Position numbers and translations under genes: made by a program. From IMG/VR virus record IMGVR_UViG_3300024259_001989: 64,000 nucleotides of DNA, one strand, 5' to 3'. Of the stretch, positions 1-64,000 are shown piece after piece (position 1 is the stretch's first letter; each line of letters opens with the position of its first letter). The stretch comes from an uncultured virus (IMG/VR IMGVR_UViG_3300024259_001989). Its lineage: Duplodnaviria; Heunggongvirae; Uroviricota; Caudoviricetes. Below the pieces are notes generated by a model. That model saw only the letters and a program-made list of their open reading frames with translations, had not been told where the DNA came from and did no database searches.

Positions 1-1198
1 AATAAAAAATCTGATCGATGATTGCGAAGATATTTTGAAGGGGGCAAGAGTATCTAAGGAAAAATCATATTATGATGATATTAGGTCTCTATCTGAAACC
101 CAGTTCCAGTATTTTGAAGATGTCCGCAGCGGCAAGATAAAAGAAGATCCTTTGATTCTTAGTGGAATAAGAGAAATAGATCATACTATGGTCACAGGTT
201 TTGAAAAGGGAACTTTAACTTTAATTTGTGCTGATGTCGGTGGATTCAAAAGCTCGATGATGCTTAACATAGGTCTTAATGTTTGGAATAACGGATTTGA
301 TGTTTTGTTTGTTCCTCTTGAAATGCATAAGAATCAAATGTGGAGGAGAGTATGTGCTAGAGAAGCAAGAATTAAGATGGAGACCATCACGAGAGATATT
401 AAAAGTATTACCGATGAGCAGATGGAGCAAATGAGGGAAACTAAGAAAGAGTGGGAAAAAAATCCTGCTAAATTCTTTATGATGGAAGAGCCTGGGAACA
501 CAACAGTTCTAAAAATTCAGAGACAGATCGAAAGAAACATAGAGCTTATTAAACCAAAACTTGTTGTTATTGATTATATCGCTAACCTTGAGGCCCATAA
601 GAATAGATATGGAAGGAATGACCTTGAAATTGGTGATATGTTAAAGACGATGAGGCAGATGGGTAAGGAAAATAATTTTGCTGTTTTGTCTGCTGCTCAG
701 CTTGGTAGAGAGGCTCTTAAAAGAGTTAGAAAGACAGGTGGAGATAGAGATAAAACTTCTATCAACTCTGAAGATATTAGAGGTTCTCACGAATACTCAG
801 CCGATGCAGATAATATTTTTGCACAACTAAAACATGATCAAGATCCGAATTTGTTAGATATATTCTGTGTGAAATCAAGAAATGGCCCTACTATTTTTGA
901 GAATGGTAAGATAAGAGCTACTTTAGAAGTTCATCCCGAGTTTGGGTTAATAACAAGCTCTACATATGGAGAGCAGATTTCTCAAGACCCAGAGAACGAT
1001 GAAGCCAACGATACTGTGAATATCAATACTCTTAATCTGGCAGATAAGGTCGAAGCAGATGGCCTTGTTATAAATAAATCATTTGAAGAAGATGATGATA
1101 TGTATAATCACGGAGTCACTGACTTAGGAGACATAGAAGATGCTATCGATGATGGTTCTAATGATGAGTTAGGCGATGATTGGGATGAAAACTATTAA
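1..1198 (+). CDS. dnaB: DnaB-like replicative helicase (5' partial)
   Basis: Walker A-like ADVGGFKS, LEM, VVIDY, AAQLGRE and DIRGS..SADAD motifs; frame is open to the window edge. Confidence 0.9.
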   Translation, partial: IKNLIDDCEDILKGARVSKEKSYYDDIRSLSETQFQYFEDVRSGKIKEDPLILSGIREIDHTMVTGFEKGTLTLICADVGGFKSSMMLNIGLNVWNNGFDVLFVPLEMHKNQMWRRVCAREARIKMETITRDIKSITDEQMEQMRETKKEWEKNPAKFFMMEEPGNTTVLKIQRQIERNIELIKPKLVVIDYIANLEAHKNRYGRNDLEIGDMLKTMRQMGKENNFAVLSAAQLGREALKRVRKTGGDRDKTSINSEDIRGSHEYSADADNIFAQLKHDQDPNLLDIFCVKSRNGPTIFENGKIRATLEVHPEFGLITSSTYGEQISQDPENDEANDTVNINTLNLADKVEADGLVINKSFEEDDDMYNHGVTDLGDIEDAIDDGSNDELGDDWDENY

Positions 1199-1821
1199 TG
1201 AATTATCATATTGGTCAAATTTTAAAAGAAAAAACTATTATTTCTTATCTCGAAGAGAAGGGTATTTCTCCGCAGAAAAAATCGGGAGATAAGACAATGT
1301 ATTGCTGTCCTATTCACTCAGGAGATAACGATCCTTCGTTTGTCGTTTATCCTGTTGGGTATAAGGGTAGAGAATATGAAACATATTATTGTTTTGGTTG
1401 TCATTCAGGCATAACTCTTATCAATTTAAAATGTGATCTTGAAAGTGTGACTAAAAGAGAGTGTATTAGATATTTTCTTAAAGATGTTAAGATAGATACT
1501 CAAGATGCCGTAGACTCGATCATATCAGATGCTAAGAAAAATAAATTAGGTATCGAAGAAAATAACGAAGTGGAGTTTTATTTATTACTAATCAATGCGA
1601 TGTGTCGCAGATTTACTTCAGAAGATTGTTTCGGTGATGAAGAAGAGATTGCTTTTTTTGATCATTTTTTAGAAAGAGTTGAGAGCATTGCTAGAGCTAA
1701 TGATGTAAAATTATTAGAAGGAATTTATGATTTATTAGATAAGGGTGTTACTAAAAGATTTTTAGCTTACAAGAAAAGAAAAGAGGAAGAGGAAGCTGGA
1801 TCGTTGAATTGGAAAATATAA
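1198..1821 (+). CDS. CHC2 zinc-finger (primase zinc-binding domain) protein
   Basis: CPIH...DNDPSF...YYCFGC, typical of the DnaG ZBD; no TOPRIM domain follows. Confidence 0.8.
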   Translation: MNYHIGQILKEKTIISYLEEKGISPQKKSGDKTMYCCPIHSGDNDPSFVVYPVGYKGREYETYYCFGCHSGITLINLKCDLESVTKRECIRYFLKDVKIDTQDAVDSIISDAKKNKLGIEENNEVEFYLLLINAMCRRFTSEDCFGDEEEIAFFDHFLERVESIARANDVKLLEGIYDLLDKGVTKRFLAYKKRKEEEEAGSLNWKI

Positions 1822-1822
1822 T

Positions 1823-2245
1823 ATGAGCAATGAATTTATAATTAATTTTACAGATATAACTTTAAATGAAGCAGATGGTGTCTTTGCAGAGACAAATGAG
1901 ATAATGTTAAAAGAGCCTCCGTTTAGTGATAAATGGGTTTTAAGAAGTAATGTAACTATTATAAGTGATGGTGGTGATGGCACTATGGAGATACAATGTC
2001 ATGGAGATGGTAATATTTATATTTTAGATTATGATCCATCAATCGGAGATTTATATTATAATCCTGACATACAAGCTATCTCGATGTGGGCTCAGGAGAG
2101 TGGTTGGAAAATTCCTCAACCTAATCCTGAATTAATAAAGACAAATAAAGAATTTTGGAAATATTTTTATGATACGTTAATCATAGACTCAGATTATCTC
2201 GATAAGTTATATGGTGGACGACCACAAATAGATGGGAGTAAATAA
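1823..2245 (+). CDS. hypothetical protein
   Basis: 140 aa ORF tightly packed in operon. Confidence 0.6.
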   Translation: MSNEFIINFTDITLNEADGVFAETNEIMLKEPPFSDKWVLRSNVTIISDGGDGTMEIQCHGDGNIYILDYDPSIGDLYYNPDIQAISMWAQESGWKIPQPNPELIKTNKEFWKYFYDTLIIDSDYLDKLYGGRPQIDGSK

Positions 2246-2496
2246 TGACTGCTGAAGAAGCTATTAAAGAAGGATATAAATGTTTTTGTATACAATGCAC
2301 TAAAGCTTATAAAAAAACCCCAAGCTATTGGGAAGAAAAAGCAAGTTGCCTTGGAGCAGAGATTGAAATGTGTAGTTGTGGCTGTGATTTATTTATGTCT
2401 TTTGAAGAGCATATACAAAGGCGTGATGGAACATATGTAGAGCCAGAGAAAAAGGACGGTCCTATTGAAAGTAGGATTGATATTTTAGATTTATGA
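2245..2496 (+). CDS. small Cys-rich protein with C-terminal RIDILDL tag
   Basis: CxxC and CxC motifs; ends ESRIDILDL. Confidence 0.7.
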   Translation: MTAEEAIKEGYKCFCIQCTKAYKKTPSYWEEKASCLGAEIEMCSCGCDLFMSFEEHIQRRDGTYVEPEKKDGPIESRIDILDL

Positions 2497-2723
2497 AAAT
2501 TATATGTGATAAATGTGAGTGGGTTATTGATAAAGATAAATATGTTGATGGGGAATTAGTTGAAGAATATAAAAATGTATTCGGAACAACTTGTCCTAAT
2601 TGTTGGCATACTATTAAACCATTTAAGAAGCCATTTTCTGATAAGAAGAGGGACGATAAAATGGAAATATTGAGAGAAGAGATGAGAGACAAGCTTAGAA
2701 AAAATATAAAGGGAGAAAAGTAA
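2493..2723 (+). CDS. small zinc-ribbon protein
   Basis: CDKC...CPNC. Confidence 0.6.
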   Translation: MKIICDKCEWVIDKDKYVDGELVEEYKNVFGTTCPNCWHTIKPFKKPFSDKKRDDKMEILREEMRDKLRKNIKGEK

Positions 2724-3370
2724 TGCCTATAGAAGAGAAACCACAATTGTTGGAGTTTGATTGTAAATTAGATTCAATGCCAGATGTTTTATGGAATATT
2801 AAGTACGATCCTAATAATGTAGAATTTCCACTTTACGTATCAGGCAATGGACAGAGCTTTAAATGCCCTGTTGAGTTGTTTGGAGATGTTACGGCTTTTT
2901 TACAAAGCAAAAATATTATTAAACCTAACATTCTCACAAGAGGTAGAACGGTATCAACTCCAGGCTTTGGCCCAGTTGCCGCATCTCTCCTGCCTCCTAA
3001 GATAGAGGGAGCTTTAGATCCAGTAGCTATTCCTATCAGTGAAGGTCATACTGAGCATGCTATTCCTATTAGCAGCGGCCCTCCTATGGATGCATTGTCA
3101 TCATTTGATATAACTAGTGAAGCATCTGTTATTGCGAAACCTGTAGTAAATGATGAAGTCATTGAAAGCATAGGGATTACAGAGATTCCTGAGATTTCGG
3201 CTGTTAAGGTTGGAGAGACTGTTGTTACTTCTGAGACTGAGAGTGATATTCCTAAGAGAACCGTTATTAGGACAAGGATCAGCGGAGATGATCCTCAAAG
3301 TGCAGAGAAAGAAGCTGATGCTATTAGAGGCGCAGGTAAAGAAGTTAAAAAGAATTTCAAAAGAGCATAG
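2723..3370 (+). CDS. hypothetical protein
   Basis: 215 aa ORF with GGAG RBS and overlapping start/stop. Confidence 0.6.
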   Translation: MPIEEKPQLLEFDCKLDSMPDVLWNIKYDPNNVEFPLYVSGNGQSFKCPVELFGDVTAFLQSKNIIKPNILTRGRTVSTPGFGPVAASLLPPKIEGALDPVAIPISEGHTEHAIPISSGPPMDALSSFDITSEASVIAKPVVNDEVIESIGITEIPEISAVKVGETVVTSETESDIPKRTVIRTRISGDDPQSAEKEADAIRGAGKEVKKNFKRA

Positions 3371-3372
3371 CA

Positions 3373-3588
3373 ATGGAATATAAATGTCAAACAATAAATA
3401 TGTCACGAATGGTTGTTAGCTCTAGAGGGTTTTTAACTCCTCTCTGCGAAAGATGTAATAGTCAAGATTGTAGCAATCCTATTGAAAAAACAGATGTTAG
3501 TATTCTTGGTGTAGTTAAAAAGGTGAAAGTTTACAATAGAGGAACTTCTCCTAGATTTGTAATTCAATGTGAAGGGTATATGCCATAA
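3373..3588 (+). CDS. small Cys-containing hypothetical protein
   Basis: CERC..DC...C; operon packing. Confidence 0.55.
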   Translation: MEYKCQTINMSRMVVSSRGFLTPLCERCNSQDCSNPIEKTDVSILGVVKKVKVYNRGTSPRFVIQCEGYMP

Positions 3589-4379
3589 TGTTTCATACGA
3601 TGAATTTATCAGAGGCCTATTTAAAAGATCATAAGCTTCGTAATGACGCAAAGGATATGTATACGTCAACTCAGAAAAATGTTGCTAAAATAAAAAACAT
3701 ATATTTAAGTAAAATTGAGTATCCTAAATATGAAGAGGCGTTTGACTATGTAGATAAATTATTTCCTAAGGTCAAGGTAAAAAATATTTCCATTTATAAA
3801 GTTGCTGCTAAAGACTTGGCTAAAATGGGATATGGAGGAGCAGAAGGTTTTTACGATACCATTTCTAAAATTATAGTGATTTGTGGCGCTCGTCCAAAAG
3901 AGCCATGCTCTGATAAGAGATATAGAGTAGAGGCTAAGATTGAGAGAGATGAAGTTATAGTCCATGAGCTATGTCATTACTGTTATTATGATGAGGGAAT
4001 GAGATCTGTAAGTAGTGAGATGAGAGAAGAGTTTGCTTATGGATGGTCGGTAGGATATTTAAGACAGAAGGGTTATACTGATGAGAAGATTATTAAGTAT
4101 AATTTTTTACCATATCTTATAGGTCTTTCTTTTGACCCTGCAACAAAAGTTATAATGGTTCAAAATGGAGTAAGTACTTACGAATATAACAATCATACTA
4201 AATATCAGAGAAAAGAATTTAATAGAACTTATTTTGGTAGAATATTTAAGAAGGCAAAAGAGATAGCTATGGAAAGAGGATTTAAACTTATAGATCTTTA
4301 TTCTAAAAAAATAGAAGTAGGCACAGGGCTTACTGATGAAGAAGTAGACATAGATCGTTTTGATATTTTAGATTTATGA
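3588..4379 (+). CDS. putative HExxH zinc metallopeptidase with RFDILDL tag
   Basis: VIVHELCH followed by EEFA (zincin pattern); ends IDRFDILDL. Confidence 0.7.
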   Translation: MFHTMNLSEAYLKDHKLRNDAKDMYTSTQKNVAKIKNIYLSKIEYPKYEEAFDYVDKLFPKVKVKNISIYKVAAKDLAKMGYGGAEGFYDTISKIIVICGARPKEPCSDKRYRVEAKIERDEVIVHELCHYCYYDEGMRSVSSEMREEFAYGWSVGYLRQKGYTDEKIIKYNFLPYLIGLSFDPATKVIMVQNGVSTYEYNNHTKYQRKEFNRTYFGRIFKKAKEIAMERGFKLIDLYSKKIEVGTGLTDEEVDIDRFDILDL

Positions 4380-4630
4380 ACAAAAAACAAAAAAAGGCTA
4401 TTAAACAAGATGCTGATATATGGATAGAGTTGGGCTTAAGATCTTTTGCTAGATTTTATGCCATGGATATAGAAGATGCGATAGTTATTGCTTCTAATCC
4501 AAATCTCATTTTTGATGAAATGGTAGAACAGATGAATGCCTCATTAAGCGGGTATGAGGATTTTATGGTTAAAATAAAAAAAATGGACGTAGAAGAAAAA
4601 CTTACTCGTATGGACATTTTGGATTTATGA
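4376..4630 (+). CDS. hypothetical protein, RMDILDL tag
   Basis: C-terminal motif; ATGA overlap with upstream gene. Confidence 0.7.
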   Translation: MNKKQKKAIKQDADIWIELGLRSFARFYAMDIEDAIVIASNPNLIFDEMVEQMNASLSGYEDFMVKIKKMDVEEKLTRMDILDL

Positions 4631-5139
4631 GTTATAATAAAGACATAGGTAATCAAACAGTAAAATTTGAAGATGAAAAAAGTTATTTAAATTGTAGATT
4701 AGATTATTTAAATTATTGCGAGCCGTTGGTAGTAGCACTAGATTTTTTACCGTTTATACAACAGGAGAGGTATAACGGAGACACTTGTGTAGTAGAAAGT
4801 ATCGAACCAGTTCAGTATGTTGGAGGTGTGGACGTAAGCGCAGGTGTGGATTCTAGTTTTGGTTTTATCCATAGCGGTTCTTCAAGTATCTCAGCAGGAA
4901 CTCCTATAGGTTTTGCTACAGGTGAAGATTCTGGAAATGGTTATTATACTACTGTTGCCACTAGCAATTTTCCCAATGATACGGTTTTCAATGGTAATGT
5001 AATTATTAATGGAACTCTAACTGTAAACTCAGATTCTCCTGTAAGTATTTCTCATGAGCCAGATCCTCCTATAGAGATTCCTAAAGTAGAAGAACCTGAA
5101 GATCCGATAGATAATAGGTTTGATATTTTAGATTTATAG
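4627..5139 (+). CDS. hypothetical protein, RFDILDL tag
   Basis: C-terminal motif after Pro/Glu-rich linker. Confidence 0.7.
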   Translation: MSYNKDIGNQTVKFEDEKSYLNCRLDYLNYCEPLVVALDFLPFIQQERYNGDTCVVESIEPVQYVGGVDVSAGVDSSFGFIHSGSSSISAGTPIGFATGEDSGNGYYTTVATSNFPNDTVFNGNVIINGTLTVNSDSPVSISHEPDPPIEIPKVEEPEDPIDNRFDILDL

Positions 5140-5147
5140 GAGTTATC

Positions 5148-5447
5148 ATGGGGCAAGTTAAGTTTTTTTGGTACAAGCATCCAAAAACGGGGGAAATGTT
5201 TTCGGATCAAAGAATGGAAGGTTTTGAAGATAAGCCCTTTATCCATAAGGGAGTTGTGTGCGATCTGATGAGAGATTACGTCCCTCCTGTAAAAGAGCAT
5301 AAGCCTCTAGGAGTTATAAGAATGTATAAAGACGGCCAAAGAGAAGTTTTTGAGGCGGACCCGCAATATGTCAAAAAATTAAATCCCAAAAATATTAGGT
5401 TTCAAGATGGGCATATTGAACGTTATGACCCTACGAAGCATTGTTGA
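5148..5447 (+). CDS. hypothetical protein
   Basis: AGGAG RBS, 99 aa. Confidence 0.6.
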   Translation: MGQVKFFWYKHPKTGEMFSDQRMEGFEDKPFIHKGVVCDLMRDYVPPVKEHKPLGVIRMYKDGQREVFEADPQYVKKLNPKNIRFQDGHIERYDPTKHC

Positions 5448-5515
5448 CGACATTTTTTATAATTATATATCATAAAAATAAAGGAATTTTCATTTACTTT
5501 TATAATATATAATTA

Positions 5516-5625
5516 TTGGAACATTTCAACGCGAAATTAAAGTGTTTCGATATGAAATTAGATTATAAGAGCAATTTCTTTTTCCTTTATTCGCGTTGAG
5601 GAGAATAGATTTTGCTCTTTTTTTA
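5516..5625 (+). ncRNA. putative structured RNA leader (two hairpins with loop-loop complementarity), copy 1
   Basis: tcaacgcgaa (5526-5535) is complementary to ttcgcgttga (5590-5599); aagagcaa/ttgctctt stem followed by a T-run; homologous copy at 7269-7381. Confidence 0.55.
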
Positions 5626-5640
5626 TGGGAGAGTAGAGAA

Positions 5641-6438
5641 ATGGGAAGAAGATTAACAGTGGAATATATAAGGGGTTATTTTGAAGAACAGGGATGCGAG
5701 ATGTTGGAGGAAGAGTATAAAAACAATAGGACAAAAATGAAATATATTTGTAGTTGTGGGAGTATTAGTCAAATATCTTTTGATAATTTTAAAAAAGGAC
5801 ATAGATGCATGAAATGTGGAGGAAACGAAAATTTTACTTTAGAATATGTTTATAATTGCTTTAAGGATGAAGGATGCGAATTACTAGAAAAGAAGTATAT
5901 AAATCGCCATGAGCTAATGAAATATAAATGCATCTGCGGAAATATAGATAAAATAAGTTTAGCAAACTTTAAACAGGGAAAGAGATGTAGATCATGCGGC
6001 ATCGTTAAGCTATCTGGAGATAACCATTACCTATGGATAAAAGATAGAAAGATATTTAAAGAAAATTATAAGTTTAGAAAAAAGTGTCGCAATTTATTAA
6101 CAAAAACTTTGAGCAAAATTAATCAGAAAAAAACAGATAAAACATATAATATATTAGGATATACAGCAGAGGAATTAAAAGATCATATTTACGGCCACTC
6201 TAATTGGAAAAACATAAAAAATGATCAAGATTTTCATATAGATCATATATTTCCTATAAAAGCTTTTTTAGACTACGATATCAAAGATCCTCAATTAATT
6301 AGTTGTTTGGATAATTTGCAACCCTTGTCAAAAAAAGATAATTTATCAAAATATTGCAAATATGATAAAAAAGAATTTGAAAATTGGTTGAAAGATATGA
6401 TCCTACAAGACATTGTTAAAAACATTGTTGAAAAGTGA
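5641..6438 (+). CDS. HNH-type homing endonuclease with N-terminal CxCG...CxxC repeats
   Basis: two ~60 aa zinc repeats plus HIDHIFP...NLQPL..DNLSK; ATG 5641 with GGAGAG RBS preferred over TTG 5596. Confidence 0.8.
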   Translation: MGRRLTVEYIRGYFEEQGCEMLEEEYKNNRTKMKYICSCGSISQISFDNFKKGHRCMKCGGNENFTLEYVYNCFKDEGCELLEKKYINRHELMKYKCICGNIDKISLANFKQGKRCRSCGIVKLSGDNHYLWIKDRKIFKENYKFRKKCRNLLTKTLSKINQKKTDKTYNILGYTAEELKDHIYGHSNWKNIKNDQDFHIDHIFPIKAFLDYDIKDPQLISCLDNLQPLSKKDNLSKYCKYDKKEFENWLKDMILQDIVKNIVEK

Positions 6439-6456
6439 AAGTGGAAAGCTCATAAT
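6428..6456 (+). promoter_or_regulatory. sigma70-like promoter with conserved spacer motif
   Basis: TTGAAA-agtgaaagtggaaagct-CATAAT; motif recurs (see findings). Confidence 0.55.
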
Positions 6457-6462
6457 ATAGAA

Positions 6463-6822
6463 ATGAAGTTTATTCGTAAAGAGTTTATAACAACAACGAT
6501 TTTTGACAAAGAGTTAATAGAAAAGGACGAGATTAAGATAGTCCTTAAGAATTTGTTTCACGAAAAGATAGATTTTTCTTTAACTATGAAAAAATATATG
6601 CCTCATCAGCAGGAATTTTTTGATATGAGTTTTGAGAGGGTGAGAGTCAAAAAAATAAATGATAATGAGACTGTTGATTTGTTAGCATTTAAAAAGGGTA
6701 TTAAGACTACGATGAAAAATGTTAGCATTGATCATCTCGTCTCAATAGAAGCGATAACTAAAAAGCATAAAATACTAGATGTAGATTCAAACATAGACAG
6801 GTTTGATATTTTAGATTTATAG
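6463..6822 (+). CDS. hypothetical protein, RFDILDL tag
   Basis: C-terminal motif. Confidence 0.7.
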   Translation: MKFIRKEFITTTIFDKELIEKDEIKIVLKNLFHEKIDFSLTMKKYMPHQQEFFDMSFERVRVKKINDNETVDLLAFKKGIKTTMKNVSIDHLVSIEAITKKHKILDVDSNIDRFDILDL

Positions 6823-6830
6823 AGGTGGAT

Positions 6831-7004
6831 ATGCACAAGAAAAGAGAAGTGTACGATACCAACAGGTCAATGAAGAGAAAGCCAAGGAAGCATAGTGGTT
6901 GGTGTAGAGGTTGTGATGCATGTATGGTTTATGATGGGCAGAGATGTCCTGTTTGTGGAAACAGGCAATCTCCTAAAAGAAATAAGAAAGAAAAAGAAAT
7001 ATGA
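6831..7004 (+). CDS. small zinc-finger protein (not in ORF track, 57 aa)
   Basis: GAGGTG RBS; MHKKRE...CRGC...CPVCG. Confidence 0.55.
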   Translation: MHKKREVYDTNRSMKRKPRKHSGWCRGCDACMVYDGQRCPVCGNRQSPKRNKKEKEI

Positions 7005-7234
7005 CAGAAGAAGAAATAAAATTTTTCATAGATGAATGGATAACTCAAGGCGAGAACACTAACGATTATGTAAATCGTAGTCTTATAGTATCTGCTCTTA
7101 AAGCTGCCGAAGCAGGAAATGCTAATGAGGCGGCAAGACGATTAAGGCAGGTTGTTCCTCCCCCTCCAGATTATAAATATATGATGGTGGATCGTCCTGA
7201 TTTTATAGTAAAGTATGAAGAGGAAAATAAATAA
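7001..7234 (+). CDS. hypothetical protein
   Basis: 77 aa ORF, ATGA overlap. Confidence 0.55.
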   Translation: MTEEEIKFFIDEWITQGENTNDYVNRSLIVSALKAAEAGNANEAARRLRQVVPPPPDYKYMMVDRPDFIVKYEEENK

Positions 7235-7268
7235 AGGACTTTTGACTTATTCTTATAATATATAATTA

Positions 7269-7381
7269 TTGAGATGCTTGAATGCGACTTCTAAGTTTTC
7301 AATACAAAATTTAGTTATATATTATAAGAGTAATTTCTTTTTCCTTTAGTCGCATTCAGGATTAAGATTTTGCTCTTTTTT
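7269..7381 (+). ncRNA. putative structured RNA leader, copy 2
   Basis: tgaatgcgact (7279-7289) is complementary to agtcgcattca (7348-7358); aagagtaa/ttgctctt stem plus T-run. Confidence 0.55.
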
Positions 7382-7395
7382 ATTGGAGTAAAGAA

Positions 7396-8187
7396 ATGAG
7401 TAAAAAATTAACGTTAGAATATGTTAAGGGATTTTTTGAGGAGCAGGGATGTAAGTTGTTAGAAAAGCGATATAAAAATAATAAAACAAAAATGAGTTAC
7501 AGATGTAATTGTGGGAATATTAGCAAAATACAATTTGGAAATTTTAAACATGGGCAACGATGTTTCGAATGCGGGCACAGAAATAAGGGTGAGAAAAAAA
7601 GATTATCATTTAAGTATATAAAATCTTATTTTGAAAAAAATGGTTGCGAATTGCTGGAAAATAAATATATAAATTCAAGAACAAAAATGAGATATCAATG
7701 TTCTTGTGGGAATATTAGTAAAATAGCTTTTAAACATTGCTATAATTTTATAAGGTGCAAAGAATGTGGAGAAAAGGCGTGTTTCGGTGAGAATCATTAT
7801 CGATGGATAAAAGATAGGAAGAAATATAAAGAAAGGAAAAAATTTAGGCAAAAATGTTATAGTATGTTAAGAAAGACACTTAAAGAAACCTATCAAAAGA
7901 AGGAAAATAGGACTTATAAAATGTTAGGGTATACGGCAGAAGAATTACAAGATTATATATGTAATCATTCTAATTGGGAAGAAGTCAAGAATTTAAAATG
8001 GCATCTTGATCACATCTATCCGATTGGAGCTTTTCTTGATTACGGAATAAATGATGTAAAATTAATAAATTGTTTGGAAAATTTGCAACCTCTTGAATGC
8101 AGAGAGAATATTTCTAAAAGTGATAAATATGATCAATATCAATTTGAAGATTGGCTAATAGAAAGAAATTATGAAATTCGAAAATAA
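7396..8187 (+). CDS. HNH-type homing endonuclease, paralog of 5641..6438
   Basis: same repeat architecture; WHLDHIYP...NLQPL..ENISK. Confidence 0.8.
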   Translation: MSKKLTLEYVKGFFEEQGCKLLEKRYKNNKTKMSYRCNCGNISKIQFGNFKHGQRCFECGHRNKGEKKRLSFKYIKSYFEKNGCELLENKYINSRTKMRYQCSCGNISKIAFKHCYNFIRCKECGEKACFGENHYRWIKDRKKYKERKKFRQKCYSMLRKTLKETYQKKENRTYKMLGYTAEELQDYICNHSNWEEVKNLKWHLDHIYPIGAFLDYGINDVKLINCLENLQPLECRENISKSDKYDQYQFEDWLIERNYEIRK

Positions 8188-9586
8188 AAATTATGTTCCG
8201 CTGCATTGTCACACTCATATGTCGAAATTTGACGGTCTGTGTAGTCCTAATGATCTTGCTATGCAAGCCAGAAAGATGGGATTTCCTGCCTGTGCGATTA
8301 CTGACCATGGGAATGTTATGGGATGGATTAAATGGATGAAAGCTTGCAGAGCTACGAAAGATAGAAAAGGAAAAGAAATTCCTTATGCTCCAATTAAACC
8401 TATTCTTGGCTGTGAGTTTTATTTAGCTAGGAGAATGGATATAGGTCAAAATGTAGAAAAAAGAGATACTGCGGTAATAAAGCTAAATCAGCCTGATGGG
8501 AGAAGAGGAAACCGTCATCTAAATCTTTATGCTATGAACTTTAAGGGATATAAGAATATCACTCGTATGTCTCAAAGATCCTACACAGAAGGTTTCTATT
8601 ACGATGGTAGGATTGATATAGATTTGCTTTCTAAACACTCTGAGGGGGTTATGTGTGGCTCTGCTTGTTTGTCCAGTGTTATTAATGCCAATCTTATGTA
8701 TGGTCGTTATAACCAAGCTAGAGAGGTCTGTAGCACATTTAAAGATATATTCAAAGAGAATTTCTTCTTGGAAATAATGTATCATGGCATTAGAGAAGAA
8801 AAAGAAATTATTCCTTTGATCCTGAAGTTATCAACAGAATTAGATATACCAGTTGTTTGTACAAATGATAGTCACTACATAAATAGTAATCAGGGAGAGT
8901 CCCAAGAAGTATTATTATGTATGTCTCAAGCAAGATGTATGAAAGATCCTAAAAGATTAAAGTTTAATCATATGGAATTTTACCTTAAGAGTGCTGAGGA
9001 GATGGGTAAGATGTTTGGTCATATCCCTCATGCTTTAACGAATTCGGTTACTCTTGCTGAGAGAATAAATACTAAAGATATTGAAGAAAATCTTTTTGGT
9101 GGTATGAGACTACCAGAATTTGAAATCCCCGAAAAATATAAGAATCCTTATGACTATTTAAGTGATTTATCATGGGAGGGTATGAAGAAGATAGGATGGG
9201 ATAAAAGTCCTGATCATGTAGAAGCTCTCAAGATGGAATTAAATGATGTTAAGATAGCTTATGAAAATAATAACTACGATTTCTCAACGTATTTTTTAAT
9301 TGTTCGTGATTATATCAAAGATGCTAAAGACAAAGGTATTTTGGTAGGTTGCGGTCGTGGTTCAGGTTATGCAAGTGTATTGTTAAGGTGTATTGAAATC
9401 ACCTATGGAGTAGATCCTTTAAAGTACGGACTACTCTGGGAAAGATTCCTTGGATTCGATAGTAAGAGATTTATTAAAGAATCAGATTTTGGATTTGAGG
9501 AAGATTTAGTTCAAGCAGCAGCAGATAGGGATCTTGAAGAAGATCGAGAATTAGAGGATGACTTAGGTGGCGTTGATAGATATTAA
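8171..9586 (+). CDS. dnaE: DNA polymerase III alpha (DnaE) fragment 1: PHP domain plus start of palm
   Basis: PLHCHTHMS..DG, AITDHGN, TNDSHY, GCGRGS, LLWERFL; ends in an acidic tail before PDxDxD. Confidence 0.92.
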   Translation: MKFENKNYVPLHCHTHMSKFDGLCSPNDLAMQARKMGFPACAITDHGNVMGWIKWMKACRATKDRKGKEIPYAPIKPILGCEFYLARRMDIGQNVEKRDTAVIKLNQPDGRRGNRHLNLYAMNFKGYKNITRMSQRSYTEGFYYDGRIDIDLLSKHSEGVMCGSACLSSVINANLMYGRYNQAREVCSTFKDIFKENFFLEIMYHGIREEKEIIPLILKLSTELDIPVVCTNDSHYINSNQGESQEVLLCMSQARCMKDPKRLKFNHMEFYLKSAEEMGKMFGHIPHALTNSVTLAERINTKDIEENLFGGMRLPEFEIPEKYKNPYDYLSDLSWEGMKKIGWDKSPDHVEALKMELNDVKIAYENNNYDFSTYFLIVRDYIKDAKDKGILVGCGRGSGYASVLLRCIEITYGVDPLKYGLLWERFLGFDSKRFIKESDFGFEEDLVQAAADRDLEEDRELEDDLGGVDRY

Positions 9587-9791
9587 ATACGGGCAAATGA
9601 CTTTCGCCCAGTTTGAAGCTCTTAGAGAGTTATATAATAACGATGAGATATCTAGAAAGGAATTTTTATATTGTTTCCCTGCACATATGAATCCCATGAT
9701 TGATTCTCATGGTTATTTAACTCCTACTAATCCTGCTCCTTTTGAAATTTCAGAACCTATTAATAGTCGTTTTGATATATTGGACTTATAG
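9567..9791 (+). CDS. hypothetical protein, RFDILDL tag
   Basis: C-terminal motif; start uncertain (GTG 9567 or ATG 9597). Confidence 0.65.
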   Translation: MALIDIKYGQMTFAQFEALRELYNNDEISRKEFLYCFPAHMNPMIDSHGYLTPTNPAPFEISEPINSRFDILDL

Positions 9792-10217
9792 ATGCCGACA
9801 TTTGATGATATTAAACTTTTTCCGTGGCATCAAGAAATATTAGACTTGATGACTAATACAAATGTTCCGATAGAGCCATTAACTGTCCAGCAGTTGCAAG
9901 AAGCTCAGGCTTCTTTGGAGCAGCCTATTCAAGAGAGCAGTAGTAACATAATCACTCATAATGGAATAAGTATGGAGTATCATGATGGTCTAGTTGAGCA
10001 GATGGCAGAGGTTCAAGCCCTGCCTGAGCTTGTGCCATTCTCTTCTCAGGATATTGCATCTGCTGGATTTGTATATGCTCCGTATATACCTCTTATGCAA
10101 ACTCCTACTTTACATACCTCTGACCTTACAGTACTAGGTGAAGAAATATTCGTTGTTAAAAAATATAATGATATATATTCAGACGCAAGAGAAAGATTCG
10201 AGATTTTAGACTTATGA
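9792..10217 (+). CDS. hypothetical protein, RFEILDL tag, with capsid-like AGFVYAPYIPL motif
   Basis: C-terminal motif; internal motif resembles gp23-type major capsid C-terminal segment. Confidence 0.65.
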   Translation: MPTFDDIKLFPWHQEILDLMTNTNVPIEPLTVQQLQEAQASLEQPIQESSSNIITHNGISMEYHDGLVEQMAEVQALPELVPFSSQDIASAGFVYAPYIPLMQTPTLHTSDLTVLGEEIFVVKKYNDIYSDARERFEILDL

Positions 10218-10645
10218 AAAAAGAAGATTTAATCTTAGAAGTTCTTAAAGAGATAAAAGAAGTGACAGTCTATAAAGATGACTACAAGAATTCTTTTGAG
10301 TTTGATAGGGACGATGTGTATTGGTACTGGAACGGTTTTGAACCAGACATAAAATATAGGATCGTTGGAAGATTAAAAAAAGATGAAATTTTTAATATGT
10401 CCCTAGGAGATGCATATTTTTATATTAACAAGAAACCTTGTTGTTGCACAATTACACAAATAAATCATCCTAAAGTTGGAGAGAGAGATAATTATGAGAT
10501 GTTAATAATTATTGATATCAGTAGGTTAAACTATGATAGTTTTGATGTTATTAATGATTTTCATAAATTTTTTAAGAAATATGAAGGTCCAATTTTTGAT
10601 GGGATAGAGATGGTAGAAGATAGATTTGATATTTTAGACTTATAA
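10214..10645 (+). CDS. hypothetical protein, RFDILDL tag
   Basis: C-terminal motif. Confidence 0.7.
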   Translation: MKKEDLILEVLKEIKEVTVYKDDYKNSFEFDRDDVYWYWNGFEPDIKYRIVGRLKKDEIFNMSLGDAYFYINKKPCCCTITQINHPKVGERDNYEMLIIIDISRLNYDSFDVINDFHKFFKKYEGPIFDGIEMVEDRFDILDL

Positions 10646-10730
10646 GGAAAGTTATGGCAAAGAAAAAAATGAAGTTATTTTAACTGAGGAAGAATTTAAG
10701 GTTCTTCAAAAAGTTGCTAAATCTAAAACT

Positions 10731-11171
10731 GTGATTAAGATTGGCGATAATGTACCGACAGATGAAGACAGGGTAGAAGAATATAAAGAAATAAATCAAG
10801 ATCTGAGAAGGAAAGTGGCCATTTCTATCAAAGAGAAAGCTTGTTTGCAAGCTGATATTGATAGGTTAAAACTTATTACCGAAAACGATGATAGCGGAAT
10901 GCTTTCGTTGATGGAGGGAATGGAGAGAACTATAAATAGATTACAGAAAGAAAAATCAGAATATTCTGATATAGGCCCAGAGTTAACTGGTTTAAGAAGT
11001 AAAGTAAGGAGTTTAGAAAGTAGAAAAAAAATTCTTGAAAAACAGCTAGAAGATAGGATAAAGACTAGCGATAGTCAGATAGAGGAATTAACAGTTAAAA
11101 ATCAAGAGTTGCAAACTGAGTTGGATATTAGAATTCAGGAAGATGATAGATTTAAGATTTTAGATTTGTAG
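10731..11171 (+). CDS. coiled-coil protein, RFKILDL tag
   Basis: heptad-rich; true start may be ATG 10654 across an A7 frameshift. Confidence 0.65.
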   Translation: MIKIGDNVPTDEDRVEEYKEINQDLRRKVAISIKEKACLQADIDRLKLITENDDSGMLSLMEGMERTINRLQKEKSEYSDIGPELTGLRSKVRSLESRKKILEKQLEDRIKTSDSQIEELTVKNQELQTELDIRIQEDDRFKILDL

Positions 11172-11206
11172 TTGAAAAGTGAAAGTGATTTAAATATAGT
11201 TGTATT

Positions 11207-12226
11207 ATGGCATACGAAGAAATTAAAAAAGAAATAGTAGAGCATATCAGTAAACGTCATTCCAAGAATGAGAGCCTACCTAAAATGCTTGCAAAAGTGC
11301 AAGAAGAGCTTGAGATTTTAGGTAGTACAGATGGATTAGAATCTAAGAATAATTTAGAAGTTTTTCATAGTACTTGGAAGAATCATAAGGGTAGAATAGG
11401 TCATAAAAATGAAATTAATAGTTGGACAGCATTTCTTTTAGGGATTACAGAGGTTAAGCCTGATGGAGAATTTCTTCCTACTAGGCGTGCATTTGCAAGA
11501 GCTGGTTTTCCTGATATTGATACAGACTTTGATTATGAAAATAGAGACGATGTTTATTCTTACATTATTAATAAGTATGGAAGAGAAAATGTTGGAAATA
11601 TTGGCACACATGGGCTATTAAAATTTAAGTCGTGTGTTACAAGAGTTACAAAAGTTTTGGATCTTGCTAATGCTTATCATAAAGATAAAGAGGTTTATGT
11701 AAGTGAGAACGCAGCGAAAGTATCAGAAATTCTTTCTCCATTTCCCAAAAAAGGTTTAATGAAAGTTACTGATGATGATGGAGAGACTTATCTTATCAAA
11801 ACTTTTGAAGATGCTTATGATCATTGTCCTGACTTTAGACACTATGTAGATAAATATAAGAGTAGTAATTTTAAGAAGTATTTAGAGCAGCTTGAAGGAA
11901 CTTTCGCTAATTTTGGCTGTCTTGCAAAAGATACTCCTATTTTGACTGATGGAGGGTGGAAGAGGATCGATCAACTGTCCACTAAATTTTCTATAGCCTA
12001 CATCAACAAGGACGGAGAAGTATCTTATACTGATAGATATAGGGCATTCAAGACAGGCAGGAAAAAGGTATATAGGCTGAAACTTAAGGATGGTGGATTT
12101 ATAGATGTAACTGATGAGCATCTTATTTTTACAGATCAGGGGTGTATTAGGTTTGAAGAAATTAGAAAAAATAAAGAAAATTATAAGATTTATGGAATAA
12201 AAAAGGATTTTTTCGAAGAATGTTAG
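11207..12226 (+). CDS. dnaE: DnaE fragment 2 (PDIDTDF catalytic motif) fused to N-terminal half of a split intein
   Basis: FPDIDTDF...KYGRENV..IGT; intein N part starts CLAKDTPILT (11918) and contains block B VTDEHLIFT. Confidence 0.9.
   Translation: MAYEEIKKEIVEHISKRHSKNESLPKMLAKVQEELEILGSTDGLESKNNLEVFHSTWKNHKGRIGHKNEINSWTAFLLGITEVKPDGEFLPTRRAFARAGFPDIDTDFDYENRDDVYSYIINKYGRENVGNIGTHGLLKFKSCVTRVTKVLDLANAYHKDKEVYVSENAAKVSEILSPFPKKGLMKVTDDDGETYLIKTFEDAYDHCPDFRHYVDKYKSSNFKKYLEQLEGTFANFGCLAKDTPILTDGGWKRIDQLSTKFSIAYINKDGEVSYTDRYRAFKTGRKKVYRLKLKDGGFIDVTDEHLIFTDQGCIRFEEIRKNKENYKIYGIKKDFFEEC
11918..12223 (+). mobile_element. split intein N-fragment (102 aa)
   Basis: C1 after FANFG; TxxH motif; no C-terminal HN in this ORF. 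Confidence 0.85.
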
Positions 12227-12269
12227 AATTACTATACCAGCAGTGTGATTTCTTACAGGAGGTATAGTA

Positions 12270-13124
12270 ATGAATAAATGTAAAATTTGCGGGAAAGAAT
12301 TTAAGAAAAGAGTTTCTTTGGAGAGGCATGTAACTAGCTCTTATGGCAAGGAAAAGAAAAAGAAGCATTGTCCTATTTTAGTTTATAAGTGGAAGTATGA
12401 GAAAGATAATAGATTTTCTAAAAAGAATTTGATTAAGATGTATGTAAAAGAGAAAAAATCTACACCTATGATAAAAGAAGAATTGCAAGTTAATAAGAAA
12501 ACTCTTTTGGACACCATGCATTATTATGGAATTAAAATGAGGAGTGTTTCTGAAGCGTCAGTCAATCAGATTGAAAGAGATGGATTGTGGAATAAAGGGC
12601 TTACAAAATATGACCATCCTTCTATTATGTCGTATGCAAAACAAAGAGAGGGTATGAATAATCCTTATTATACTGCTCCTAATTTTGAAGAAAGAAAAAA
12701 AAGAAATTTGGAAATATTAAAAAAAGCTTGGAAAAGTTTTAATAATAATAGAAATCCAAAGTCCACAGAAAAAAGAATGGCGAAAATTTTAGATCAAAAT
12801 AATATATACTATATTAGAAATTTTTCTTTGAGTTATTATGAAAATGGAAAGACAAAATGGAGGTTATTTGATTTTCTCGTTGAGGGAAAATTGTTGATAG
12901 AAATGAATGGTAATTATTTTCATGCTAACCCTAAATTTTATAATAAAGATGATGAGATAGTTATACATAAGAGTAGTAGAAAAGCGAAAGGCATTTGGGA
13001 ATATGATGCTAAAAAAATGAAGTTAGGGAAAGATAGTGGATATAAAACAATAGTGCTGTGGGAAGCAGATTTTATAGGAATGAGTGATAAGGAAGCTTTT
13101 TATAAAATAGAAAATTTGATATAG
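12270..13124 (+). CDS. Vsr/DUF559-like (PD-(D/E)xK) homing endonuclease
   Basis: N-terminal C2H2-like finger, WNKGLTK (NUMOD-like), FDFLV...LIEMNGNYFH...VLWE. Confidence 0.8.
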   Translation: MNKCKICGKEFKKRVSLERHVTSSYGKEKKKKHCPILVYKWKYEKDNRFSKKNLIKMYVKEKKSTPMIKEELQVNKKTLLDTMHYYGIKMRSVSEASVNQIERDGLWNKGLTKYDHPSIMSYAKQREGMNNPYYTAPNFEERKKRNLEILKKAWKSFNNNRNPKSTEKRMAKILDQNNIYYIRNFSLSYYENGKTKWRLFDFLVEGKLLIEMNGNYFHANPKFYNKDDEIVIHKSSRKAKGIWEYDAKKMKLGKDSGYKTIVLWEADFIGMSDKEAFYKIENLI

Positions 13125-13133
13125 GATAAAATT

Positions 13134-13457
13134 ATGGAAAGAAAAATAAGCTATCAAGCTGCAGATGGCAAATGGTATGATTTAACAGTTTATGATTTGA
13201 TTGATTCCGCAAATGAAGAAACAGAAAAATTAATAAATAATTTAATAAAAGAAACCGATAAACAGCAACAATGGATTAATGATTTGCAATCTAGGATGTA
13301 TATAAATTGTGTTTATTGTGGTCATAGGTATGGTCCGAAAGATGAAGCACCTTCTTCTATGGCAGATGTTTTGAAGGAGCATATAGAGAATTGTTCTGAT
13401 CACCCTATGTCGAAATTAAAAAAAGAATATGAAGATTTTAAGAGAGATTGTAGGTAA
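13134..13457 (+). CDS. hypothetical zinc-finger/coiled-coil protein
   Basis: CVYCG...HIENCSDHP. Confidence 0.6.
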   Translation: MERKISYQAADGKWYDLTVYDLIDSANEETEKLINNLIKETDKQQQWINDLQSRMYINCVYCGHRYGPKDEAPSSMADVLKEHIENCSDHPMSKLKKEYEDFKRDCR

Positions 13458-13459
13458 AT

Positions 13460-13600
13460 ATGGGCAAGGTGAAATTGTTAGATATAGAGTCTATCGAAGA
13501 ATTGGATTTTGAAGATGTTTATGATATTTCCATAGATAAAGGTCCAAAGTTTTTTAAAGATGAGCATAATTATATAGCTAATAATATAGTTGTCCATAAT
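13460..13600 (+). mobile_element. split intein C-fragment (47 aa)
   Basis: blocks F/G ending HN followed by Ser+1. Confidence 0.85.
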
Positions 13601-14860
13601 TCTCACGCGGCAGGTGTTGTTGTTTCAGATATACCTCTTGATGAAATTGCTCCTTTAAGAAAAGCGAGAAAGGGTATGTTAGCAACTCAATATCCTAATG
13701 AGGACTTGGAAGCTCTAGGTCTTATTAAATTTGATGTTCTTGCTATAGCTACATTGACAGTTATTAAAAAGACTGTGAAAGCAGTAAAAGAATTTTGGGG
13801 AATAGAAATAGATGTAGAAAATCTACCTATGGAAGACGCTCCCACCTTTGAACTATATAGTAAAGGTAACTTGGGTGGAGTATTCCAATGTGAAAATTTT
13901 GGTATGCAGAAAACCATGAGAGATATAAAGGTAGATAGATTTGAAGATGTGATAGCAGGACTAGCACTATATAGGCCTGGGCCTATGGATAGCATTCCTG
14001 AGTATTGTGCAAGAAAGCATGGAGAACATGACGTAAGTTATTTCCATCCTACTATTGAACCATTTGTAAAAAAATACTTAAAGAAGACTTATGGAGTTCT
14101 CTGTTTCCAAGAGCAAGTTATGCAGATCTGTAATAGTCTTGCAGGATTTACCATTACTGATGGTTATATTATGATTAAAGCTATCGGAAAGAAGAAAACT
14201 TATTTGATGGAAAAGTTTGAAACACAATTTATATCAGGTTGTGTTGCAAACGGAGTTCCTAACGATGTAGCAAAACAGTATTGGGACAAGTTTATCACAC
14301 CATTCTCTTCATATGGCTTCAATTTAGCTCATAGTGCTTGTTATGGTTATAACTCTTACTCTACAGCTTATTTGAAAGCTAACTATCCTGATGAGTTTAT
14401 ATGCTCGTTGCTGGATGTTACGATAACTAGCACCAGTGGAGAAAGACATGACAAAGTAGCTGCTTTTGAAAGAGAGTTTAAAAGGAAGATGGGAATCAAG
14501 TTTCTTCCAAGAGATATAAATAAATGTAAAGTTAATTATACGATTGAGAAAAGAAAAGATCTTAAAGAGGGAGTTAAAAAGACAGAGATACGTCCAAGTC
14601 TTTTATGCAAAGGGCTTCTGACTAAATCTGCTAGGAATATTGAAGAAAATGCTCCTTATGATGACATAAGGGATTTAATAAGTAAAACAGATTCATCTTT
14701 AGTTGATACAAGAGTTATAGATGCTTTAGCAAGAGGTGGATATCTAGGTAAGAAACATATTGATGATCCGTCTGTTGTTGTGAAGGATTTTGTTATGACT
14801 AGAGAAGATATGAAAAAGACAGCTAAAAAAGGCGTAGAATCTATTGACATGTTCGCTTAA
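13460..14860 (+). CDS. dnaE: DnaE fragment 3 preceded by C-terminal half of the split intein
   Basis: VYDISI...HNYIANNIVVHN|SHAAGVV; GLIKFDVL, GVFQCE, ALYRPGPM, QEQVMQI, YGFNLAHS. Confidence 0.92.
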   Translation: MGKVKLLDIESIEELDFEDVYDISIDKGPKFFKDEHNYIANNIVVHNSHAAGVVVSDIPLDEIAPLRKARKGMLATQYPNEDLEALGLIKFDVLAIATLTVIKKTVKAVKEFWGIEIDVENLPMEDAPTFELYSKGNLGGVFQCENFGMQKTMRDIKVDRFEDVIAGLALYRPGPMDSIPEYCARKHGEHDVSYFHPTIEPFVKKYLKKTYGVLCFQEQVMQICNSLAGFTITDGYIMIKAIGKKKTYLMEKFETQFISGCVANGVPNDVAKQYWDKFITPFSSYGFNLAHSACYGYNSYSTAYLKANYPDEFICSLLDVTITSTSGERHDKVAAFEREFKRKMGIKFLPRDINKCKVNYTIEKRKDLKEGVKKTEIRPSLLCKGLLTKSARNIEENAPYDDIRDLISKTDSSLVDTRVIDALARGGYLGKKHIDDPSVVVKDFVMTREDMKKTAKKGVESIDMFA

Positions 14861-15078
14861 TAATTGAAAAGCGATTGTGTTTATATTAAAAAGGTAGTTG
14901 TTCATGATTATAATAAAATGTCCTGAATGTGATAGCACAGATTTACATGTTTACGACAAAAAAGGATGTATTGAGGACGGTAGGGTGATTGAAGAAACAG
15001 AATGTCTGATTTGTAATCATGTTTTCTCAGTAAAAGCTGAATTATTAAAAGTAGAAATTGAATAAGATAGGAGTAAAA

Positions 15079-15399
15079 ATGGCAAATGAACACAAGACTA
15101 CAATTCGATTGGAAATAGATAAAACTATTCAACCTAAACAGTTTGAACCAATCAAAGTAATTGTTGATGTAGAGGAAAGTTTTACATGGACCGATGAGAA
15201 GGACAGAGCAAAAAAGATGAAGTCTTATACTGATAAGATGGCAGAAGATTTTGTTACAATCTATGATCGAGTTGCTAAGAGAATAGGTGAAGATGGAAGA
15301 TGTATCGGAAGAGTTATTACTGGTGGAGATATTCCTGTTCAAGGCAAGGAAGAAGTTGCTACTTCTGTCGATAATGATGAAGAATGGGACTTTAGTTAA
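15079..15399 (+). CDS. hypothetical protein
   Basis: AGGAG RBS before ATG 15079; acidic tail EEWDFS. Confidence 0.6.
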   Translation: MANEHKTTIRLEIDKTIQPKQFEPIKVIVDVEESFTWTDEKDRAKKMKSYTDKMAEDFVTIYDRVAKRIGEDGRCIGRVITGGDIPVQGKEEVATSVDNDEEWDFS

Positions 15400-15410
15400 T
15401 AGGTGTAAAT

Positions 15411-16592
15411 ATGACAGATGATAATCTAAAAGAATTTGAAGAGATGTTTGATCTTGTGCCATCTAAAGATGAGGATGAAGGTCAGGCAGAAGAGTATGGT
15501 AATAGCAAGGATTCGACTGAGCCTTTTTCAGAGTTAGTAGAAGAGGTTAGTAGTGAGATTAAAGAGACTACCGATACTGGAACGGCATTAGAGAATCCTC
15601 ATGATGTTGTTAAAGAGATCATGGCAAAGAGTGAAAAACATACAGAAATACTTCCTGAAATAATTAAGCCTGAACCAGAGCCTACTCCTGAGCCAGAGAT
15701 TAATACAGAGATAGCTTGTGATGATTTTGATACTCTTCCAGAAATGGATATAATAGAAAAGCCTAAAGAAGAACCTCCTGAAGAACCTAAGGAAGAGGTT
15801 AAGGAAGTTGTGGCTGATATGTCAGAGTTTCATAGCGATATAAAAGAGAAAGAGATTAAGACTATTTCTGCGGCTCCATCTCCTGCTATTGATCATGTTG
15901 GAACTGAAGACTATTCTATGATGGATGGTGATAAGGTTAATTGGTCGATGAAAAGTCCTTCTGAAATGTATGATAATTTTTATAGAAAAAAGAAAGTAGT
16001 TTTAGATAGTTGTATTTTTGGAGGCCAAATCGAATTCTCTTTATGGGCAAGGGAACTTGAAGATGCTCAGGTCGATGTTGTTACAGAAGTATTCGACCAA
16101 AAAATTATTATCAAGCAGATGGAAGATGTGCAACAGTTTAGGAATAGAGTTAAGTATATTGGTGTTAGAGTTAATAATCAGTATTTCTTGTTTGACAGAT
16201 TTGCTCCATTGTTGAGAGGCTACCTAGCAAGAGTTCAATATATTAAGCCAGCTCTTAAACAGGACGGACTAGTTCTTGAACATATGGGGGATATAGAATT
16301 TTATTTTGAGAGATTAAGAAGTTTGCATAAGTCTGTTGCTGATGCTGAAAAGAATCTGGCAGCTGCTTATGAAATGCTTAGTAGAAAAGTTACTATCTGT
16401 ATGGAGCTTCCTCCTGTTGAAAGATATACTAGGCCTGATCGTCAAGATAAAGTTGCAAAATTTCAATATGAAGAAAAGCCTGTAGCTCAAGCACCATCAG
16501 GAGAGTTGAGTGATTTTGATGATCTTCCTATGGGCGCTGAGGCTGGTCCTGAAGAGAAAAAAAGTGGGCCTACTGGTTGGGATAGTCTTTAA
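15411..16592 (+). CDS. hypothetical protein (acidic disordered N-half, helical C-half)
   Basis: 393 aa ORF in replication cluster. Confidence 0.6.
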   Translation: MTDDNLKEFEEMFDLVPSKDEDEGQAEEYGNSKDSTEPFSELVEEVSSEIKETTDTGTALENPHDVVKEIMAKSEKHTEILPEIIKPEPEPTPEPEINTEIACDDFDTLPEMDIIEKPKEEPPEEPKEEVKEVVADMSEFHSDIKEKEIKTISAAPSPAIDHVGTEDYSMMDGDKVNWSMKSPSEMYDNFYRKKKVVLDSCIFGGQIEFSLWARELEDAQVDVVTEVFDQKIIIKQMEDVQQFRNRVKYIGVRVNNQYFLFDRFAPLLRGYLARVQYIKPALKQDGLVLEHMGDIEFYFERLRSLHKSVADAEKNLAAAYEMLSRKVTICMELPPVERYTRPDRQDKVAKFQYEEKPVAQAPSGELSDFDDLPMGAEAGPEEKKSGPTGWDSL

Positions 16593-16682
16593 AAATTTTT
16601 AAAAAAGAATTCACTTATAAAGTGATTGTAAAATGATTATAAATTAGAGAGTAAAGTATTTTTTTTAGATAGGAGTCAAATT

Positions 16683-17411
16683 ATGACAGAGTATGTGCAG
16701 TGGGGATCGGTTCCCGAAGATAACAATGGTGGTGGAGAGATGTCAGAATTTCTTAAGTTGAAGACAGGTAACACTTATAAGATTCGTCCAGTTTTCGATC
16801 CTGTGAAATTCTTTAAATATTTTCACAAACATGAAGGCAAATTGAAAACAGCAATTTGTGACAAGCCTGATGTTTGCCCAGTAAGGGATAGACATCCTGA
16901 GCTTAAGAAGCCTTCAATGCGTTATGCAGCTTATGTCATCGACAGAGCTGATGACAAGATTAAGATTCTTGAAGCTCCTCAATCTGTGTTCCGTCCAATC
17001 GGAAGCACATTTGAGTCAACAGGTAAGAACCCTGGTAGTGGCAAGGATGGAAGTGACTTCCAAATTAAAGTCACTGGTGTAGGTCTAGGCACTAAGTATG
17101 ATGTAGCATGGGCAGGCCAGTCTCCTCTTACAGCGGATGAGAGAGCATCTCTCAAGGAAGCTTTGGATGGAGATAAGGCGAAGCTACAAAAGCTTTATAA
17201 AGTCGATACTCCAGCACAGATCGAAGCAAAGTTGTTCGGAAATCCTGAAGATTCTGGTTCAGATGATTCTGGTTTCGGAGAAGCAGCACCAGTAGCACAG
17301 GCAGCACCAGCACCTGCGGCAGCACCAGTACAAGCCGCAGCACCAGCACCAGCACTTACTCAGGTTACTGAGATTGCTGATGACAATGGTGACTGGGAAA
17401 ACAACTTTTAA
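16683..17411 (+). CDS. single-stranded DNA-binding protein (gp32-like)
   Basis: FLKLK..YKIRP, CPV, VIDR, GSDFQIK..G..TKYDV, Ala/Pro linker, acidic-aromatic tail; next to recA. Confidence 0.7.
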   Translation: MTEYVQWGSVPEDNNGGGEMSEFLKLKTGNTYKIRPVFDPVKFFKYFHKHEGKLKTAICDKPDVCPVRDRHPELKKPSMRYAAYVIDRADDKIKILEAPQSVFRPIGSTFESTGKNPGSGKDGSDFQIKVTGVGLGTKYDVAWAGQSPLTADERASLKEALDGDKAKLQKLYKVDTPAQIEAKLFGNPEDSGSDDSGFGEAAPVAQAAPAPAAAPVQAAAPAPALTQVTEIADDNGDWENNF

Positions 17412-17425
17412 TAGGGATAATAGTT

Positions 17426-18520
17426 ATGGCAAAAAATAAAAAAGATGATGACATCTTTAAAAATCTAAAAGGTTTTTGCCAGCTTGGGGCCAGGGCTGAA
17501 AGCCCTGGCAATATCCCTACTGGTCATTTTCATTTGGATTTTATTATCCAATATGGAGTAGATCCTACAAAAGTTGATTTGAATCAGGTCGAAGGATATG
17601 ACCCTGCTAGAACAGTCGGTATTCCTCTAGGTAAGTTAGTAGAGATATTCGGTGAAGAAGGCGGTGGAAAATCATCCTTAGCATATCGTATCGCAGGATA
17701 TGCTCAAAAATTAGGTCATGAAGTTATGTGGATAGATATTGAGCGTTCTTTTCAAGAGAGTTTAGCTTACATAAATGGTTGTGATATTGATACGCTTTTT
17801 TTGTATGATAAATTTGATTTTGGAGAGGACATAATAGACAATATGTTTGTAGCGATGGAAAGCGGAGTTAAAGTAATCATTTTAGACTCTGTGGCAAACA
17901 TGGTTCCGAAAGCTTTAATGGAAGCTAAAACTGAAAAAGAATTTATGGGATTACTTCCAAGATTGTTAAGTAAGTCTTTAGGCAAATTAGTTTCAAAGGC
18001 AGAAGAACATGGCACACTGCTTGTTTTTATCAATCAGCTAAGAGAAAAAATCGGGAACGCTTGGGGAGATCCAAGAACTAGTCCTGGCGGTCACTCTTTA
18101 CATCATAATGCTTCACTTCGTTTGAGAATAGATAAAAGAAATACTAAAGAAGCTGATATTTATGTGCCTGATCCTGAGACAGGAGATGACATGTTGATAG
18201 GCAGGCATTCTAAGGTCTCTATTGTTAAAAATAGGTTTGCTAAACCTTATAGAGATTCTCTAGATGTTCCTATTTATTACGAAGCATATTTTCCTGAAAT
18301 TTATGAGATTGCATTTGATACTGGAAGACAGATAAAACTTATTTCAGTTAGAAAAGGCATCTATAATTGGGATGGCTTAAAGATCGAAGGTAGGAAGCAG
18401 TTTATTGAGCATATCGTAACAGAGAAGCTCACTGACAAGCTTATAGAAGACATTAAGGCAAAAGCTAATGAAAATGAAATGATTCTACCTCCTGAGATCG
18501 TTCTATATGGGACTGACTAA
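17426..18520 (+). CDS. recA: RecA/UvsX recombinase
   Basis: GIPLGKLVEIFGEEGGGKS, IILDSVA, FINQLREKIG, PGG. Confidence 0.93.
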   Translation: MAKNKKDDDIFKNLKGFCQLGARAESPGNIPTGHFHLDFIIQYGVDPTKVDLNQVEGYDPARTVGIPLGKLVEIFGEEGGGKSSLAYRIAGYAQKLGHEVMWIDIERSFQESLAYINGCDIDTLFLYDKFDFGEDIIDNMFVAMESGVKVIILDSVANMVPKALMEAKTEKEFMGLLPRLLSKSLGKLVSKAEEHGTLLVFINQLREKIGNAWGDPRTSPGGHSLHHNASLRLRIDKRNTKEADIYVPDPETGDDMLIGRHSKVSIVKNRFAKPYRDSLDVPIYYEAYFPEIYEIAFDTGRQIKLISVRKGIYNWDGLKIEGRKQFIEHIVTEKLTDKLIEDIKAKANENEMILPPEIVLYGTD

Positions 18521-19226
18521 TAACAAGTGGCAAGATGGATTTCCTGAGACTGAAAGATACAAAATAGTTAAAGCAGCTAAGATAACTCTTTCAAAACCTG
18601 AGGGAAAAATCGCTTTGGATTATTTAATCAACGAAAGAAAATTTTCGGAAGAAGTGATTGATAGATTTGATATGGGCTACTGCCCTTCTGATGTAAATCA
18701 TGAAGTAAGAGGCAGAATTGTTACTCCTATCTATAGTACGTATGGAGAGCTTGTAGCATTATCAACTCGACATTTGGATAAGGATCATTATCAAAGATTT
18801 TTACATGAGTCTTTTGATAAGGGTTCTTATCTTTATGGCCTTTATCTTGCAAAAGAAGCTATCAGAAGAACTAATAAGGTTATCATTGTCGAAGGTGAGT
18901 GTGACGTTGCTTCTATGCATACGTCTGGATTTGAGATGACGATCGGGTGCTGTGGTAGTGCCTTTACTCTTTTTCAAATAGCCTTACTTTCTAAGTATTG
19001 TACTAATTTCTATCTTTTATTTGATGGAGATCAGGCAGGAAGAGATTCGACAGCAAAAGCATTGAAGGATTATGAAAAATATAATTTAAAAGCTTATGGG
19101 TTAAATTTCATTCCCACTTACTTACCTAATGGTACCGACCCTAATAATTTATTGATAGCTCATGGAAAAAGAAACATGGTGGACAAATTAAGAACTGCCA
19201 AAGAAGATTGTGGATTTAATATTTAA
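18507..19226 (+). CDS. dnaG: DNA primase catalytic (TOPRIM) subunit lacking zinc finger
   Basis: RGRIVTPI, LYGL, IIVEGECDV, LFDGDQAG, LPNGTDP. Confidence 0.85.
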   Translation: MGLTNNKWQDGFPETERYKIVKAAKITLSKPEGKIALDYLINERKFSEEVIDRFDMGYCPSDVNHEVRGRIVTPIYSTYGELVALSTRHLDKDHYQRFLHESFDKGSYLYGLYLAKEAIRRTNKVIIVEGECDVASMHTSGFEMTIGCCGSAFTLFQIALLSKYCTNFYLLFDGDQAGRDSTAKALKDYEKYNLKAYGLNFIPTYLPNGTDPNNLLIAHGKRNMVDKLRTAKEDCGFNI

Positions 19227-19234
19227 GGAAAATC

Positions 19235-20245
19235 ATGGCAACAAAAAGTGTATATACACCTCAAGAAGTAACGAGTATGATGAATCTTATAGACACTTAT
19301 ATAAGATGGAGAACCGTTGATACAAGAGGGGATAGAAGTTATGATCATTTTCATCCGTCTGAAATGGGCAAGTGCCTTAGAATGCAGCAGTATAAGCACT
19401 ATGCGTGGAAGGGTTTGATAGATGTCAAGTATCCTGAACCTGAAAGTCAAAAGCATCGACTTTTTGACAAAGGCCATAATATGCATGATCGTTGGTCTAA
19501 TTATTTTGATCAAATCGGAAATATTTTACTTGGAAGATGGAAGTGTAAGAATACACTTTGTTTCATGTTCGATGATGATGGTCAGGTTAAGAAAGACTAT
19601 TCTTTAGAAGACATGTATAAGAAGAAAAAGACTAGGATTGCTGAAGGTAAGAACGGCCCTATCTTTAAACCAGAGAAATGTAAATGCGGTTGCTCTGACT
19701 TCGAATACCTTGAAACACATGTTAGGGCACCACAGTTTAATATTAAAGGTAATGCTGACATAGTTCTTAACTGTAGGAATCTTAAAGAAGAAAGATTCAA
19801 AGGAGTTAGGACATCTTACAATCCAAAATATTTGCCAGTTGGTAAGAGTAAGGTTGTTATTGATATGAAGAGTATCGGTAGCAATCCGTGGAAGAATCAG
19901 ATCATGTCTAAAGGTGCTCATAAGGACTACCTGATACAGCTTACGATATATATTCACGTTTTAGGCTGTGATTACGGAATCATTGCTTATGAGAATAAGG
20001 ATAATTCTAAGATGGCATGGTTCCACGTTCCAAGAAATGATATATGGTGGGAAATTATACAAAGTCAAGCTTTAACTATGATGGATATGGCTAAAGAGAA
20101 AAAGCTACCTCCTCCAAAATATGATTCAAAAAAGAATTTTTCTTGTTCTTATTGTGATTTTAAAAGTTTGTGCCATAAGTCAAAAGTATGGGACAGCCCT
20201 ACACTAGATAGCAACAGAAAAGAATTCTATAAATCATTATTATAA
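19235..20245 (+). CDS. PD-(D/E)xK exonuclease (Cas4/RecB-like, Fe-S)
   Basis: HPSE.GKCLR, GNAD, IDMKS, QL.IY, CSYCDFKSLC. Confidence 0.8.
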   Translation: MATKSVYTPQEVTSMMNLIDTYIRWRTVDTRGDRSYDHFHPSEMGKCLRMQQYKHYAWKGLIDVKYPEPESQKHRLFDKGHNMHDRWSNYFDQIGNILLGRWKCKNTLCFMFDDDGQVKKDYSLEDMYKKKKTRIAEGKNGPIFKPEKCKCGCSDFEYLETHVRAPQFNIKGNADIVLNCRNLKEERFKGVRTSYNPKYLPVGKSKVVIDMKSIGSNPWKNQIMSKGAHKDYLIQLTIYIHVLGCDYGIIAYENKDNSKMAWFHVPRNDIWWEIIQSQALTMMDMAKEKKLPPPKYDSKKNFSCSYCDFKSLCHKSKVWDSPTLDSNRKEFYKSLL

Positions 20246-20318
20246 AGTTTTTTGAATAAAATTACGATTACATATTAGTAGTAATTAGAATTTTATTTAT
20301 TTATAGGAGAAAGTAGCT

Positions 20319-20648
20319 ATGACAGAAGATGTTAATGGAAATGCAAATGTAAAGGATGAAAGTTTGCTTCTAGTTAGTGGTAGTAAAGGAAGTAAGGGTA
20401 GTGATAAAGACTATGTTAAAAAACTTTCTAATGCTATTCTTCAAGTATTTACTAAGCATTCAACAGTAAATATGAGATGTGTAGGAGCAGCTTCACTTAA
20501 TAATGCAATTAAGTCTTTTATTATTGCAAAAGGTGAAGCACAAAAAAGTGGTAATAAATTAGCGATCAGTCCTAGTTTTACAACTGTTAGTTTTAACAGT
20601 GAAGAAAAGACAGGTATTGTTTTAGAAGTAGTGACTATTGATGATTGA
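20319..20648 (+). CDS. spoVS: SpoVS-family protein
   Basis: LLVS...CVGAASLNNAIKSFIIAKG...PSFTTV...EEKTGIVLEV resembles the SpoVS consensus. Confidence 0.75.
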   Translation: MTEDVNGNANVKDESLLLVSGSKGSKGSDKDYVKKLSNAILQVFTKHSTVNMRCVGAASLNNAIKSFIIAKGEAQKSGNKLAISPSFTTVSFNSEEKTGIVLEVVTIDD

Positions 20649-20687
20649 TTAGTTAAAACAGAAGAATTAATTTTATGAGGTGTTACA

Positions 20688-21353
20688 ATGTCAGAATTTG
20701 AAAGTGTATTTAGGCGTAAAGAACTGCATGATATATATGCAGCAGGAGAGGTAAAACCTCTTGAAGATCTATATCTGTTAGAAGATGTAGCTTTAACTAT
20801 TAAGGGTTTAGAGAAGCAAAAAGAGTTTTACAAAGGTTACAAAAAGAAAAAAGCTCAAGATATCGCTGATGAAGTTAAAGTTCTTGAGAACAAAGTGACG
20901 TTTTACAAATCCGTTATGGTTTCGACTCTTGAGAAGAATAAGGAAAAGAGTGTTAAGTTTCCTGGATCTTGTAATATCTCTGCTAGAAATCAAAAGGCCA
21001 AATGGGTAATCAATGATGATGAAGAGTTTATCGCTGTATTACAGGCTGCTCAAAAAGCAGGAGAAGACGTTGATGATGTCCTTGAAAAAGTGACTCAATT
21101 CAATGTTAGAAAAAGAGAAGCCAGCAAGTTATTGGAGATATGGGAATCAAGTGGCAAGTTAGACGGTTTCCTTAAAAAAGCCAAAAAGGGTTCTGGAGAC
21201 ATCGTAAGTAAAGATCCAAAGAAAGTAACAGTTTCAATAAAGTTTTTGGACGATGAAGATGAGGTTAATGACGACAGCGAAGTAGAAGTTTCCATTCCTG
21301 CTAAAGATGGAGGTCCATCTAACATTGCTTCAGCAGATTATGATGGGATATAA
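20688..21353 (+). CDS. possible Gam/Gp157-like host-nuclease inhibitor
   Basis: coiled coil followed by KSVKFPG..ISAR pattern; located in recombination cluster. Confidence 0.45.
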   Translation: MSEFESVFRRKELHDIYAAGEVKPLEDLYLLEDVALTIKGLEKQKEFYKGYKKKKAQDIADEVKVLENKVTFYKSVMVSTLEKNKEKSVKFPGSCNISARNQKAKWVINDDEEFIAVLQAAQKAGEDVDDVLEKVTQFNVRKREASKLLEIWESSGKLDGFLKKAKKGSGDIVSKDPKKVTVSIKFLDDEDEVNDDSEVEVSIPAKDGGPSNIASADYDGI

Positions 21354-21358
21354 ATAGT

Positions 21359-23215
21359 ATGAAAGATTTTGAATTTTATAAAACTATTCGTGTAAGTAAT
21401 AAGAAAGATAAGATTATTAAAGCTTTTTCTAAGTTGCACAATTTTTATAATAAAATTCCTGATACAAAGGGGTGTATGGAGAATATTAACACATCTGGAG
21501 CAAGCTGCAAGGCTTGGTGTTGTTGTCTTCCATACACTCGCATTTATACAGACAAAGGATTGCTACCTATTAAAGATCTTAATATAGGAGATATGGTCTA
21601 TAACAAGTCGGGAAAATTTAGTAGGATACTAAATGTAGCAAGTAAAATGGTAGATGAAGAAATTGTCTCTATAAGTAGTTGCTATGGGAGAAAAATTAAA
21701 TTAACAAAAGATCATATGGTTTTAGTAGATAGTTTTAAAAGAAAAAATAGAGAAAAGGTAAACGATCCAATCTGGATTGAGGCAAAGGATTTAATACCTA
21801 AAGTAGGTTCAAATCAAATGGGTCACTATTTAATTTTTCCAAAATACTTTTCGATAGAAGAAAAAAGAGATATATGTATTAGTGATTTTGCGAAAAATAT
21901 ATTTGTGGAAGGTGATTTATGCTATGCTTCTAAATCTAAAAGAGGTAAATCTATTTCTAATTCTTTAAAACTTGATTATGATTTTTGTTGGATAATTGGT
22001 ATGTTCCTTGCGGAAGGAACGAATGGTAGGGACATAATAGAATTTCATATTAACTCAGATGAGCAATACATTTATAAAAAGATACAAAAATTTTCCGAAG
22101 ATATGGGGCTATCATGTTCTTCTAAAACGAATAGAGGAAAAAGTTTTAGCGTAAGAATATGTTCTAGGGTATTGAGTGACTTTTTTGAAAATCTATGTGG
22201 AAAAGGTTGCGATAAAAAGAGAATACATGAAGATTTTTACTCTTATATTATAAAAAATAAAGAGTTGAGAGACGGCCTGCATGATGGATATTATGCAGGA
22301 GACGGAACTAAAAAGTTGCAAAAAAAATGTAAGTATTCCGTTGTAACTACTTCAGAAGATTTGCACTATCAAATAATGATGTTAAACTGGATGAATGATG
22401 AAATTCCTGTTAGTTTTATAGGCTATCCCAAAGATAAGAAGAAAACATTTACTCTTAATATTTCTGATGGAAAATTTAAAGATTATGTTGAAACAGAAAA
22501 AGATTTTAGAGTTCCTATTAGAAAAATAGATTTTGAGCATTATAGTGGGCTAGTTTATGATATAGAAGTTGAAAATGAGCATTCTTTTTATACAGAGTGT
22601 GGAGAGATTCATAATTGTAAGATCCAAACACCCCAACTTTTATACTCAGAGTTTCTTTTGTTGTGGCATCATGTTTCCAAGAATTGGACTGATGAAGAGA
22701 TCTGTGATTTGTTTGAAAAATGTATGACAAATGCAGTGAATCCTGTTCCGTCTAAAGGATGTGTATTTTTTGATAGAGATACCTGTATGTGTAAGGCTCA
22801 TAAAGTTAGGCCTTATAACTGTAGGATTTACGGTATCACTCCTAATGAAGATTTTGAGCCAAGATATAAGCGTTTGAAAGAAGAATATAAATCTATTCCA
22901 GGTGCTGTCATTAAACCACAATGCTCTCTTGTGTCTCCTGTCGATGATGTGGAAGTTACTAAAGAAGAGATTGATACATGGTGGGAAGAACTTGTAGAGA
23001 TTGAAATATCTATAGGGATACCTAATGATATGGTATCAGATGCTATAGGTGGTAGTTATAGAACTCCACATGATCATGTTCTTATTTATAATATGCCAGA
23101 GAATGTTTTAAATGCTTTGTCTGGTATCAAGCAGTACACAGATGAATTTGAAAAAAAGAGGGCTATCAAAGAATTAGTTCAGGTGATTAGTAATGTCTTC
23201 AAAAATAAGAGCTAG
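21359..23215 (+). CDS. YkgJ-like (CxxxCC) Zn/Fe-S cluster protein interrupted by a LAGLIDADG intein
   Basis: spliced junction SCKAWC|CKIQ; downstream CVFFD...C.AH..RPYNCRIYG. Confidence 0.8.
   Translation: MKDFEFYKTIRVSNKKDKIIKAFSKLHNFYNKIPDTKGCMENINTSGASCKAWCCCLPYTRIYTDKGLLPIKDLNIGDMVYNKSGKFSRILNVASKMVDEEIVSISSCYGRKIKLTKDHMVLVDSFKRKNREKVNDPIWIEAKDLIPKVGSNQMGHYLIFPKYFSIEEKRDICISDFAKNIFVEGDLCYASKSKRGKSISNSLKLDYDFCWIIGMFLAEGTNGRDIIEFHINSDEQYIYKKIQKFSEDMGLSCSSKTNRGKSFSVRICSRVLSDFFENLCGKGCDKKRIHEDFYSYIIKNKELRDGLHDGYYAGDGTKKLQKKCKYSVVTTSEDLHYQIMMLNWMNDEIPVSFIGYPKDKKKTFTLNISDGKFKDYVETEKDFRVPIRKIDFEHYSGLVYDIEVENEHSFYTECGEIHNCKIQTPQLLYSEFLLLWHHVSKNWTDEEICDLFEKCMTNAVNPVPSKGCVFFDRDTCMCKAHKVRPYNCRIYGITPNEDFEPRYKRLKEEYKSIPGAVIKPQCSLVSPVDDVEVTKEEIDTWWEELVEIEISIGIPNDMVSDAIGGSYRTPHDHVLIYNMPENVLNALSGIKQYTDEFEKKRAIKELVQVISNVFKNKS
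21521..22615 (+). mobile_element. intein with LAGLIDADG endonuclease (~365 aa)
   Basis: CCLPYTRIYT, LTKDH, IIGMFLAEG, GYYAGDG, VYDIEV..HSF...IHN|C. Confidence 0.88.
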
Positions 23216-23558
23216 AATATTAGATATGTCGTACGATAAGGACAATAACCTTTTTAAATTGTCGTTGAGAGATTTAGATAGGGTTAAGCATACCAATATT
23301 GCCATCAAAGGCACTGATTGGGGAGTAACTCCTGATATTCCTGACGACATGATAGAAAAATTTTGTAAAGATATGATAGGGCAAGAGAAGAACCTATTTA
23401 TTGAAACAGAAGAAGCGTCATTAAGAGATGCTAAAAAAGATGAAAAAGGAATAGTCTCACAAGAAGAAATTAATAAGACTTACGAAAGTCTAGAGAATTA
23501 TCCAATAGATGAAGTTATGAATACACTGCATGAGGACAAGAAAGAAAATGAGTCTTAG
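23193..23558 (+). CDS. hypothetical protein
   Basis: 121 aa ORF. Confidence 0.55.
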   Translation: MSSKIRARILDMSYDKDNNLFKLSLRDLDRVKHTNIAIKGTDWGVTPDIPDDMIEKFCKDMIGQEKNLFIETEEASLRDAKKDEKGIVSQEEINKTYESLENYPIDEVMNTLHEDKKENES

Positions 23559-23811
23559 ATTTTTTGGAAGTCCTAATTGTAAAGATTGTCTGCAAATTTT
23601 TGTATGGCTTGAGCAGTATTGTATAAAATACAAATATTATGATGGTCATGACATAGAGAATGATGATGTTTACAATATGTGTGAAGAACAAAATATCAAC
23701 GAACTTCCTCATCTTCAGCTTATAGATAATTCAGATCAAGTCATTTCTGAGCATATTGGCCCGATAGAAGAAAAAACACTTCTTCAATTTTGTGGTTTTC
23801 CCACAAAGTGA
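23548..23811 (+). CDS. glutaredoxin/thioredoxin-like protein
   Basis: FFGSPNCKDC...ELPHL. Confidence 0.7.
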   Translation: MSLRFFGSPNCKDCLQIFVWLEQYCIKYKYYDGHDIENDDVYNMCEEQNINELPHLQLIDNSDQVISEHIGPIEEKTLLQFCGFPTK

Positions 23812-23872
23812 TTGAAAAGTGATTGTGTAGTAGGTAGTCTTGTAGAAAATAGTTTGTAATGAAAGATGCAAT

Positions 23873-25768
23873 ATGGCTTTGAACTTAAATAAGTATCAAA
23901 AAGAAGCAGTAACTCATTTGGACGGCCCTTGTTTGGTCACTTCCTGCCCAGGATCTGGGAAAACCTTTACTCTTGTAGAAAGAATTGTTTGTCTGATTAA
24001 TAGAGGTGTTAAGCCGAAGAATATTCTTTGTTTAACATTTACTAATAAAGCAGCGAATGAAATGAAAGCAAGAGTCTGCAAAAGGTTGGGAGTAGATAAG
24101 GTAGATTTCTTCATCGGAACATTCCATTCTCTCTGTGCTAAAATGCTTAGAAAAATTGGTCCTGCTCATGGCATTAAGGTTAATTTTAGCATCATAGATG
24201 ATAAAGATCAAATCGATATAGTTATGCAGATAGCTAGAAAATTAGAGATAGATATTTCTAAGCCAGAGGCGTTTAAAATAATTAATCGTCTTAACTTTTA
24301 CAGAGATGGCATGGAAGAATTTGATTGGGTAGAAGATGAACTTGGCCTATCATCTCATATAGAAATTGCAACTGCCTATTTAAAACATTGTAAAAGAAAT
24401 AGTTTGTTCGATTTTAGTGCGTTGATATATGAGAATATTAAGATGATCGAATCAGATGAAGATCTTAAGAGAAAGATTCAAAATACTTTTAAATACATCA
24501 TGGTTGATGAAGTTCAAGATACTAACATATCTCAATTTTATCTAGTTAATCTTCTTGGGAAAAAATGGAAAAATATTATGGTCATAGGGGATCTTGACCA
24601 GTCAATTTATCGTTTTAGAGGAGCTAGATATCAGAATATTCAAGATTTTATAAACATGTATGAAGACTGTAGGGTTATATCTCTTTCTAAAAACTACAGA
24701 TCTACACCTCAAATAGTTAAGGTTGCTCATAGGCTGATTAAACTCAACACAAGTCATATGGGAACAGCTTTTGAAACTGATAATAATGATGGAGAGAATG
24801 TTAGGTGTTATTCATTTAATGATCAATACATGGAGGCGAAATGGGTGGGTAGAACAGCTAAGAAATTTATCAACGAAGGCGGATGGGACCCCTCAGATAT
24901 GGCCGTTCTGTATAGAGCCAATAAGATGTCTGAACCTATTGAACAAGCATTGGTAAATAATGCTATTCCTTATGAAGTAGTTGGAGCATGGAATTTCTAT
25001 GATCGCAAGGAGATCAGAGATTGTCTTGCTATGTTAAAATTATTATCTAATCCTAGAGATGGCATTGCCTTCGGTAGAATCTGTAATTTTATAGAGGGCT
25101 TGGGAAATGTCACTGTTGGGAGAATAGAGAATATAGCACAAGATCGAAATATAACTATTCCTCAAGCATGCAAAATAATGGGAGATAAAGCTAATAGCAT
25201 TAAGATATCTAGAGGATGTGAGAAGCTTAGTAATATTTACAATAGGACATGGGATCAGTCGAATCCAGCGGCATGTATGTCTCAGCTTATTCATGGTCTG
25301 AGCTATGAGAACTATTTGCAAACAAAATTCGACAATACTGCTAACGAGAGAAAAGATAATATATCTCAGATAGTTTCTTCCGCGGGAGAATGTAATGGTG
25401 AAGAAAACGGAGTAAGCAAATATTTGCAACAAGTGTCTCTTGTTACGAATACCGAGAATGATAAAAAGGAAGATAAGATGCCATTGATGAGTTTACACTC
25501 TGCGAAGGGATTAGAATTCCCCATAGTATTTCTTATCGGGGTAGAGGAAAATATATTACCACATAAAATGGCCATGGCAGATGATCCTTATGAGGGATTA
25601 GAAGAAGAAAGGAGATTAGCATATGTGGGATTATCTAGAGCGAAAAAAGTTCTATTCACAAGCTGGTGCAAACGAAGACGAGTATTTGGCAAGCATGGGA
25701 ATATGATTTATAATAAATGTAAGCCCAGTCAATTCTTATATGAGGCTGGACTGATCAAAAAAGATTAA
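23873..25768 (+). CDS. uvrD: UvrD/PcrA SF1 helicase
   Basis: PGSGKT, LTFTNKAA, VDEVQD, GDLDQSIY, NYRST, HSAKGLEF, EEERRLAYV. Confidence 0.95.
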   Translation: MALNLNKYQKEAVTHLDGPCLVTSCPGSGKTFTLVERIVCLINRGVKPKNILCLTFTNKAANEMKARVCKRLGVDKVDFFIGTFHSLCAKMLRKIGPAHGIKVNFSIIDDKDQIDIVMQIARKLEIDISKPEAFKIINRLNFYRDGMEEFDWVEDELGLSSHIEIATAYLKHCKRNSLFDFSALIYENIKMIESDEDLKRKIQNTFKYIMVDEVQDTNISQFYLVNLLGKKWKNIMVIGDLDQSIYRFRGARYQNIQDFINMYEDCRVISLSKNYRSTPQIVKVAHRLIKLNTSHMGTAFETDNNDGENVRCYSFNDQYMEAKWVGRTAKKFINEGGWDPSDMAVLYRANKMSEPIEQALVNNAIPYEVVGAWNFYDRKEIRDCLAMLKLLSNPRDGIAFGRICNFIEGLGNVTVGRIENIAQDRNITIPQACKIMGDKANSIKISRGCEKLSNIYNRTWDQSNPAACMSQLIHGLSYENYLQTKFDNTANERKDNISQIVSSAGECNGEENGVSKYLQQVSLVTNTENDKKEDKMPLMSLHSAKGLEFPIVFLIGVEENILPHKMAMADDPYEGLEEERRLAYVGLSRAKKVLFTSWCKRRRVFGKHGNMIYNKCKPSQFLYEAGLIKKD

Positions 25769-25835
25769 AGAATAAAAAGGAAAATTCCGATATAGTTAGT
25801 ATATAGATAATATGACTAATAATCGGAGTGTAAAA

Positions 25836-26000
25836 ATGAAAGAAAAAATAGACAAAAAAATGGTTTTTGTTGTTCAAGAGTCTCTTTATAGAAGCTTTAA
25901 AGATGCATGTGAACAAGAGTATACCACAATGTCTCAAGAAATTCGTTCTTTTATGCTTCAATATATAAAGGAGCATAAAGATGAGAAGACTAACAAGTGA
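25836..26000 (+). CDS. ribbon-helix-helix (CopG/Arc-like) protein
   Basis: beta strand MVFVV, then helices ESLYRSFK..C...TMSQEIRSFM. Confidence 0.65.
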   Translation: MKEKIDKKMVFVVQESLYRSFKDACEQEYTTMSQEIRSFMLQYIKEHKDEKTNK

Positions 26001-26745
26001 ACAATTTATTTATAGAGCTAAAGAGGCGCATGGAAACAAGTATAACTATGATAAGGTGGAATATATCGTTGCTATTAAAAAAGTAATAATTAAGTGTCCG
26101 ACCCACGGACAATTTTTACAGTTGCCTTCGAATCACTTAAAATGGGGATGTAAAAAATGTGCCATATTAGATACTGCTAAAAAGAGGAGGCTAACAACTG
26201 AAGAGTTTGTAAGAAAGGCTAAAAATAAACATGGTAATAAGTATGATTATAGTCAAGTAAGATATATAAACAGTCGTAGTAATGTAATTCTTATTTGTTC
26301 TATTCATGGGAAATTTGAGCAGTTAAGTAATCATCATTTGCAAGGGCATGGATGTCCTGACTGTAAGCATAAAAATCAAGGAATGGTGAAAGAATTTTTA
26401 ATAAAATATTTTAAAGATTGGATTATAACTTCTAATAAAAAGATATGGGACAAATATAAAGAATGTGATTATAGAAGGCATTGTGATTTTTGGTTAGAGA
26501 AAGACGGTATTAAGATAATGGTAGAATACGATGGTCAGCAACATTTTATGCCAGTATCTTTTGGGTGTAGAGATAATATTAAGGTAGAGAATAAGTTTAA
26601 GCAGACTCAGTTAAAAGATAAATTAGACGCTGAGTTTTGCCAGGAAAATAACATTATACTTCATAGGATAAGATATGATGAAGATAAGGAAGAATCAATT
26701 ATTAGTTTAAAAGGTGTATTGCAGAAAGGCCAAAATGGGCGTTGA
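25981..26745 (+). CDS. homing endonuclease: 2 DUF723-like zinc repeats plus PD-(D/E)xK domain
   Basis: HG.KY.Y repeats; CDFWLE...VEYDGQQH. Confidence 0.8.
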   Translation: MRRLTSEQFIYRAKEAHGNKYNYDKVEYIVAIKKVIIKCPTHGQFLQLPSNHLKWGCKKCAILDTAKKRRLTTEEFVRKAKNKHGNKYDYSQVRYINSRSNVILICSIHGKFEQLSNHHLQGHGCPDCKHKNQGMVKEFLIKYFKDWIITSNKKIWDKYKECDYRRHCDFWLEKDGIKIMVEYDGQQHFMPVSFGCRDNIKVENKFKQTQLKDKLDAEFCQENNIILHRIRYDEDKEESIISLKGVLQKGQNGR

Positions 26746-27235
26746 GATAGAAGTTAAGTTTCTTGTAGATCCAAAATATTTAACAGTAATATCTAACAAA
26801 GCTATGTCAGTTATTTCGATAACTCAAGGATATTTATTTGAAGATGGTGATGTTAGAGTCCGCATTAAGACTGAGGACGGAGTTAAGAAATCATATTTGA
26901 CTATAAAGGGCAATAGAGAAGGCGACACTAGAGATGAGTTCGAATATGAGATACCTAATAAAGATGGCATCGAAATGATCGACAAATTTTCAAAGCATGT
27001 TATTTTTAAAACTCGTTATAAGTTGAAATATAAAAAAGATATATGGGAGATAGATGTTTTCCATGGAGATAATGATGGACTAATTATTGGGGAAGTTGAG
27101 ACTCCTAAACTTGACTATGATGTGATGCAGCCACCGTGGATTGATAAGTGGGATGTCGTTACGGATGACGTAAAATATTACAATAGTTATATAGCAAGAA
27201 ATCCTTATAAAAATTGGAGCAAGAATAATGAATAG
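26735..27235 (+). CDS. CYTH domain protein
   Basis: EIEVKFLV, ITQGYL, RVR, EFEYEIP, K.RY, WEIDVF. Confidence 0.9.
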   Translation: MGVEIEVKFLVDPKYLTVISNKAMSVISITQGYLFEDGDVRVRIKTEDGVKKSYLTIKGNREGDTRDEFEYEIPNKDGIEMIDKFSKHVIFKTRYKLKYKKDIWEIDVFHGDNDGLIIGEVETPKLDYDVMQPPWIDKWDVVTDDVKYYNSYIARNPYKNWSKNNE

Positions 27236-27473
27236 AGAAGAATTAGAAAATAAGATCAGGACTATCGTAGCTGATCTTTTAAATATCGAAGAGTCAGAGA
27301 TAACAGATGACTCGCATTTTATTAATGACTTACATGCAGATAGTTTAGATTCTGTTGAGTTGGTTATGATGGCAGAGGATACATTTAATATCAGCATAAA
27401 GGACGATGATGCAGCGAAAGCAATAACTTTTAAATTGCTAGTGGATCTGGTAGAAAGCAAAATAGAAGATTGA
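27228..27473 (+). CDS. acpP: acyl carrier protein
   Basis: DLHADSLDSVELVM phosphopantetheine motif. Confidence 0.9.
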   Translation: MNREELENKIRTIVADLLNIEESEITDDSHFINDLHADSLDSVELVMMAEDTFNISIKDDDAAKAITFKLLVDLVESKIED

Positions 27474-27880
27474 GCTTAGTATCGTATATTCCCATCAGAG
27501 AGGCCACGTTAAAGCATGGTGGCAAAGATATGCCTGTAATTGGTGTTAAGAGTTTAGCTATGGAAATAGAGAGACTTAATGCCACTTATGAAGTGTGGTT
27601 GAATGTAAATGATGCTGTGTCTATAGTAGCAGCTTCTGACAATGCAGTGACAAGTGCTATTAGTATGGTTCCTACAGATATGGATGAACCTGCTTCTTTT
27701 GTTATAGATGCAGTGACAGTTTCTTGCACTATTAAACATTATGCCTACAACTCTCTCAAGCATGCCTACTTAGTAAAAATAGAATTCCCATTGATGAAAG
27801 ATCAAGTTAAGACTTACATCTATGAGAAAGATAGTGTTAGCAGTGTTGAGCAAACTCGTTTTGATATTTTGGATTTATAA
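27470..27880 (+). CDS. hypothetical protein, RFDILDL tag
   Basis: C-terminal motif. Confidence 0.7.
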   Translation: MSLVSYIPIREATLKHGGKDMPVIGVKSLAMEIERLNATYEVWLNVNDAVSIVAASDNAVTSAISMVPTDMDEPASFVIDAVTVSCTIKHYAYNSLKHAYLVKIEFPLMKDQVKTYIYEKDSVSSVEQTRFDILDL

Positions 27881-27882
27881 AT

Positions 27883-28428
27883 ATGAACTGGTGTAATTGT
27901 AATCATGATGATTATTATAATTTAACAACGAGCGTAAATGATTACGGAGTGGACGGACACAAAACTTGTTACACCTGCGGTAATATTATAAACGATGCAG
28001 AGTTAATTTCTCTTTTAGTCAAGGAAGTAAAGAGTTTAAATCAGACTGTTGAAGATTTAGAACGTGATAGAAACTTACATCCTGTTTCTGATCTTAATTT
28101 TACCTATGAACAAATACAAGAAAAAATAAGAGAATTTAGAAGCATTGAAGAAGATTTAAGAGTCCATGCAATAAATGTTAAACAACTAAAAGAATTAGAA
28201 AAAGAGGTCATAGAGTTAAGAACTACTACACATATTTTAACAGCCAAAACAAAAGCTTTAGAGTTAGATAGAGATAAATTAACTATTATCGTTGATTGGT
28301 TAAAATCTAAAGAAAATAAAAGAGAAGAAGTTGAAATAAAAGAAGCAGATAGAAAAATGGTAGAAGAAGATTACTTATTGGAAAATGCTGACAAACAAAC
28401 AGAACGATTTGAAATGATGGATTTATAG
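27883..28428 (+). CDS. coiled-coil protein, RFEMMDL tag
   Basis: variant C-terminal motif. Confidence 0.7.
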   Translation: MNWCNCNHDDYYNLTTSVNDYGVDGHKTCYTCGNIINDAELISLLVKEVKSLNQTVEDLERDRNLHPVSDLNFTYEQIQEKIREFRSIEEDLRVHAINVKQLKELEKEVIELRTTTHILTAKTKALELDRDKLTIIVDWLKSKENKREEVEIKEADRKMVEEDYLLENADKQTERFEMMDL

Positions 28429-28899
28429 ATGGACTTACTACAAGTAATAATACCTGAGCCTCAAAGTTTTCGTATCCTAATGGATGACGATGAAGAGATT
28501 AGGATTATAGGATATGAGAAAATAGATATTAACTTTTGCGATAGGATTATAATCAAAAACGGAAAGTCAATAACAGTTCAATCGCCAATGATCACATATA
28601 TTTTAAGGTTAGATAGTAAATCTAAAAAACAAATACAAACGATATTCTCAAATGCTTTTCCTGGAACTTTCAGCACATATCAAATGAGACAGGGAAGAAT
28701 AAAAGTTGGTAGACATGGGTATATATTTAATGTCGAAATATGGGGGAAGCCAGACATGAGTGAATCCATGCTTTATACGAGAAAATATAAAGATGATATT
28801 ATGGTGAGTTTGAAATTGGAGAATACTAGCGTATCTCTATTCGACAGGGCAGAAGATGCCTATGAAAAATATACACGTTTTGAAATTATGGATTTGTGA
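28429..28899 (+). CDS. hypothetical protein, RFEIMDL tag
   Basis: variant C-terminal motif. Confidence 0.7.
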   Translation: MDLLQVIIPEPQSFRILMDDDEEIRIIGYEKIDINFCDRIIIKNGKSITVQSPMITYILRLDSKSKKQIQTIFSNAFPGTFSTYQMRQGRIKVGRHGYIFNVEIWGKPDMSESMLYTRKYKDDIMVSLKLENTSVSLFDRAEDAYEKYTRFEIMDL

Positions 28900-29316
28900 A
28901 TGAAAAAAGATATGTTCGGGACAGAAATAAAAGTGGGGGATTTTGTAATATATGCTCAAGCATATTATGCAAAACATTTTGAAAAAGCAATCGTTATTGC
29001 GAGTGAAAGTGATTTTATAAGAGTAGAGTATGTAGGCGATTCATCATATTCTGTAAAGCAATATTGTAAAAAGAGGGGTAAAAAAAGTAAGCTTACAGCT
29101 ACAGATAAAAGAATCATTGTTATGGGGTCAGCCACTATTGATAAAGATACTGATGTTTATCAGAATGAGAGAAAAAGATTTGACAAAGAAAAAAAAGCTC
29201 TTCAAGCTAAAATCTTAAAATCGCATGGTAGAGAGAAGAAATTAGTAGAAGATAATAAGTTATTACAATTAGAAGTAGATAAGATACATGATCGTTTTGA
29301 TATATTGGACTTATAG
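28900..29316 (+). CDS. hypothetical protein (SH3/KOW-like start), RFDILDL tag
   Basis: KDMFGTEIKVGDFV; C-terminal motif. Confidence 0.7.
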   Translation: MKKDMFGTEIKVGDFVIYAQAYYAKHFEKAIVIASESDFIRVEYVGDSSYSVKQYCKKRGKKSKLTATDKRIIVMGSATIDKDTDVYQNERKRFDKEKKALQAKILKSHGREKKLVEDNKLLQLEVDKIHDRFDILDL

Positions 29317-29771
29317 TGGAAAATAATGCTTTAGAAATTTTAGGTGGTAGATTTTCGATTCTTTATGATGGTGTTATAGTCATGCAGAATGTAGTTCCTG
29401 AAGTTATTGAATGTCAGCCTATACCTCCTTATAACCATCTTGTTTATGCCTTCACTGCAAGAAGTAATCCTCATAGTCTTATGAATTTTGATGGTCTTGT
29501 TCAAAATGGGGCAGTATCTCATACGATGTGTAAGATATCAAATGGATTTGCTGAGTGTGATGCTTATATAGATAGTTATGAAATAGAGCAAAATCATGCG
29601 AGTATAGAATATGGTGGGCATAGTTATTTACCTCCTGGTGGTCAACAAGTTATTATCCAAGGACATGTCGAAGCTCGATCAATTAACGATGATTATAAAT
29701 ACAATCCTAACAGAGTTAAGAAAAAGAAACCAGAACCTATTTATAGCAGGTTCGATATTTTAGATTTATAA
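29316..29771 (+). CDS. hypothetical protein, RFDILDL tag
   Basis: C-terminal motif. Confidence 0.7.
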   Translation: MENNALEILGGRFSILYDGVIVMQNVVPEVIECQPIPPYNHLVYAFTARSNPHSLMNFDGLVQNGAVSHTMCKISNGFAECDAYIDSYEIEQNHASIEYGGHSYLPPGGQQVIIQGHVEARSINDDYKYNPNRVKKKKPEPIYSRFDILDL

Positions 29772-29781
29772 GGAGATTTAA

Positions 29782-30042
29782 ATGCTTGGTAGTATATTTT
29801 CAAAAATTATAGGAAGTCAGGTTAGTAATGCAGTTTCAAGTAGCGGAGGAAGCACTATGGCAATTGCTATATCTTCCCTTATATTGCTTCTGCTAGTTGT
29901 ATTGGGTTTATTAATATGGTTCTTCTGTGCTTGTCATGGATGGCTAGTCCTAGTCTTTCCTGCATTTGCAGCATTTCCACGATGGGCTTTTGTCTTGTTG
30001 ATGTTTATGTTTACTAATAGAGGCACTAGCAGTAGTAAATAA
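29782..30042 (+). CDS. small membrane protein
   Basis: long hydrophobic segments. Confidence 0.65.
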   Translation: MLGSIFSKIIGSQVSNAVSSSGGSTMAIAISSLILLLLVVLGLLIWFFCACHGWLVLVFPAFAAFPRWAFVLLMFMFTNRGTSSSK

Positions 30043-30043
30043 T

Positions 30044-30757
30044 ATGAACACATATACCGAATTAATAGATAAGCATGTAGGAGAATCTTGCATAATTCTA
30101 GGAGCAGGCCCATCATTATATGATCTCTGTATGTCTTATCATTTTGCAAAGATAATTGATCATGTTGTTATATCTGTTAATTCAGCGTTTATGTCATTAG
30201 CAAAGTTTGAGTTAGATCCTGAAAAACATTATTGGGTTAGTTGCGACTCATTATGTAGGCGTTGGGACTATTGGAATGACGTAAAAAAATCTAGAAGCAC
30301 TAAAGTGGTTAGAAGTAGTTGGTTAAAATATAAGGGAGAATTGGATAATTTTTTATATTTTGAACCAAGACCTACTTCAGAAGGTGTGGTCAATCCTGAT
30401 GATGTAGGTTTGTGTTATTCTTCCTCCATTCCTGCAAGTATTGATCTCGCTCTCCAGCTTGGGTGTAAAAAGATTATTCTTTTCGGAGTAGATCATAATA
30501 CTATTAAAGGGAGACACCATTTCTGGCAGTTGTTGTATGATAGAAACGATCGCCCTACAGCTAATGATCCGTTAATATATGATTCTTGGGAGAAGCAACA
30601 AAGAGTTTTTAAGTTTAACAATAAAGCTTACAAAGCTTTGAGAAAGTTTGCAGACTATAAAAAAGCAGAAATATATAATTGCAGTAGCATAACCAAAGTT
30701 ACAGCCTTTGATAGGATAACAATAGACTATGCTTTTAAATTAATAGAAAATAATTAA
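30044..30757 (+). CDS. DUF115/Maf-like (MptE-fold) putative glycosyltransferase
   Basis: CIILGAGPSL, ISVN, LGCKKIILFGVDH, IYNCS. Confidence 0.7.
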   Translation: MNTYTELIDKHVGESCIILGAGPSLYDLCMSYHFAKIIDHVVISVNSAFMSLAKFELDPEKHYWVSCDSLCRRWDYWNDVKKSRSTKVVRSSWLKYKGELDNFLYFEPRPTSEGVVNPDDVGLCYSSSIPASIDLALQLGCKKIILFGVDHNTIKGRHHFWQLLYDRNDRPTANDPLIYDSWEKQQRVFKFNNKAYKALRKFADYKKAEIYNCSSITKVTAFDRITIDYAFKLIENN

Positions 30758-30825
30758 AGAATAAAAAGGAATTTTCCGATATTAGTAGAATATATATAAT
30801 ACTAATATCAACAGGAGTATAAATT

Positions 30826-30993
30826 ATGAGTAAGAAGTTTGAAAAAAATTTAATAGTTGCTGTTCCAGAGTCTCTTTTTAAAGATTTCAAAGGGATATGT
30901 GAAGAAAGATACACAACTATGTCTCAAGAAATTCGTAATTTTATGCTCCAATATGTAGAGGGGTATAGAAATGAGAAAAAAAATAACGACTAA
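30826..30993 (+). CDS. RHH protein, paralog of 25836..26000 (not in ORF track, 55 aa)
   Basis: CAGGAG RBS; MSKKFEKNLIVAVPESLFKDFKGICEERYTTMSQEIRNFMLQYV. Confidence 0.7.
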   Translation: MSKKFEKNLIVAVPESLFKDFKGICEERYTTMSQEIRNFMLQYVEGYRNEKKNND

Positions 30994-31933
30994 AGAATTT
31001 ATAGAAAGAGCAAAAGATGTCCATGGAGATAAGTATATCTATAATAAAACAGAATATATTAATAGCAAGGCTGATGTGAAAATATATTGTAAGAAACATG
31101 AAGATTTTTTCTGGCAGAGACCTTCTCATCATTTAGATGGGCATGGTTGTGGATATTGTGCTGGTAAAAAGAAATTAACAAATAGGGAGTTTGTAAGAAA
31201 AGCCAAGGAAATCCATAAAAATAGATACGGTTACGAGTATATTAGTTATGATGTATATGATACTCCAATTAAAATATTTTGTAAAAAACACGAAGAATTC
31301 TTTTATCAAAAACCTCATGACCATCTTAGAGGAGCAGGCTGCTCTAAATGCGGATTAGAGTCATCTTCTAAAAAACAATCTAAAAGTCAAGGAGATTTTA
31401 TAAAAGAAGCTGTGAAAATACATAAAGATAAATATAGTTATGACAATGTTAAATATATTAATGCTAGATCCATAGTTGAAATTATTTGTTTAAAACATTT
31501 TTCTTTTTTTCAAACTCCCGACAATCATTTAAGAGGGCAGGGTTGTCCAGTTTGTCATAAAAAAGGAGAGAGTGAGGTGGGGGAAATTTTAAAAACGTTT
31601 TTTAAAGATTGGAATATCTGTTCTCAAAAAAAGATATGGTCATCATTCAGAAGTTATTCAAAAGATCGTTTTTGTGATTTTTGGTTGGAAAAAGATGAAA
31701 TAAAAATAATGGTAGAGTACGATGGAGAGCAACACTTTAAGCCAGTTCGTTTTAATGGAATGTCTTTTAAGAAGGCAGAAAAAGAGTTCAAAAAGACACA
31801 AATAAAAGATGAGTTAGATAAGCAATTTTGTGAAGAAAATAATATCATTCTTCATAGAATAAAATACGATGAAGATAAAGAGAAGTCAATAAAGAATTTA
31901 AAATATTTATTAACAGGAGAAAAAAATGATTGA
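30971..31933 (+). CDS. homing endonuclease: 3 DUF723-like repeats plus PD-(D/E)xK domain
   Basis: paralog of 25981..26745. Confidence 0.8.
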   Translation: MRKKITTKEFIERAKDVHGDKYIYNKTEYINSKADVKIYCKKHEDFFWQRPSHHLDGHGCGYCAGKKKLTNREFVRKAKEIHKNRYGYEYISYDVYDTPIKIFCKKHEEFFYQKPHDHLRGAGCSKCGLESSSKKQSKSQGDFIKEAVKIHKDKYSYDNVKYINARSIVEIICLKHFSFFQTPDNHLRGQGCPVCHKKGESEVGEILKTFFKDWNICSQKKIWSSFRSYSKDRFCDFWLEKDEIKIMVEYDGEQHFKPVRFNGMSFKKAEKEFKKTQIKDELDKQFCEENNIILHRIKYDEDKEKSIKNLKYLLTGEKND

Positions 31934-32360
31934 TGTAAAAGAGATAGTGTTGAATTATGAAAAATTTATACATGTGTGTTGTGGAGAATTGCTTAATACG
32001 TTAATTGTCTATAATTTTGAAATTTTAGTAGAGGCAATGAAAAACCTAGAAAATCCGTATGGATGGATTCCTGGTTCCAATATAGATTTATCTATAAGTA
32101 TAGACGATTTAATTTTAAAATCTATAAATAAAGATAATGAAAAAGATTTTAGAGTTTTTAGATCATCGAACCATCATCTTCTGGCAAAATCTTGCGTTAA
32201 GTTTTTAAAGAAACAGTCTTATGATATATCTCTAGGAGATAATGATACAATACAAATTATAATGGAAAAAGAAGAAGCTTCTAATATAGTCCGAGCTATT
32301 AAAGATATGATATTAGAAAGTGAAGTAGATAGAAATGTTTTTGGAAATCTAGATAATTGA
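31926..32360 (+). CDS. hypothetical protein
   Basis: CAGGAG RBS, 144 aa. Confidence 0.55.
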   Translation: MIDVKEIVLNYEKFIHVCCGELLNTLIVYNFEILVEAMKNLENPYGWIPGSNIDLSISIDDLILKSINKDNEKDFRVFRSSNHHLLAKSCVKFLKKQSYDISLGDNDTIQIIMEKEEASNIVRAIKDMILESEVDRNVFGNLDN

Positions 32361-32592
32361 TTAATTTAAAAAAGAATTGATTACGCTTTTAGAATATTAG
32401 GAAATAATGAACATTACTCTTAAATATTGGATTGAAATAGGGTTCTCTTTGAATCTATTCCATTTTTCTTTCTCTGAAAATAAAGTAAGAGACAAGAGAA
32501 ATTAATATATTAGGAGTTATTATGAAGACGTTTGGATGTTCAGAAGAAGAATATGCTAAGTGGGTAGAGCTTAAAGGAAGGATTAAAAGATA

Positions 32593-32775
32593 ATGAGTGA
32601 ATCATGTAATATTTGTAAATTTTGGAAAAAAGAAAAAGAAGGTGATATGGGAGAATGTCGTAGGTATCCTCCCTTTCTAAGAAAGATGGCTTGGCATGTA
32701 GTAGCCGAAAGCGATTATGCTATATGGCCAAAAACCTATATGCATCAGTGGTGTGGAGAATATAAAGAAAAATAA
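32593..32775 (+). CDS. small Cys-rich phage protein
   Basis: CNICKFW...GECRRYPP...WCGEY. Confidence 0.6.
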   Translation: MSESCNICKFWKKEKEGDMGECRRYPPFLRKMAWHVVAESDYAIWPKTYMHQWCGEYKEK

Positions 32776-32866
32776 AAATATTTTAAAATAAAAAGAGGGA
32801 TTTGAATGTAACTTAGTAACTATATAATAAAGTGACAAGAAAATTATCTAACGGATAGGAGAAATA

Positions 32867-33160
32867 ATGGCAAAGAGAAAAAAGAAAAATAGTATAATAC
32901 AGGACACATCAGCAGGAGAAATGATTCTTGATGTAACTGCTAAAGATTCAAAAGTTCAGTCAGATAGTCTAATGACTACAGAAGCAAAACTTCACCCATC
33001 TGACTCTATAACTTTCTATATGAGAATGAGCAAAGATTTATTAGATCATGTAAAACAGACAGCTAGGGAGAGATCTTATAATGAGCAGAAAGATATTACT
33101 TATCAGATGCTTATTATAGAAGCCGTTGCAAAAACTTATCCATTACCTAGGGAGAAGTAG
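32867..33160 (+). CDS. putative RHH-like DNA-binding protein
   Basis: ITFYMRMSKDLLDHVK..A...TYQMLIIEAV. Confidence 0.5.
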   Translation: MAKRKKKNSIIQDTSAGEMILDVTAKDSKVQSDSLMTTEAKLHPSDSITFYMRMSKDLLDHVKQTARERSYNEQKDITYQMLIIEAVAKTYPLPREK

Positions 33161-34359
33161 TGGCTAAGAAATTAACAACAAAAGAGTTTATAGCTAAATC
33201 CAAGAAGGTCCACGGTGATAAATATGATTATTCTAAGGTCGAATATATAAGTCAGCTAGAAAAAGTTAAAATATTTTGCAAAAAGCATAAAAGATATTTT
33301 TTTCAAATTCCAAAAATTCATTTAAGAGGAAGTGGTTGTAAGGATTGCGGAAGAGAAAAAGTGGGAAAAATAACTGGAGACAGAAGTAGATCAACGAAAA
33401 AACGATTCATTAATAAGGCTATTAGTATCCATGGGGATAAATATGGTTACTCTAAAGTTGAATACATAAATAACGATACAGATGTGAAAATATTTTGTAA
33501 AAAATGTAAAAAATATTTTTATCAAACTCCTATTAGTCATCTCAATAGAAAAAAATGTTCGCATTGCCATCCAGAAAAAAATAAATCATGGGAGATTAAT
33601 AGCAAGAGTATTTTCGTTAAGGAATCTAGAGATGCACATAAGAATAGATATGATTATTCTGGTGTCTGTTTTACATCCATAAGAGCAAAAGTAAAAATAT
33701 TATGTAAGAAACATGATAAATATTTTTATCAGACTCCATATAATCATTTGATAGGTTATGGATGTCCTCAATGTGGGGTTGAAAAAAGAGTCGAAAAGAT
33801 GTCTTTTAGTAAAGAAGACTTTATAAAAAAAGCAATAGAACTACATGGGAAAGATATTTATGATTATTCTGATGTTGAATACGTTAATACAAAAACAAAA
33901 GTAAAAATTAGATGTTTGAAACATAATAAATATTTTTATCAACGTCCTAACGGGCATTTGGTCGGTCAGGGTTGTCCTTTTTGCCTCAAGAAGTATGAGG
34001 GAAAAACATATGATATAATAAAAGTCGTATTTGATGATTGGGATATTTGCAATCATAAAAAAATATGGGATAACTATGGTAGCTATTATCATAAAAGGTA
34101 CTGTGATTTTTGGTTAGAAAAAGATGATATAAAAGTGATGATAGAATATGACGGAAAACAACATTATATGCCTGTGAGATTTAATGGGATGAGTTGTGAA
34201 AAAGCGGATGTAAGATTTGAAGAACAGCGACATATAGATAAGTTGGATACTAAGTTTTGTAAAGAGAACAATATTATTCTTCATAGAATTAAATATGATG
34301 AGGATAAGAAAAAATCAATTGTGGGGCTAAGGGATAGAGTCGATAATTTATGGAATTAA
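33160..34359 (+). CDS. homing endonuclease: 4 DUF723-like repeats plus PD-(D/E)xK domain
   Basis: paralog; CDFWLE...IEYDGKQH. Confidence 0.8.
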   Translation: MAKKLTTKEFIAKSKKVHGDKYDYSKVEYISQLEKVKIFCKKHKRYFFQIPKIHLRGSGCKDCGREKVGKITGDRSRSTKKRFINKAISIHGDKYGYSKVEYINNDTDVKIFCKKCKKYFYQTPISHLNRKKCSHCHPEKNKSWEINSKSIFVKESRDAHKNRYDYSGVCFTSIRAKVKILCKKHDKYFYQTPYNHLIGYGCPQCGVEKRVEKMSFSKEDFIKKAIELHGKDIYDYSDVEYVNTKTKVKIRCLKHNKYFYQRPNGHLVGQGCPFCLKKYEGKTYDIIKVVFDDWDICNHKKIWDNYGSYYHKRYCDFWLEKDDIKVMIEYDGKQHYMPVRFNGMSCEKADVRFEEQRHIDKLDTKFCKENNIILHRIKYDEDKKKSIVGLRDRVDNLWN

Positions 34360-35072
34360 AAGAATTACAAGATAAACATAAAGATGAGATAATTTTTGTT
34401 GTTGGTAGCGGTCCTTCGATGAAAGATATTGACAACGATATATTAAAAGATGAAATTGTTATTGCAGTTAATGGTGGAATTTCTAAAATCCCATTTGCAC
34501 AATATATAATCAGCGATGACAGAGATATCATGAGCTGGAGTTATTTCGATATAGTTAGGAAATCTAATTGTATTTGTTTGTTTTATGAGGATAAATTTAA
34601 AAATTATATAGATAACTCGTTAAAAGAAAGAACGATTTTTTATAAGCATAAGAGCTGGTTTTCACCACCAGATATATATAATTTGCCAGATGGACTTGTT
34701 TTAACTAAGGACGTAGTTGAGCCAATTGTGGGCAGTAGGACGAGTGCTGGAAGTGGAGTTCATATGGCATACTGCATGGGGGCAAAAGTTATTGTTTTAT
34801 TAGGAAATGATTGCCGACTATCTAATAATAAATTTAACTATCGATATTATTGGCAATTTCCTGGTGAGCAAAAGCAATATAGAATTAAGGGTAGAAAGTT
34901 TACTCCTCAGACTCAAAACAGGGGGTTTGATAAAGATTCTTTTGTGGAGTATTGGAATTACTTTGCAGAAGTAAATAAAGATAGTGATATTAATATTATA
35001 GATGCTTCTGATAGTTGCTTGGATTGTTTTCCAAAGATGAGTATTAGAGAAGTGTTGGACAATTACAAATAA
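34350..35072 (+). CDS. DUF115/Maf-like putative glycosyltransferase
   Basis: VVGSGPSM, IAVN, MGAKVIVLLGND. Confidence 0.7.
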   Translation: MELKELQDKHKDEIIFVVGSGPSMKDIDNDILKDEIVIAVNGGISKIPFAQYIISDDRDIMSWSYFDIVRKSNCICLFYEDKFKNYIDNSLKERTIFYKHKSWFSPPDIYNLPDGLVLTKDVVEPIVGSRTSAGSGVHMAYCMGAKVIVLLGNDCRLSNNKFNYRYYWQFPGEQKQYRIKGRKFTPQTQNRGFDKDSFVEYWNYFAEVNKDSDINIIDASDSCLDCFPKMSIREVLDNYK

Positions 35073-35082
35073 GGAGAATGAG

Positions 35083-35808
35083 ATGTCAAAGAAAGTAGTT
35101 TTGCCAAAGGGCAAACCAATTGTATTTAAAGATGGTAAGAAGGTAGATTTTTCATCAGTCAATGATCAGTGGATAGATGGAGATATACTGGGAGAAGAGA
35201 TGAACTATGTTTCAAGAATGACTGAAGGACTTGCGACAGGGACTATGATGGATGATAAAGAGTATTCCCTTTTGAAGAACAAAGTTGTTAAAGAGATGAT
35301 TAATGACAAAGTAGTTACTCTCACAAAAAGATTATGTGAGATGGCTAAAAAGAAAAGTACTATTTATGATCATGCAGCGGTGATCCAGAATGAGACTCTT
35401 AAAGCGTATCAGAGTTATGCTGAGCAGGTTGCTAAAGATAATACTATAGAGATTTATTTTGATGAAATGACAGGAGAATATAAGATAAATAGGAGTCCAT
35501 TGCCTGTTTCTTTAAGGCGTAATCATGCTAATGTTCGCTCATATCAATGGCACACGATAGATCTTAAGGAACTTAAAGCAGAGATTCAAGGAAGAGGAGA
35601 AGGGATAGGGGAGACTCATAAACCATCTGTTCCAGACTCAGATCTTTTAAAAGAAGTTGAAGGCAAATTAAAAGCTCAGGGTTTGGAAAAATTGGCCGAA
35701 AAAATTAATAAAGTAACGAAGAAAAAAGAGACTAAGAAGAAGGTTGTTAAAAAGACGATAAGTAAAAAGAAAACAGTAACAAAGAAAAAGAAAAGAGGCA
35801 AAAAATGA
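35083..35808 (+). CDS. hypothetical protein with Lys-rich C-terminal tail
   Basis: KKKVVKKTISKKKTVTKKKKRGKK. Confidence 0.6.
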   Translation: MSKKVVLPKGKPIVFKDGKKVDFSSVNDQWIDGDILGEEMNYVSRMTEGLATGTMMDDKEYSLLKNKVVKEMINDKVVTLTKRLCEMAKKKSTIYDHAAVIQNETLKAYQSYAEQVAKDNTIEIYFDEMTGEYKINRSPLPVSLRRNHANVRSYQWHTIDLKELKAEIQGRGEGIGETHKPSVPDSDLLKEVEGKLKAQGLEKLAEKINKVTKKKETKKKVVKKTISKKKTVTKKKKRGKK

Positions 35809-36395
35809 ATAAAAAAGATGGTATTGTGATGGCTAATGGTGTGGTTCTGAAAGAAGGTCTAAATGTTTTTAAACCTGATAAGACTTTGGTGGAAAAATCG
35901 TTATCACATGTAGCAAAGATGTCTAAGGGTTTGTATTCTGGAATTCTTAATGATGATCTTGAATTTATAAAGTTTCAAGAGGAATCTATGGAGGGCATCA
36001 TAAAGAAAGAGACAGAGAAGGTCTGCCATAAAGTAGTAACAAATGCTGAGAAGAATCTACACAAGTTGTCTAATGAGATGGCTCTGGCCGCATCTGCTCG
36101 TTATGTCTATGGTCATAGAAGTAATAAAGAAGTTGTTGGTATAGATTTAGAGACAGGAAATTTTAAGACTAAGGTTAAAAAAGAAAAAAGTGATTATAAT
36201 ATCGATGCAACGAAATTAGAAGCTATTTTAGAAGATGTTGGAGATAATCTTGCTAGTTTTAACTCATCAGAAATAGAGATTCTTAAAAAGACTACTGACG
36301 ACATTAAAAAAAGAAAAGAGAAGATCAAGAAGAAGGTAGTTGCTAAAAAGAAAACAGCAACTAAGAAAAAGGCAAAGAAACGTGATAGGAAGTAA
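35805..36395 (+). CDS. hypothetical protein with Lys-rich C-terminal tail
   Basis: KKKVVAKKKTATKKKAKKRDRK. Confidence 0.6.
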   Translation: MNKKDGIVMANGVVLKEGLNVFKPDKTLVEKSLSHVAKMSKGLYSGILNDDLEFIKFQEESMEGIIKKETEKVCHKVVTNAEKNLHKLSNEMALAASARYVYGHRSNKEVVGIDLETGNFKTKVKKEKSDYNIDATKLEAILEDVGDNLASFNSSEIEILKKTTDDIKKRKEKIKKKVVAKKKTATKKKAKKRDRK

Positions 36396-36418
36396 TCTTA
36401 TTATAAGGTAGAAATAAA

Positions 36419-36727
36419 ATGACGCAGAAAGTTAATAATTGTATCAAGTGTGGATCGGATGATATTAAAGTATGGGATTGTGGCTATTCTAGTTTCAACT
36501 GTGGTGGAGCAGAATGCAGAAACTGCGGAAATAAAAAGACAGTTAGTTATAACGATGGAGTAGAGGATGTTATTAGAAGCTGGAATAAACACAGTCCTAT
36601 TGTTGAAGACTATATAAAAAGACTAGAAAAGAGAATAGTCGGATATAAGAAGAACATAGAAGATACGAAAAAAGAAATGACTAAATATAATAGAATACTT
36701 ATGGAAAAGACGTATGGTAGGAAATAA
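36419..36727 (+). CDS. Lar-like zinc-finger protein
   Basis: CIKCGS...CRNCG...SWN pattern. Confidence 0.45.
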   Translation: MTQKVNNCIKCGSDDIKVWDCGYSSFNCGGAECRNCGNKKTVSYNDGVEDVIRSWNKHSPIVEDYIKRLEKRIVGYKKNIEDTKKEMTKYNRILMEKTYGRK

Positions 36728-37439
36728 AAAAGTCTTATGTGTGATATTAGCCAGAGCGGGGTCAAAGGGGATTCCTATGAAAAATGTAAAAAACTTACTT
36801 GGGAAGCCTTTGTTTATGTGGTCAGTAGAGGCAGCAATACAATCTAAATATATCGATAGAGTTGTTATTTCAAGTAATTGCTGGAAGTGTCGTAAGATTA
36901 TACAAGAATATAGTAAGGGAACAGTTATACCTTATTTCTTACAGCGTCCAGAAGAGATAAGCGGAGACTTATCTAAGAATGAAGATGCTCTCATACATGC
37001 TCTTAATCAATCAGATGATAATGAATATGGAGTAGTTATAAATCTCCAAGTAACCAGTCCTTGTCGATTAGATGGTCTTGTAGACCGTTGTATCGAAGAG
37101 TATGATGCAGGAGGATATGATAGTTTGCTTACTGCCACAAAAGATACTCCTTTTTTGTGGCGAAAAAAAGATGGGAAGTGGACATATCCTGTAGACTATA
37201 ACGATTGTTGTGACAGAAAGATGAGACAAGAGTTCGATGAAGATGAATTTTTACTACATGACAATGGCAACTTGTATATTACAGAAAGTAGAATTCTACT
37301 TGACAGGGAATGTAGAATAGGCTATAATCCTTGTGTATTTGAGACTAAGGGCATTAATGGGCTTCAAATCGATGAAGAATTTGATTTTGAGTTAATAGAG
37401 ACTATGGCAAGAGCGAAGAAATTAGAAAGTTTAATATAA
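36714..37439 (+). CDS. neuA: acylneuraminate cytidylyltransferase (CMP-nonulosonate synthetase)
   Basis: ILARAGSKGIPMKN..LLGKPL, RP, LQVTSPCR, NGNLY, IDEEFDF. Confidence 0.9.
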   Translation: MVGNKKVLCVILARAGSKGIPMKNVKNLLGKPLFMWSVEAAIQSKYIDRVVISSNCWKCRKIIQEYSKGTVIPYFLQRPEEISGDLSKNEDALIHALNQSDDNEYGVVINLQVTSPCRLDGLVDRCIEEYDAGGYDSLLTATKDTPFLWRKKDGKWTYPVDYNDCCDRKMRQEFDEDEFLLHDNGNLYITESRILLDRECRIGYNPCVFETKGINGLQIDEEFDFELIETMARAKKLESLI

Positions 37440-37614
37440 TGTTTTATAATTTGGAAGTTGTTAAGTGCTGTATTAATTGTAAACATTGGGACGAAGGACA
37501 TGGAGATTATAAGTCTACATGCAACTATGAACCTAGCGGAAACGTGGTTTTTTCTCCTGCTCATATATGTGATAGATATGAAGTCCAAGATAATTATTGG
37601 AAGGATTTAATATA

Positions 37615-38406
37615 ATGAAGATAACATTTTTAGGTGTCAGTGGTGCATTGTCAGCAAAGTATAATTCCAACATGCTCATCGAAAATGATAAAGACTGTAT
37701 GCTCTTTGATTGTGGAGAGGACGTTATGCATTCTTTAAATGCTGCGGGACGCAAACCTGAAGAATTGACAGATGTTTTCATATCTCACCTACATTATGAT
37801 CACATGGGTGGTTTGAGCTGGCTTGGATACTATACTTATTTTGTAATGAAGAAGAGATTGACTATGTATATCCATGAGTCAATGATTTCTGATATATGGG
37901 CTATGCTTAGACCTGCTATGGAGAAGCTTGATGGTATGGCAGAGATGATGTCTTTGGACGACTATTTCAATATTGTTCCATTCAAAGATAATGATTCATG
38001 TGTAGTCGGTAGTTTCTATTTTGAACCTGTCAAACAGCTTCATGTTGCAACTCCTCAAGGTAATATGTATTCCTATGGAGCAATATTTAAACATTCTACC
38101 TTGGAAGGTAAGTGTTGGATAGCTCTTAACAGTGGTGAAGCAAAAGTGCTTATTACTTCTGACACTAAGAGTCTGCATATTCCTCTTGGAGTGTTTCCGA
38201 CTATGATATTCTGTGATGTTGATGTTATGAATCTTGGTGGAGTTCATCCCAACTACGATGTTCTTAAAGCGATGCCATCAGGGATAAAAGAAAACATGTG
38301 GTTATATCATTATCATGACTTCCACGACATAGGAATGGATGTGCCTAATTATGAAAAAGATGGTTTCGCAGGTTTTGTTGAAGAAGGTCAGGTGTTTGAA
38401 ATATAG
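37615..38406 (+). CDS. MBL-fold metallohydrolase, Apyc1 (anti-Pycsar)-like
   Basis: ITFLG, FDCG, SHLHYDHMGGL, SLDDYF, TSDT, GVH, MWLYHY, GFVEEGQ. Confidence 0.7.
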   Translation: MKITFLGVSGALSAKYNSNMLIENDKDCMLFDCGEDVMHSLNAAGRKPEELTDVFISHLHYDHMGGLSWLGYYTYFVMKKRLTMYIHESMISDIWAMLRPAMEKLDGMAEMMSLDDYFNIVPFKDNDSCVVGSFYFEPVKQLHVATPQGNMYSYGAIFKHSTLEGKCWIALNSGEAKVLITSDTKSLHIPLGVFPTMIFCDVDVMNLGGVHPNYDVLKAMPSGIKENMWLYHYHDFHDIGMDVPNYEKDGFAGFVEEGQVFEI

Positions 38407-38951
38407 TGGCAAAGAAAATAATAATAAAGAACACTAGCAAGAAGAATAGACATGGAACTAATTGTAATGATCAAGGTAGAGTCGTAGTAGGAAAGTCTCC
38501 TAGTGACAATATTCCTTATAGTTTGACTGTTCAAAAGTCAGTGTCTCATTATATTATGCAGTATGATTTAAAATGCTCTATTATTCAATTTCCGAATAGG
38601 GCGCCTTGGCATCGACTTCTCAGTGAGAATAAAGTATCTAATGAGTTTATGGATGTCTTTGCTAATAGGATCAATTGGAGTATTGCCTGTAGTCGTCAGA
38701 AGCTGTCGGAAGCTTTGATGGAGAAGTATTCTAAAGATATAGCATGGACTGAGGCATCTCTCTTTCAAAACTTTTCTAAAAAATTTATTCTCAAACATCT
38801 TGATGATTTATCAATGGATATAATTATGAATCAGAGATTTTTGATTACTCAAGAAGAAAGAGATGAGTATCAAAAGGAGAAAAAAGAGAAGGACAAGTTT
38901 TTAGAAGGTGGAGAAGATATAGAAGAACGTTTTGACATCTTGGACTTATAG
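38406..38951 (+). CDS. tryptophan-repeat protein, RFDILDL tag
   Basis: INW..S.QKLSE..MEKY..IAW repeats; C-terminal motif. Confidence 0.7.
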   Translation: MAKKIIIKNTSKKNRHGTNCNDQGRVVVGKSPSDNIPYSLTVQKSVSHYIMQYDLKCSIIQFPNRAPWHRLLSENKVSNEFMDVFANRINWSIACSRQKLSEALMEKYSKDIAWTEASLFQNFSKKFILKHLDDLSMDIIMNQRFLITQEERDEYQKEKKEKDKFLEGGEDIEERFDILDL

Positions 38952-38960
38952 GAGAAGAGT

Positions 38961-39206
38961 ATGATATGTGTTCGTTGTAAGTGTAGCGTGATAGGAAATA
39001 TTCCTAGCAATTTATATTCTACTCAAACATGCAAAAAATGTTATCCGATACATATGGCAGAACAGCCATCAGACGAAGAAAAAGCAGAGATAGAGCAAAA
39101 AAAGAAAAAACAAAAATATAAAAAAGCGGAAGAAGCAAGAATAGAAGCAGAAAGAATAGCAGAAGATGAAAGAATAGATAATCGTTTTGATATCTTGGAC
39201 ATGTAG
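38961..39206 (+). CDS. small zinc-finger protein, RFDILDM tag
   Basis: CVRC...CKKC; variant motif. Confidence 0.7.
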   Translation: MICVRCKCSVIGNIPSNLYSTQTCKKCYPIHMAEQPSDEEKAEIEQKKKKQKYKKAEEARIEAERIAEDERIDNRFDILDM

Positions 39207-39334
39207 GAAAGCATTATGAAAAGATTTTTTAAATGGTTTAAATTAAAGTTTCACAAATGTGTGACATATCCTCGTGATAGATTATGGGGAGGAGATGGAA
39301 CTCAATATTGTTCAATTTGTAAGGAAAAGATAAA

Positions 39335-39844
39335 ATGAGTGCTAATTATTATGAAACAGATACACACGTATATTTTTATGGTTCAGCTTATTCACAGTGG
39401 GCTAAGAGAGATATGATAATAGATGATATTAAATACAACACATGCGAACAGTATATGATGGCTGAGAAAGCAAGATTATTTGAAGATGATATAGCTTTAA
39501 AGCAGATTATGAAGGCATGTGATCCTTCTGTCCAAAAATCTTGGGGGAAAAAGGTTAAAAATTTCGATAAAGATAAGTGGGAAGAAATAGCAAGAGATGT
39601 AGTTTATAAAGCTAACTATGCTAAGTTTACTTCGCACGAAAGTTTGAGAAAACAGATATTGGCAACAGGAGATAAGATTATTGTAGAGGCAAGTCCTTAT
39701 GATCGTATATGGGGAGTTGGCTTGGGATGTGACGATCCTAAAGTGTTCGATTCCAAGAATTGGAGAGGAACTAATTGGTTAGGTGAGGCTATAATGAAGG
39801 TGAGAGAAACCATAAAAGAAGAAGATTTTAATTTACTTTCGTAA
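39335..39844 (+). CDS. NADAR (YbiA-like) family protein
   Basis: EQYMMAEKA.LF.D, KF, IVEASPYDRIWGVG, WRG.NWLGEAIMKVR. Confidence 0.92.
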   Translation: MSANYYETDTHVYFYGSAYSQWAKRDMIIDDIKYNTCEQYMMAEKARLFEDDIALKQIMKACDPSVQKSWGKKVKNFDKDKWEEIARDVVYKANYAKFTSHESLRKQILATGDKIIVEASPYDRIWGVGLGCDDPKVFDSKNWRGTNWLGEAIMKVRETIKEEDFNLLS

Positions 39845-39852
39845 GGATAGAT

Positions 39853-40206
39853 ATGGTAGATGAGTTCGGTAACTCAGAGACTCCAGATCACACTATCGAA
39901 GAGATAGATGATTTTATAAAGTTTAATGATGTCGGTGGGACCTTTCTTACAGAGGAAACTTTGACACCTATTAAACCTAAGGATGAAACGATTTATGATT
40001 TAAATAATGGAACTATACCTTTTTCTAGTGCAGGTATTGAAGATAGAGTAGATTTGTGTTTAGATATAAGAAAAGAGAATTTATTAGCATCGGCACTAGA
40101 AGCTGATGAAGAAGAGTTGACAGAGATTAGAAAAAAATTGGATATAGTTAATGAAAAAATTGATAAAGACAAAGTACATGACAGATTTGAAATTTTAGAT
40201 TTATAG
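39853..40206 (+). CDS. hypothetical protein, RFEILDL tag
   Basis: C-terminal motif. Confidence 0.7.
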   Translation: MVDEFGNSETPDHTIEEIDDFIKFNDVGGTFLTEETLTPIKPKDETIYDLNNGTIPFSSAGIEDRVDLCLDIRKENLLASALEADEEELTEIRKKLDIVNEKIDKDKVHDRFEILDL

Positions 40207-40216
40207 GAGAAACAAA

Positions 40217-40459
40217 ATGGCAGATGAACAAGAGAAAAAAGTTGGCCCAGAGATTCACGGACCTACTACGTTACATGGTAAAAGAGCAAGAATGATGAGA
40301 GGCGATAATGAGGTAGTTGGAGTTTTACTATCGAATAGCAGCCAAATTAGTTCTGAGAATATGATATTTCAGTTTGTTGACGCTAATGGAGCAAAATGTA
40401 TTAGTCCTGTAACAAGTGACGAATTGGATAATATTCAGGACGCATTGTTGGATTATTAA
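40217..40459 (+). CDS. hypothetical protein
   Basis: AGGAG RBS, 80 aa. Confidence 0.55.
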   Translation: MADEQEKKVGPEIHGPTTLHGKRARMMRGDNEVVGVLLSNSSQISSENMIFQFVDANGAKCISPVTSDELDNIQDALLDY

Positions 40460-40460
40460 T

Positions 40461-40841
40461 ATGGATCAAGGTGTATTAAACATTTTTATATTAGAAGATA
40501 GTCCTGAACGTATGAAATGGTTTGAAAAAACTTTTTCTGATTGTAATATCTTTTCTACTTTAGATATCGAAGAGGCTTGTGATAAGTTGAGATCTAATGA
40601 ATATGATTTAATATTTTTAGATAGAGATTTAAGTCATCCAAGAGGGAAGAGTGGAGAAGATGTTGCATGGGTTATGAAGGAAGAGAAATTAGCTCAGAAA
40701 GCTTGTATCGTTATTCATACGGTTAATCCTCGTGGACAGAGAAATATAAAGAAGTATTTAGAGACCTATCATAAGAATATTAATGTGATTTCTTTTCCTC
40801 AGTTATGGAAAATGAAGAGATCTGATTTTAATATGTCATGA
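40461..40841 (+). CDS. stand-alone receiver-like domain (cyclic-phosphate-processing type)
   Basis: IFILEDSPER, LIFLDRDL, SGEDVA, IHTVNP.G. Confidence 0.75.
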   Translation: MDQGVLNIFILEDSPERMKWFEKTFSDCNIFSTLDIEEACDKLRSNEYDLIFLDRDLSHPRGKSGEDVAWVMKEEKLAQKACIVIHTVNPRGQRNIKKYLETYHKNINVISFPQLWKMKRSDFNMS

Positions 40842-41696
40842 TCTTAATTTATCTCTCTGCTCTTTCTCAATTTCATCAAGTTCATTAGGTTTGTATCGTA
40901 ATGCCTGAGAAACTGCTTTTAGATTTCTGACTAATTTATTTAGTCCTTGAGGTTCAAGTGAGCAGGAGGCATCTGTATGAGGGTATAGACGATCATCGAT
41001 AAAATGGCGTTCAAAATATCTTGCCCCTAGAGTATATGCGGCAGTTTCCATAGCGATTCCATAACCATGATTGGAGAAACCAATTTGGAAACCCCAGCTT
41101 TCAGCAAGATTGTGGATTTCTCCCAAATATAATTTTTCAAATGGAACAGGATAGCCACTAGTGCAATGGTAGATAACTAAATCTTTATAGTCTGAGTCTA
41201 CTCTAATATATTTATCAATGATAAAATAACATAATTCCTCTCTTTCATTTGTTGTTAGCATGCCCGTAGAGATATGAATTTCTCCATTATAATTATCGAA
41301 GAGATATTCCATCATTGTTCTATTATTATTACAAGCGGAAGGTACCTTAATAAGTTTGGGATTTAGTTTAACTACTTCTTTGGCAGAGGTCATATCCCAT
41401 ACAGAAGTTGAGTAGATTATATCTATACTTTCACAGTATTCTTTTAATTCTTTATGTTGCTCTATGGATAGTTCAAGATTTTCTCTATGTTCAAGGTATG
41501 TGTCTCCGTAGGCGTACATCTTATTAGGGTGTGGTTGATTCCACAATTCCATTTTAACAGATTCTTTTGGACATCTTTTTTGAGTCTTGACTATATGGGC
41601 ACCTGATAGTTTGGCTAATTTAGCTAATTTTTTAGCTCTTTCAAGTGAGCCACCGTGTGAGCAACCTATTTCTGCTATAACTGTGAACTTGTCCAT
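40836..41696 (-). CDS. neuB: N-acetylneuraminate/nonulosonate synthase family
   Basis: IAEIGCSHGG, K.QKR, SVWD, KVPSA, HCTSGYP, GFSNH, ERHF; AGGAG RBS on minus strand. Confidence 0.92.
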   Translation of the reverse strand: MDKFTVIAEIGCSHGGSLERAKKLAKLAKLSGAHIVKTQKRCPKESVKMELWNQPHPNKMYAYGDTYLEHRENLELSIEQHKELKEYCESIDIIYSTSVWDMTSAKEVVKLNPKLIKVPSACNNNRTMMEYLFDNYNGEIHISTGMLTTNEREELCYFIIDKYIRVDSDYKDLVIYHCTSGYPVPFEKLYLGEIHNLAESWGFQIGFSNHGYGIAMETAAYTLGARYFERHFIDDRLYPHTDASCSLEPQGLNKLVRNLKAVSQALRYKPNELDEIEKEQRDKLRS

Positions 41697-41907
41697 GCTT
41701 ATCTCCTTTTAACAATATATTTATATATCGGAAAAAAGTGAAATAACATTTGAAAGTGAAAGTAAAAACCATATAATAGGAATATTGGAATAGTTAGATT
41801 TATAAGGTTCTTTTAAATTTTAATATATCTGCAAAATAAAGGAGGAATATTTAATTATATTCGGAAATTAGTATTAGTAATAGACGTAACTTTAACGGAG
41901 ATTATTA

Positions 41908-42882
41908 ATGCTAGTAGAAAAAGATAGTTATAAAAAAAACAAAAAGACAGGCAATATTGTTAAAAGACAAGTTGTATCTGTTAAATGTGATAGTTGTGGT
42001 AGGGTGTGGGAAAGTCTATATGATAACAGGAAGAGAAAAAAGATTAAGGAAGATTTGTGTAAGTCTTGTAGAAGCAGGTTTAAATTAGTTTCTCAGGAGT
42101 CATTATCGAAAAGAAGATGGAATAATGTTGATAGTAAGGTAGAAGTAATTTGTTCTTTTTGTGAAAAGAGTGTAAGGAAGTATCCATCAATGATTCATAA
42201 AAATAGAAATAATTTTTGTGATAAAAAATGCAGGGACAGGTATGTGTTAAAAAAATATGATATTCTTTATGAAACATTTAATAATAACATCGATGAAGTG
42301 GCATATTTATTTGGGTTGGTATTAGGTGATGGGCATTTGAGAAAGATAGATCAAAAAAATACGACAAGAATTGATATTGCTTTCAACTTAAAAGAAGTAA
42401 ATATGATAGAATTGGCAAAAAGTATTATGGAAAAATTGAAAATAAAATTTTATCCACAAATTGAGAAAAATTCTAATTGCTTGCATCTAGGATTTGTTTT
42501 GCCAGATGATCTATTAAAAAAATATAATATGTTATGGGAAGGAAGTAAATTTAATGCCAATCCCAATCCCATTGATGAAATAATTAATAATATAAATGTT
42601 ATTATTGGGTTGGTAAACTCAGATGGTCACTGCGTTAAAAGAAAAGAAAAAATAAAATCTATAAGATTTACCAACACTGTTGAATCTATTTTTAATGTTT
42701 TTGTGAAGTGCCTAGATTTTTATAATATATCTTATAGCACAAGTGAAGTAGAAGGAAGAATTGATAGAAGGACTGGTAATAAAAATAAAAATTCTTTCCG
42801 TGTCGGAATTGGTGTTAAGGGTGTTAATGAAATATTCTCTATGAAAAAATACGCATTGAAAGGACAATCTTTTGAAATTTAG
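41908..42882 (+). CDS. LAGLIDADG homing endonuclease with N-terminal zinc fingers
   Basis: AYLFGLVLGDG and IIGLVNSDG motifs. Confidence 0.8.
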   Translation: MLVEKDSYKKNKKTGNIVKRQVVSVKCDSCGRVWESLYDNRKRKKIKEDLCKSCRSRFKLVSQESLSKRRWNNVDSKVEVICSFCEKSVRKYPSMIHKNRNNFCDKKCRDRYVLKKYDILYETFNNNIDEVAYLFGLVLGDGHLRKIDQKNTTRIDIAFNLKEVNMIELAKSIMEKLKIKFYPQIEKNSNCLHLGFVLPDDLLKKYNMLWEGSKFNANPNPIDEIINNINVIIGLVNSDGHCVKRKEKIKSIRFTNTVESIFNVFVKCLDFYNISYSTSEVEGRIDRRTGNKNKNSFRVGIGVKGVNEIFSMKKYALKGQSFEI

Positions 42883-43396
42883 TCAGATAAAAATAGTTAT
42901 TTTTGATTGTGACGGAGTGCTAACTGACGGAATATACCAAATATCCGAGTCAGGAGAGGTCACAAAGTCTTTTTATACAAGAGATTTCGAAGCTATTCAG
43001 AAATTGATGTGTATTTGTAGGGTAATGATAGTTACTCAGTCTTATGACAGAGTTATAAATAAGCAGATAGAAAGAATTTGTAGTCATTCTAAAATATGGA
43101 GTGATGCTATTAAGGGTGGATCATTATCAGTTTTTACAGGTGTTGATAATAAAGTAAAAATTATTAATGATGAGTTGATAGAAAGAGGATTAGGTTGGGA
43201 TCAAGTTGCTTATATAGGTGATGCAGCTAATGACCTTGAGTGCATGAAGAAAGCTTATTATTCAGGATGTCCTTCTGATGCTATAGAGAGTGTTAGAGAT
43301 TGGGTCAATTATGAATCAGATTTTCCTGGAGGTAGAGGAGCAGTAGCTGATTTTTGCGATTATATATATAAAGAAAACGACAAGGAGAATCGATGA
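42872..43396 (+). CDS. kdsC: KdsC-family HAD phosphatase
   Basis: FDCDGVLTDG, AYIGD..ND, GGRGAV. Confidence 0.88.
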   Translation: MKFSQIKIVIFDCDGVLTDGIYQISESGEVTKSFYTRDFEAIQKLMCICRVMIVTQSYDRVINKQIERICSHSKIWSDAIKGGSLSVFTGVDNKVKIINDELIERGLGWDQVAYIGDAANDLECMKKAYYSGCPSDAIESVRDWVNYESDFPGGRGAVADFCDYIYKENDKENR

Positions 43397-43737
43397 AAAT
43401 ATTAGAACCTAATAATGGTCAAGAATTTGTACCTATTGCTTTGCATCATATTTATATTCAGGCAACAGATACAGGTCGAATAATGTTTTTAAAAGAAATT
43501 AAAATAGGCCCAGCACAACATACTTGGGAATGGATTGATTTTAGAATTAATAGTTGGGTTGATTTAAGTGGTATCAAGGATCGTTATTGCTCATTTGACA
43601 ATGCTATTAATAGAGCGGTTAATGATTTGTATTGCACTGTTTATGAATTTGAGACTTTTGATAAAGCAGCAAATAACTGGGACAATATAAAATATACGGA
43701 TTGCATAACTACAGTTTATAGTAGTAAGGAAAAATAG
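43393..43737 (+). CDS. hypothetical protein
   Basis: AAGGAG RBS, 114 aa. Confidence 0.55.
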   Translation: MKILEPNNGQEFVPIALHHIYIQATDTGRIMFLKEIKIGPAQHTWEWIDFRINSWVDLSGIKDRYCSFDNAINRAVNDLYCTVYEFETFDKAANNWDNIKYTDCITTVYSSKEK

Positions 43738-43752
43738 AAAGAGAGGTGTATT

Positions 43753-44154
43753 ATCTCAGAATACCACATAGTAGAAACTAATTTTAAAGATGAACCTGTT
43801 TTGGTTCAATCTTTAAAAGAGATGGGCTATCAACCTGAGATTAGTGAAAAAGCTAAAAACTTATATGGTTATCAGGCAGATAAGAGAAGTCAAAAAGCTC
43901 ACATTATTATTCCTCGTAAACAAGTAGGTGGCTTGAGTAATGATGTAGGTTTTGAAAGAGTTAAAAAAGGTTTTGTTGTTCATGCTTCTGCATACGATAG
44001 TAAATGGAGAAATGGTGAGAGAATAAAAACTTTGAATAAGAAGTATGCAGAGAATAAACTTAGGAAAGAAGTCGGTATGACTTCTAAGTTCAACATCTTG
44101 AGTCGTAAAGATCGCGAAGATGGTAAAATTGAAATTCAGTTAAGAATTAATTAA
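43753..44154 (+). CDS. DUF1257/Ycf35-like protein, probable ATC start
   Basis: (M)SEYHIVET.FKD...L..SL.EMGY, GYQAD, NDVGFER, Y. Confidence 0.7.
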   Translation: MSEYHIVETNFKDEPVLVQSLKEMGYQPEISEKAKNLYGYQADKRSQKAHIIIPRKQVGGLSNDVGFERVKKGFVVHASAYDSKWRNGERIKTLNKKYAENKLRKEVGMTSKFNILSRKDREDGKIEIQLRIN

Positions 44155-44239
44155 TTCACTTGAAAGTGAAAGTAGAAAACAGTAGAATATGTTAGTGGTT
44201 TAAAAAATATAATTTTGTAAAAGAAAAGAGAGGTGTATT

Positions 44240-44632
44240 ATCAGCCAATATCATGTAGTAGAAACTCGTTTTAAAGATGAACCCATCTTGATTCAGTCTC
44301 TTAAGGACTTAGGTTACTCTCCAACTATTCATGCAGATGGTAAAGTTCTGGAGGGTAGTTACAATAGGAGTAAGGTTAAAGGCCATATCATCGTTCCTAA
44401 GAGCCAATTTAATGGTGTCTATGGAGATCTTGGTTTTGAAAGAACTAAGAAGGGTTTTATTATGAATGCTGATCATATTGATATTAAGAGATTCAATATG
44501 AAGGGGCTTAATATGAAGTATCAAGAGAATAAGTTGAATAAATATGTCACTTCTACTTCAAAATGTAATATCTTTTCTCGCAGAGAAAATGATAAGGGTC
44601 AACTCGAAATCCACCTAAGAATACAGCAATAG
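44240..44632 (+). CDS. DUF1257/Ycf35-like paralog, probable ATC start
   Basis: (M)SQYHVVET.FKD...SL.DLGY, GDLGFER. Confidence 0.7.
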   Translation: MSQYHVVETRFKDEPILIQSLKDLGYSPTIHADGKVLEGSYNRSKVKGHIIVPKSQFNGVYGDLGFERTKKGFIMNADHIDIKRFNMKGLNMKYQENKLNKYVTSTSKCNIFSRRENDKGQLEIHLRIQQ

Positions 44633-44640
44633 GAGCAGAC

Positions 44641-45342
44641 ATGTCGAAACCTAAGGGTAAAGCTAGGGCTAAGGCCAATAAAAAGAAGAAGAACAAACAG
44701 AAGAATGATTTCTTTCTGAGAAAGAAAAGACTTCTTGGAGAGATTTTAAAATATGATGATCCTACTCTTTCTGTTGAGTGTGAAGCTGTTCTTGAAGGGG
44801 AAGATGTAAGGGAAGCCTTTAAGAAGATGAAGCAGGTTCTTAACGCTACAGAGAATGGTGTTGGGTTGGCAGCGTCTCAAATTGGTATTACTAAAAAGAT
44901 GACTATTATAAAGTCTGATTCTTCTTCCAAAGATATTACTTATATGATTAATCCTCAGATAGAATCTACAAGTAAGGATAAGAAATTTGGCAGGGAAGGT
45001 TGTTTGTCATATCCTAAGACTTATGCTTTCGTAGAGAGATTTGCTTCAGTAGAGGTGTCCTATTTCGATCAGGATTGGAAAAAACATACTGTAGAGTATG
45101 AAGAGGGTAATATTCTTGGAATCATCATACAGCACGAACTGGAGCATCTTTCTAAGGGACATTGCCAAATTTATGACTGGTGGAAAGATCCTGAAGGCAA
45201 GAAGAAAGAATTGGAAGAAAGATTTAAATCTGAGGAAGAGCAGGAAGAATCTACAGGTGGTTATGAGGTAGTAGAATCTGAAGATATGAAGAAAGAAAGA
45301 GAGTTGCAGGAGAAAAAGGAACCTGTAGACAATGGATCTTAA
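44641..45342 (+). CDS. def: peptide deformylase
   Basis: GVGLAASQIG, EGCLS, QHELEHL. Confidence 0.92.
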   Translation: MSKPKGKARAKANKKKKNKQKNDFFLRKKRLLGEILKYDDPTLSVECEAVLEGEDVREAFKKMKQVLNATENGVGLAASQIGITKKMTIIKSDSSSKDITYMINPQIESTSKDKKFGREGCLSYPKTYAFVERFASVEVSYFDQDWKKHTVEYEEGNILGIIIQHELEHLSKGHCQIYDWWKDPEGKKKELEERFKSEEEQEESTGGYEVVESEDMKKERELQEKKEPVDNGS

Positions 45343-46177
45343 ACTTTCTGAAAAAGTCGGCAATAGTTTGAAATGTAACTTATGTCCTCATTTTTGTGTC
45401 CTGAAAAAAGATGAGATTGGAAAATGTCGAGCCAGGCATAGTGATGGAGAGAAAATTTCTCATGTTAAACTTGGAGCTATAAGCTCTTTAGCAGTTGAGT
45501 CAATCGAAAAGAAACCATTTAAAAAATTCTTATCAGGAACTAAGACCTTAACTGGAGGAGGATACTCTTGTTCTCTTTTTTGCAAATATTGTGAAAATGT
45601 TTCTATTAGTCAAAAAAGCCCTCCCGATAATTCTAAAATTTTATCTCCTTTAGAAATAGTCAATATAGCTATTAAGAAGCATTGCAAGAGTGTCTCTTTG
45701 TCATATAATGAACCGACAGTTGATTATGAGCATCTTATATCCCTTGCCAAAGAAAGTGCTTTAAATGGGCTACTCTTTGTCCTAAAGACTAATGCATTTG
45801 TTAATAAGGAGCCTTGGAGAGAGATATGTAAAGTTACGGCAGCCATGAATATAGACCTTAAAGCTGGTAATAAAAAGAATTTTAAAGATATCACTGGTTG
45901 CTCTCAATATGTGACAAAAGATAGGATCAAAGAGGCGTATGATTATGGGGTTCATATTGAGGTTAGTATTCCGTTATATTATTCTGACCAAGATTTATGT
46001 GAAAATATAAATGAAATAGGAATGTTTTTGTCTTCTGTGGATAAAGAAATTCCTTGTCATTTATTATCTATACAACCTTCTCATAAGTATGATAGTTTTA
46101 TTTTCAATTCAGAAAATTTAAAAATATCAGAAAAGATACTATCTCAATATATGAATAATATTTATATAGTTGTTTAA
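45332..46177 (+). CDS. AmmeMemoRadiSam-type radical SAM enzyme
   Basis: CNLCPHFC...G.CRAR, IEKKP, CSLFCKYCEN.SISQ, SYNEP, NIDLK. Confidence 0.85.
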   Translation: MDLKLSEKVGNSLKCNLCPHFCVLKKDEIGKCRARHSDGEKISHVKLGAISSLAVESIEKKPFKKFLSGTKTLTGGGYSCSLFCKYCENVSISQKSPPDNSKILSPLEIVNIAIKKHCKSVSLSYNEPTVDYEHLISLAKESALNGLLFVLKTNAFVNKEPWREICKVTAAMNIDLKAGNKKNFKDITGCSQYVTKDRIKEAYDYGVHIEVSIPLYYSDQDLCENINEIGMFLSSVDKEIPCHLLSIQPSHKYDSFIFNSENLKISEKILSQYMNNIYIVV

Positions 46178-46195
46178 TATTATTGAGTGTAGCTT

Positions 46196-46230
46196 AAAAG
46201 CCACTTGCCTAATAGGTGAGTGGCTTTTTT
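46196..46230 (+). terminator. rho-independent terminator
   Basis: aaaagccacttgcct-aat-aggtgagtggc followed by TTTTTT. Confidence 0.8.
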
Positions 46231-46326
46231 ATGTCCAAATTTATTTTTATATTTTTTTAAAAAATAAAAAGGGTAAATATTTTAAACTTAGAATATATGT
46301 AGTAGAATACATATAGGGAGTTTAAA

Positions 46327-46482
46327 ATGATAAGAACACAAATTTATTTCACAAAAAGACAGAAACAGTTTTTTAAAAAAGAGGCCAAGAGACTTCAGGA
46401 AACATCTTCTTCTATAATTAGAAGGGTTTTAGATCAATATATAGATCTAAAAGAGAGAGAGGAGAAGGATAATGGCAAGTAA
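46327..46482 (+). CDS. CopG/RHH protein (not in ORF track, 51 aa)
   Basis: AGGGAG RBS; MIRTQIYFTKRQKQFFKKEAKRLQETSSSIIRRVLDQYI. Confidence 0.75.
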   Translation: MIRTQIYFTKRQKQFFKKEAKRLQETSSSIIRRVLDQYIDLKEREEKDNGK

Positions 46483-47272
46483 GAAATGTAGGGTTTGTGG
46501 TGAGGAAAAATCATTGGACGATTTTTATTATCGTAAAGATAGTGGGGAGTATAGGAACGAGTGTAAGAAGTGTATTATAATAAAAAATAATCAACATTCT
46601 TCAAAAAATTATGAAAAGAATAAAGAAAAAATAAAAAAACAATCGGATGGATATTATAAGAATAATAAAGAAGTAATTTTAAAGCGTCATAAGGTATATC
46701 AAGAAAAGAATAAAGATAAAATTAAAGAATATATTAATAGCTACATTAAAAATAATAAAGAGAAGATAAGAGATAATAGTAAACAGCACTATGTTAAAAA
46801 TAAAGAAAAAATACTAGAAAATAATAAACTGTATTATAAAAATAATAAAGATAAGATAAGAAAAAGACATAAAAAATATGAAAGTCAAGTAGAGGCTATA
46901 GAAAAACGTAGAAAAAGAGATATAAAAAAAAGAGCAAATCCAGTATTCAGATTATGCCAAAGTGTGTCTGTTGGAATTAGTCAATCTCTCAAACTTCAAA
47001 ATCTATCTAAAGGAGGTAGACATTGGGAAAGTTTGGTTGGATACACTGTTCAAGAATTAAAAAGTCATATAGAAAGTTTATTTCAACCAGGAATGACTTG
47101 GGACAATAAAGGGGAATGGCATTTGGACCATATCGTACCAAAATCATTTTTTAAATATACTTCGACTGATGATGTAGAGTTTAAATATTGTTGGAGTTTA
47201 AATAATCTTCAACCTCTTTGGAAAAAAGATAATTTATCAAAAGGTAACAGATTGATTAGGAGAGATATGTAA
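46472..47272 (+). CDS. HNH-type homing endonuclease
   Basis: CRVC...ECKKC, Y.KNKEKI repeats, WHLDHIVP...NLQPLW.KDNLSK. Confidence 0.8.
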   Translation: MASKKCRVCGEEKSLDDFYYRKDSGEYRNECKKCIIIKNNQHSSKNYEKNKEKIKKQSDGYYKNNKEVILKRHKVYQEKNKDKIKEYINSYIKNNKEKIRDNSKQHYVKNKEKILENNKLYYKNNKDKIRKRHKKYESQVEAIEKRRKRDIKKRANPVFRLCQSVSVGISQSLKLQNLSKGGRHWESLVGYTVQELKSHIESLFQPGMTWDNKGEWHLDHIVPKSFFKYTSTDDVEFKYCWSLNNLQPLWKKDNLSKGNRLIRRDM

Positions 47273-49218
47273 TGTCTTTTACAGTCGTGCATTTAATAGA
47301 CTCATTGCTTATTGGGGGTGCTCAAAGTTGTGCTTTTGAACTCTACCATAGTATCAACACATACTATCCTCAGTATCCTCAAAAATTTATATATACACAA
47401 CGTAACAAGTTTGATTCTCAATTTGTATCTTCTTATGGAGTCCCTTGTAGGCTTGCTAAAAATAATGACTGGATATTAAAGAAGATTAACAAGTGGGGGA
47501 AAGTTGTAGTCGTTTATCATAAGTTAGCAAGTTCAGGTTATAAGATATTAGATTTAATAAAATCTAGAACTAATGCCAAGATATTGGTTATCAATCATAC
47601 TTTTTATAAATCTTCTTCTTGGAATAATACAAAGAGTGTTGACGTGATGGTGGCGGTTAGTAATAATATGCTGGAAAATATGCAGAAGTGGTATCCTAGT
47701 TTTAAAAAAGTTCATATTTATAATTCTGTTTCGTCTAGTAGGTATGACCCTATTGAACCTAGAGGAATGGATAAAAAAGGAATTTTTCTCACAGGCCGTT
47801 GCAATAGGATATGCGGTTGGAAGCATAGTAATACTTGGAATGATTGGTGTAAGAATGTGAAATTACCAACTAAGATGGTTCATGAGTATATAGGCGGTGG
47901 AATAGGAGGTCGCAATAAGTATTCTAAGGGGAGAAGGGAGAAGGGTAGAAATGTTGTTCATATGATGGGTGGTATTAGTAATTTTAATACAAAAATTTCT
48001 ATCATGAAGGATTGGGACTTGATGGTCTACGAAACCTTGAAAACCGAAGGTGTTAGTATGGCCATTTTAGAATCTCTAGCATGCGGGGTACCTGTAATGT
48101 GTTCAAGGCATCACGGTAACCTGGAAGTAATAGAAGAAGGAATCAATGGATATGTTTTTAAAGATAAATATCAAGCTCAAAAAATATTAGCACATCTAAT
48201 AAAACATCCAAAAGAATTAGCTAGACTCAAAGAGACCACAAAGCGTCATTTTGTAGAGAAGTTAGATTCTAGGCATTCTGCTTATCAATATATAAAAGTT
48301 ATGGAGGAGATTATGGGAAATAACTCAGATAGTATCAAAAAACCAGAGCAGAATTTAGAAGTAATTGAGCAGTTTAAAAATGAAGTTGTTCCTATCGTTG
48401 TAAACGATGTTAAGGAGGAAGTTAAAGAAGAAGTTAAGAAAGAACCTAATAGAAAATTCTCCATATTGACATCTAGTTTTAATAAGGGAGAGTTTTTAGA
48501 TGATTGGTTTAAGTCTATTATAGCACAAAAATACAGACCATTAGAAGTTGTTTTTGCCAATGACTGTTCGACAGATAATACATTAGCAAGAATAGATAAT
48601 TATAAAAAGCAGTTTAATGATAACGGTATAGAGTTTGTTTTAGTTAATAATGAGAAGAGGTTGTATTGCGGTTCATCATATAAAAATTTACTTCCTTATG
48701 CTACAGGATCATATTTTGGAGTATTAGATGCTGACGATATGCTAGTAAATGATTCAGTGGAATATATTATGAAGAAGTATGATGAGCATCCTCAAGTATC
48801 TTGGATTTATACTCAGTATCAAAATTGTGATATGAATATGAAACCTCGTAGAAAAGGTTTTTGTTGTTGCCCAGGAAAAAGAGAGACTTTGTTAGATCTT
48901 GGCAATAGGAGAGTTCATGGTTTTGGTCATTGGAGAACATTTTGTTATAGATTCCCTAGGCCAGGTAAATTGTTCGGCAAGAAGTTAAAATGTGGTGTAG
49001 ATAAATTTATGGGATATAGATTAGAAGAGTTTGGTCAGGGTATGTTTGTTGACAGAATATGTTACAAGTATAGACAGCATCCTGTTGGTTCTCCTAAATC
49101 AGTTTCTTCCACTAAGGAAGCAATAAACGTATGGTCAGATATTAAAAAAAGAGCAGCAGCTAGAAGAAAGAGATATAACTTAAAACCATTACAAATAATT
49201 AATTGTAAAAAGGTTTAG
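47272..49218 (+). CDS. GT4 + GT2 fusion glycosyltransferase
   Basis: GGAQ...EGVSMAILESLACGVPV; then NDCSTD...VLDADD. Confidence 0.88.
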   Translation: MSFTVVHLIDSLLIGGAQSCAFELYHSINTYYPQYPQKFIYTQRNKFDSQFVSSYGVPCRLAKNNDWILKKINKWGKVVVVYHKLASSGYKILDLIKSRTNAKILVINHTFYKSSSWNNTKSVDVMVAVSNNMLENMQKWYPSFKKVHIYNSVSSSRYDPIEPRGMDKKGIFLTGRCNRICGWKHSNTWNDWCKNVKLPTKMVHEYIGGGIGGRNKYSKGRREKGRNVVHMMGGISNFNTKISIMKDWDLMVYETLKTEGVSMAILESLACGVPVMCSRHHGNLEVIEEGINGYVFKDKYQAQKILAHLIKHPKELARLKETTKRHFVEKLDSRHSAYQYIKVMEEIMGNNSDSIKKPEQNLEVIEQFKNEVVPIVVNDVKEEVKEEVKKEPNRKFSILTSSFNKGEFLDDWFKSIIAQKYRPLEVVFANDCSTDNTLARIDNYKKQFNDNGIEFVLVNNEKRLYCGSSYKNLLPYATGSYFGVLDADDMLVNDSVEYIMKKYDEHPQVSWIYTQYQNCDMNMKPRRKGFCCCPGKRETLLDLGNRRVHGFGHWRTFCYRFPRPGKLFGKKLKCGVDKFMGYRLEEFGQGMFVDRICYKYRQHPVGSPKSVSSTKEAINVWSDIKKRAAARRKRYNLKPLQIINCKKV

Positions 49219-49219
49219 C

Positions 49220-49981
49220 ATGAATAATAAATTTACTATTTTAACTGCTTCATCTAATAAATATCCTTATTTGAAAGATTGGATGGAATCTATTATAGCA
49301 CAAAAGTATAGGCCATTAGAAGTTGTTATGGTCGATGATTGCTCTGATGATAAGACTAGAAAACTTGTTAAACGATTTAGAAAAAGATTTAGTGAGAATA
49401 ATATAGAATTTCAATATTTTCGTAATAATAAAAGGTTGCATTGTAGTAGTACTTACAGGGTGGCTATAAAAAATGCTACAGGTGATTTTATGGGAGTATT
49501 AGATGCAGATGATATGTTAGTTGAAGATGCTGTTGAGTATATTATGAATAAGTATAATGAGCATGAAGAGATAGCATGGATATATACGCAATTTGGGATC
49601 TATACTGCTAATATGAGATATGTTAAGGACGGATTTTGCAGGATGCCTACCCATTGGGGATCTATGCTTGATTCTGGAGAGAGAAGAAAGCAGGTTTATT
49701 CTCATTGGAGAACTTTTTCAAGAAGGTGTAAGAATCTAGATACAGTTCTCCCTGAAGGACTGAGATGTGCAGTGGATAAATATATGGGTTATAAGTTAGA
49801 AGAGCTTGGTAACGGTATGTTCGTCAATAGAGTGTGTTATAAGTATAGGCAGGGCGTTAAGAGGGGCATTGTTGCTAAAGAGAGTACTAAAGATACATGG
49901 AAGAAATTAGTTCAAGAAATGGTTATAGAGAGAAAAAAGAATGGTATAAAGCCATATCCAATTATAGAAGGAGAAGCATAA
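49220..49981 (+). CDS. GT2 glycosyltransferase
   Basis: VDDCSDD, VLDADD; paralog of the upstream GT2 domain. Confidence 0.88.
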   Translation: MNNKFTILTASSNKYPYLKDWMESIIAQKYRPLEVVMVDDCSDDKTRKLVKRFRKRFSENNIEFQYFRNNKRLHCSSTYRVAIKNATGDFMGVLDADDMLVEDAVEYIMNKYNEHEEIAWIYTQFGIYTANMRYVKDGFCRMPTHWGSMLDSGERRKQVYSHWRTFSRRCKNLDTVLPEGLRCAVDKYMGYKLEELGNGMFVNRVCYKYRQGVKRGIVAKESTKDTWKKLVQEMVIERKKNGIKPYPIIEGEA

Positions 49982-50646
49982 TGGAAAGAACAAAAAAACA
50001 ATGGCATAGATATTTTATAGAAGAAATTTCTAACATTATTTCTAAACATGTCGATAAGGATAATGATGTTTTTGTTGAGTGTGGGGTAAAGCAGGGGTCT
50101 TCATCTGTAAGAATGGGACAAAGACTTGGTATTAATGGGTATCTATTTGATACTTGGAGTGGATTTCCTAATTTTTCTGATTTAGATGTTTATCATGATA
50201 AAGATAGGAGACAGATGGAGAATAGGATAAAAAAATCTAGTGATACTTATAATGACTGTTTGACAGCTCTTAAGAAGAAAGGAGTATTTAATCTCTGCAC
50301 TCTTGTTAGAGGTGATATCTTAGAAACTATTCCAGATTTTATGGATTGTTGGACAGTTAGACCTATAGCTATGATGCATATAGATACAGATCTTTATGAG
50401 CCAGCTAAAATATCTTTAGAATCTTTTTGGCCTCACGTTAAAGAAAGTGGAGTAGTTTATTTCCATGATTATGGAGATAAGAAATGGAGAGGAATAAAGA
50501 AGGTTGTCGATGATTTAGTATCTATAGATAATGATCTATATTTTCATCAATTTGATAATAATAAATTATTTTCAGCATGTATAGTAAAAGGTAAAAATAA
50601 AATTAGTGAAAACATTTTTAACAGCATAGTTAGTTTGGATAAATAA
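49981..50646 (+). CDS. TylF/MycF-family O-methyltransferase
   Basis: VECGV..G.S, FDTWSGFP, HIDTDLYE, FHDY. Confidence 0.85.
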   Translation: MERTKKQWHRYFIEEISNIISKHVDKDNDVFVECGVKQGSSSVRMGQRLGINGYLFDTWSGFPNFSDLDVYHDKDRRQMENRIKKSSDTYNDCLTALKKKGVFNLCTLVRGDILETIPDFMDCWTVRPIAMMHIDTDLYEPAKISLESFWPHVKESGVVYFHDYGDKKWRGIKKVVDDLVSIDNDLYFHQFDNNKLFSACIVKGKNKISENIFNSIVSLDK

Positions 50647-50650
50647 GAGT

Positions 50651-51268
50651 ATGTCGGATAATATGAAAGTTTCAGTTCTATGCGTTACTAGAAGGGCAAA
50701 TAGAGTTGGTGAATCTATAAAATCTTTGTATGATTTAGCAAATGATAAGAAGTCTGTTGAATGTCTTGTCTGGATAGATGACGATGATAGTGAAACTCAT
50801 GAAGTTCTTAAAAATTTAAAAAAAGAAATAGTTAATTTGAGATTATTTGTTTGTCCAAGAGTAGGTTTTAGCAATATGGGTTTTGTGTTTGAACATATGA
50901 TAAAAGCATCTAGGAGTGAAGTTTTATTTCCGTGGGCAGATGATTTTACAATGACTACTACTGGTTGGGACGAAAAGATGAGTAGGTATTCTGACGAGGC
51001 AGCTATAATTGGAATGCATACAAGGTTTGGATTTACTAAAAAATTATTAGAGAAACACGATATAGTAGGAATTGTAAAAGATCATACTCAGAATGGTAAT
51101 GAATATATTCAAAGTTATGGACAAAGGCATAATCTATATAAGCCAGTTGAAGAAGGGGCTACAAGTAAATGTTGGTTCAAAGTTGACAGACTTAAAAGAA
51201 TCGAAAGAGTAAATATTAGTTTGGAAGATATCGAAGCTGATTTTGATATTTTAAAATACGAAGTATAA
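50651..51268 (+). CDS. GT-A fold glycosyltransferase-like
   Basis: VSVL..TR.R, WIDDDD, WADDF. Confidence 0.6.
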   Translation: MSDNMKVSVLCVTRRANRVGESIKSLYDLANDKKSVECLVWIDDDDSETHEVLKNLKKEIVNLRLFVCPRVGFSNMGFVFEHMIKASRSEVLFPWADDFTMTTTGWDEKMSRYSDEAAIIGMHTRFGFTKKLLEKHDIVGIVKDHTQNGNEYIQSYGQRHNLYKPVEEGATSKCWFKVDRLKRIERVNISLEDIEADFDILKYEV

Positions 51269-51284
51269 GTTCAGGGAATAATAT

Positions 51285-52229
51285 ATGAAGCTTCTTATAG
51301 TAATGAAGAAATTTAGTGGCGGCCCTAAGATATTCAGAAAAAGACTTTCTGATGTTTTAGAAAAACGATCAAAAGAAACTGGGATAGAGATAGTTCATGA
51401 TCTTAATGGAAAGTTTGATGCAGAACTGGCTTTTGTAAGGACTTTGACTCAACATAGAAAACCTACTATTTTAAGAGTTGATGGATGCTATATTGGGGGA
51501 GGGTATGAAAGTAAGAACCGTATCTATAAAGATGCCGCTAGAACATCTAAATTTATAATTTATCAATCAGAATTTTCTCGCAGGATGTGTGAGAGCATAT
51601 GGGGGATTAACAAACCAAGTACAGTTATTAGTAACGGTATAAACTTTGACGAGATAAAGCATATAGAGAAAGATCCAGCTATACCATCAGGATCTTTTGT
51701 CGCATCAGCCATATGGAGAAAAAACAAAAGGCCTGTTTCTATGATACAAGGGTTTATAGATTCTGGAATAAGAAATCATCTTTATGTCGTAGGAGATACT
51801 TGTGGTATACCTCCAAAATATCTAAACAGGTTTAGGAGACATAAGAATATACATTTTCTTGGCACTTGTGATTTTGAGAGATCTATATCTATTTTTAAAT
51901 CATGTGATTATCAATTGCATCTTTCTCAGATAGAGTCTTGTCCTAATGCTGTTGTTGAGGGGTTAGCTTGCGGTCTTAAGGTTCTGTATAGTAATCTGCA
52001 AGGAACTAGAGAAATTGTGCCTCCTGAAGATGGGATTATGATTAAAACAGATAAATGGAAATTCAAACCTATAGGTCTTGGTCAACATGATAGGATTGCT
52101 CCTGGGTTAGTATCTGATGGAATACATAGGTTGTTAAAATTAAAAAGTGAGAAGAGAACGTATCGTCCTGAGATAGATATTAATGTCGTAGCAGATAAGT
52201 ATATAGAGGTTATAAAGCAAAATGTTTAA
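51285..52229 (+). CDS. GT4 glycosyltransferase
   Basis: ESCPNAVVEGLACG. Confidence 0.85.
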   Translation: MKLLIVMKKFSGGPKIFRKRLSDVLEKRSKETGIEIVHDLNGKFDAELAFVRTLTQHRKPTILRVDGCYIGGGYESKNRIYKDAARTSKFIIYQSEFSRRMCESIWGINKPSTVISNGINFDEIKHIEKDPAIPSGSFVASAIWRKNKRPVSMIQGFIDSGIRNHLYVVGDTCGIPPKYLNRFRRHKNIHFLGTCDFERSISIFKSCDYQLHLSQIESCPNAVVEGLACGLKVLYSNLQGTREIVPPEDGIMIKTDKWKFKPIGLGQHDRIAPGLVSDGIHRLLKLKSEKRTYRPEIDINVVADKYIEVIKQNV

Positions 52230-52953
52230 AGTATCGGTAGTGACAACCTTATACAATTATAAGGATTATATAGTTGATTGCATAGAGTCTTTTGTTAAGC
52301 AAGATTTTAAAAATTCTGAAATGATCATAGTTGATGATAACTCAACAGACAACCCATATCCTAATATCAAAAAGCATCTATCTGCTAGAGTCAAATACAT
52401 TAAATTAGATAAAAATAGGGGATACTCTCATGCTAAGAATGTAGGAATAGAAGCATCTAATTCTGACATTTTAGTTATGTTAGATGCTGATGATATGGCC
52501 ACTGAGAAGGGGATCTCGTTAAGATATGAAAAGTTACAGGAAGGTTATGATTTAGTTCACGGCCCTGTTCTTGATTTTACGATAAAGAATGGGAATATGA
52601 ATACAAAGGAATCAAGATTATGGCCGAAGTGGAAGAAAAGTAAGCAGGATGCTTCTTGTTATAAATTAATTCATGCTCAAAGCGTAATGCTTAAAAAAGA
52701 TATACATAAAAAAATAGGTCTGTATGATGAGTCTTTAAGAAGCAAAAGTGATAGAGAAATGTGGGCAAGAATATTAAATCATAATTTTAAAATGTCATAC
52801 GTGGAAGATTATGTCAGTCTTTATCGTAGACATAATAAGCAGATGCATAGATCTCCAGAGAAGTTGAGGATCAATGATAAATTACAAAAGAGAGTTTTAT
52901 CTTTGATAGAAAAAAGAAAAAAAGATTTGTCAGATATTAGAATGTTAAAATAG
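52222..52953 (+). CDS. GT2 glycosyltransferase
   Basis: VSVVTTLYN, VDDNSTD, MLDADD. Confidence 0.9.
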   Translation: MFKVSVVTTLYNYKDYIVDCIESFVKQDFKNSEMIIVDDNSTDNPYPNIKKHLSARVKYIKLDKNRGYSHAKNVGIEASNSDILVMLDADDMATEKGISLRYEKLQEGYDLVHGPVLDFTIKNGNMNTKESRLWPKWKKSKQDASCYKLIHAQSVMLKKDIHKKIGLYDESLRSKSDREMWARILNHNFKMSYVEDYVSLYRRHNKQMHRSPEKLRINDKLQKRVLSLIEKRKKDLSDIRMLK

Positions 52954-52961
52954 GATCTATT

Positions 52962-53312
52962 ATGAATAAGCAAGGAAAAATATGGGGCTTTACTTCGGAA
53001 ATATTTAGCAAGAATAATGTCGAAGTTCATCGAATTGAAGGTAACGCTAATAGTCACTGTTCTAAGCATATGCATGAGCATAAGTATAATATGTTTTTTG
53101 TTGAAAGTGGGACTATGGTTATTGAAAGATGGAAGAATGATTATAAACTTGTTGATTCTACTGTTTTAACTGCTGGTCAATCGTGTGTTGTTCCTCCATG
53201 TGAATATCATCAGTTTTTTGTTCAGGATGATTGTGTGGCTTATGAATTTTATTGGGTTGAAATAAGTTCTAAAGATATTGTTAGAGAAAGCGTAGGTGGA
53301 GTGAATGAGTAA
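52962..53312 (+). CDS. cupin (sugar isomerase-like)
   Basis: KIWG, CSKHMH..K.N.F.VESG, VPP..YHQF. Confidence 0.75.
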   Translation: MNKQGKIWGFTSEIFSKNNVEVHRIEGNANSHCSKHMHEHKYNMFFVESGTMVIERWKNDYKLVDSTVLTAGQSCVVPPCEYHQFFVQDDCVAYEFYWVEISSKDIVRESVGGVNE

Positions 53313-54081
53313 GAAAGCTGTTTTAATTCAGACTCCTGCGTTTATGTTTGATCTTTTTAAAGTATTTTATCATGAAGCTAAGAAGTTTAATTTTTTTGAT
53401 AAATTTTATATAGTCACAGATTCGAAAGAGAATAGTCTTGGTGAAGATTGCACACTTATTAGACTAGATAAAGATAGAGAGTTCGGCTCTAATATGATTT
53501 CTGCATTAAAATACGTAGAAGAAGATATATTTATGGTATGTTGCGAGGATCATATTCTGTTAGAAAAAAATAATGTTGATGAGTGGACTAAATGTTTTGA
53601 CAAGTTTTGCAAGACACCAGATATGGGGTTTTTAAGGCTAACAAATACTAAGAAAAAAGTTCTCCCACTAAATGGGAAAGATAGTATAAGCGATAATATA
53701 TTCCCAATAGCTACTAAATATCGTTATTACATTTCTTTACAGCCAGCACTATGGAGAAAAGATTATTTTAGATTTATATTAGAAGATGGGTGGAACTCTA
53801 AGCAATTTGAATGGCAGGGTGCTAAAAAGAGCAGAAGAGCAGTTAGGAATAATAGAAGCCCTAAGGGGTTGAGATCCTACAGCGTTGACGACACGGTTAT
53901 TTTTAGAACTAATTTGTCTAAAGAGCAGTCGGGATATTATAGAAACAAATTTGTAGATTATGCATTAAAATATAATTTGCCGATTGACAAATCAAAAAAA
54001 ATAAAATGTAGAGATGGACTTTTTAGTTTTGATGAGTATGTTAGGGAGTTTTCGAAGGAGAAAAATGAACATAAAAGCTGA
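53305..54081 (+). CDS. GT-A-like glycosyltransferase
   Basis: CEDH, SLQPALWRK. Confidence 0.55.
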   Translation: MSKKAVLIQTPAFMFDLFKVFYHEAKKFNFFDKFYIVTDSKENSLGEDCTLIRLDKDREFGSNMISALKYVEEDIFMVCCEDHILLEKNNVDEWTKCFDKFCKTPDMGFLRLTNTKKKVLPLNGKDSISDNIFPIATKYRYYISLQPALWRKDYFRFILEDGWNSKQFEWQGAKKSRRAVRNNRSPKGLRSYSVDDTVIFRTNLSKEQSGYYRNKFVDYALKYNLPIDKSKKIKCRDGLFSFDEYVREFSKEKNEHKS

Positions 54082-55072
54082 TAAATTTAAATCTTTGATA
54101 GCTGTTGATAAAAAACGTAGAATAATAAAGATACCCAACAAGGTCATGAGGAAGCAAAGATGGGCAGCGGATCAAGATAAACATCTTGCACCAAATTCTA
54201 TTTGTATCGTTTGTAATTTTTCCTATTATTATAAAGATAGAGGATGGTCTAATAATGTTAAAGCTATTTGCCATCCATTTAAAACGACAAGCATGTTTCC
54301 TAATAATATTGATTTGCACTTATTTTCAGAATCAGATTTTTGTGATCCAATGTGGATGCCAGATATAAAATTATTAGCGAATAGATCTGACTACGAATAT
54401 GATTTTTTCTGCTATACAATAGATAGTGGTCAGGGTGTAAGATGTAAAGGAGCTTATGCTCTACCTCTTATTTTTCAAGTGGCTAAAGAGTCAGGAATGA
54501 ATGGACTCCTGCTTGATTATTATCCAAAGTTTCCTAGACCAGCTTGCCTAGAGCCTGAGGGCAGAGATAAACAAGTCAGAGAAGTAAGATCTCTATTAAA
54601 AAAAATGGATAACATAAAAATAGAAAGAGGGTGGTTTGATCAGACAAAAATTAACAATCTGATGAATCGATGCAAATTCGTTATATTTCCTAATACAAAT
54701 GATGCTAGTCCTAGAACAATACCTGAAACATTATTGAGAGGCAAACCAATTCTTGTTAATAAAAATATTTTAGGTGGATGGAAGTATGTTAAAGAAAATA
54801 ATGGTCAGCTCTTTGATTGTGCTTCTGATTATGAGCAGTTCAATAAAAATAGAGATTTTTATTATGAAGAAATTAAAAGATCACTAATAGCAATGAAGGA
54901 AAGAAAAGATGATTCTAAGATTGTTAATAGAAGTTTTTTAGATGAGTATGGTTTTGAAAGATCTTCTAAAAGATTGGCTAAAATTATTAATAGGATAGAA
55001 GGTCATAAAAAATATAGGTATGTAGCCTACAAAGAATTTAGAAGTTATCTAGAAATGATAAAAGGAAAATAA
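54065..55072 (+). CDS. GT-B-like glycosyltransferase
   Basis: DASPRTIPETL..GKPILVN..ILGGWKY. Confidence 0.65.
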   Translation: MNIKADKFKSLIAVDKKRRIIKIPNKVMRKQRWAADQDKHLAPNSICIVCNFSYYYKDRGWSNNVKAICHPFKTTSMFPNNIDLHLFSESDFCDPMWMPDIKLLANRSDYEYDFFCYTIDSGQGVRCKGAYALPLIFQVAKESGMNGLLLDYYPKFPRPACLEPEGRDKQVREVRSLLKKMDNIKIERGWFDQTKINNLMNRCKFVIFPNTNDASPRTIPETLLRGKPILVNKNILGGWKYVKENNGQLFDCASDYEQFNKNRDFYYEEIKRSLIAMKERKDDSKIVNRSFLDEYGFERSSKRLAKIINRIEGHKKYRYVAYKEFRSYLEMIKGK

Positions 55073-55073
55073 A

Positions 55074-55574
55074 ATGGGAAAAGGTTTTTTAATGTGTAAA
55101 GAGATTCACGAATGGATCGAAGAGAATATTCCTAAGGGAAGCACGATATTGGAGCTAGGTAGCGGTAAGGGAACGACTAGGTTAGTAGAAAATTATAATG
55201 TATATTCAATTGAGCATAGTAAAAAATGGATGAACCGTTATGGGTCAAATTATATCTATGCTCCTATTAAAAACGGATGGTATGATATTGAAGCAATAAA
55301 GAAGGGCATCCCTAAACATTATGATTTATTACTAATAGATGGTCCGCCTAGAAAAATAGACGGAGTAAAAATAGGAAGGATGCCTTTTGCAGATAATATA
55401 GACCTGTTTAATACCGATGTCGCAATTATAGTCGATGATTCTGATAGAGGAAGGGAAATGAAGCTTCTTAAAAATATGGTAAAAAAAATAGGAAGAGAGT
55501 ACACAAATCATAAAGGAAGAGATCATAGAGGCAAAGGAACTATGTTCGCAATTTTTGACAAAGTTAATAACTAA
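55074..55574 (+). CDS. class I SAM-dependent methyltransferase
   Basis: ILELGSGKGT, SIEH, LLIDGP, IVDD. Confidence 0.75.
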   Translation: MGKGFLMCKEIHEWIEENIPKGSTILELGSGKGTTRLVENYNVYSIEHSKKWMNRYGSNYIYAPIKNGWYDIEAIKKGIPKHYDLLLIDGPPRKIDGVKIGRMPFADNIDLFNTDVAIIVDDSDRGREMKLLKNMVKKIGREYTNHKGRDHRGKGTMFAIFDKVNN

Positions 55575-55589
55575 ATATAAGGATTAAAA

Positions 55590-56990
55590 ATGAAAGAATC
55601 GAAAATAGCTGATATTAAATTAGCTGGGTGGGGAAGAAAAGAAATCAAACTGGCTGAAAATGAGATGCCAGGTCTAATGGCTATAAGGAAAAAATACGGA
55701 GAAGAAAAACCTTTGAAGGGTTTTAAAATCATGGGTAGTTTACACATGACTATTCAAACTGCAGTCCTTATAGAAACTCTATATGATCTGGGTGCTGATT
55801 TAAGGTGGGCTAGTTGTAACATATTTTCTACACAAGATCATGCAGCAGCTGCTATCGTAGAAGCGGGTACCTCTGTGGTTTTTGCATGGAAGAATGAATC
55901 TTTAGATGAATATTGGGAATGCACAAATAATGCATTAACATGGCCTGATGGTTCGGGGCCTGATATGATTGTTGATGATGGTGGAGATGCAACATTATTT
56001 GTTATTCGTGGTATGAAAGCTGAGAAAGACTCATCCATACTTGATGAAGAAACATCTAATGCCGAATTAAAGATTGTCAATAGAATGCTAAAAGATAGTA
56101 TTGAAAAAAGCCCTAACAAATGGACTGGCATATGTTCTAAGATAAGAGGCATATCAGAAGAGACTACTACGGGAGTTCATAGACTGTATCAGCTGGAAGA
56201 ATCTGGGGATCTACCTTTTCATGCTATAAATGTTAACGATGCTGTAACGAAATCAAAATTTGATAATTTGTATGGATGTAGAGAATCTCTTTCGGATGGT
56301 ATTAAAAGGGCTACTGATATTATGATAGCAGGTAAAGTTGTTATCGTCTGTGGTTATGGAGATGTAGGAAAGGGATGCTCTCAATCTATGAGGGGTCTTG
56401 GGGCTAGAGTTATAGTAACAGAGATAGATCCTATATGTGCTTTGCAAGCAGCTATGGAGGGATATCAAGTATCTACAATGGAAGACATTGTAGAAGAAGG
56501 AGATATATTTATTACAACTACGGGTTGCTCAGATGTTATTACTGGTAGACATATGGAGAGAATGAAGAACGAGGCAATTGTTTGTAATATAGGTCATTTT
56601 GATAGTGAGATAGAAACTTCATATTTGTATGAAACAGAAACTTGTAAAAGAGAAAATATTAAACCTCAGGTTGATAAGTGGACGATGACATCTGGTAATG
56701 CTATTATCTTATTGGCAGAGGGAAGATTGGTTAATCTTGGTTGTGCGACAGGTCATCCTAGCTTTGTGATGAGTAATAGTTTTACGAATCAGGTATTAGC
56801 TCAGATTATGCTAGCGAAAAATGATCTTCCTGCAAGTGTTAGTGTTCTTCCTAAGTTGTTAGATGAAGAAGTTGCATTTTTACACTTGGATAAAGTTGGG
56901 GTTAAATTAACTAAGCTTACGGATGAGCAGGCAAATTATTTAGGAATATCTAAAGATGGGCCTTTTAAATCAGATTCTTATAGATACTAA
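55590..56990 (+). CDS. ahcY: adenosylhomocysteinase (SAH hydrolase)
   Basis: [57 protein letters not shown]. Confidence 0.98.
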
Positions 56991-57004
56991 TAGGTGTAAC
57001 AATT

Positions 57005-57808
57005 ATGGAATATAGTTTACCATTCGAAAAGTTGATAGAGTTGTGTTCAAAAAAAATACTCGCTAAAGTTCCTAAAGTGTCAGGTTCAATGGAAGGTGCT
57101 TTTAATGGTGGAGATTATTTGGGTAGGCCAGGAAAAGATATTTTTTTTGCTTTGCCGAAACTAGATGAAAAGCAATTCAATCAGGTGGTAGAGACTCTGA
57201 GTGATAGGTTCCCTTATGACCCTCCTACCAATCACGTAGGTTATGCTGGTTGCATTAGGTATATCTATGGTCAATTTGAGAAACAAGGCATCCTGAGGTC
57301 AGAGGAAGACCTACAGAGGATGCAGGGAGAGGATATTGATTGGAATCTTCCAAGAAAATTTATGTATACTTTGAGAGATAAGTTTTTAGAACAAAAAAAT
57401 TACTATGGTGTTTGTATCTATTACGAGATGGAGGCTCACAGATTGGGAGATGAATCTTTTCTTAATGATGATCAGGATAAAAGAGAATATATGGAATGGA
57501 ATTATTTGCAGTCTGTTAAATATGCATATAAATGTGGGAGTTTAAAACAAATGTTTACTCCTTATTTCTGGTGTTTTAAATATTATGCAAGATTGGGAGA
57601 TCATAAGAAGGCACTAGATTACGTTCTAAAGACGTTGGAGCAAATGGAGAAGCATTGCCCTAGTCCTAAACAGGGCTATCTCGTTAAAGCAATGGACTGT
57701 GCTGGATATATGAAAAAACATCATTCTAAAAAGTGGAAAGAAATATTACTACATTATAGGAAAACTGGTAAGAATGATTGCATAAGGAAGATGGTTAAAA
57801 AATGTTAA
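57005..57808 (+). CDS. hypothetical helical protein
   Basis: 267 aa ORF. Confidence 0.55.
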   Translation: MEYSLPFEKLIELCSKKILAKVPKVSGSMEGAFNGGDYLGRPGKDIFFALPKLDEKQFNQVVETLSDRFPYDPPTNHVGYAGCIRYIYGQFEKQGILRSEEDLQRMQGEDIDWNLPRKFMYTLRDKFLEQKNYYGVCIYYEMEAHRLGDESFLNDDQDKREYMEWNYLQSVKYAYKCGSLKQMFTPYFWCFKYYARLGDHKKALDYVLKTLEQMEKHCPSPKQGYLVKAMDCAGYMKKHHSKKWKEILLHYRKTGKNDCIRKMVKKC

Positions 57809-58509
57809 ATATAGATTTTACTACAACTTCATGTTGTCGATATGATTTACTTTCTAGAACTTATAATAGTTTTGTTAGTAATTTTGCAGGTATAAATTTT
57901 AAACAATCTACGTTATTCTTAAATCTAGATCATTATGAAGGCTTTGGAGATGTAGAAAAGAGTATCGAGGTGGCTAAATCTTTTTTTGGAAATGTTGTTC
58001 ATAACGTTTCAGAGCAGCCAAATTTTGCCAAGGCCGTAAAATGGTGTTGGAGTAATGATTTTAATACAGATTTTGTTTTTCATCTTGAAGAAGATTGGCA
58101 GTTGCTTAAGCCTGTCGAGATCGATGATTTGATTAATGTGTTTAAAAAAAATGATTCAGATGTAGTTAGTGTTAGGTTGAGAAGTAGAGGGAGATTAAGA
58201 GAGGGTGTTGATAATGCTATTATTCTAGCTCCATCTTTATTTAAAAAAGATTTTTTACAGATACATAAATATATGAATGACAATAAAAACCCAGAGAAGA
58301 GTATACATGATATTGATTTTTGCGCTAGGAGGCAGATTAGTAAAGAAATGAGAATTAAAAAATCTTATTCTTATGTTTTTACAAATGCGAATATGAAGAA
58401 AAATGATAAATCTAGTAGTCTTGTAGAAGATATTGGTAGAGAATGGAGGAATGAAAAAAAATGTTCCCTACAAAAGAGAGGTGTTATTTGGAGGTTTGAA
58501 GGATGTTAG
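57802..58509 (+). CDS. GT-A-like glycosyltransferase
   Basis: RYDLL..T..SF, FHLEEDW. Confidence 0.7.
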   Translation: MLNIDFTTTSCCRYDLLSRTYNSFVSNFAGINFKQSTLFLNLDHYEGFGDVEKSIEVAKSFFGNVVHNVSEQPNFAKAVKWCWSNDFNTDFVFHLEEDWQLLKPVEIDDLINVFKKNDSDVVSVRLRSRGRLREGVDNAIILAPSLFKKDFLQIHKYMNDNKNPEKSIHDIDFCARRQISKEMRIKKSYSYVFTNANMKKNDKSSSLVEDIGREWRNEKKCSLQKRGVIWRFEGC

Positions 58510-59177
58510 ATATAACTACAACAGCCACTGTTAGACCAGATTTATTTTATCAAACTCTTAAATCTTTTACTAAGAATTTATTTACCAATAAAAAGGAGTA
58601 TCGTTTGATCTTAAATATAGATCCCATAGGAGAAGATGAAGATCCTATGGAGATGGTAAAAGTAGGTAAGAAGTTTTTTAATGATGTAGTTTATAATATC
58701 CCTGATAAACCCAACTTCGCTCAAGCGTGCAAGTGGTGCTGGCAAAATGCTGATTCAGAATATATTTTTCATTTGGAAGATGACTGGGAGTTAGAAAGAA
58801 GGATACTCATCGGCAATTTGTGTTTTATAATGCAGAAAAATATAAATATGATGTCTTTACGAATGCCAAAATCTACTTTGGCTAAATTAGACAAGAAAGA
58901 TGTTAGAAAGGGTTTTATACATCATCATAAGCTTCTGTTAAATCCGACATTATTTAGAGGTGATTTTATTAGAGATATAGCTAGCAAAATGAATATCGTT
59001 GATAATCCTGAGAAGCAATTAAGAAAAGTGTTCAAGTTAACAAAGGATGAAGTTGCTGGGATCTATTGTGGATTAGGAAAGGGCGTATATTTAAAACATA
59101 ATGGTAGAAGATGGCAAAGGGCTAGTAATTATAAAAAAATAAAAGGTTCTAATTTTATAACTTGGGAGAAAAAGTAA
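58503..59177 (+). CDS. GT-A-like glycosyltransferase, paralog
   Basis: RPDL...TL.SF, FHLEDDW. Confidence 0.7.
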   Translation: MLDITTTATVRPDLFYQTLKSFTKNLFTNKKEYRLILNIDPIGEDEDPMEMVKVGKKFFNDVVYNIPDKPNFAQACKWCWQNADSEYIFHLEDDWELERRILIGNLCFIMQKNINMMSLRMPKSTLAKLDKKDVRKGFIHHHKLLLNPTLFRGDFIRDIASKMNIVDNPEKQLRKVFKLTKDEVAGIYCGLGKGVYLKHNGRRWQRASNYKKIKGSNFITWEKK

Positions 59178-60104
59178 ATGAAAGTTTGCATATTAGAGGA
59201 CTATAACAAAGATACGAGTGGTAAGCATAAATTTTTAAATAGGCTTGTCAAATACTTCCAAGGTAATGGCATAAAGATGGTCAATAACAATGCCGATATA
59301 GTGCTTCATATCGGAAGAGACCGCAAAAGAGTAAAGAAAATTAACACTAAGAAAATCATAATGAGAATAGACGGTCTTATTCTTAATAAATCTGCTCCTT
59401 ACGAGAAAAATAATAACAAAATACTCAAGTATATAAATATGAGTGATGGATTAATTTATCAAGGTGATTTTTGCAAGTTAGCTTATGAAAAATTTCTTAA
59501 AGTTAATAAAAAGCATGCTTGCATTCATAACGGAGCTAATCCCAATGAATTTTTAAAGAGAGATGTAAAAAATTATTATCTAACTTTTTGCAAATGGAGA
59601 CCACACAAAAGATTAACCAATGTGTGTAATGGTTTTATAGATGCTTGTAATAAGGGGTTAGATTCTATTTTGTATGTTGGAGGGAATGTGGAAGATAAGG
59701 ATAAAATTCTGCATCCTCAAATCAAGTACATAGGATGGCAATCAACTGAAAAAATGAAAGAATATCTTGCAGGAGCTATAGCTACTATACATCTATCTTG
59801 GTTGGATTGGTGCCCAAATGCTATGGTGGAATCTATTATGGCTGGTTGCCCTATTATATACTCTGATTCTGGAGGATCTTCAGAGATAGGTAAGTTTGGA
59901 GGAGTGCTTATCAAAGATGTTCAATGGAACTTCAAGCCTCTAGAACTTTATGACCCTCCTATACTAAGCACGAATGAAATATCTGATGCTTTATTTTACG
60001 CGAAAAATAATGTTATTCAAGTGAATAGAAGTCATCTAGATATCAATCATATAGGAGAAAAATATGTTAACTTTTTTGAAGAGGTTCTATCTTGTCAAAA
60101 ATAA
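59178..60104 (+). CDS. GT4 glycosyltransferase
   Basis: DWCPNAMVESIMAGCP; paralog of 51285..52229. Confidence 0.85.
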   Translation: MKVCILEDYNKDTSGKHKFLNRLVKYFQGNGIKMVNNNADIVLHIGRDRKRVKKINTKKIIMRIDGLILNKSAPYEKNNNKILKYINMSDGLIYQGDFCKLAYEKFLKVNKKHACIHNGANPNEFLKRDVKNYYLTFCKWRPHKRLTNVCNGFIDACNKGLDSILYVGGNVEDKDKILHPQIKYIGWQSTEKMKEYLAGAIATIHLSWLDWCPNAMVESIMAGCPIIYSDSGGSSEIGKFGGVLIKDVQWNFKPLELYDPPILSTNEISDALFYAKNNVIQVNRSHLDINHIGEKYVNFFEEVLSCQK

Positions 60105-60571
60105 TAACTATACCAACGTCTTCATTATTTTTTCCCTATAAGCCTGATTTAGAACATTACTATAAAGAGTACTGGAGGAAAGATGGTAACTATTTATGGA
60201 TGGGTAATCATCCGTTAGCCTTGTTTGCAGAAGATTATGTAAAATATGGTGATAAAGTTTTAGAAAATTTAGATAACCATACGTTTATAATTTATGAGTA
60301 CGATAGGTATTCTGAAGCTCCGACTGTTAAAAACGATACACATAAATACAATGCTTCAAAGAGAATAATGAATATGGTGGACTCTGTAAAAAAACATGGG
60401 TATTGTTCAGGAAAATATGATAAATCCAAACATTTGATAAGAGTGTTTAGAGCTACTGATGATAGATATATGTCAGGAAAAGAAGTCTATGTTTTGAAGA
60501 GTAAAAAGCATAGAGCATCAGCATGTTGTGCCTTAGGTATTAAGGATATAAAGGTAAAGGTTATCAATTAG
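60092..60571 (+). CDS. hypothetical protein (possible ParB/Srx-like)
   Basis: SVKKHGY...KHRASA..ALG. Confidence 0.45.
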   Translation: MSKIITIPTSSLFFPYKPDLEHYYKEYWRKDGNYLWMGNHPLALFAEDYVKYGDKVLENLDNHTFIIYEYDRYSEAPTVKNDTHKYNASKRIMNMVDSVKKHGYCSGKYDKSKHLIRVFRATDDRYMSGKEVYVLKSKKHRASACCALGIKDIKVKVIN

Positions 60572-60572
60572 A

Positions 60573-61694
60573 ATGAAGAATATTTTACTAATTACTACTG
60601 TGTATAGAACAGGGGAAAAGATATATCCTATCATTCCTAAATTGTCGGAAAAATATAATATTCACGTTTTAAATATGTATCAAATGAGCAATAAAACACC
60701 ATGGGTTGATAAGAATGATCCACGTATAAATTTTTATAAGGTGTGTGATCGATATTGCTCTTATGTTACGCATGGGCCAAAATATATTCACGATAGCAAA
60801 GTAGATGCCGATAGTAATCTCAAGTTCGTCAATAAGATAGACAGATATTTGCAGAGAGATTATTATGACTTAGTTATTTGGGATAACAATATCACTATTA
60901 AGGGAGGAGAGTGGTCTGGCTTATACAAATGGTTTAATGATCAAAATATTATTAACATAGGCTGTCCTCACGGCAATAGAGAAGTTAAGTCTTATAGAAT
61001 TCATAAGAGGATAGGCAGGCTTTACGATTATTCTTTTGTTTTTGGGAATAAAGAAAAGAAAGCACTGGAAAAAATTTCTAAAGGCAAGTTGAAAAATAAG
61101 CTTTTTACAGGAGGCATACCTTCTAATGATAAGTTAAAACATTACAAGAGAGGGAATAAATATATTCTGATCATACCTAATTTTACAGATCCTTCTTTGG
61201 TGGCAGGTCAAACTTCTTGTTTCTCCATATTTACAAAAAATCTTTTTGAAGAATTAAAGATTGAAGAATTGAGTAAAGAATATGATTGTGATGTTATCAT
61301 TAAAGAAAAGCTTAAACTATATTATCCTACCAATTTTTTAAAAAAGGAGTTGAAGTCGTATAAAAATGTTCATTGTATTGATTACTATGAGGATGATAAT
61401 CAGCTTATAGCAGATGCCATCTGTGTTATAAGTTCTCCGTCTACGTTGGCTTTCAAATCTATTCAGATGGGGATACCGACTGTCCTACTGAAGGGTCATG
61501 GCATGAATGGTAATTTTTCAGATTATCCATGGGTTATAAAAAATGATCCAGTGAAGTTGAGAGAATTTATTAATAAACAAAAAGAAGCAGGTAAAAATGT
61601 TAAATTTATTACAGATACGTTAGAAGGTGGATTAGATTTTAATTCTGCCGATATTTATATTGATAGAATAAATAAAATACTAGGAGAAAATTAA
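60573..61694 (+). CDS. GT-B-like protein (capsule/glycerophosphotransferase-like)
   Basis: PHG, GGIP, LIA....IS..STLA...GIPTV. Confidence 0.55.
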   Translation: MKNILLITTVYRTGEKIYPIIPKLSEKYNIHVLNMYQMSNKTPWVDKNDPRINFYKVCDRYCSYVTHGPKYIHDSKVDADSNLKFVNKIDRYLQRDYYDLVIWDNNITIKGGEWSGLYKWFNDQNIINIGCPHGNREVKSYRIHKRIGRLYDYSFVFGNKEKKALEKISKGKLKNKLFTGGIPSNDKLKHYKRGNKYILIIPNFTDPSLVAGQTSCFSIFTKNLFEELKIEELSKEYDCDVIIKEKLKLYYPTNFLKKELKSYKNVHCIDYYEDDNQLIADAICVISSPSTLAFKSIQMGIPTVLLKGHGMNGNFSDYPWVIKNDPVKLREFINKQKEAGKNVKFITDTLEGGLDFNSADIYIDRINKILGEN

Positions 61695-62230
61695 TGTCTT
61701 TAAAATTACATTTAGGCTGTGGTGATAAGCATATCGATGGATACGTTAATATAGATATAAGACCGATGGAGGCAGTCGATAAGGTTGATAATATAAAATA
61801 TTTACGTTCATTTAAAAAAGATAGTGTTGACGTTATTTATTCGGCATCAGTTCTTGAACATTTTATAAGATGGGAATATAAAAACGCTTTGAGAAGATGG
61901 TATGAAATATTAAAGCATGGGGGAGTACTAAGATTAGGTGTTCCCGATTTTGGGGCCATTATGAAATATTATAATCAGAGTGGAGATATTGATAAGGTGA
62001 TTGGTCTATTATATGGAGGTCAAGATTACGACCAAAATTTTCATCATATGTGTTGGGATTTTAAAAGTTTGAAAAGAGATTTGGAAGAATTGGGTTTCAA
62101 GAATGTTCACAGGTATGATTGGAGAGATACTGAGCATTCTAATATTGATGATTTTAGTCAATCTTATTTACCCCATATGGACAAAGAGAATGGGATGTTA
62201 ATTCATCTTAATGTGGAGGCAACTAAATAG
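61694..62230 (+). CDS. SAM-dependent methyltransferase (type 11-like)
   Basis: LHLGCG...GYVNID, IY...VLEH, LK.GG.LRLGVPD. Confidence 0.85.
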   Translation: MSLKLHLGCGDKHIDGYVNIDIRPMEAVDKVDNIKYLRSFKKDSVDVIYSASVLEHFIRWEYKNALRRWYEILKHGGVLRLGVPDFGAIMKYYNQSGDIDKVIGLLYGGQDYDQNFHHMCWDFKSLKRDLEELGFKNVHRYDWRDTEHSNIDDFSQSYLPHMDKENGMLIHLNVEATK

Positions 62231-62269
62231 AGAATATGTTTTCTGATAAATATAAAAATTTAATAACGA

Positions 62270-62965
62270 TTGCTTAGGATGAGAGATAAAAAAAAGATTT
62301 ATTTAATGGGCAGTTGCAGGTTGCTAAAGCCATTACGTGGTAGTATGGATAAGATGGACAAATATAATGGAGGTTATATTTATTCTTCTTCGGAAGTTAT
62401 TCAGGCTTTTAAAATTATGTCAGGAAGCATGGTTGTTTCGAAAGATTTAGAAAATTATGTTTTTTATGATTATGGAGTGCCTGAAAAAAAGTTATATAAT
62501 ATTTCTAAAATAGAAAAATTCATTATCGAAATAAGTTCCATTAAAAAATATATTTATGATGATTTTTTATTGTCCGCTTCTTTAATGATGAGAAAAGATG
62601 ATTTTTCAGAATATGATATTTTAAAAGATATTAGGCCTATTAAAGAGTCCGAGGAAGAAATGATTAATAATTTTTCTTTAATAAAAGATATTACAAAAAA
62701 TAAGAAAATTATATTTATATCTCATAATAATATGCCCTGCTTGGAAGTGCGTTACTTTATTAATAAAGTTTTAATAGAGTGGTGTAGCCGAAAAGATAAT
62801 AATCATACCTTTTATAATATTGATACATTTATAAAAAAAGAGAATAATCCAAATTCATTTTTCAGATGCCCTAAAGATCAAAAATACGAGATGGATTATA
62901 ACCATTATTCAAAAAAAGGACGTAAGAAAATAGCTAAGCTATACGGTTCTTTAATGGGAGATTAA
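62270..62965 (+). CDS. hypothetical protein (possible SGNH-like)
   Basis: GSCR...DYNHY. Confidence 0.45.
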   Translation: MLRMRDKKKIYLMGSCRLLKPLRGSMDKMDKYNGGYIYSSSEVIQAFKIMSGSMVVSKDLENYVFYDYGVPEKKLYNISKIEKFIIEISSIKKYIYDDFLLSASLMMRKDDFSEYDILKDIRPIKESEEEMINNFSLIKDITKNKKIIFISHNNMPCLEVRYFINKVLIEWCSRKDNNHTFYNIDTFIKKENNPNSFFRCPKDQKYEMDYNHYSKKGRKKIAKLYGSLMGD

Positions 62966-63013
62966 ATGAGAGTTTGTATTCATTTGTTTGCATATTAACT
63001 ACATTGATAAATT

Positions 63014-64000
63014 ATGAATATAATTACAATTATAGGTACAAGGCCTCAGTATATAAAACTTAAACCATTTTATGATTATTGTAAAGATAATGGTATATCT
63101 AATTACATTATAGATACTAATCAGCATTATTCTAATAATGTTTCTAAAAATTTAATAGAAGAATTAGGTTTAAAAATAGATTGCAATTTAAGAATAGAAT
63201 CTGGTGGAGAGATATCTTTTATTGCTAACGGTCTTCTATCTATTCAAAATAAATTAGAAGAAGTTAGTAATAAGGATAGCATAGTTATTGTTATAGGGGA
63301 TACCAATAGCACATTGATTTCATCTATTGTATCGAAAAAAATGGGGTTAAAGTTAGCGCATATAGAAGCAGGTATTCGTTGCTATGATAGGAATAGGCCA
63401 GAAGAGTTAAACAGAATATTGGTTGATGACCTTTCTGATATCCATTTTATATCTAGAGAAAGAGATAGGGAGAGCGTATCGAATCCTGTTTATGTCGGAG
63501 ATTTGGAATACTATTTTCTTAATAGTATCGAACATTTATACGGAGATATTTCTTATGATGGAAATATTTTATTAACCATACATCGGCAAGAGAACATGGA
63601 TGTTGATCATTTATATAGAATATTTGATCTTTGTGAGTCTATTAAATATCCTATTACTTTCCCCATACATCATAGAACAGATAATTTTGTTAAAAAGAAT
63701 GACATACTTATTCCTGATAATATAGAAGTCATTGAGCCGATAAGTTATATAGATATGATTTCTTTCATGAGAGGTTGCAGGGGAATCATAAGTGATAGTG
63801 GAGGAATAACAAAGACTGCTCCGTTTTTTGGAAAGAAGTGTATCATTCCTTTATATCAAGTTGAGTGGAGAGAAGTAATATCAGAGGGATATGCTATTAA
63901 TTATTTAAATAAGCATTTATTTGACGATTATAAAATAGAACGTAACACGGATTTATATTATGTAAAAAATAGTTGTGAGATAATAGTTAATAAAATTTTG
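63014..64000 (+). CDS. wecB: UDP-N-acetylglucosamine 2-epimerase (3' partial)
   Basis: MNIITIIGTRPQYIK, QHY, GDTNS, HIEAGIR, PEE.NR, SDSGG; no stop before window end. Confidence 0.9.
   Translation, partial: MNIITIIGTRPQYIKLKPFYDYCKDNGISNYIIDTNQHYSNNVSKNLIEELGLKIDCNLRIESGGEISFIANGLLSIQNKLEEVSNKDSIVIVIGDTNSTLISSIVSKKMGLKLAHIEAGIRCYDRNRPEELNRILVDDLSDIHFISRERDRESVSNPVYVGDLEYYFLNSIEHLYGDISYDGNILLTIHRQENMDVDHLYRIFDLCESIKYPITFPIHHRTDNFVKKNDILIPDNIEVIEPISYIDMISFMRGCRGIISDSGGITKTAPFFGKKCIIPLYQVEWREVISEGYAINYLNKHLFDDYKIERNTDLYYVKNSCEIIVNKIL

Follow-up and report, generated by a model that had tools for sequence, protein, structure and literature searches.

Why do so many otherwise unrelated proteins of one uncultured huge phage end in the same few residues? 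In the window, by which we mean the whole 64-kb stretch of DNA that was analysed, a first-pass annotation had listed 17 open reading frames (ORFs) sharing one C-terminal peptide, and six-frame translation returned exactly these 17 ORF ends as the matches of the pattern R[FIM][DEK][IM][LM]D[LM], hereafter the tag; with ~100 ORFs in the window, approximately one protein in six is tagged. All 17 matches lie on the plus strand and are immediately followed by a stop codon. Internal, out-of-frame or opposite-strand occurrences, which the annotation had named as counter-evidence, are absent: there is no match on the minus strand and no internal match in any frame. The comparison of C-termini with internal positions that it had proposed gives 17 of 4467 stop-preceding 7-mers versus 0 of 76838 internal 7-mers (Fisher p = 3.7e-22). 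The chance expectation from amino-acid composition is 1.4e-5 matches per 100 C-termini, and residue shuffles (2000 rounds over 100 crude ORFs) gave a mean and a maximum of 0.

For comparison, we used three related phage records of 0.3–0.55 Mb (G001, G002 and G003); coordinates in the window refer to the plus strand throughout. The first tagged ORF (83 aa, 2245..2496, ending GPIESRIDILDL) has tagged orthologues in G001 and G002 and is followed by an HExxH zincin-like metallopeptidase (263 aa, 3588..4379, VDIDRFDILDL), an ORF with a tagged G003 orthologue (84 aa, 4376..4630, LTRMDILDL), a 170-aa ORF (4627..5139, DPIDNRFDILDL) and a 119-aa ORF (6463..6822, NIDRFDILDL), whose G003 orthologue carries the variant RWDILDL. 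The PolIII alpha gene is split, and two of its pieces enclose four tagged genes, beginning with 9567..9791 (74 aa, EPINSRFDILDL) and continuing with 9792..10217 (141 aa, ARERFEILDL), 10214..10645 (143 aa, VEDRFDILDL) and the coiled-coil-like 10731..11171 (146 aa, EDDRFKILDL). The coiled coil previously claimed among the carriers survives as a sub-threshold Pfam match to such a domain in the last of these (10731-11168). Five consecutive tagged genes start at 27470..27880 (136 aa, EQTRFDILDL), followed by 27883..28428 (181 aa, QTERFEMMDL), 28429..28899 (156 aa, KYTRFEIMDL; tagged orthologues in G001, G002 and G003), 28900..29316 (138 aa, IHDRFDILDL; a match to phrog_2251, function unknown) and 29316..29771 (151 aa, EPIYSRFDILDL). 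The remaining carriers are located at 38406..38951 (181 aa, DIEERFDILDL; from a multi-copy tagged family), 38961..39206 (81 aa, RIDNRFDILDM) and 39853..40206 (117 aa, VHDRFEILDL). Tagged genes cluster within and around the replication module, and within the window the core replication enzymes and glycosyltransferases are untagged, as had been noted before. The Pfam cut-off was reached by none of the 17 window carriers and by 1 of 121 carriers in G001–G003, and therefore their bodies are regarded as unrelated orphans. The HExxH peptidase, correctly recognized in the first pass, is alone among the tagged proteins in having a recognisable fold, and its H126, E127 and H130 are invariant in 66 sequences. 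The carriers are mostly small, soluble, fast-evolving orphans (median body pI 5.6; TM-like segment in 8 of 132) plus this one conserved metallopeptidase.

The tag is a short C-terminal helix-like motif behind an E/K/P-rich linker, and its full form, [ED]-P-I-x-[SDN]-R-F-[DE]-I-L-D-[LI], is found at the C-terminus or at most 9 residues from it. Counting over 100 strictly tagged ORFs from the window and the three relatives, we observed Ile at position -9 in 64, Pro at -10 in 37 and Ser, Asp or Asn at -7 in 83, which agrees with the I/V-x-x stretch and the frequent Pro/acidic context originally noted before the Arg. Among 1892 ORFs scanned with a PSSM (cut-off >8 bits), 140 matches were obtained, of which 116 are strictly terminal, 21 lie 1–9 residues from the end and 3 are deeper, and in whole sub-lineages the motif is trailed by D, E, S or G. 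The earlier idea of a free C-terminus thus holds as near-terminal placement, but the final Leu itself need not bear the free carboxylate.

At the nucleotide level, pairwise identity over the 21 bases of the tag is 0.91 at codon positions 1 and 2 versus 0.51 at position 3, and that of the flanks is 0.40 (21 bases upstream) and 0.34 (21 bases downstream). The Arg residue of the 17 tags is encoded by CGT (8), AGG (4), AGA (4) and CGA (1), so that both Arg codon families are drawn on with four codon types in all; Asp is written with either of its codons, and the stop codons are TAG (9), TGA (5) and TAA (3). Given the low identity at position 3 and the dissimilar flanks, it is the peptide that is conserved rather than a DNA or RNA element, and selection acts at the peptide level, as the first-pass annotation had deduced from synonymous codon variation.

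The tag is far older and more widespread than the genome of the window. A scan of related phages, also suggested in the first pass, identified 29–57 tagged ORFs per record in G001–G003 and no match to a reversed control pattern in three genomes; ~7% of the proteins of this huge-phage clade are tagged. Body homologues in G001–G003 were found for 13 of the 17 window carriers, with tagged members in each such family. Orthologues retain the tag at 30–50% body identity, the few homologues missing the strict pattern carry variants (e.g., RWDILDL, RFDYLDL and RAEMLDL), and the HExxH protein has 110 metagenomic homologues, among which 102 keep a tag-like end at 35–92% identity. Positional exclusivity, synonymous codons, retention in orthologues and the many body families together support the proposal of a portable label carried terminally or nearly so by proteins that are otherwise unrelated. 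The tag behaves like an address label plugging many unrelated small proteins into one putative partner. For this hub the first pass had named a clamp pocket, an AAA+ unfoldase or degron and a packaging signal, all of which stay candidates here.

The leading candidate for the reader of this label is the p97/Cdc48-like AAA+ ATPase of the clade (phrog_8638), which ends in an anciently conserved, related tail. This 552-aa tandem AAA+ protein matches phrog_8638 end to end, aligns along its entire length with D1-D2 of p97/Cdc48/Afg2, and ends in KDLDL (G001 and G002) or RDLDL (G003) after differing residues; its homologues are labelled SpoVK/Ycf46/Vps4 in some sources. In the model the last 12 residues are disordered (pLDDT 60 then 49, vs 86 overall). 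The tail exists and is conserved: an end of the form [RK]-x-Φ-[DE]-Φ, with 0–2 extra residues, is present in 63 of 101 full-length ATPase homologues and at 31 of 73 phage loci, and cellular homologues conserve it too (RKLEL, RRMEL, GRMIDL and similar). These counts include 21 of 29 high-GC phages, in which tagged neighbours are almost absent (2 of 806 ORFs); the tail therefore came first, and the tags expanded later. In other lineages, partners in the ATPase module carry an ATPase-like tail. For example, the ATPase of locus L156 ends in GGRMIDL and its partners in TQGRMLDY and KSTRILDL, while that of L225 ends in GGRTLDF and its partners in AERNIDI and AERNIDL; overall, resemblance to the own tail was found in 19 of 2616 own-locus ORFs versus 408 of 250421 control ORFs. 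The ATPase tail, its sharing by module partners and the age and spread of the tag are all additions to the first-pass annotation.

Co-variation between tag and ATPase tail is anecdotal, with a few cases and exceptions. At locus L109, where the ATPase ends in KDIDI, Ile is last in 8 of 8 tags; on a 72600-base contig the tag ends in FELD and the ATPase in DLEI, with Glu for Asp in both; and at L200 the respective ends are LDLE and IDIE. The exceptions are a 13564-base contig, where final I in the tag accompanies final L in the ATPase, and G013 and L109, where Met at -2 of the tags faces Leu or Ile in the ATPase. It should be noted that the match is short, comprising the last three residues and a basic residue that is spaced differently (tags have R at -6, the ATPase K/R at -4), and that a Φ-[DE]-Φ end with 0–2 extra residues also occurs in 80 of 1754 untagged ORFs, so the resemblance by itself could be due to chance. 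As the best explanation, held tentatively and short of probable, we propose that the tag is a docking tag copied and expanded from the ATPase tail and that one common receptor reads both; this receptor and its identity are what we infer. The tag would then be the clade's elaborated, massively expanded copy of an ancient tail, [KR]-x-hydrophobic-D/E-hydrophobic-COOH, attaching ~7% of the clade's proteins to a single common receptor. Tagged proteins would plug into the pocket that reads the tail of the ATPase and may serve the unfoldase machine as clients, adaptors or regulators.

Such an arrangement recalls the p97/Cdc48 network, where short linear motifs occur on many cofactors and the ATPase carries a conserved C-terminal tail, which is HbYX in archaeal Cdc48/PAN and is bound by PUB/PUL domains in eukaryotes. 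Both combine a type-II AAA+ unfoldase of p97 fold, with a disordered conserved C-terminal tail, and one short docking motif on many unrelated proteins. However, the p97-type N-domain, to which adaptors usually bind, is missing from the phage ATPase, a point that also weighs against the docking proposal; the motif is common to the ATPase tail and the presumed clients rather than read by an ATPase N-domain, and the tag sequence is unlike VIM, VBM, SHP and HbYX. A literature search found no published description of the tag.

The main rival to the ATPase-tail explanation, unlikely though deserving serious attention, sees in the tag a sliding-clamp-binding tail that would tether dozens of small proteins to the phage's DNA-loaded β clamp, which would act as a toolbelt and a mark of replicating phage DNA, similar to T4 gp45 with gp43, gp55 and gp33. 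The gp45-binding epitopes of T4 and RB69 are short hydrophobic and acidic motifs that close the protein or lie near its C-terminal end, follow a flexible linker of divergent sequence, and are common to functionally different proteins and mutually interchangeable (PMC2988020), and the architecture of the portable tag on its unrelated carriers is the same. The T4 ends are ASLDFLFG (gp43), PSLDFLYEAND (gp55) and NTLDFLL (gp33), and RB69 gp43 ends in SLFDMFDF, where F-D-M-F-D-F parallels F-D-I-L-D-L of the tag. The clade has a gene for a true β clamp (profile match to solved β clamps, E 8e-17), adjoined by the DnaX and delta genes, and it is in and around the replication module that tagged genes cluster. 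In all 5 of the genomes checked, DUF2997 follows the clamp gene at ~1.5 kb downstream, and therefore the clamp and ATPase readings may converge. On the other hand, the clade's own clamp clients are untagged, with PolIII alpha ending in ESIDMFA or ETVDLFA and DnaX in ESIRMFAKR (G001 and G002) or ESLLIASQEKSKR (G003), whereas the polymerase of T4 is among the carriers of the epitope. The RB69-like Asp at -4 is variable in the tag (D/E/K/N/S/G) and the invariant Asp is at -1, the Gln-Leu start of the bacterial β-binding motif is missing, and 29–57 clients per genome, compared with three known carriers including the replicative polymerase in T4, would be unprecedented for a phage clamp. Furthermore, the clamp here is of the bacterial β type, not of the gp45/PCNA type.

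We consider it quite improbable that the tag is a degron or host-directed docking motif read by a host protein, be it a hub or a protease such as ClpXP/ClpAP, Lon or FtsH, serving timed removal of early proteins or bringing bound host targets to destruction in the manner of poxvirus and HIV adaptors. Small, acidic-leaning, soluble orphans in tandem arrays, as the pI and TM counts above describe them, are typical of host-takeover genes, and known adaptor tethers and C-terminal degrons likewise consist of a terminal peptide behind a flexible linker. The proteins of the clade include a stand-alone double Clp_N protein, and since the ATPase tail is conserved in cellular homologues, the reader could be a widespread cellular protein. 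Nevertheless, it would be strange for a degron to be shared with a highly conserved ATPase that belongs to the phage itself, and the conserved HExxH enzyme keeps its tag across a very wide clade, which fits recruitment better than disposal. Poxvirus ankyrin/PRANC F-box-like proteins and SspB-type ClpX-tethering peptides each share a hub-binding end, the hubs being Skp1 and the ClpX N-domain, and similarly join variable bodies to a constant C-terminal docking element that has spread to many carriers, paralogous as well as non-paralogous; these are domains or motifs with known hubs, whereas the present case is a 7–12-residue bacteriophage peptide with a candidate hub.

It is very unlikely that the tag serves as a packaging signal, comparable to encapsulin cargo-loading peptides or the N-terminal T4 capsid-targeting sequences, by which proteins would enter the procapsid and be co-injected. 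Huge phages do package many proteins, and encapsulins load cargo via a C-terminal peptide on unrelated small proteins, but the tagged genes lie in replication or early-looking arrays rather than among structural genes, the carriers are acidic-leaning, not basic, the tail-bearing ATPase and the HExxH enzyme are located in the helicase-primase block, and no link to the capsid was found. The notion of an incidentally translated DNA or RNA element (terminator, promoter, coupling signal or recombination site), suggested by tags at gene boundaries of operon-like arrays with often overlapping or adjacent start codons, has virtually no chance of being right, contradicted as it is by the codon variation across Arg, Asp and stop codons (51% vs 91% identity), the dissimilar flanks (~35–40%), the lack of out-of-frame or opposite-strand matches in the window and the empty reversed-pattern controls.

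The ATPase also recalls the Ycf46 (AAA+)/Ycf35 (DUF1257)/DUF2997 set of cyanobacteria, plastids and mobile elements, whose function is unknown and for which a literature search at the level of listings found no published description of a tail or tag. This likeness rests on source labels and neighbouring genes: DUF1257, DUF2997 and radical SAM genes flank the AAA ATPase homologues in other genomes, and all three families are present in the clade, where, in contrast, the genes are dispersed and DUF2997 lies beside the clamp-loader operon. The presence of these companions speaks for the ATPase-tail explanation; against it, the DUF1257 and radical SAM proteins of the clade are without the tag. The window encodes an untagged DUF1257 (Ycf35-like) protein (43801..44154; Pfam E 1.2e-9) and an untagged radical SAM protein (45332..46177), both presumably linked to the tag, as well as a second, weaker DUF1257-like protein, likewise untagged (44288..44632; Pfam E 0.015), whose G002 orthologue scores above the cut-off.

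The window has a G+C content of 32.5% with nearly all genes on one strand, and reads as part of a huge bacteriophage. Pfam matches comprise a DnaB-type helicase and a primase in two genes, RecA, UvrD, an acyl carrier protein, many glycosyltransferases with NeuB and an epimerase, SAH hydrolase, peptide deformylase and radical SAM, and a gp32-like SSB was recognized with PHROGs. Three related IMG/VR records, G001 (350,866 bases), G002 (297,710 bases) and G003 (547,943 bases; CheckV completeness 100%), are collinear with the window at 50–85% protein identity.

The first-pass annotation had claimed a shared C-terminal tag, R[FIM][DEK][IM][LM]D[LM], on 17 ORFs of the window. The pattern is indeed present at all 17 ORF ends, always on the + strand and directly before the stop, and nowhere else in the window. 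The proposed comparison of C-terminal with internal positions yielded 17 matches among 4467 stop-preceding 7-mers versus none among 76838 internal ones (Fisher p = 3.7e-22); chance alone would give 1.4e-5 matches per 100 C-termini, and 2000 shuffles produced none. The synonymous variation described earlier was also found, with Arg encoded by four codons from two families, Asp by both of its codons, and all three stops in use. The 17 tags are 0.91 identical at codon positions 1 and 2 versus 0.51 at position 3 (0.34–0.40 in the flanks), a pattern that, together with the varied codons and stops, rules out a DNA or RNA element for practical purposes. The scan of related phages that had been suggested was carried out with a degenerate DNA pattern of the tag and returned 31, 24 and 37 sites in G001, G002 and G003, all on the main coding strand of each record except two in G003, with zero hits for a reversed-pattern control.

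A 12-residue PSSM derived from 100 strict tags was run over 1892 crude ORFs of the window and G001–G003. Among the matches above 8 bits, 116 lie at the exact C-terminus, 21 lie 1–9 residues from the end, and three are located further in (12, 16 and 96 residues from the end). Thus the free C-terminus on which the first-pass annotation saw selection acting is not obligatory, as 21 of 140 matches are followed by trailing residues. A strictly free-carboxylate ligand, of PDZ type or other, was rejected on these grounds and because whole sub-lineages end in ...LDLD, ...LDLE or ...LDFS. Counting from the last motif residue as position 0, the full motif is [ED]-P-I-x-[SDN]-R-F-[DE]-I-L-D-[LI], with a constant core of R(-6), I(-3), L(-2), D(-1) and L/I(0); position -5 also takes L, W, Y, A, S and T, and E, K and P are over-represented among the 15 residues preceding the motif.

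ORFs with a tag score above 5 number 17/100 in the window, 35/493 in G001, 29/499 in G002 and 57/800 in G003 (median length 116 aa), where ORFs are crude longest-ORF calls, the per-genome denominators are approximate and some short minority-strand ORFs are probably spurious. Tagged genes are arrayed, with about 35 at 136–153 kb of G003 and, in the window, groups at 2–11 kb, 27–30 kb and 38–40 kb. They also interrupt the PolIII alpha gene, which is split in the window into a PHP/N-terminal part (8171–9586), a middle part (11207–12226) and a part with the fingers and HhH (13460–14860), the latter with an intein-splicing remnant. These pieces are separated by four tagged genes, which all fall between two of the pieces, and two further genes. 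In G001 the last two pieces are fused, and the PHP piece is followed by a gap filled with different tagged genes. Inteins and homing endonucleases abound: Hint/intein matches occur in a 618-aa protein (21359–23215), a free-standing LAGLIDADG gene at 41908–42882, HNH-type genes at 5596–6438 and 7396–8187, and the G002 topoisomerase (126364–129978) contains an intein with LAGLIDADG.

Body homologues, searched with the tag removed from the query, were found in G001–G003 for 13 of the 17 window carriers. In all 13 families the homologues are tagged or end in close variants (RWDILDL, RFDYLDL, RAEMLDL), even at 28–40% body identity. Some families hold both tagged and untagged paralogues, for example two G001 proteins of about 85 aa that end just before the linker, which makes the tag a removable module. 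The best-conserved carrier is the 263-aa HExxH protein (3588–4379, + strand). Its 110 metagenome homologues, at 35–92% identity, end in the strict tag in 51 cases and in a loose version in 102; the other eight are two fragments, five sequences with recognizable variants and one with none. Along this family the tag drifts from RFDILDL to RFDLLDL, RYGMLDL, RFDLMDLD(W), LFDVLDLD and FSILDLD; judged by this drift, the aromatic-x-Φ-Φ-D-Φ core is very old and can be followed by D, E, S or G. Distant relatives are sparse in tags, with about 18 in G013 and at most four in each of G014–G017, the latter near control counts, so that only the sub-clade of the window shows the massive expansion. Taken together, position, synonymous codon usage and retention in orthologues bear out the proposal of a portable label: the tag is real, ancient, portable and selected at the peptide level, and in general terms it is very probably a docking label.

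The carriers themselves offer few functional clues. The 17 window carriers all stay below the Pfam cut-offs and match no PHROG with a named function, and among the 121 carriers of G001–G003 a single one, a 371-aa protein with eight DUF4116 repeats, reaches the Pfam cut-off. They are acidic-leaning and mostly soluble, and their bodies show no clear separation from other small ORFs in pI, CxxC pairs or TM-like segments. The HExxH peptidase reported among them stands, with H-E-x-x-H and a downstream Glu invariant in 66 sequences of the 263-aa family. Its structure model (pLDDT 88) gives only generic matches to zincin metallopeptidases (best Z 7.1, VIA-align), no Foldseek match at E <= 0.001, and zero matches in a profile search of solved chains. 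A SprT-like identity was not adopted, SPRTN entry 6mdx being at rank 14 with Z 5.8.

In the search for a reader of the tag, we annotated 116 core proteins common to G001–G003. Hub candidates among them are the β clamp, two AAA proteins and a stand-alone double Clp_N protein. One of the AAA proteins is a 552-aa ATPase present in all three genomes (E about 1e-287), whose gene is directly upstream of a DnaC-like loader and DnaB and falls beyond the stretch covered by the window. With 86% and 76% identity across the clade, it is among the most conserved proteins; it aligns full-length with the D1-D2 rings of p97/Cdc48/Afg2, without the N-domain, and matches phrog_8638 (function not known) end to end. 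Its C-terminus is KDLDL in G001 and G002 and RDLDL in G003, with differing preceding residues. The last 12 residues have low confidence in an AlphaFold2 monomer model, in which the tail is disordered, and the monomer is silent on docking in the hexamer or on a partner. The second AAA protein (535 aa; G002 192956–194563, with orthologues in G001 and G003) has a conserved tail of its own, S-[GA]-F-G-F-[GS]-K..., which is absent from all other ORFs of the four sequence sets.

Among 101 full-length homologues of the 552-aa ATPase, 63 end in [RK]-x-Φ-[DE]-Φ with 0–2 extra residues and 84 in Φ-[DE]-Φ. The tail was found in 31 of 73 phage loci, including 21 of 29 high-GC phages, and the neighbourhoods of the high-GC phage ATPases contain only two tagged ORFs out of 806. 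It also occurs in high-GC metagenome homologues (RKLEL, RRMEL, GRMIDL) whose neighbourhoods look cellular, as judged from G+C content and neighbours alone. Given its presence in high-GC phages almost without tagged ORFs and in cellular-looking homologues, the ATPase tail is ancestral; the clade appears to have copied and lengthened it later to give its tags. In a low-GC phage subgroup of the family (L201–L208, L213–L217, L221, L236 and L240), the ATPase ends in an acidic run and Leu (EDEEL, NEDDL, DEGDDL). This type accounts for 16 of the 73 tails, and in two loci, L208 and L158, one neighbour ends in GDDDI or GDDEI; it may represent a different dialect of the same tail system.

In other lineages, a few neighbours of the ATPase copy its tail. 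For example, in locus L156 the ATPase ends in GGRMIDL, an HhH protein in TQGRMLDY and a 92-aa protein in KSTRILDL, and in L225 two neighbours of an ATPase ending in GGRTLDF end in AERNIDI and AERNIDL. Overall, 19 of 2616 ORFs resemble the ATPase tail of their own locus versus 408 of 250421 in comparisons of tails with loci other than their own. The ATPase homologues of other lineages also adjoin radical SAM, DUF1257 and DUF2997 genes. The window has two DUF1257 genes (best E 1.2e-9) and a radical SAM gene, and DUF1257 is also present in G002. DUF2997 matches were obtained in 5/5 genomes (G001, G002, G003, G013 and G017) at E <= 0.01, four of them over the family cut-off and that of G002 just under it. 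In all five the gene follows the clamp gene at a distance of about 1.5 kb, with delta in between, the order being β clamp, delta (holA-like), small ORF, DUF2997 (140361–143313 in G002). With this conserved order, 5/5 genomes have a companion family of the Ycf46-type ATPase next to the operon of the clamp loader.

The tag and the ATPase tail share a terminal Φ-D-Φ and an upstream basic residue at different spacing (RF[DE]ILDL vs KDLDL), and both are near-terminal and tolerate a trailing acidic residue. In a few lineages they shift in parallel: all eight tags and the ATPase of L109 end in Ile, both elements have Glu at -1 in a 72600-base contig, and both have a trailing residue in L200 and in contigs of 86402 and 12027 bases. 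Exceptions are a 13564-base contig and the tags of G013 and L109, which have Met at -2 versus Leu or Ile in the ATPase. Similar ends occur on 80 of 1754 untagged ORFs. The tag/tail pairs are few and phylogenetically non-independent, and the link is suggestive, not proven. The reader of the tag could be the receptor of the ATPase tail, a reading to which we give somewhat less than an even chance. In a more far-reaching and rather doubtful version of this reading, huge phages, along with the Ycf46/Cdc48-like AAA+ modules found at large in phages, bacteria and plastids, would run a plug-in address system. The tail of the motor would have served as the template for a short terminal peptide, distinct in each lineage, through which dozens of unrelated proteins (as many as 57 in a genome here) would become clients or adaptors of a single machine centred on the unfoldase. 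This machine may work at the replisome, beside the sliding clamp, and the whole would amount to a prokaryotic-viral version of the p97 cofactor network.

The best surviving alternative is docking of the tag on the phage β clamp. The clade does possess a clamp gene, its profile matching solved β clamps full-length at E 8e-17, with DnaX and delta (holA-like) adjoining. In sequence records, the T4 tails are ...ASLDFLFG (gp43), ...PSLDFLYEAND (gp55) and ...NTLDFLL (gp33), and RB69 gp43 ends in ...KKASLFDMFDF, whose FDMFDF is close to FDILDL of the tag, but the Asp that creates this likeness occupies a variable tag position. According to PMC2988020, the T4 and RB69 epitopes are interchangeable and bind the hydrophobic patch of the clamp; by comparison with that text, the tag has the same build, in which a variable linker leads to a short motif of hydrophobic and acidic residues at or near the C-terminus. 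Clamp clients of the clade itself, however, do not share the motif as would be expected for a T4-type epitope: PolIII alpha ends in ESIDMFA (window) or ETVDLFA (G002), and DnaX in ESIRMFAKR in G001 and G002 and in ESLLIASQEKSKR in G003, in agreement with the earlier remark that core replication enzymes lack the tag. Bacterial β-clamp-binding motifs have the form QL[SD]LF or QLxLxL, with Gln in the first position followed by Leu-x-Leu-Phe or Leu-x-Leu-x-Leu. This motif was rejected for the tag (R, F, E/D, I, L, D, L), as none of 100 tags has the Gln and an acidic residue stands where Leu is expected. Co-folding of two G001 β clamps with residues 219–263 of the HExxH protein scored 0.01 (mark 0.32), which, in a run without controls, speaks neither for nor against binding. 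Clamp docking is rather unlikely, and the position of DUF2997 next to the clamp operon leaves room for the ATPase module and the clamp acting together. In the distant PolIII relatives G011 and G012, which lack tags, neither the ATPase nor the clamp family was found, and these genomes are 37% and 52% complete, so that they do not discriminate. A role of the tag as a degron, or its docking on a host hub, appears less likely still, a packaging signal is highly improbable, and a nucleic-acid element has a negligible chance given the codon pattern. The remaining probability belongs to a reader or role beyond the readings considered.

The strings RFDILDL, RFEILDL, FDILDL and FEILDL have zero occurrences in the literature searched, and no description of the tag was met in the main texts on huge phages, C-terminal motifs and sliding clamps, nor any such tag or module in the accessible part of PMC7824862. 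At the level of literature listings, no mechanism was found for DUF1257, DUF2997 or Ycf46. In a widespread clade of 0.3–0.55 Mb phages, 7–17% of the proteins, nearly all of them orphans without an assigned function, carry one label. Naming its reader would place dozens of dark-matter proteins in a common pathway at once, would give the first functional handle on an uncharacterized Cdc48-like ATPase family (phrog_8638, Ycf46-type modules), and would turn the tag into a natural portable tag for cargo recruitment.

A second, smaller set of shared tails, with acidic residues around a Trp near the end, was observed on proteins of the replication cluster (35–1198, 15058–15399, 15411–16592 and 16683–17411, also 1198–1821). 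DnaB ends in DDWDENY, a 113-aa protein in EEWDFS, a 393-aa protein in TGWDSL and the gp32-like SSB in GDWENNF, and these tails are kept in G001 and G002 orthologues. Acidic aromatic tails are carried by T7 gp2.5 and gp4, and by analogy those described here may be a replisome docking motif.

Among other genes of the window, a large sugar-modification block (40836–41696 on the - strand and 47272–64000) encodes NeuB, a cytidylyltransferase, about eight glycosyltransferases, methyltransferases, UDP-GlcNAc 2-epimerase and SAH hydrolase, which suggests synthesis of a nonulosonic-acid glycan by the phage. Next to tagged genes, candidates for counter-defence or signalling are present at 37597–38406, 39335–39844 and 40416–40841, namely a metallo-β-lactamase with a sub-threshold Apyc1 (anti-Pycsar) match, a protein with a NADAR domain and one with a cREC_REC receiver domain. 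The G002 core additionally contains IF3, a Ro60/TROVE protein, PspA/IM30, a PARP-like protein, a histidine kinase with a response regulator, a glutamate-receptor-like ion channel, two sigma-70 region-4 proteins and the stand-alone double Clp_N protein. Finally, P0055, a protein identical to the G003 copy of the HExxH protein, is assigned by one public source to an archaeal metagenome-assembled genome. Its contig encodes bacterial-type PolIII, DnaB, DnaG, IF3, peptide deformylase and sigma-70-like proteins; because of these bacterial-type replication, translation and transcription genes, the archaeal bin assignment is doubted, and the contig is probably a mis-binned phage.
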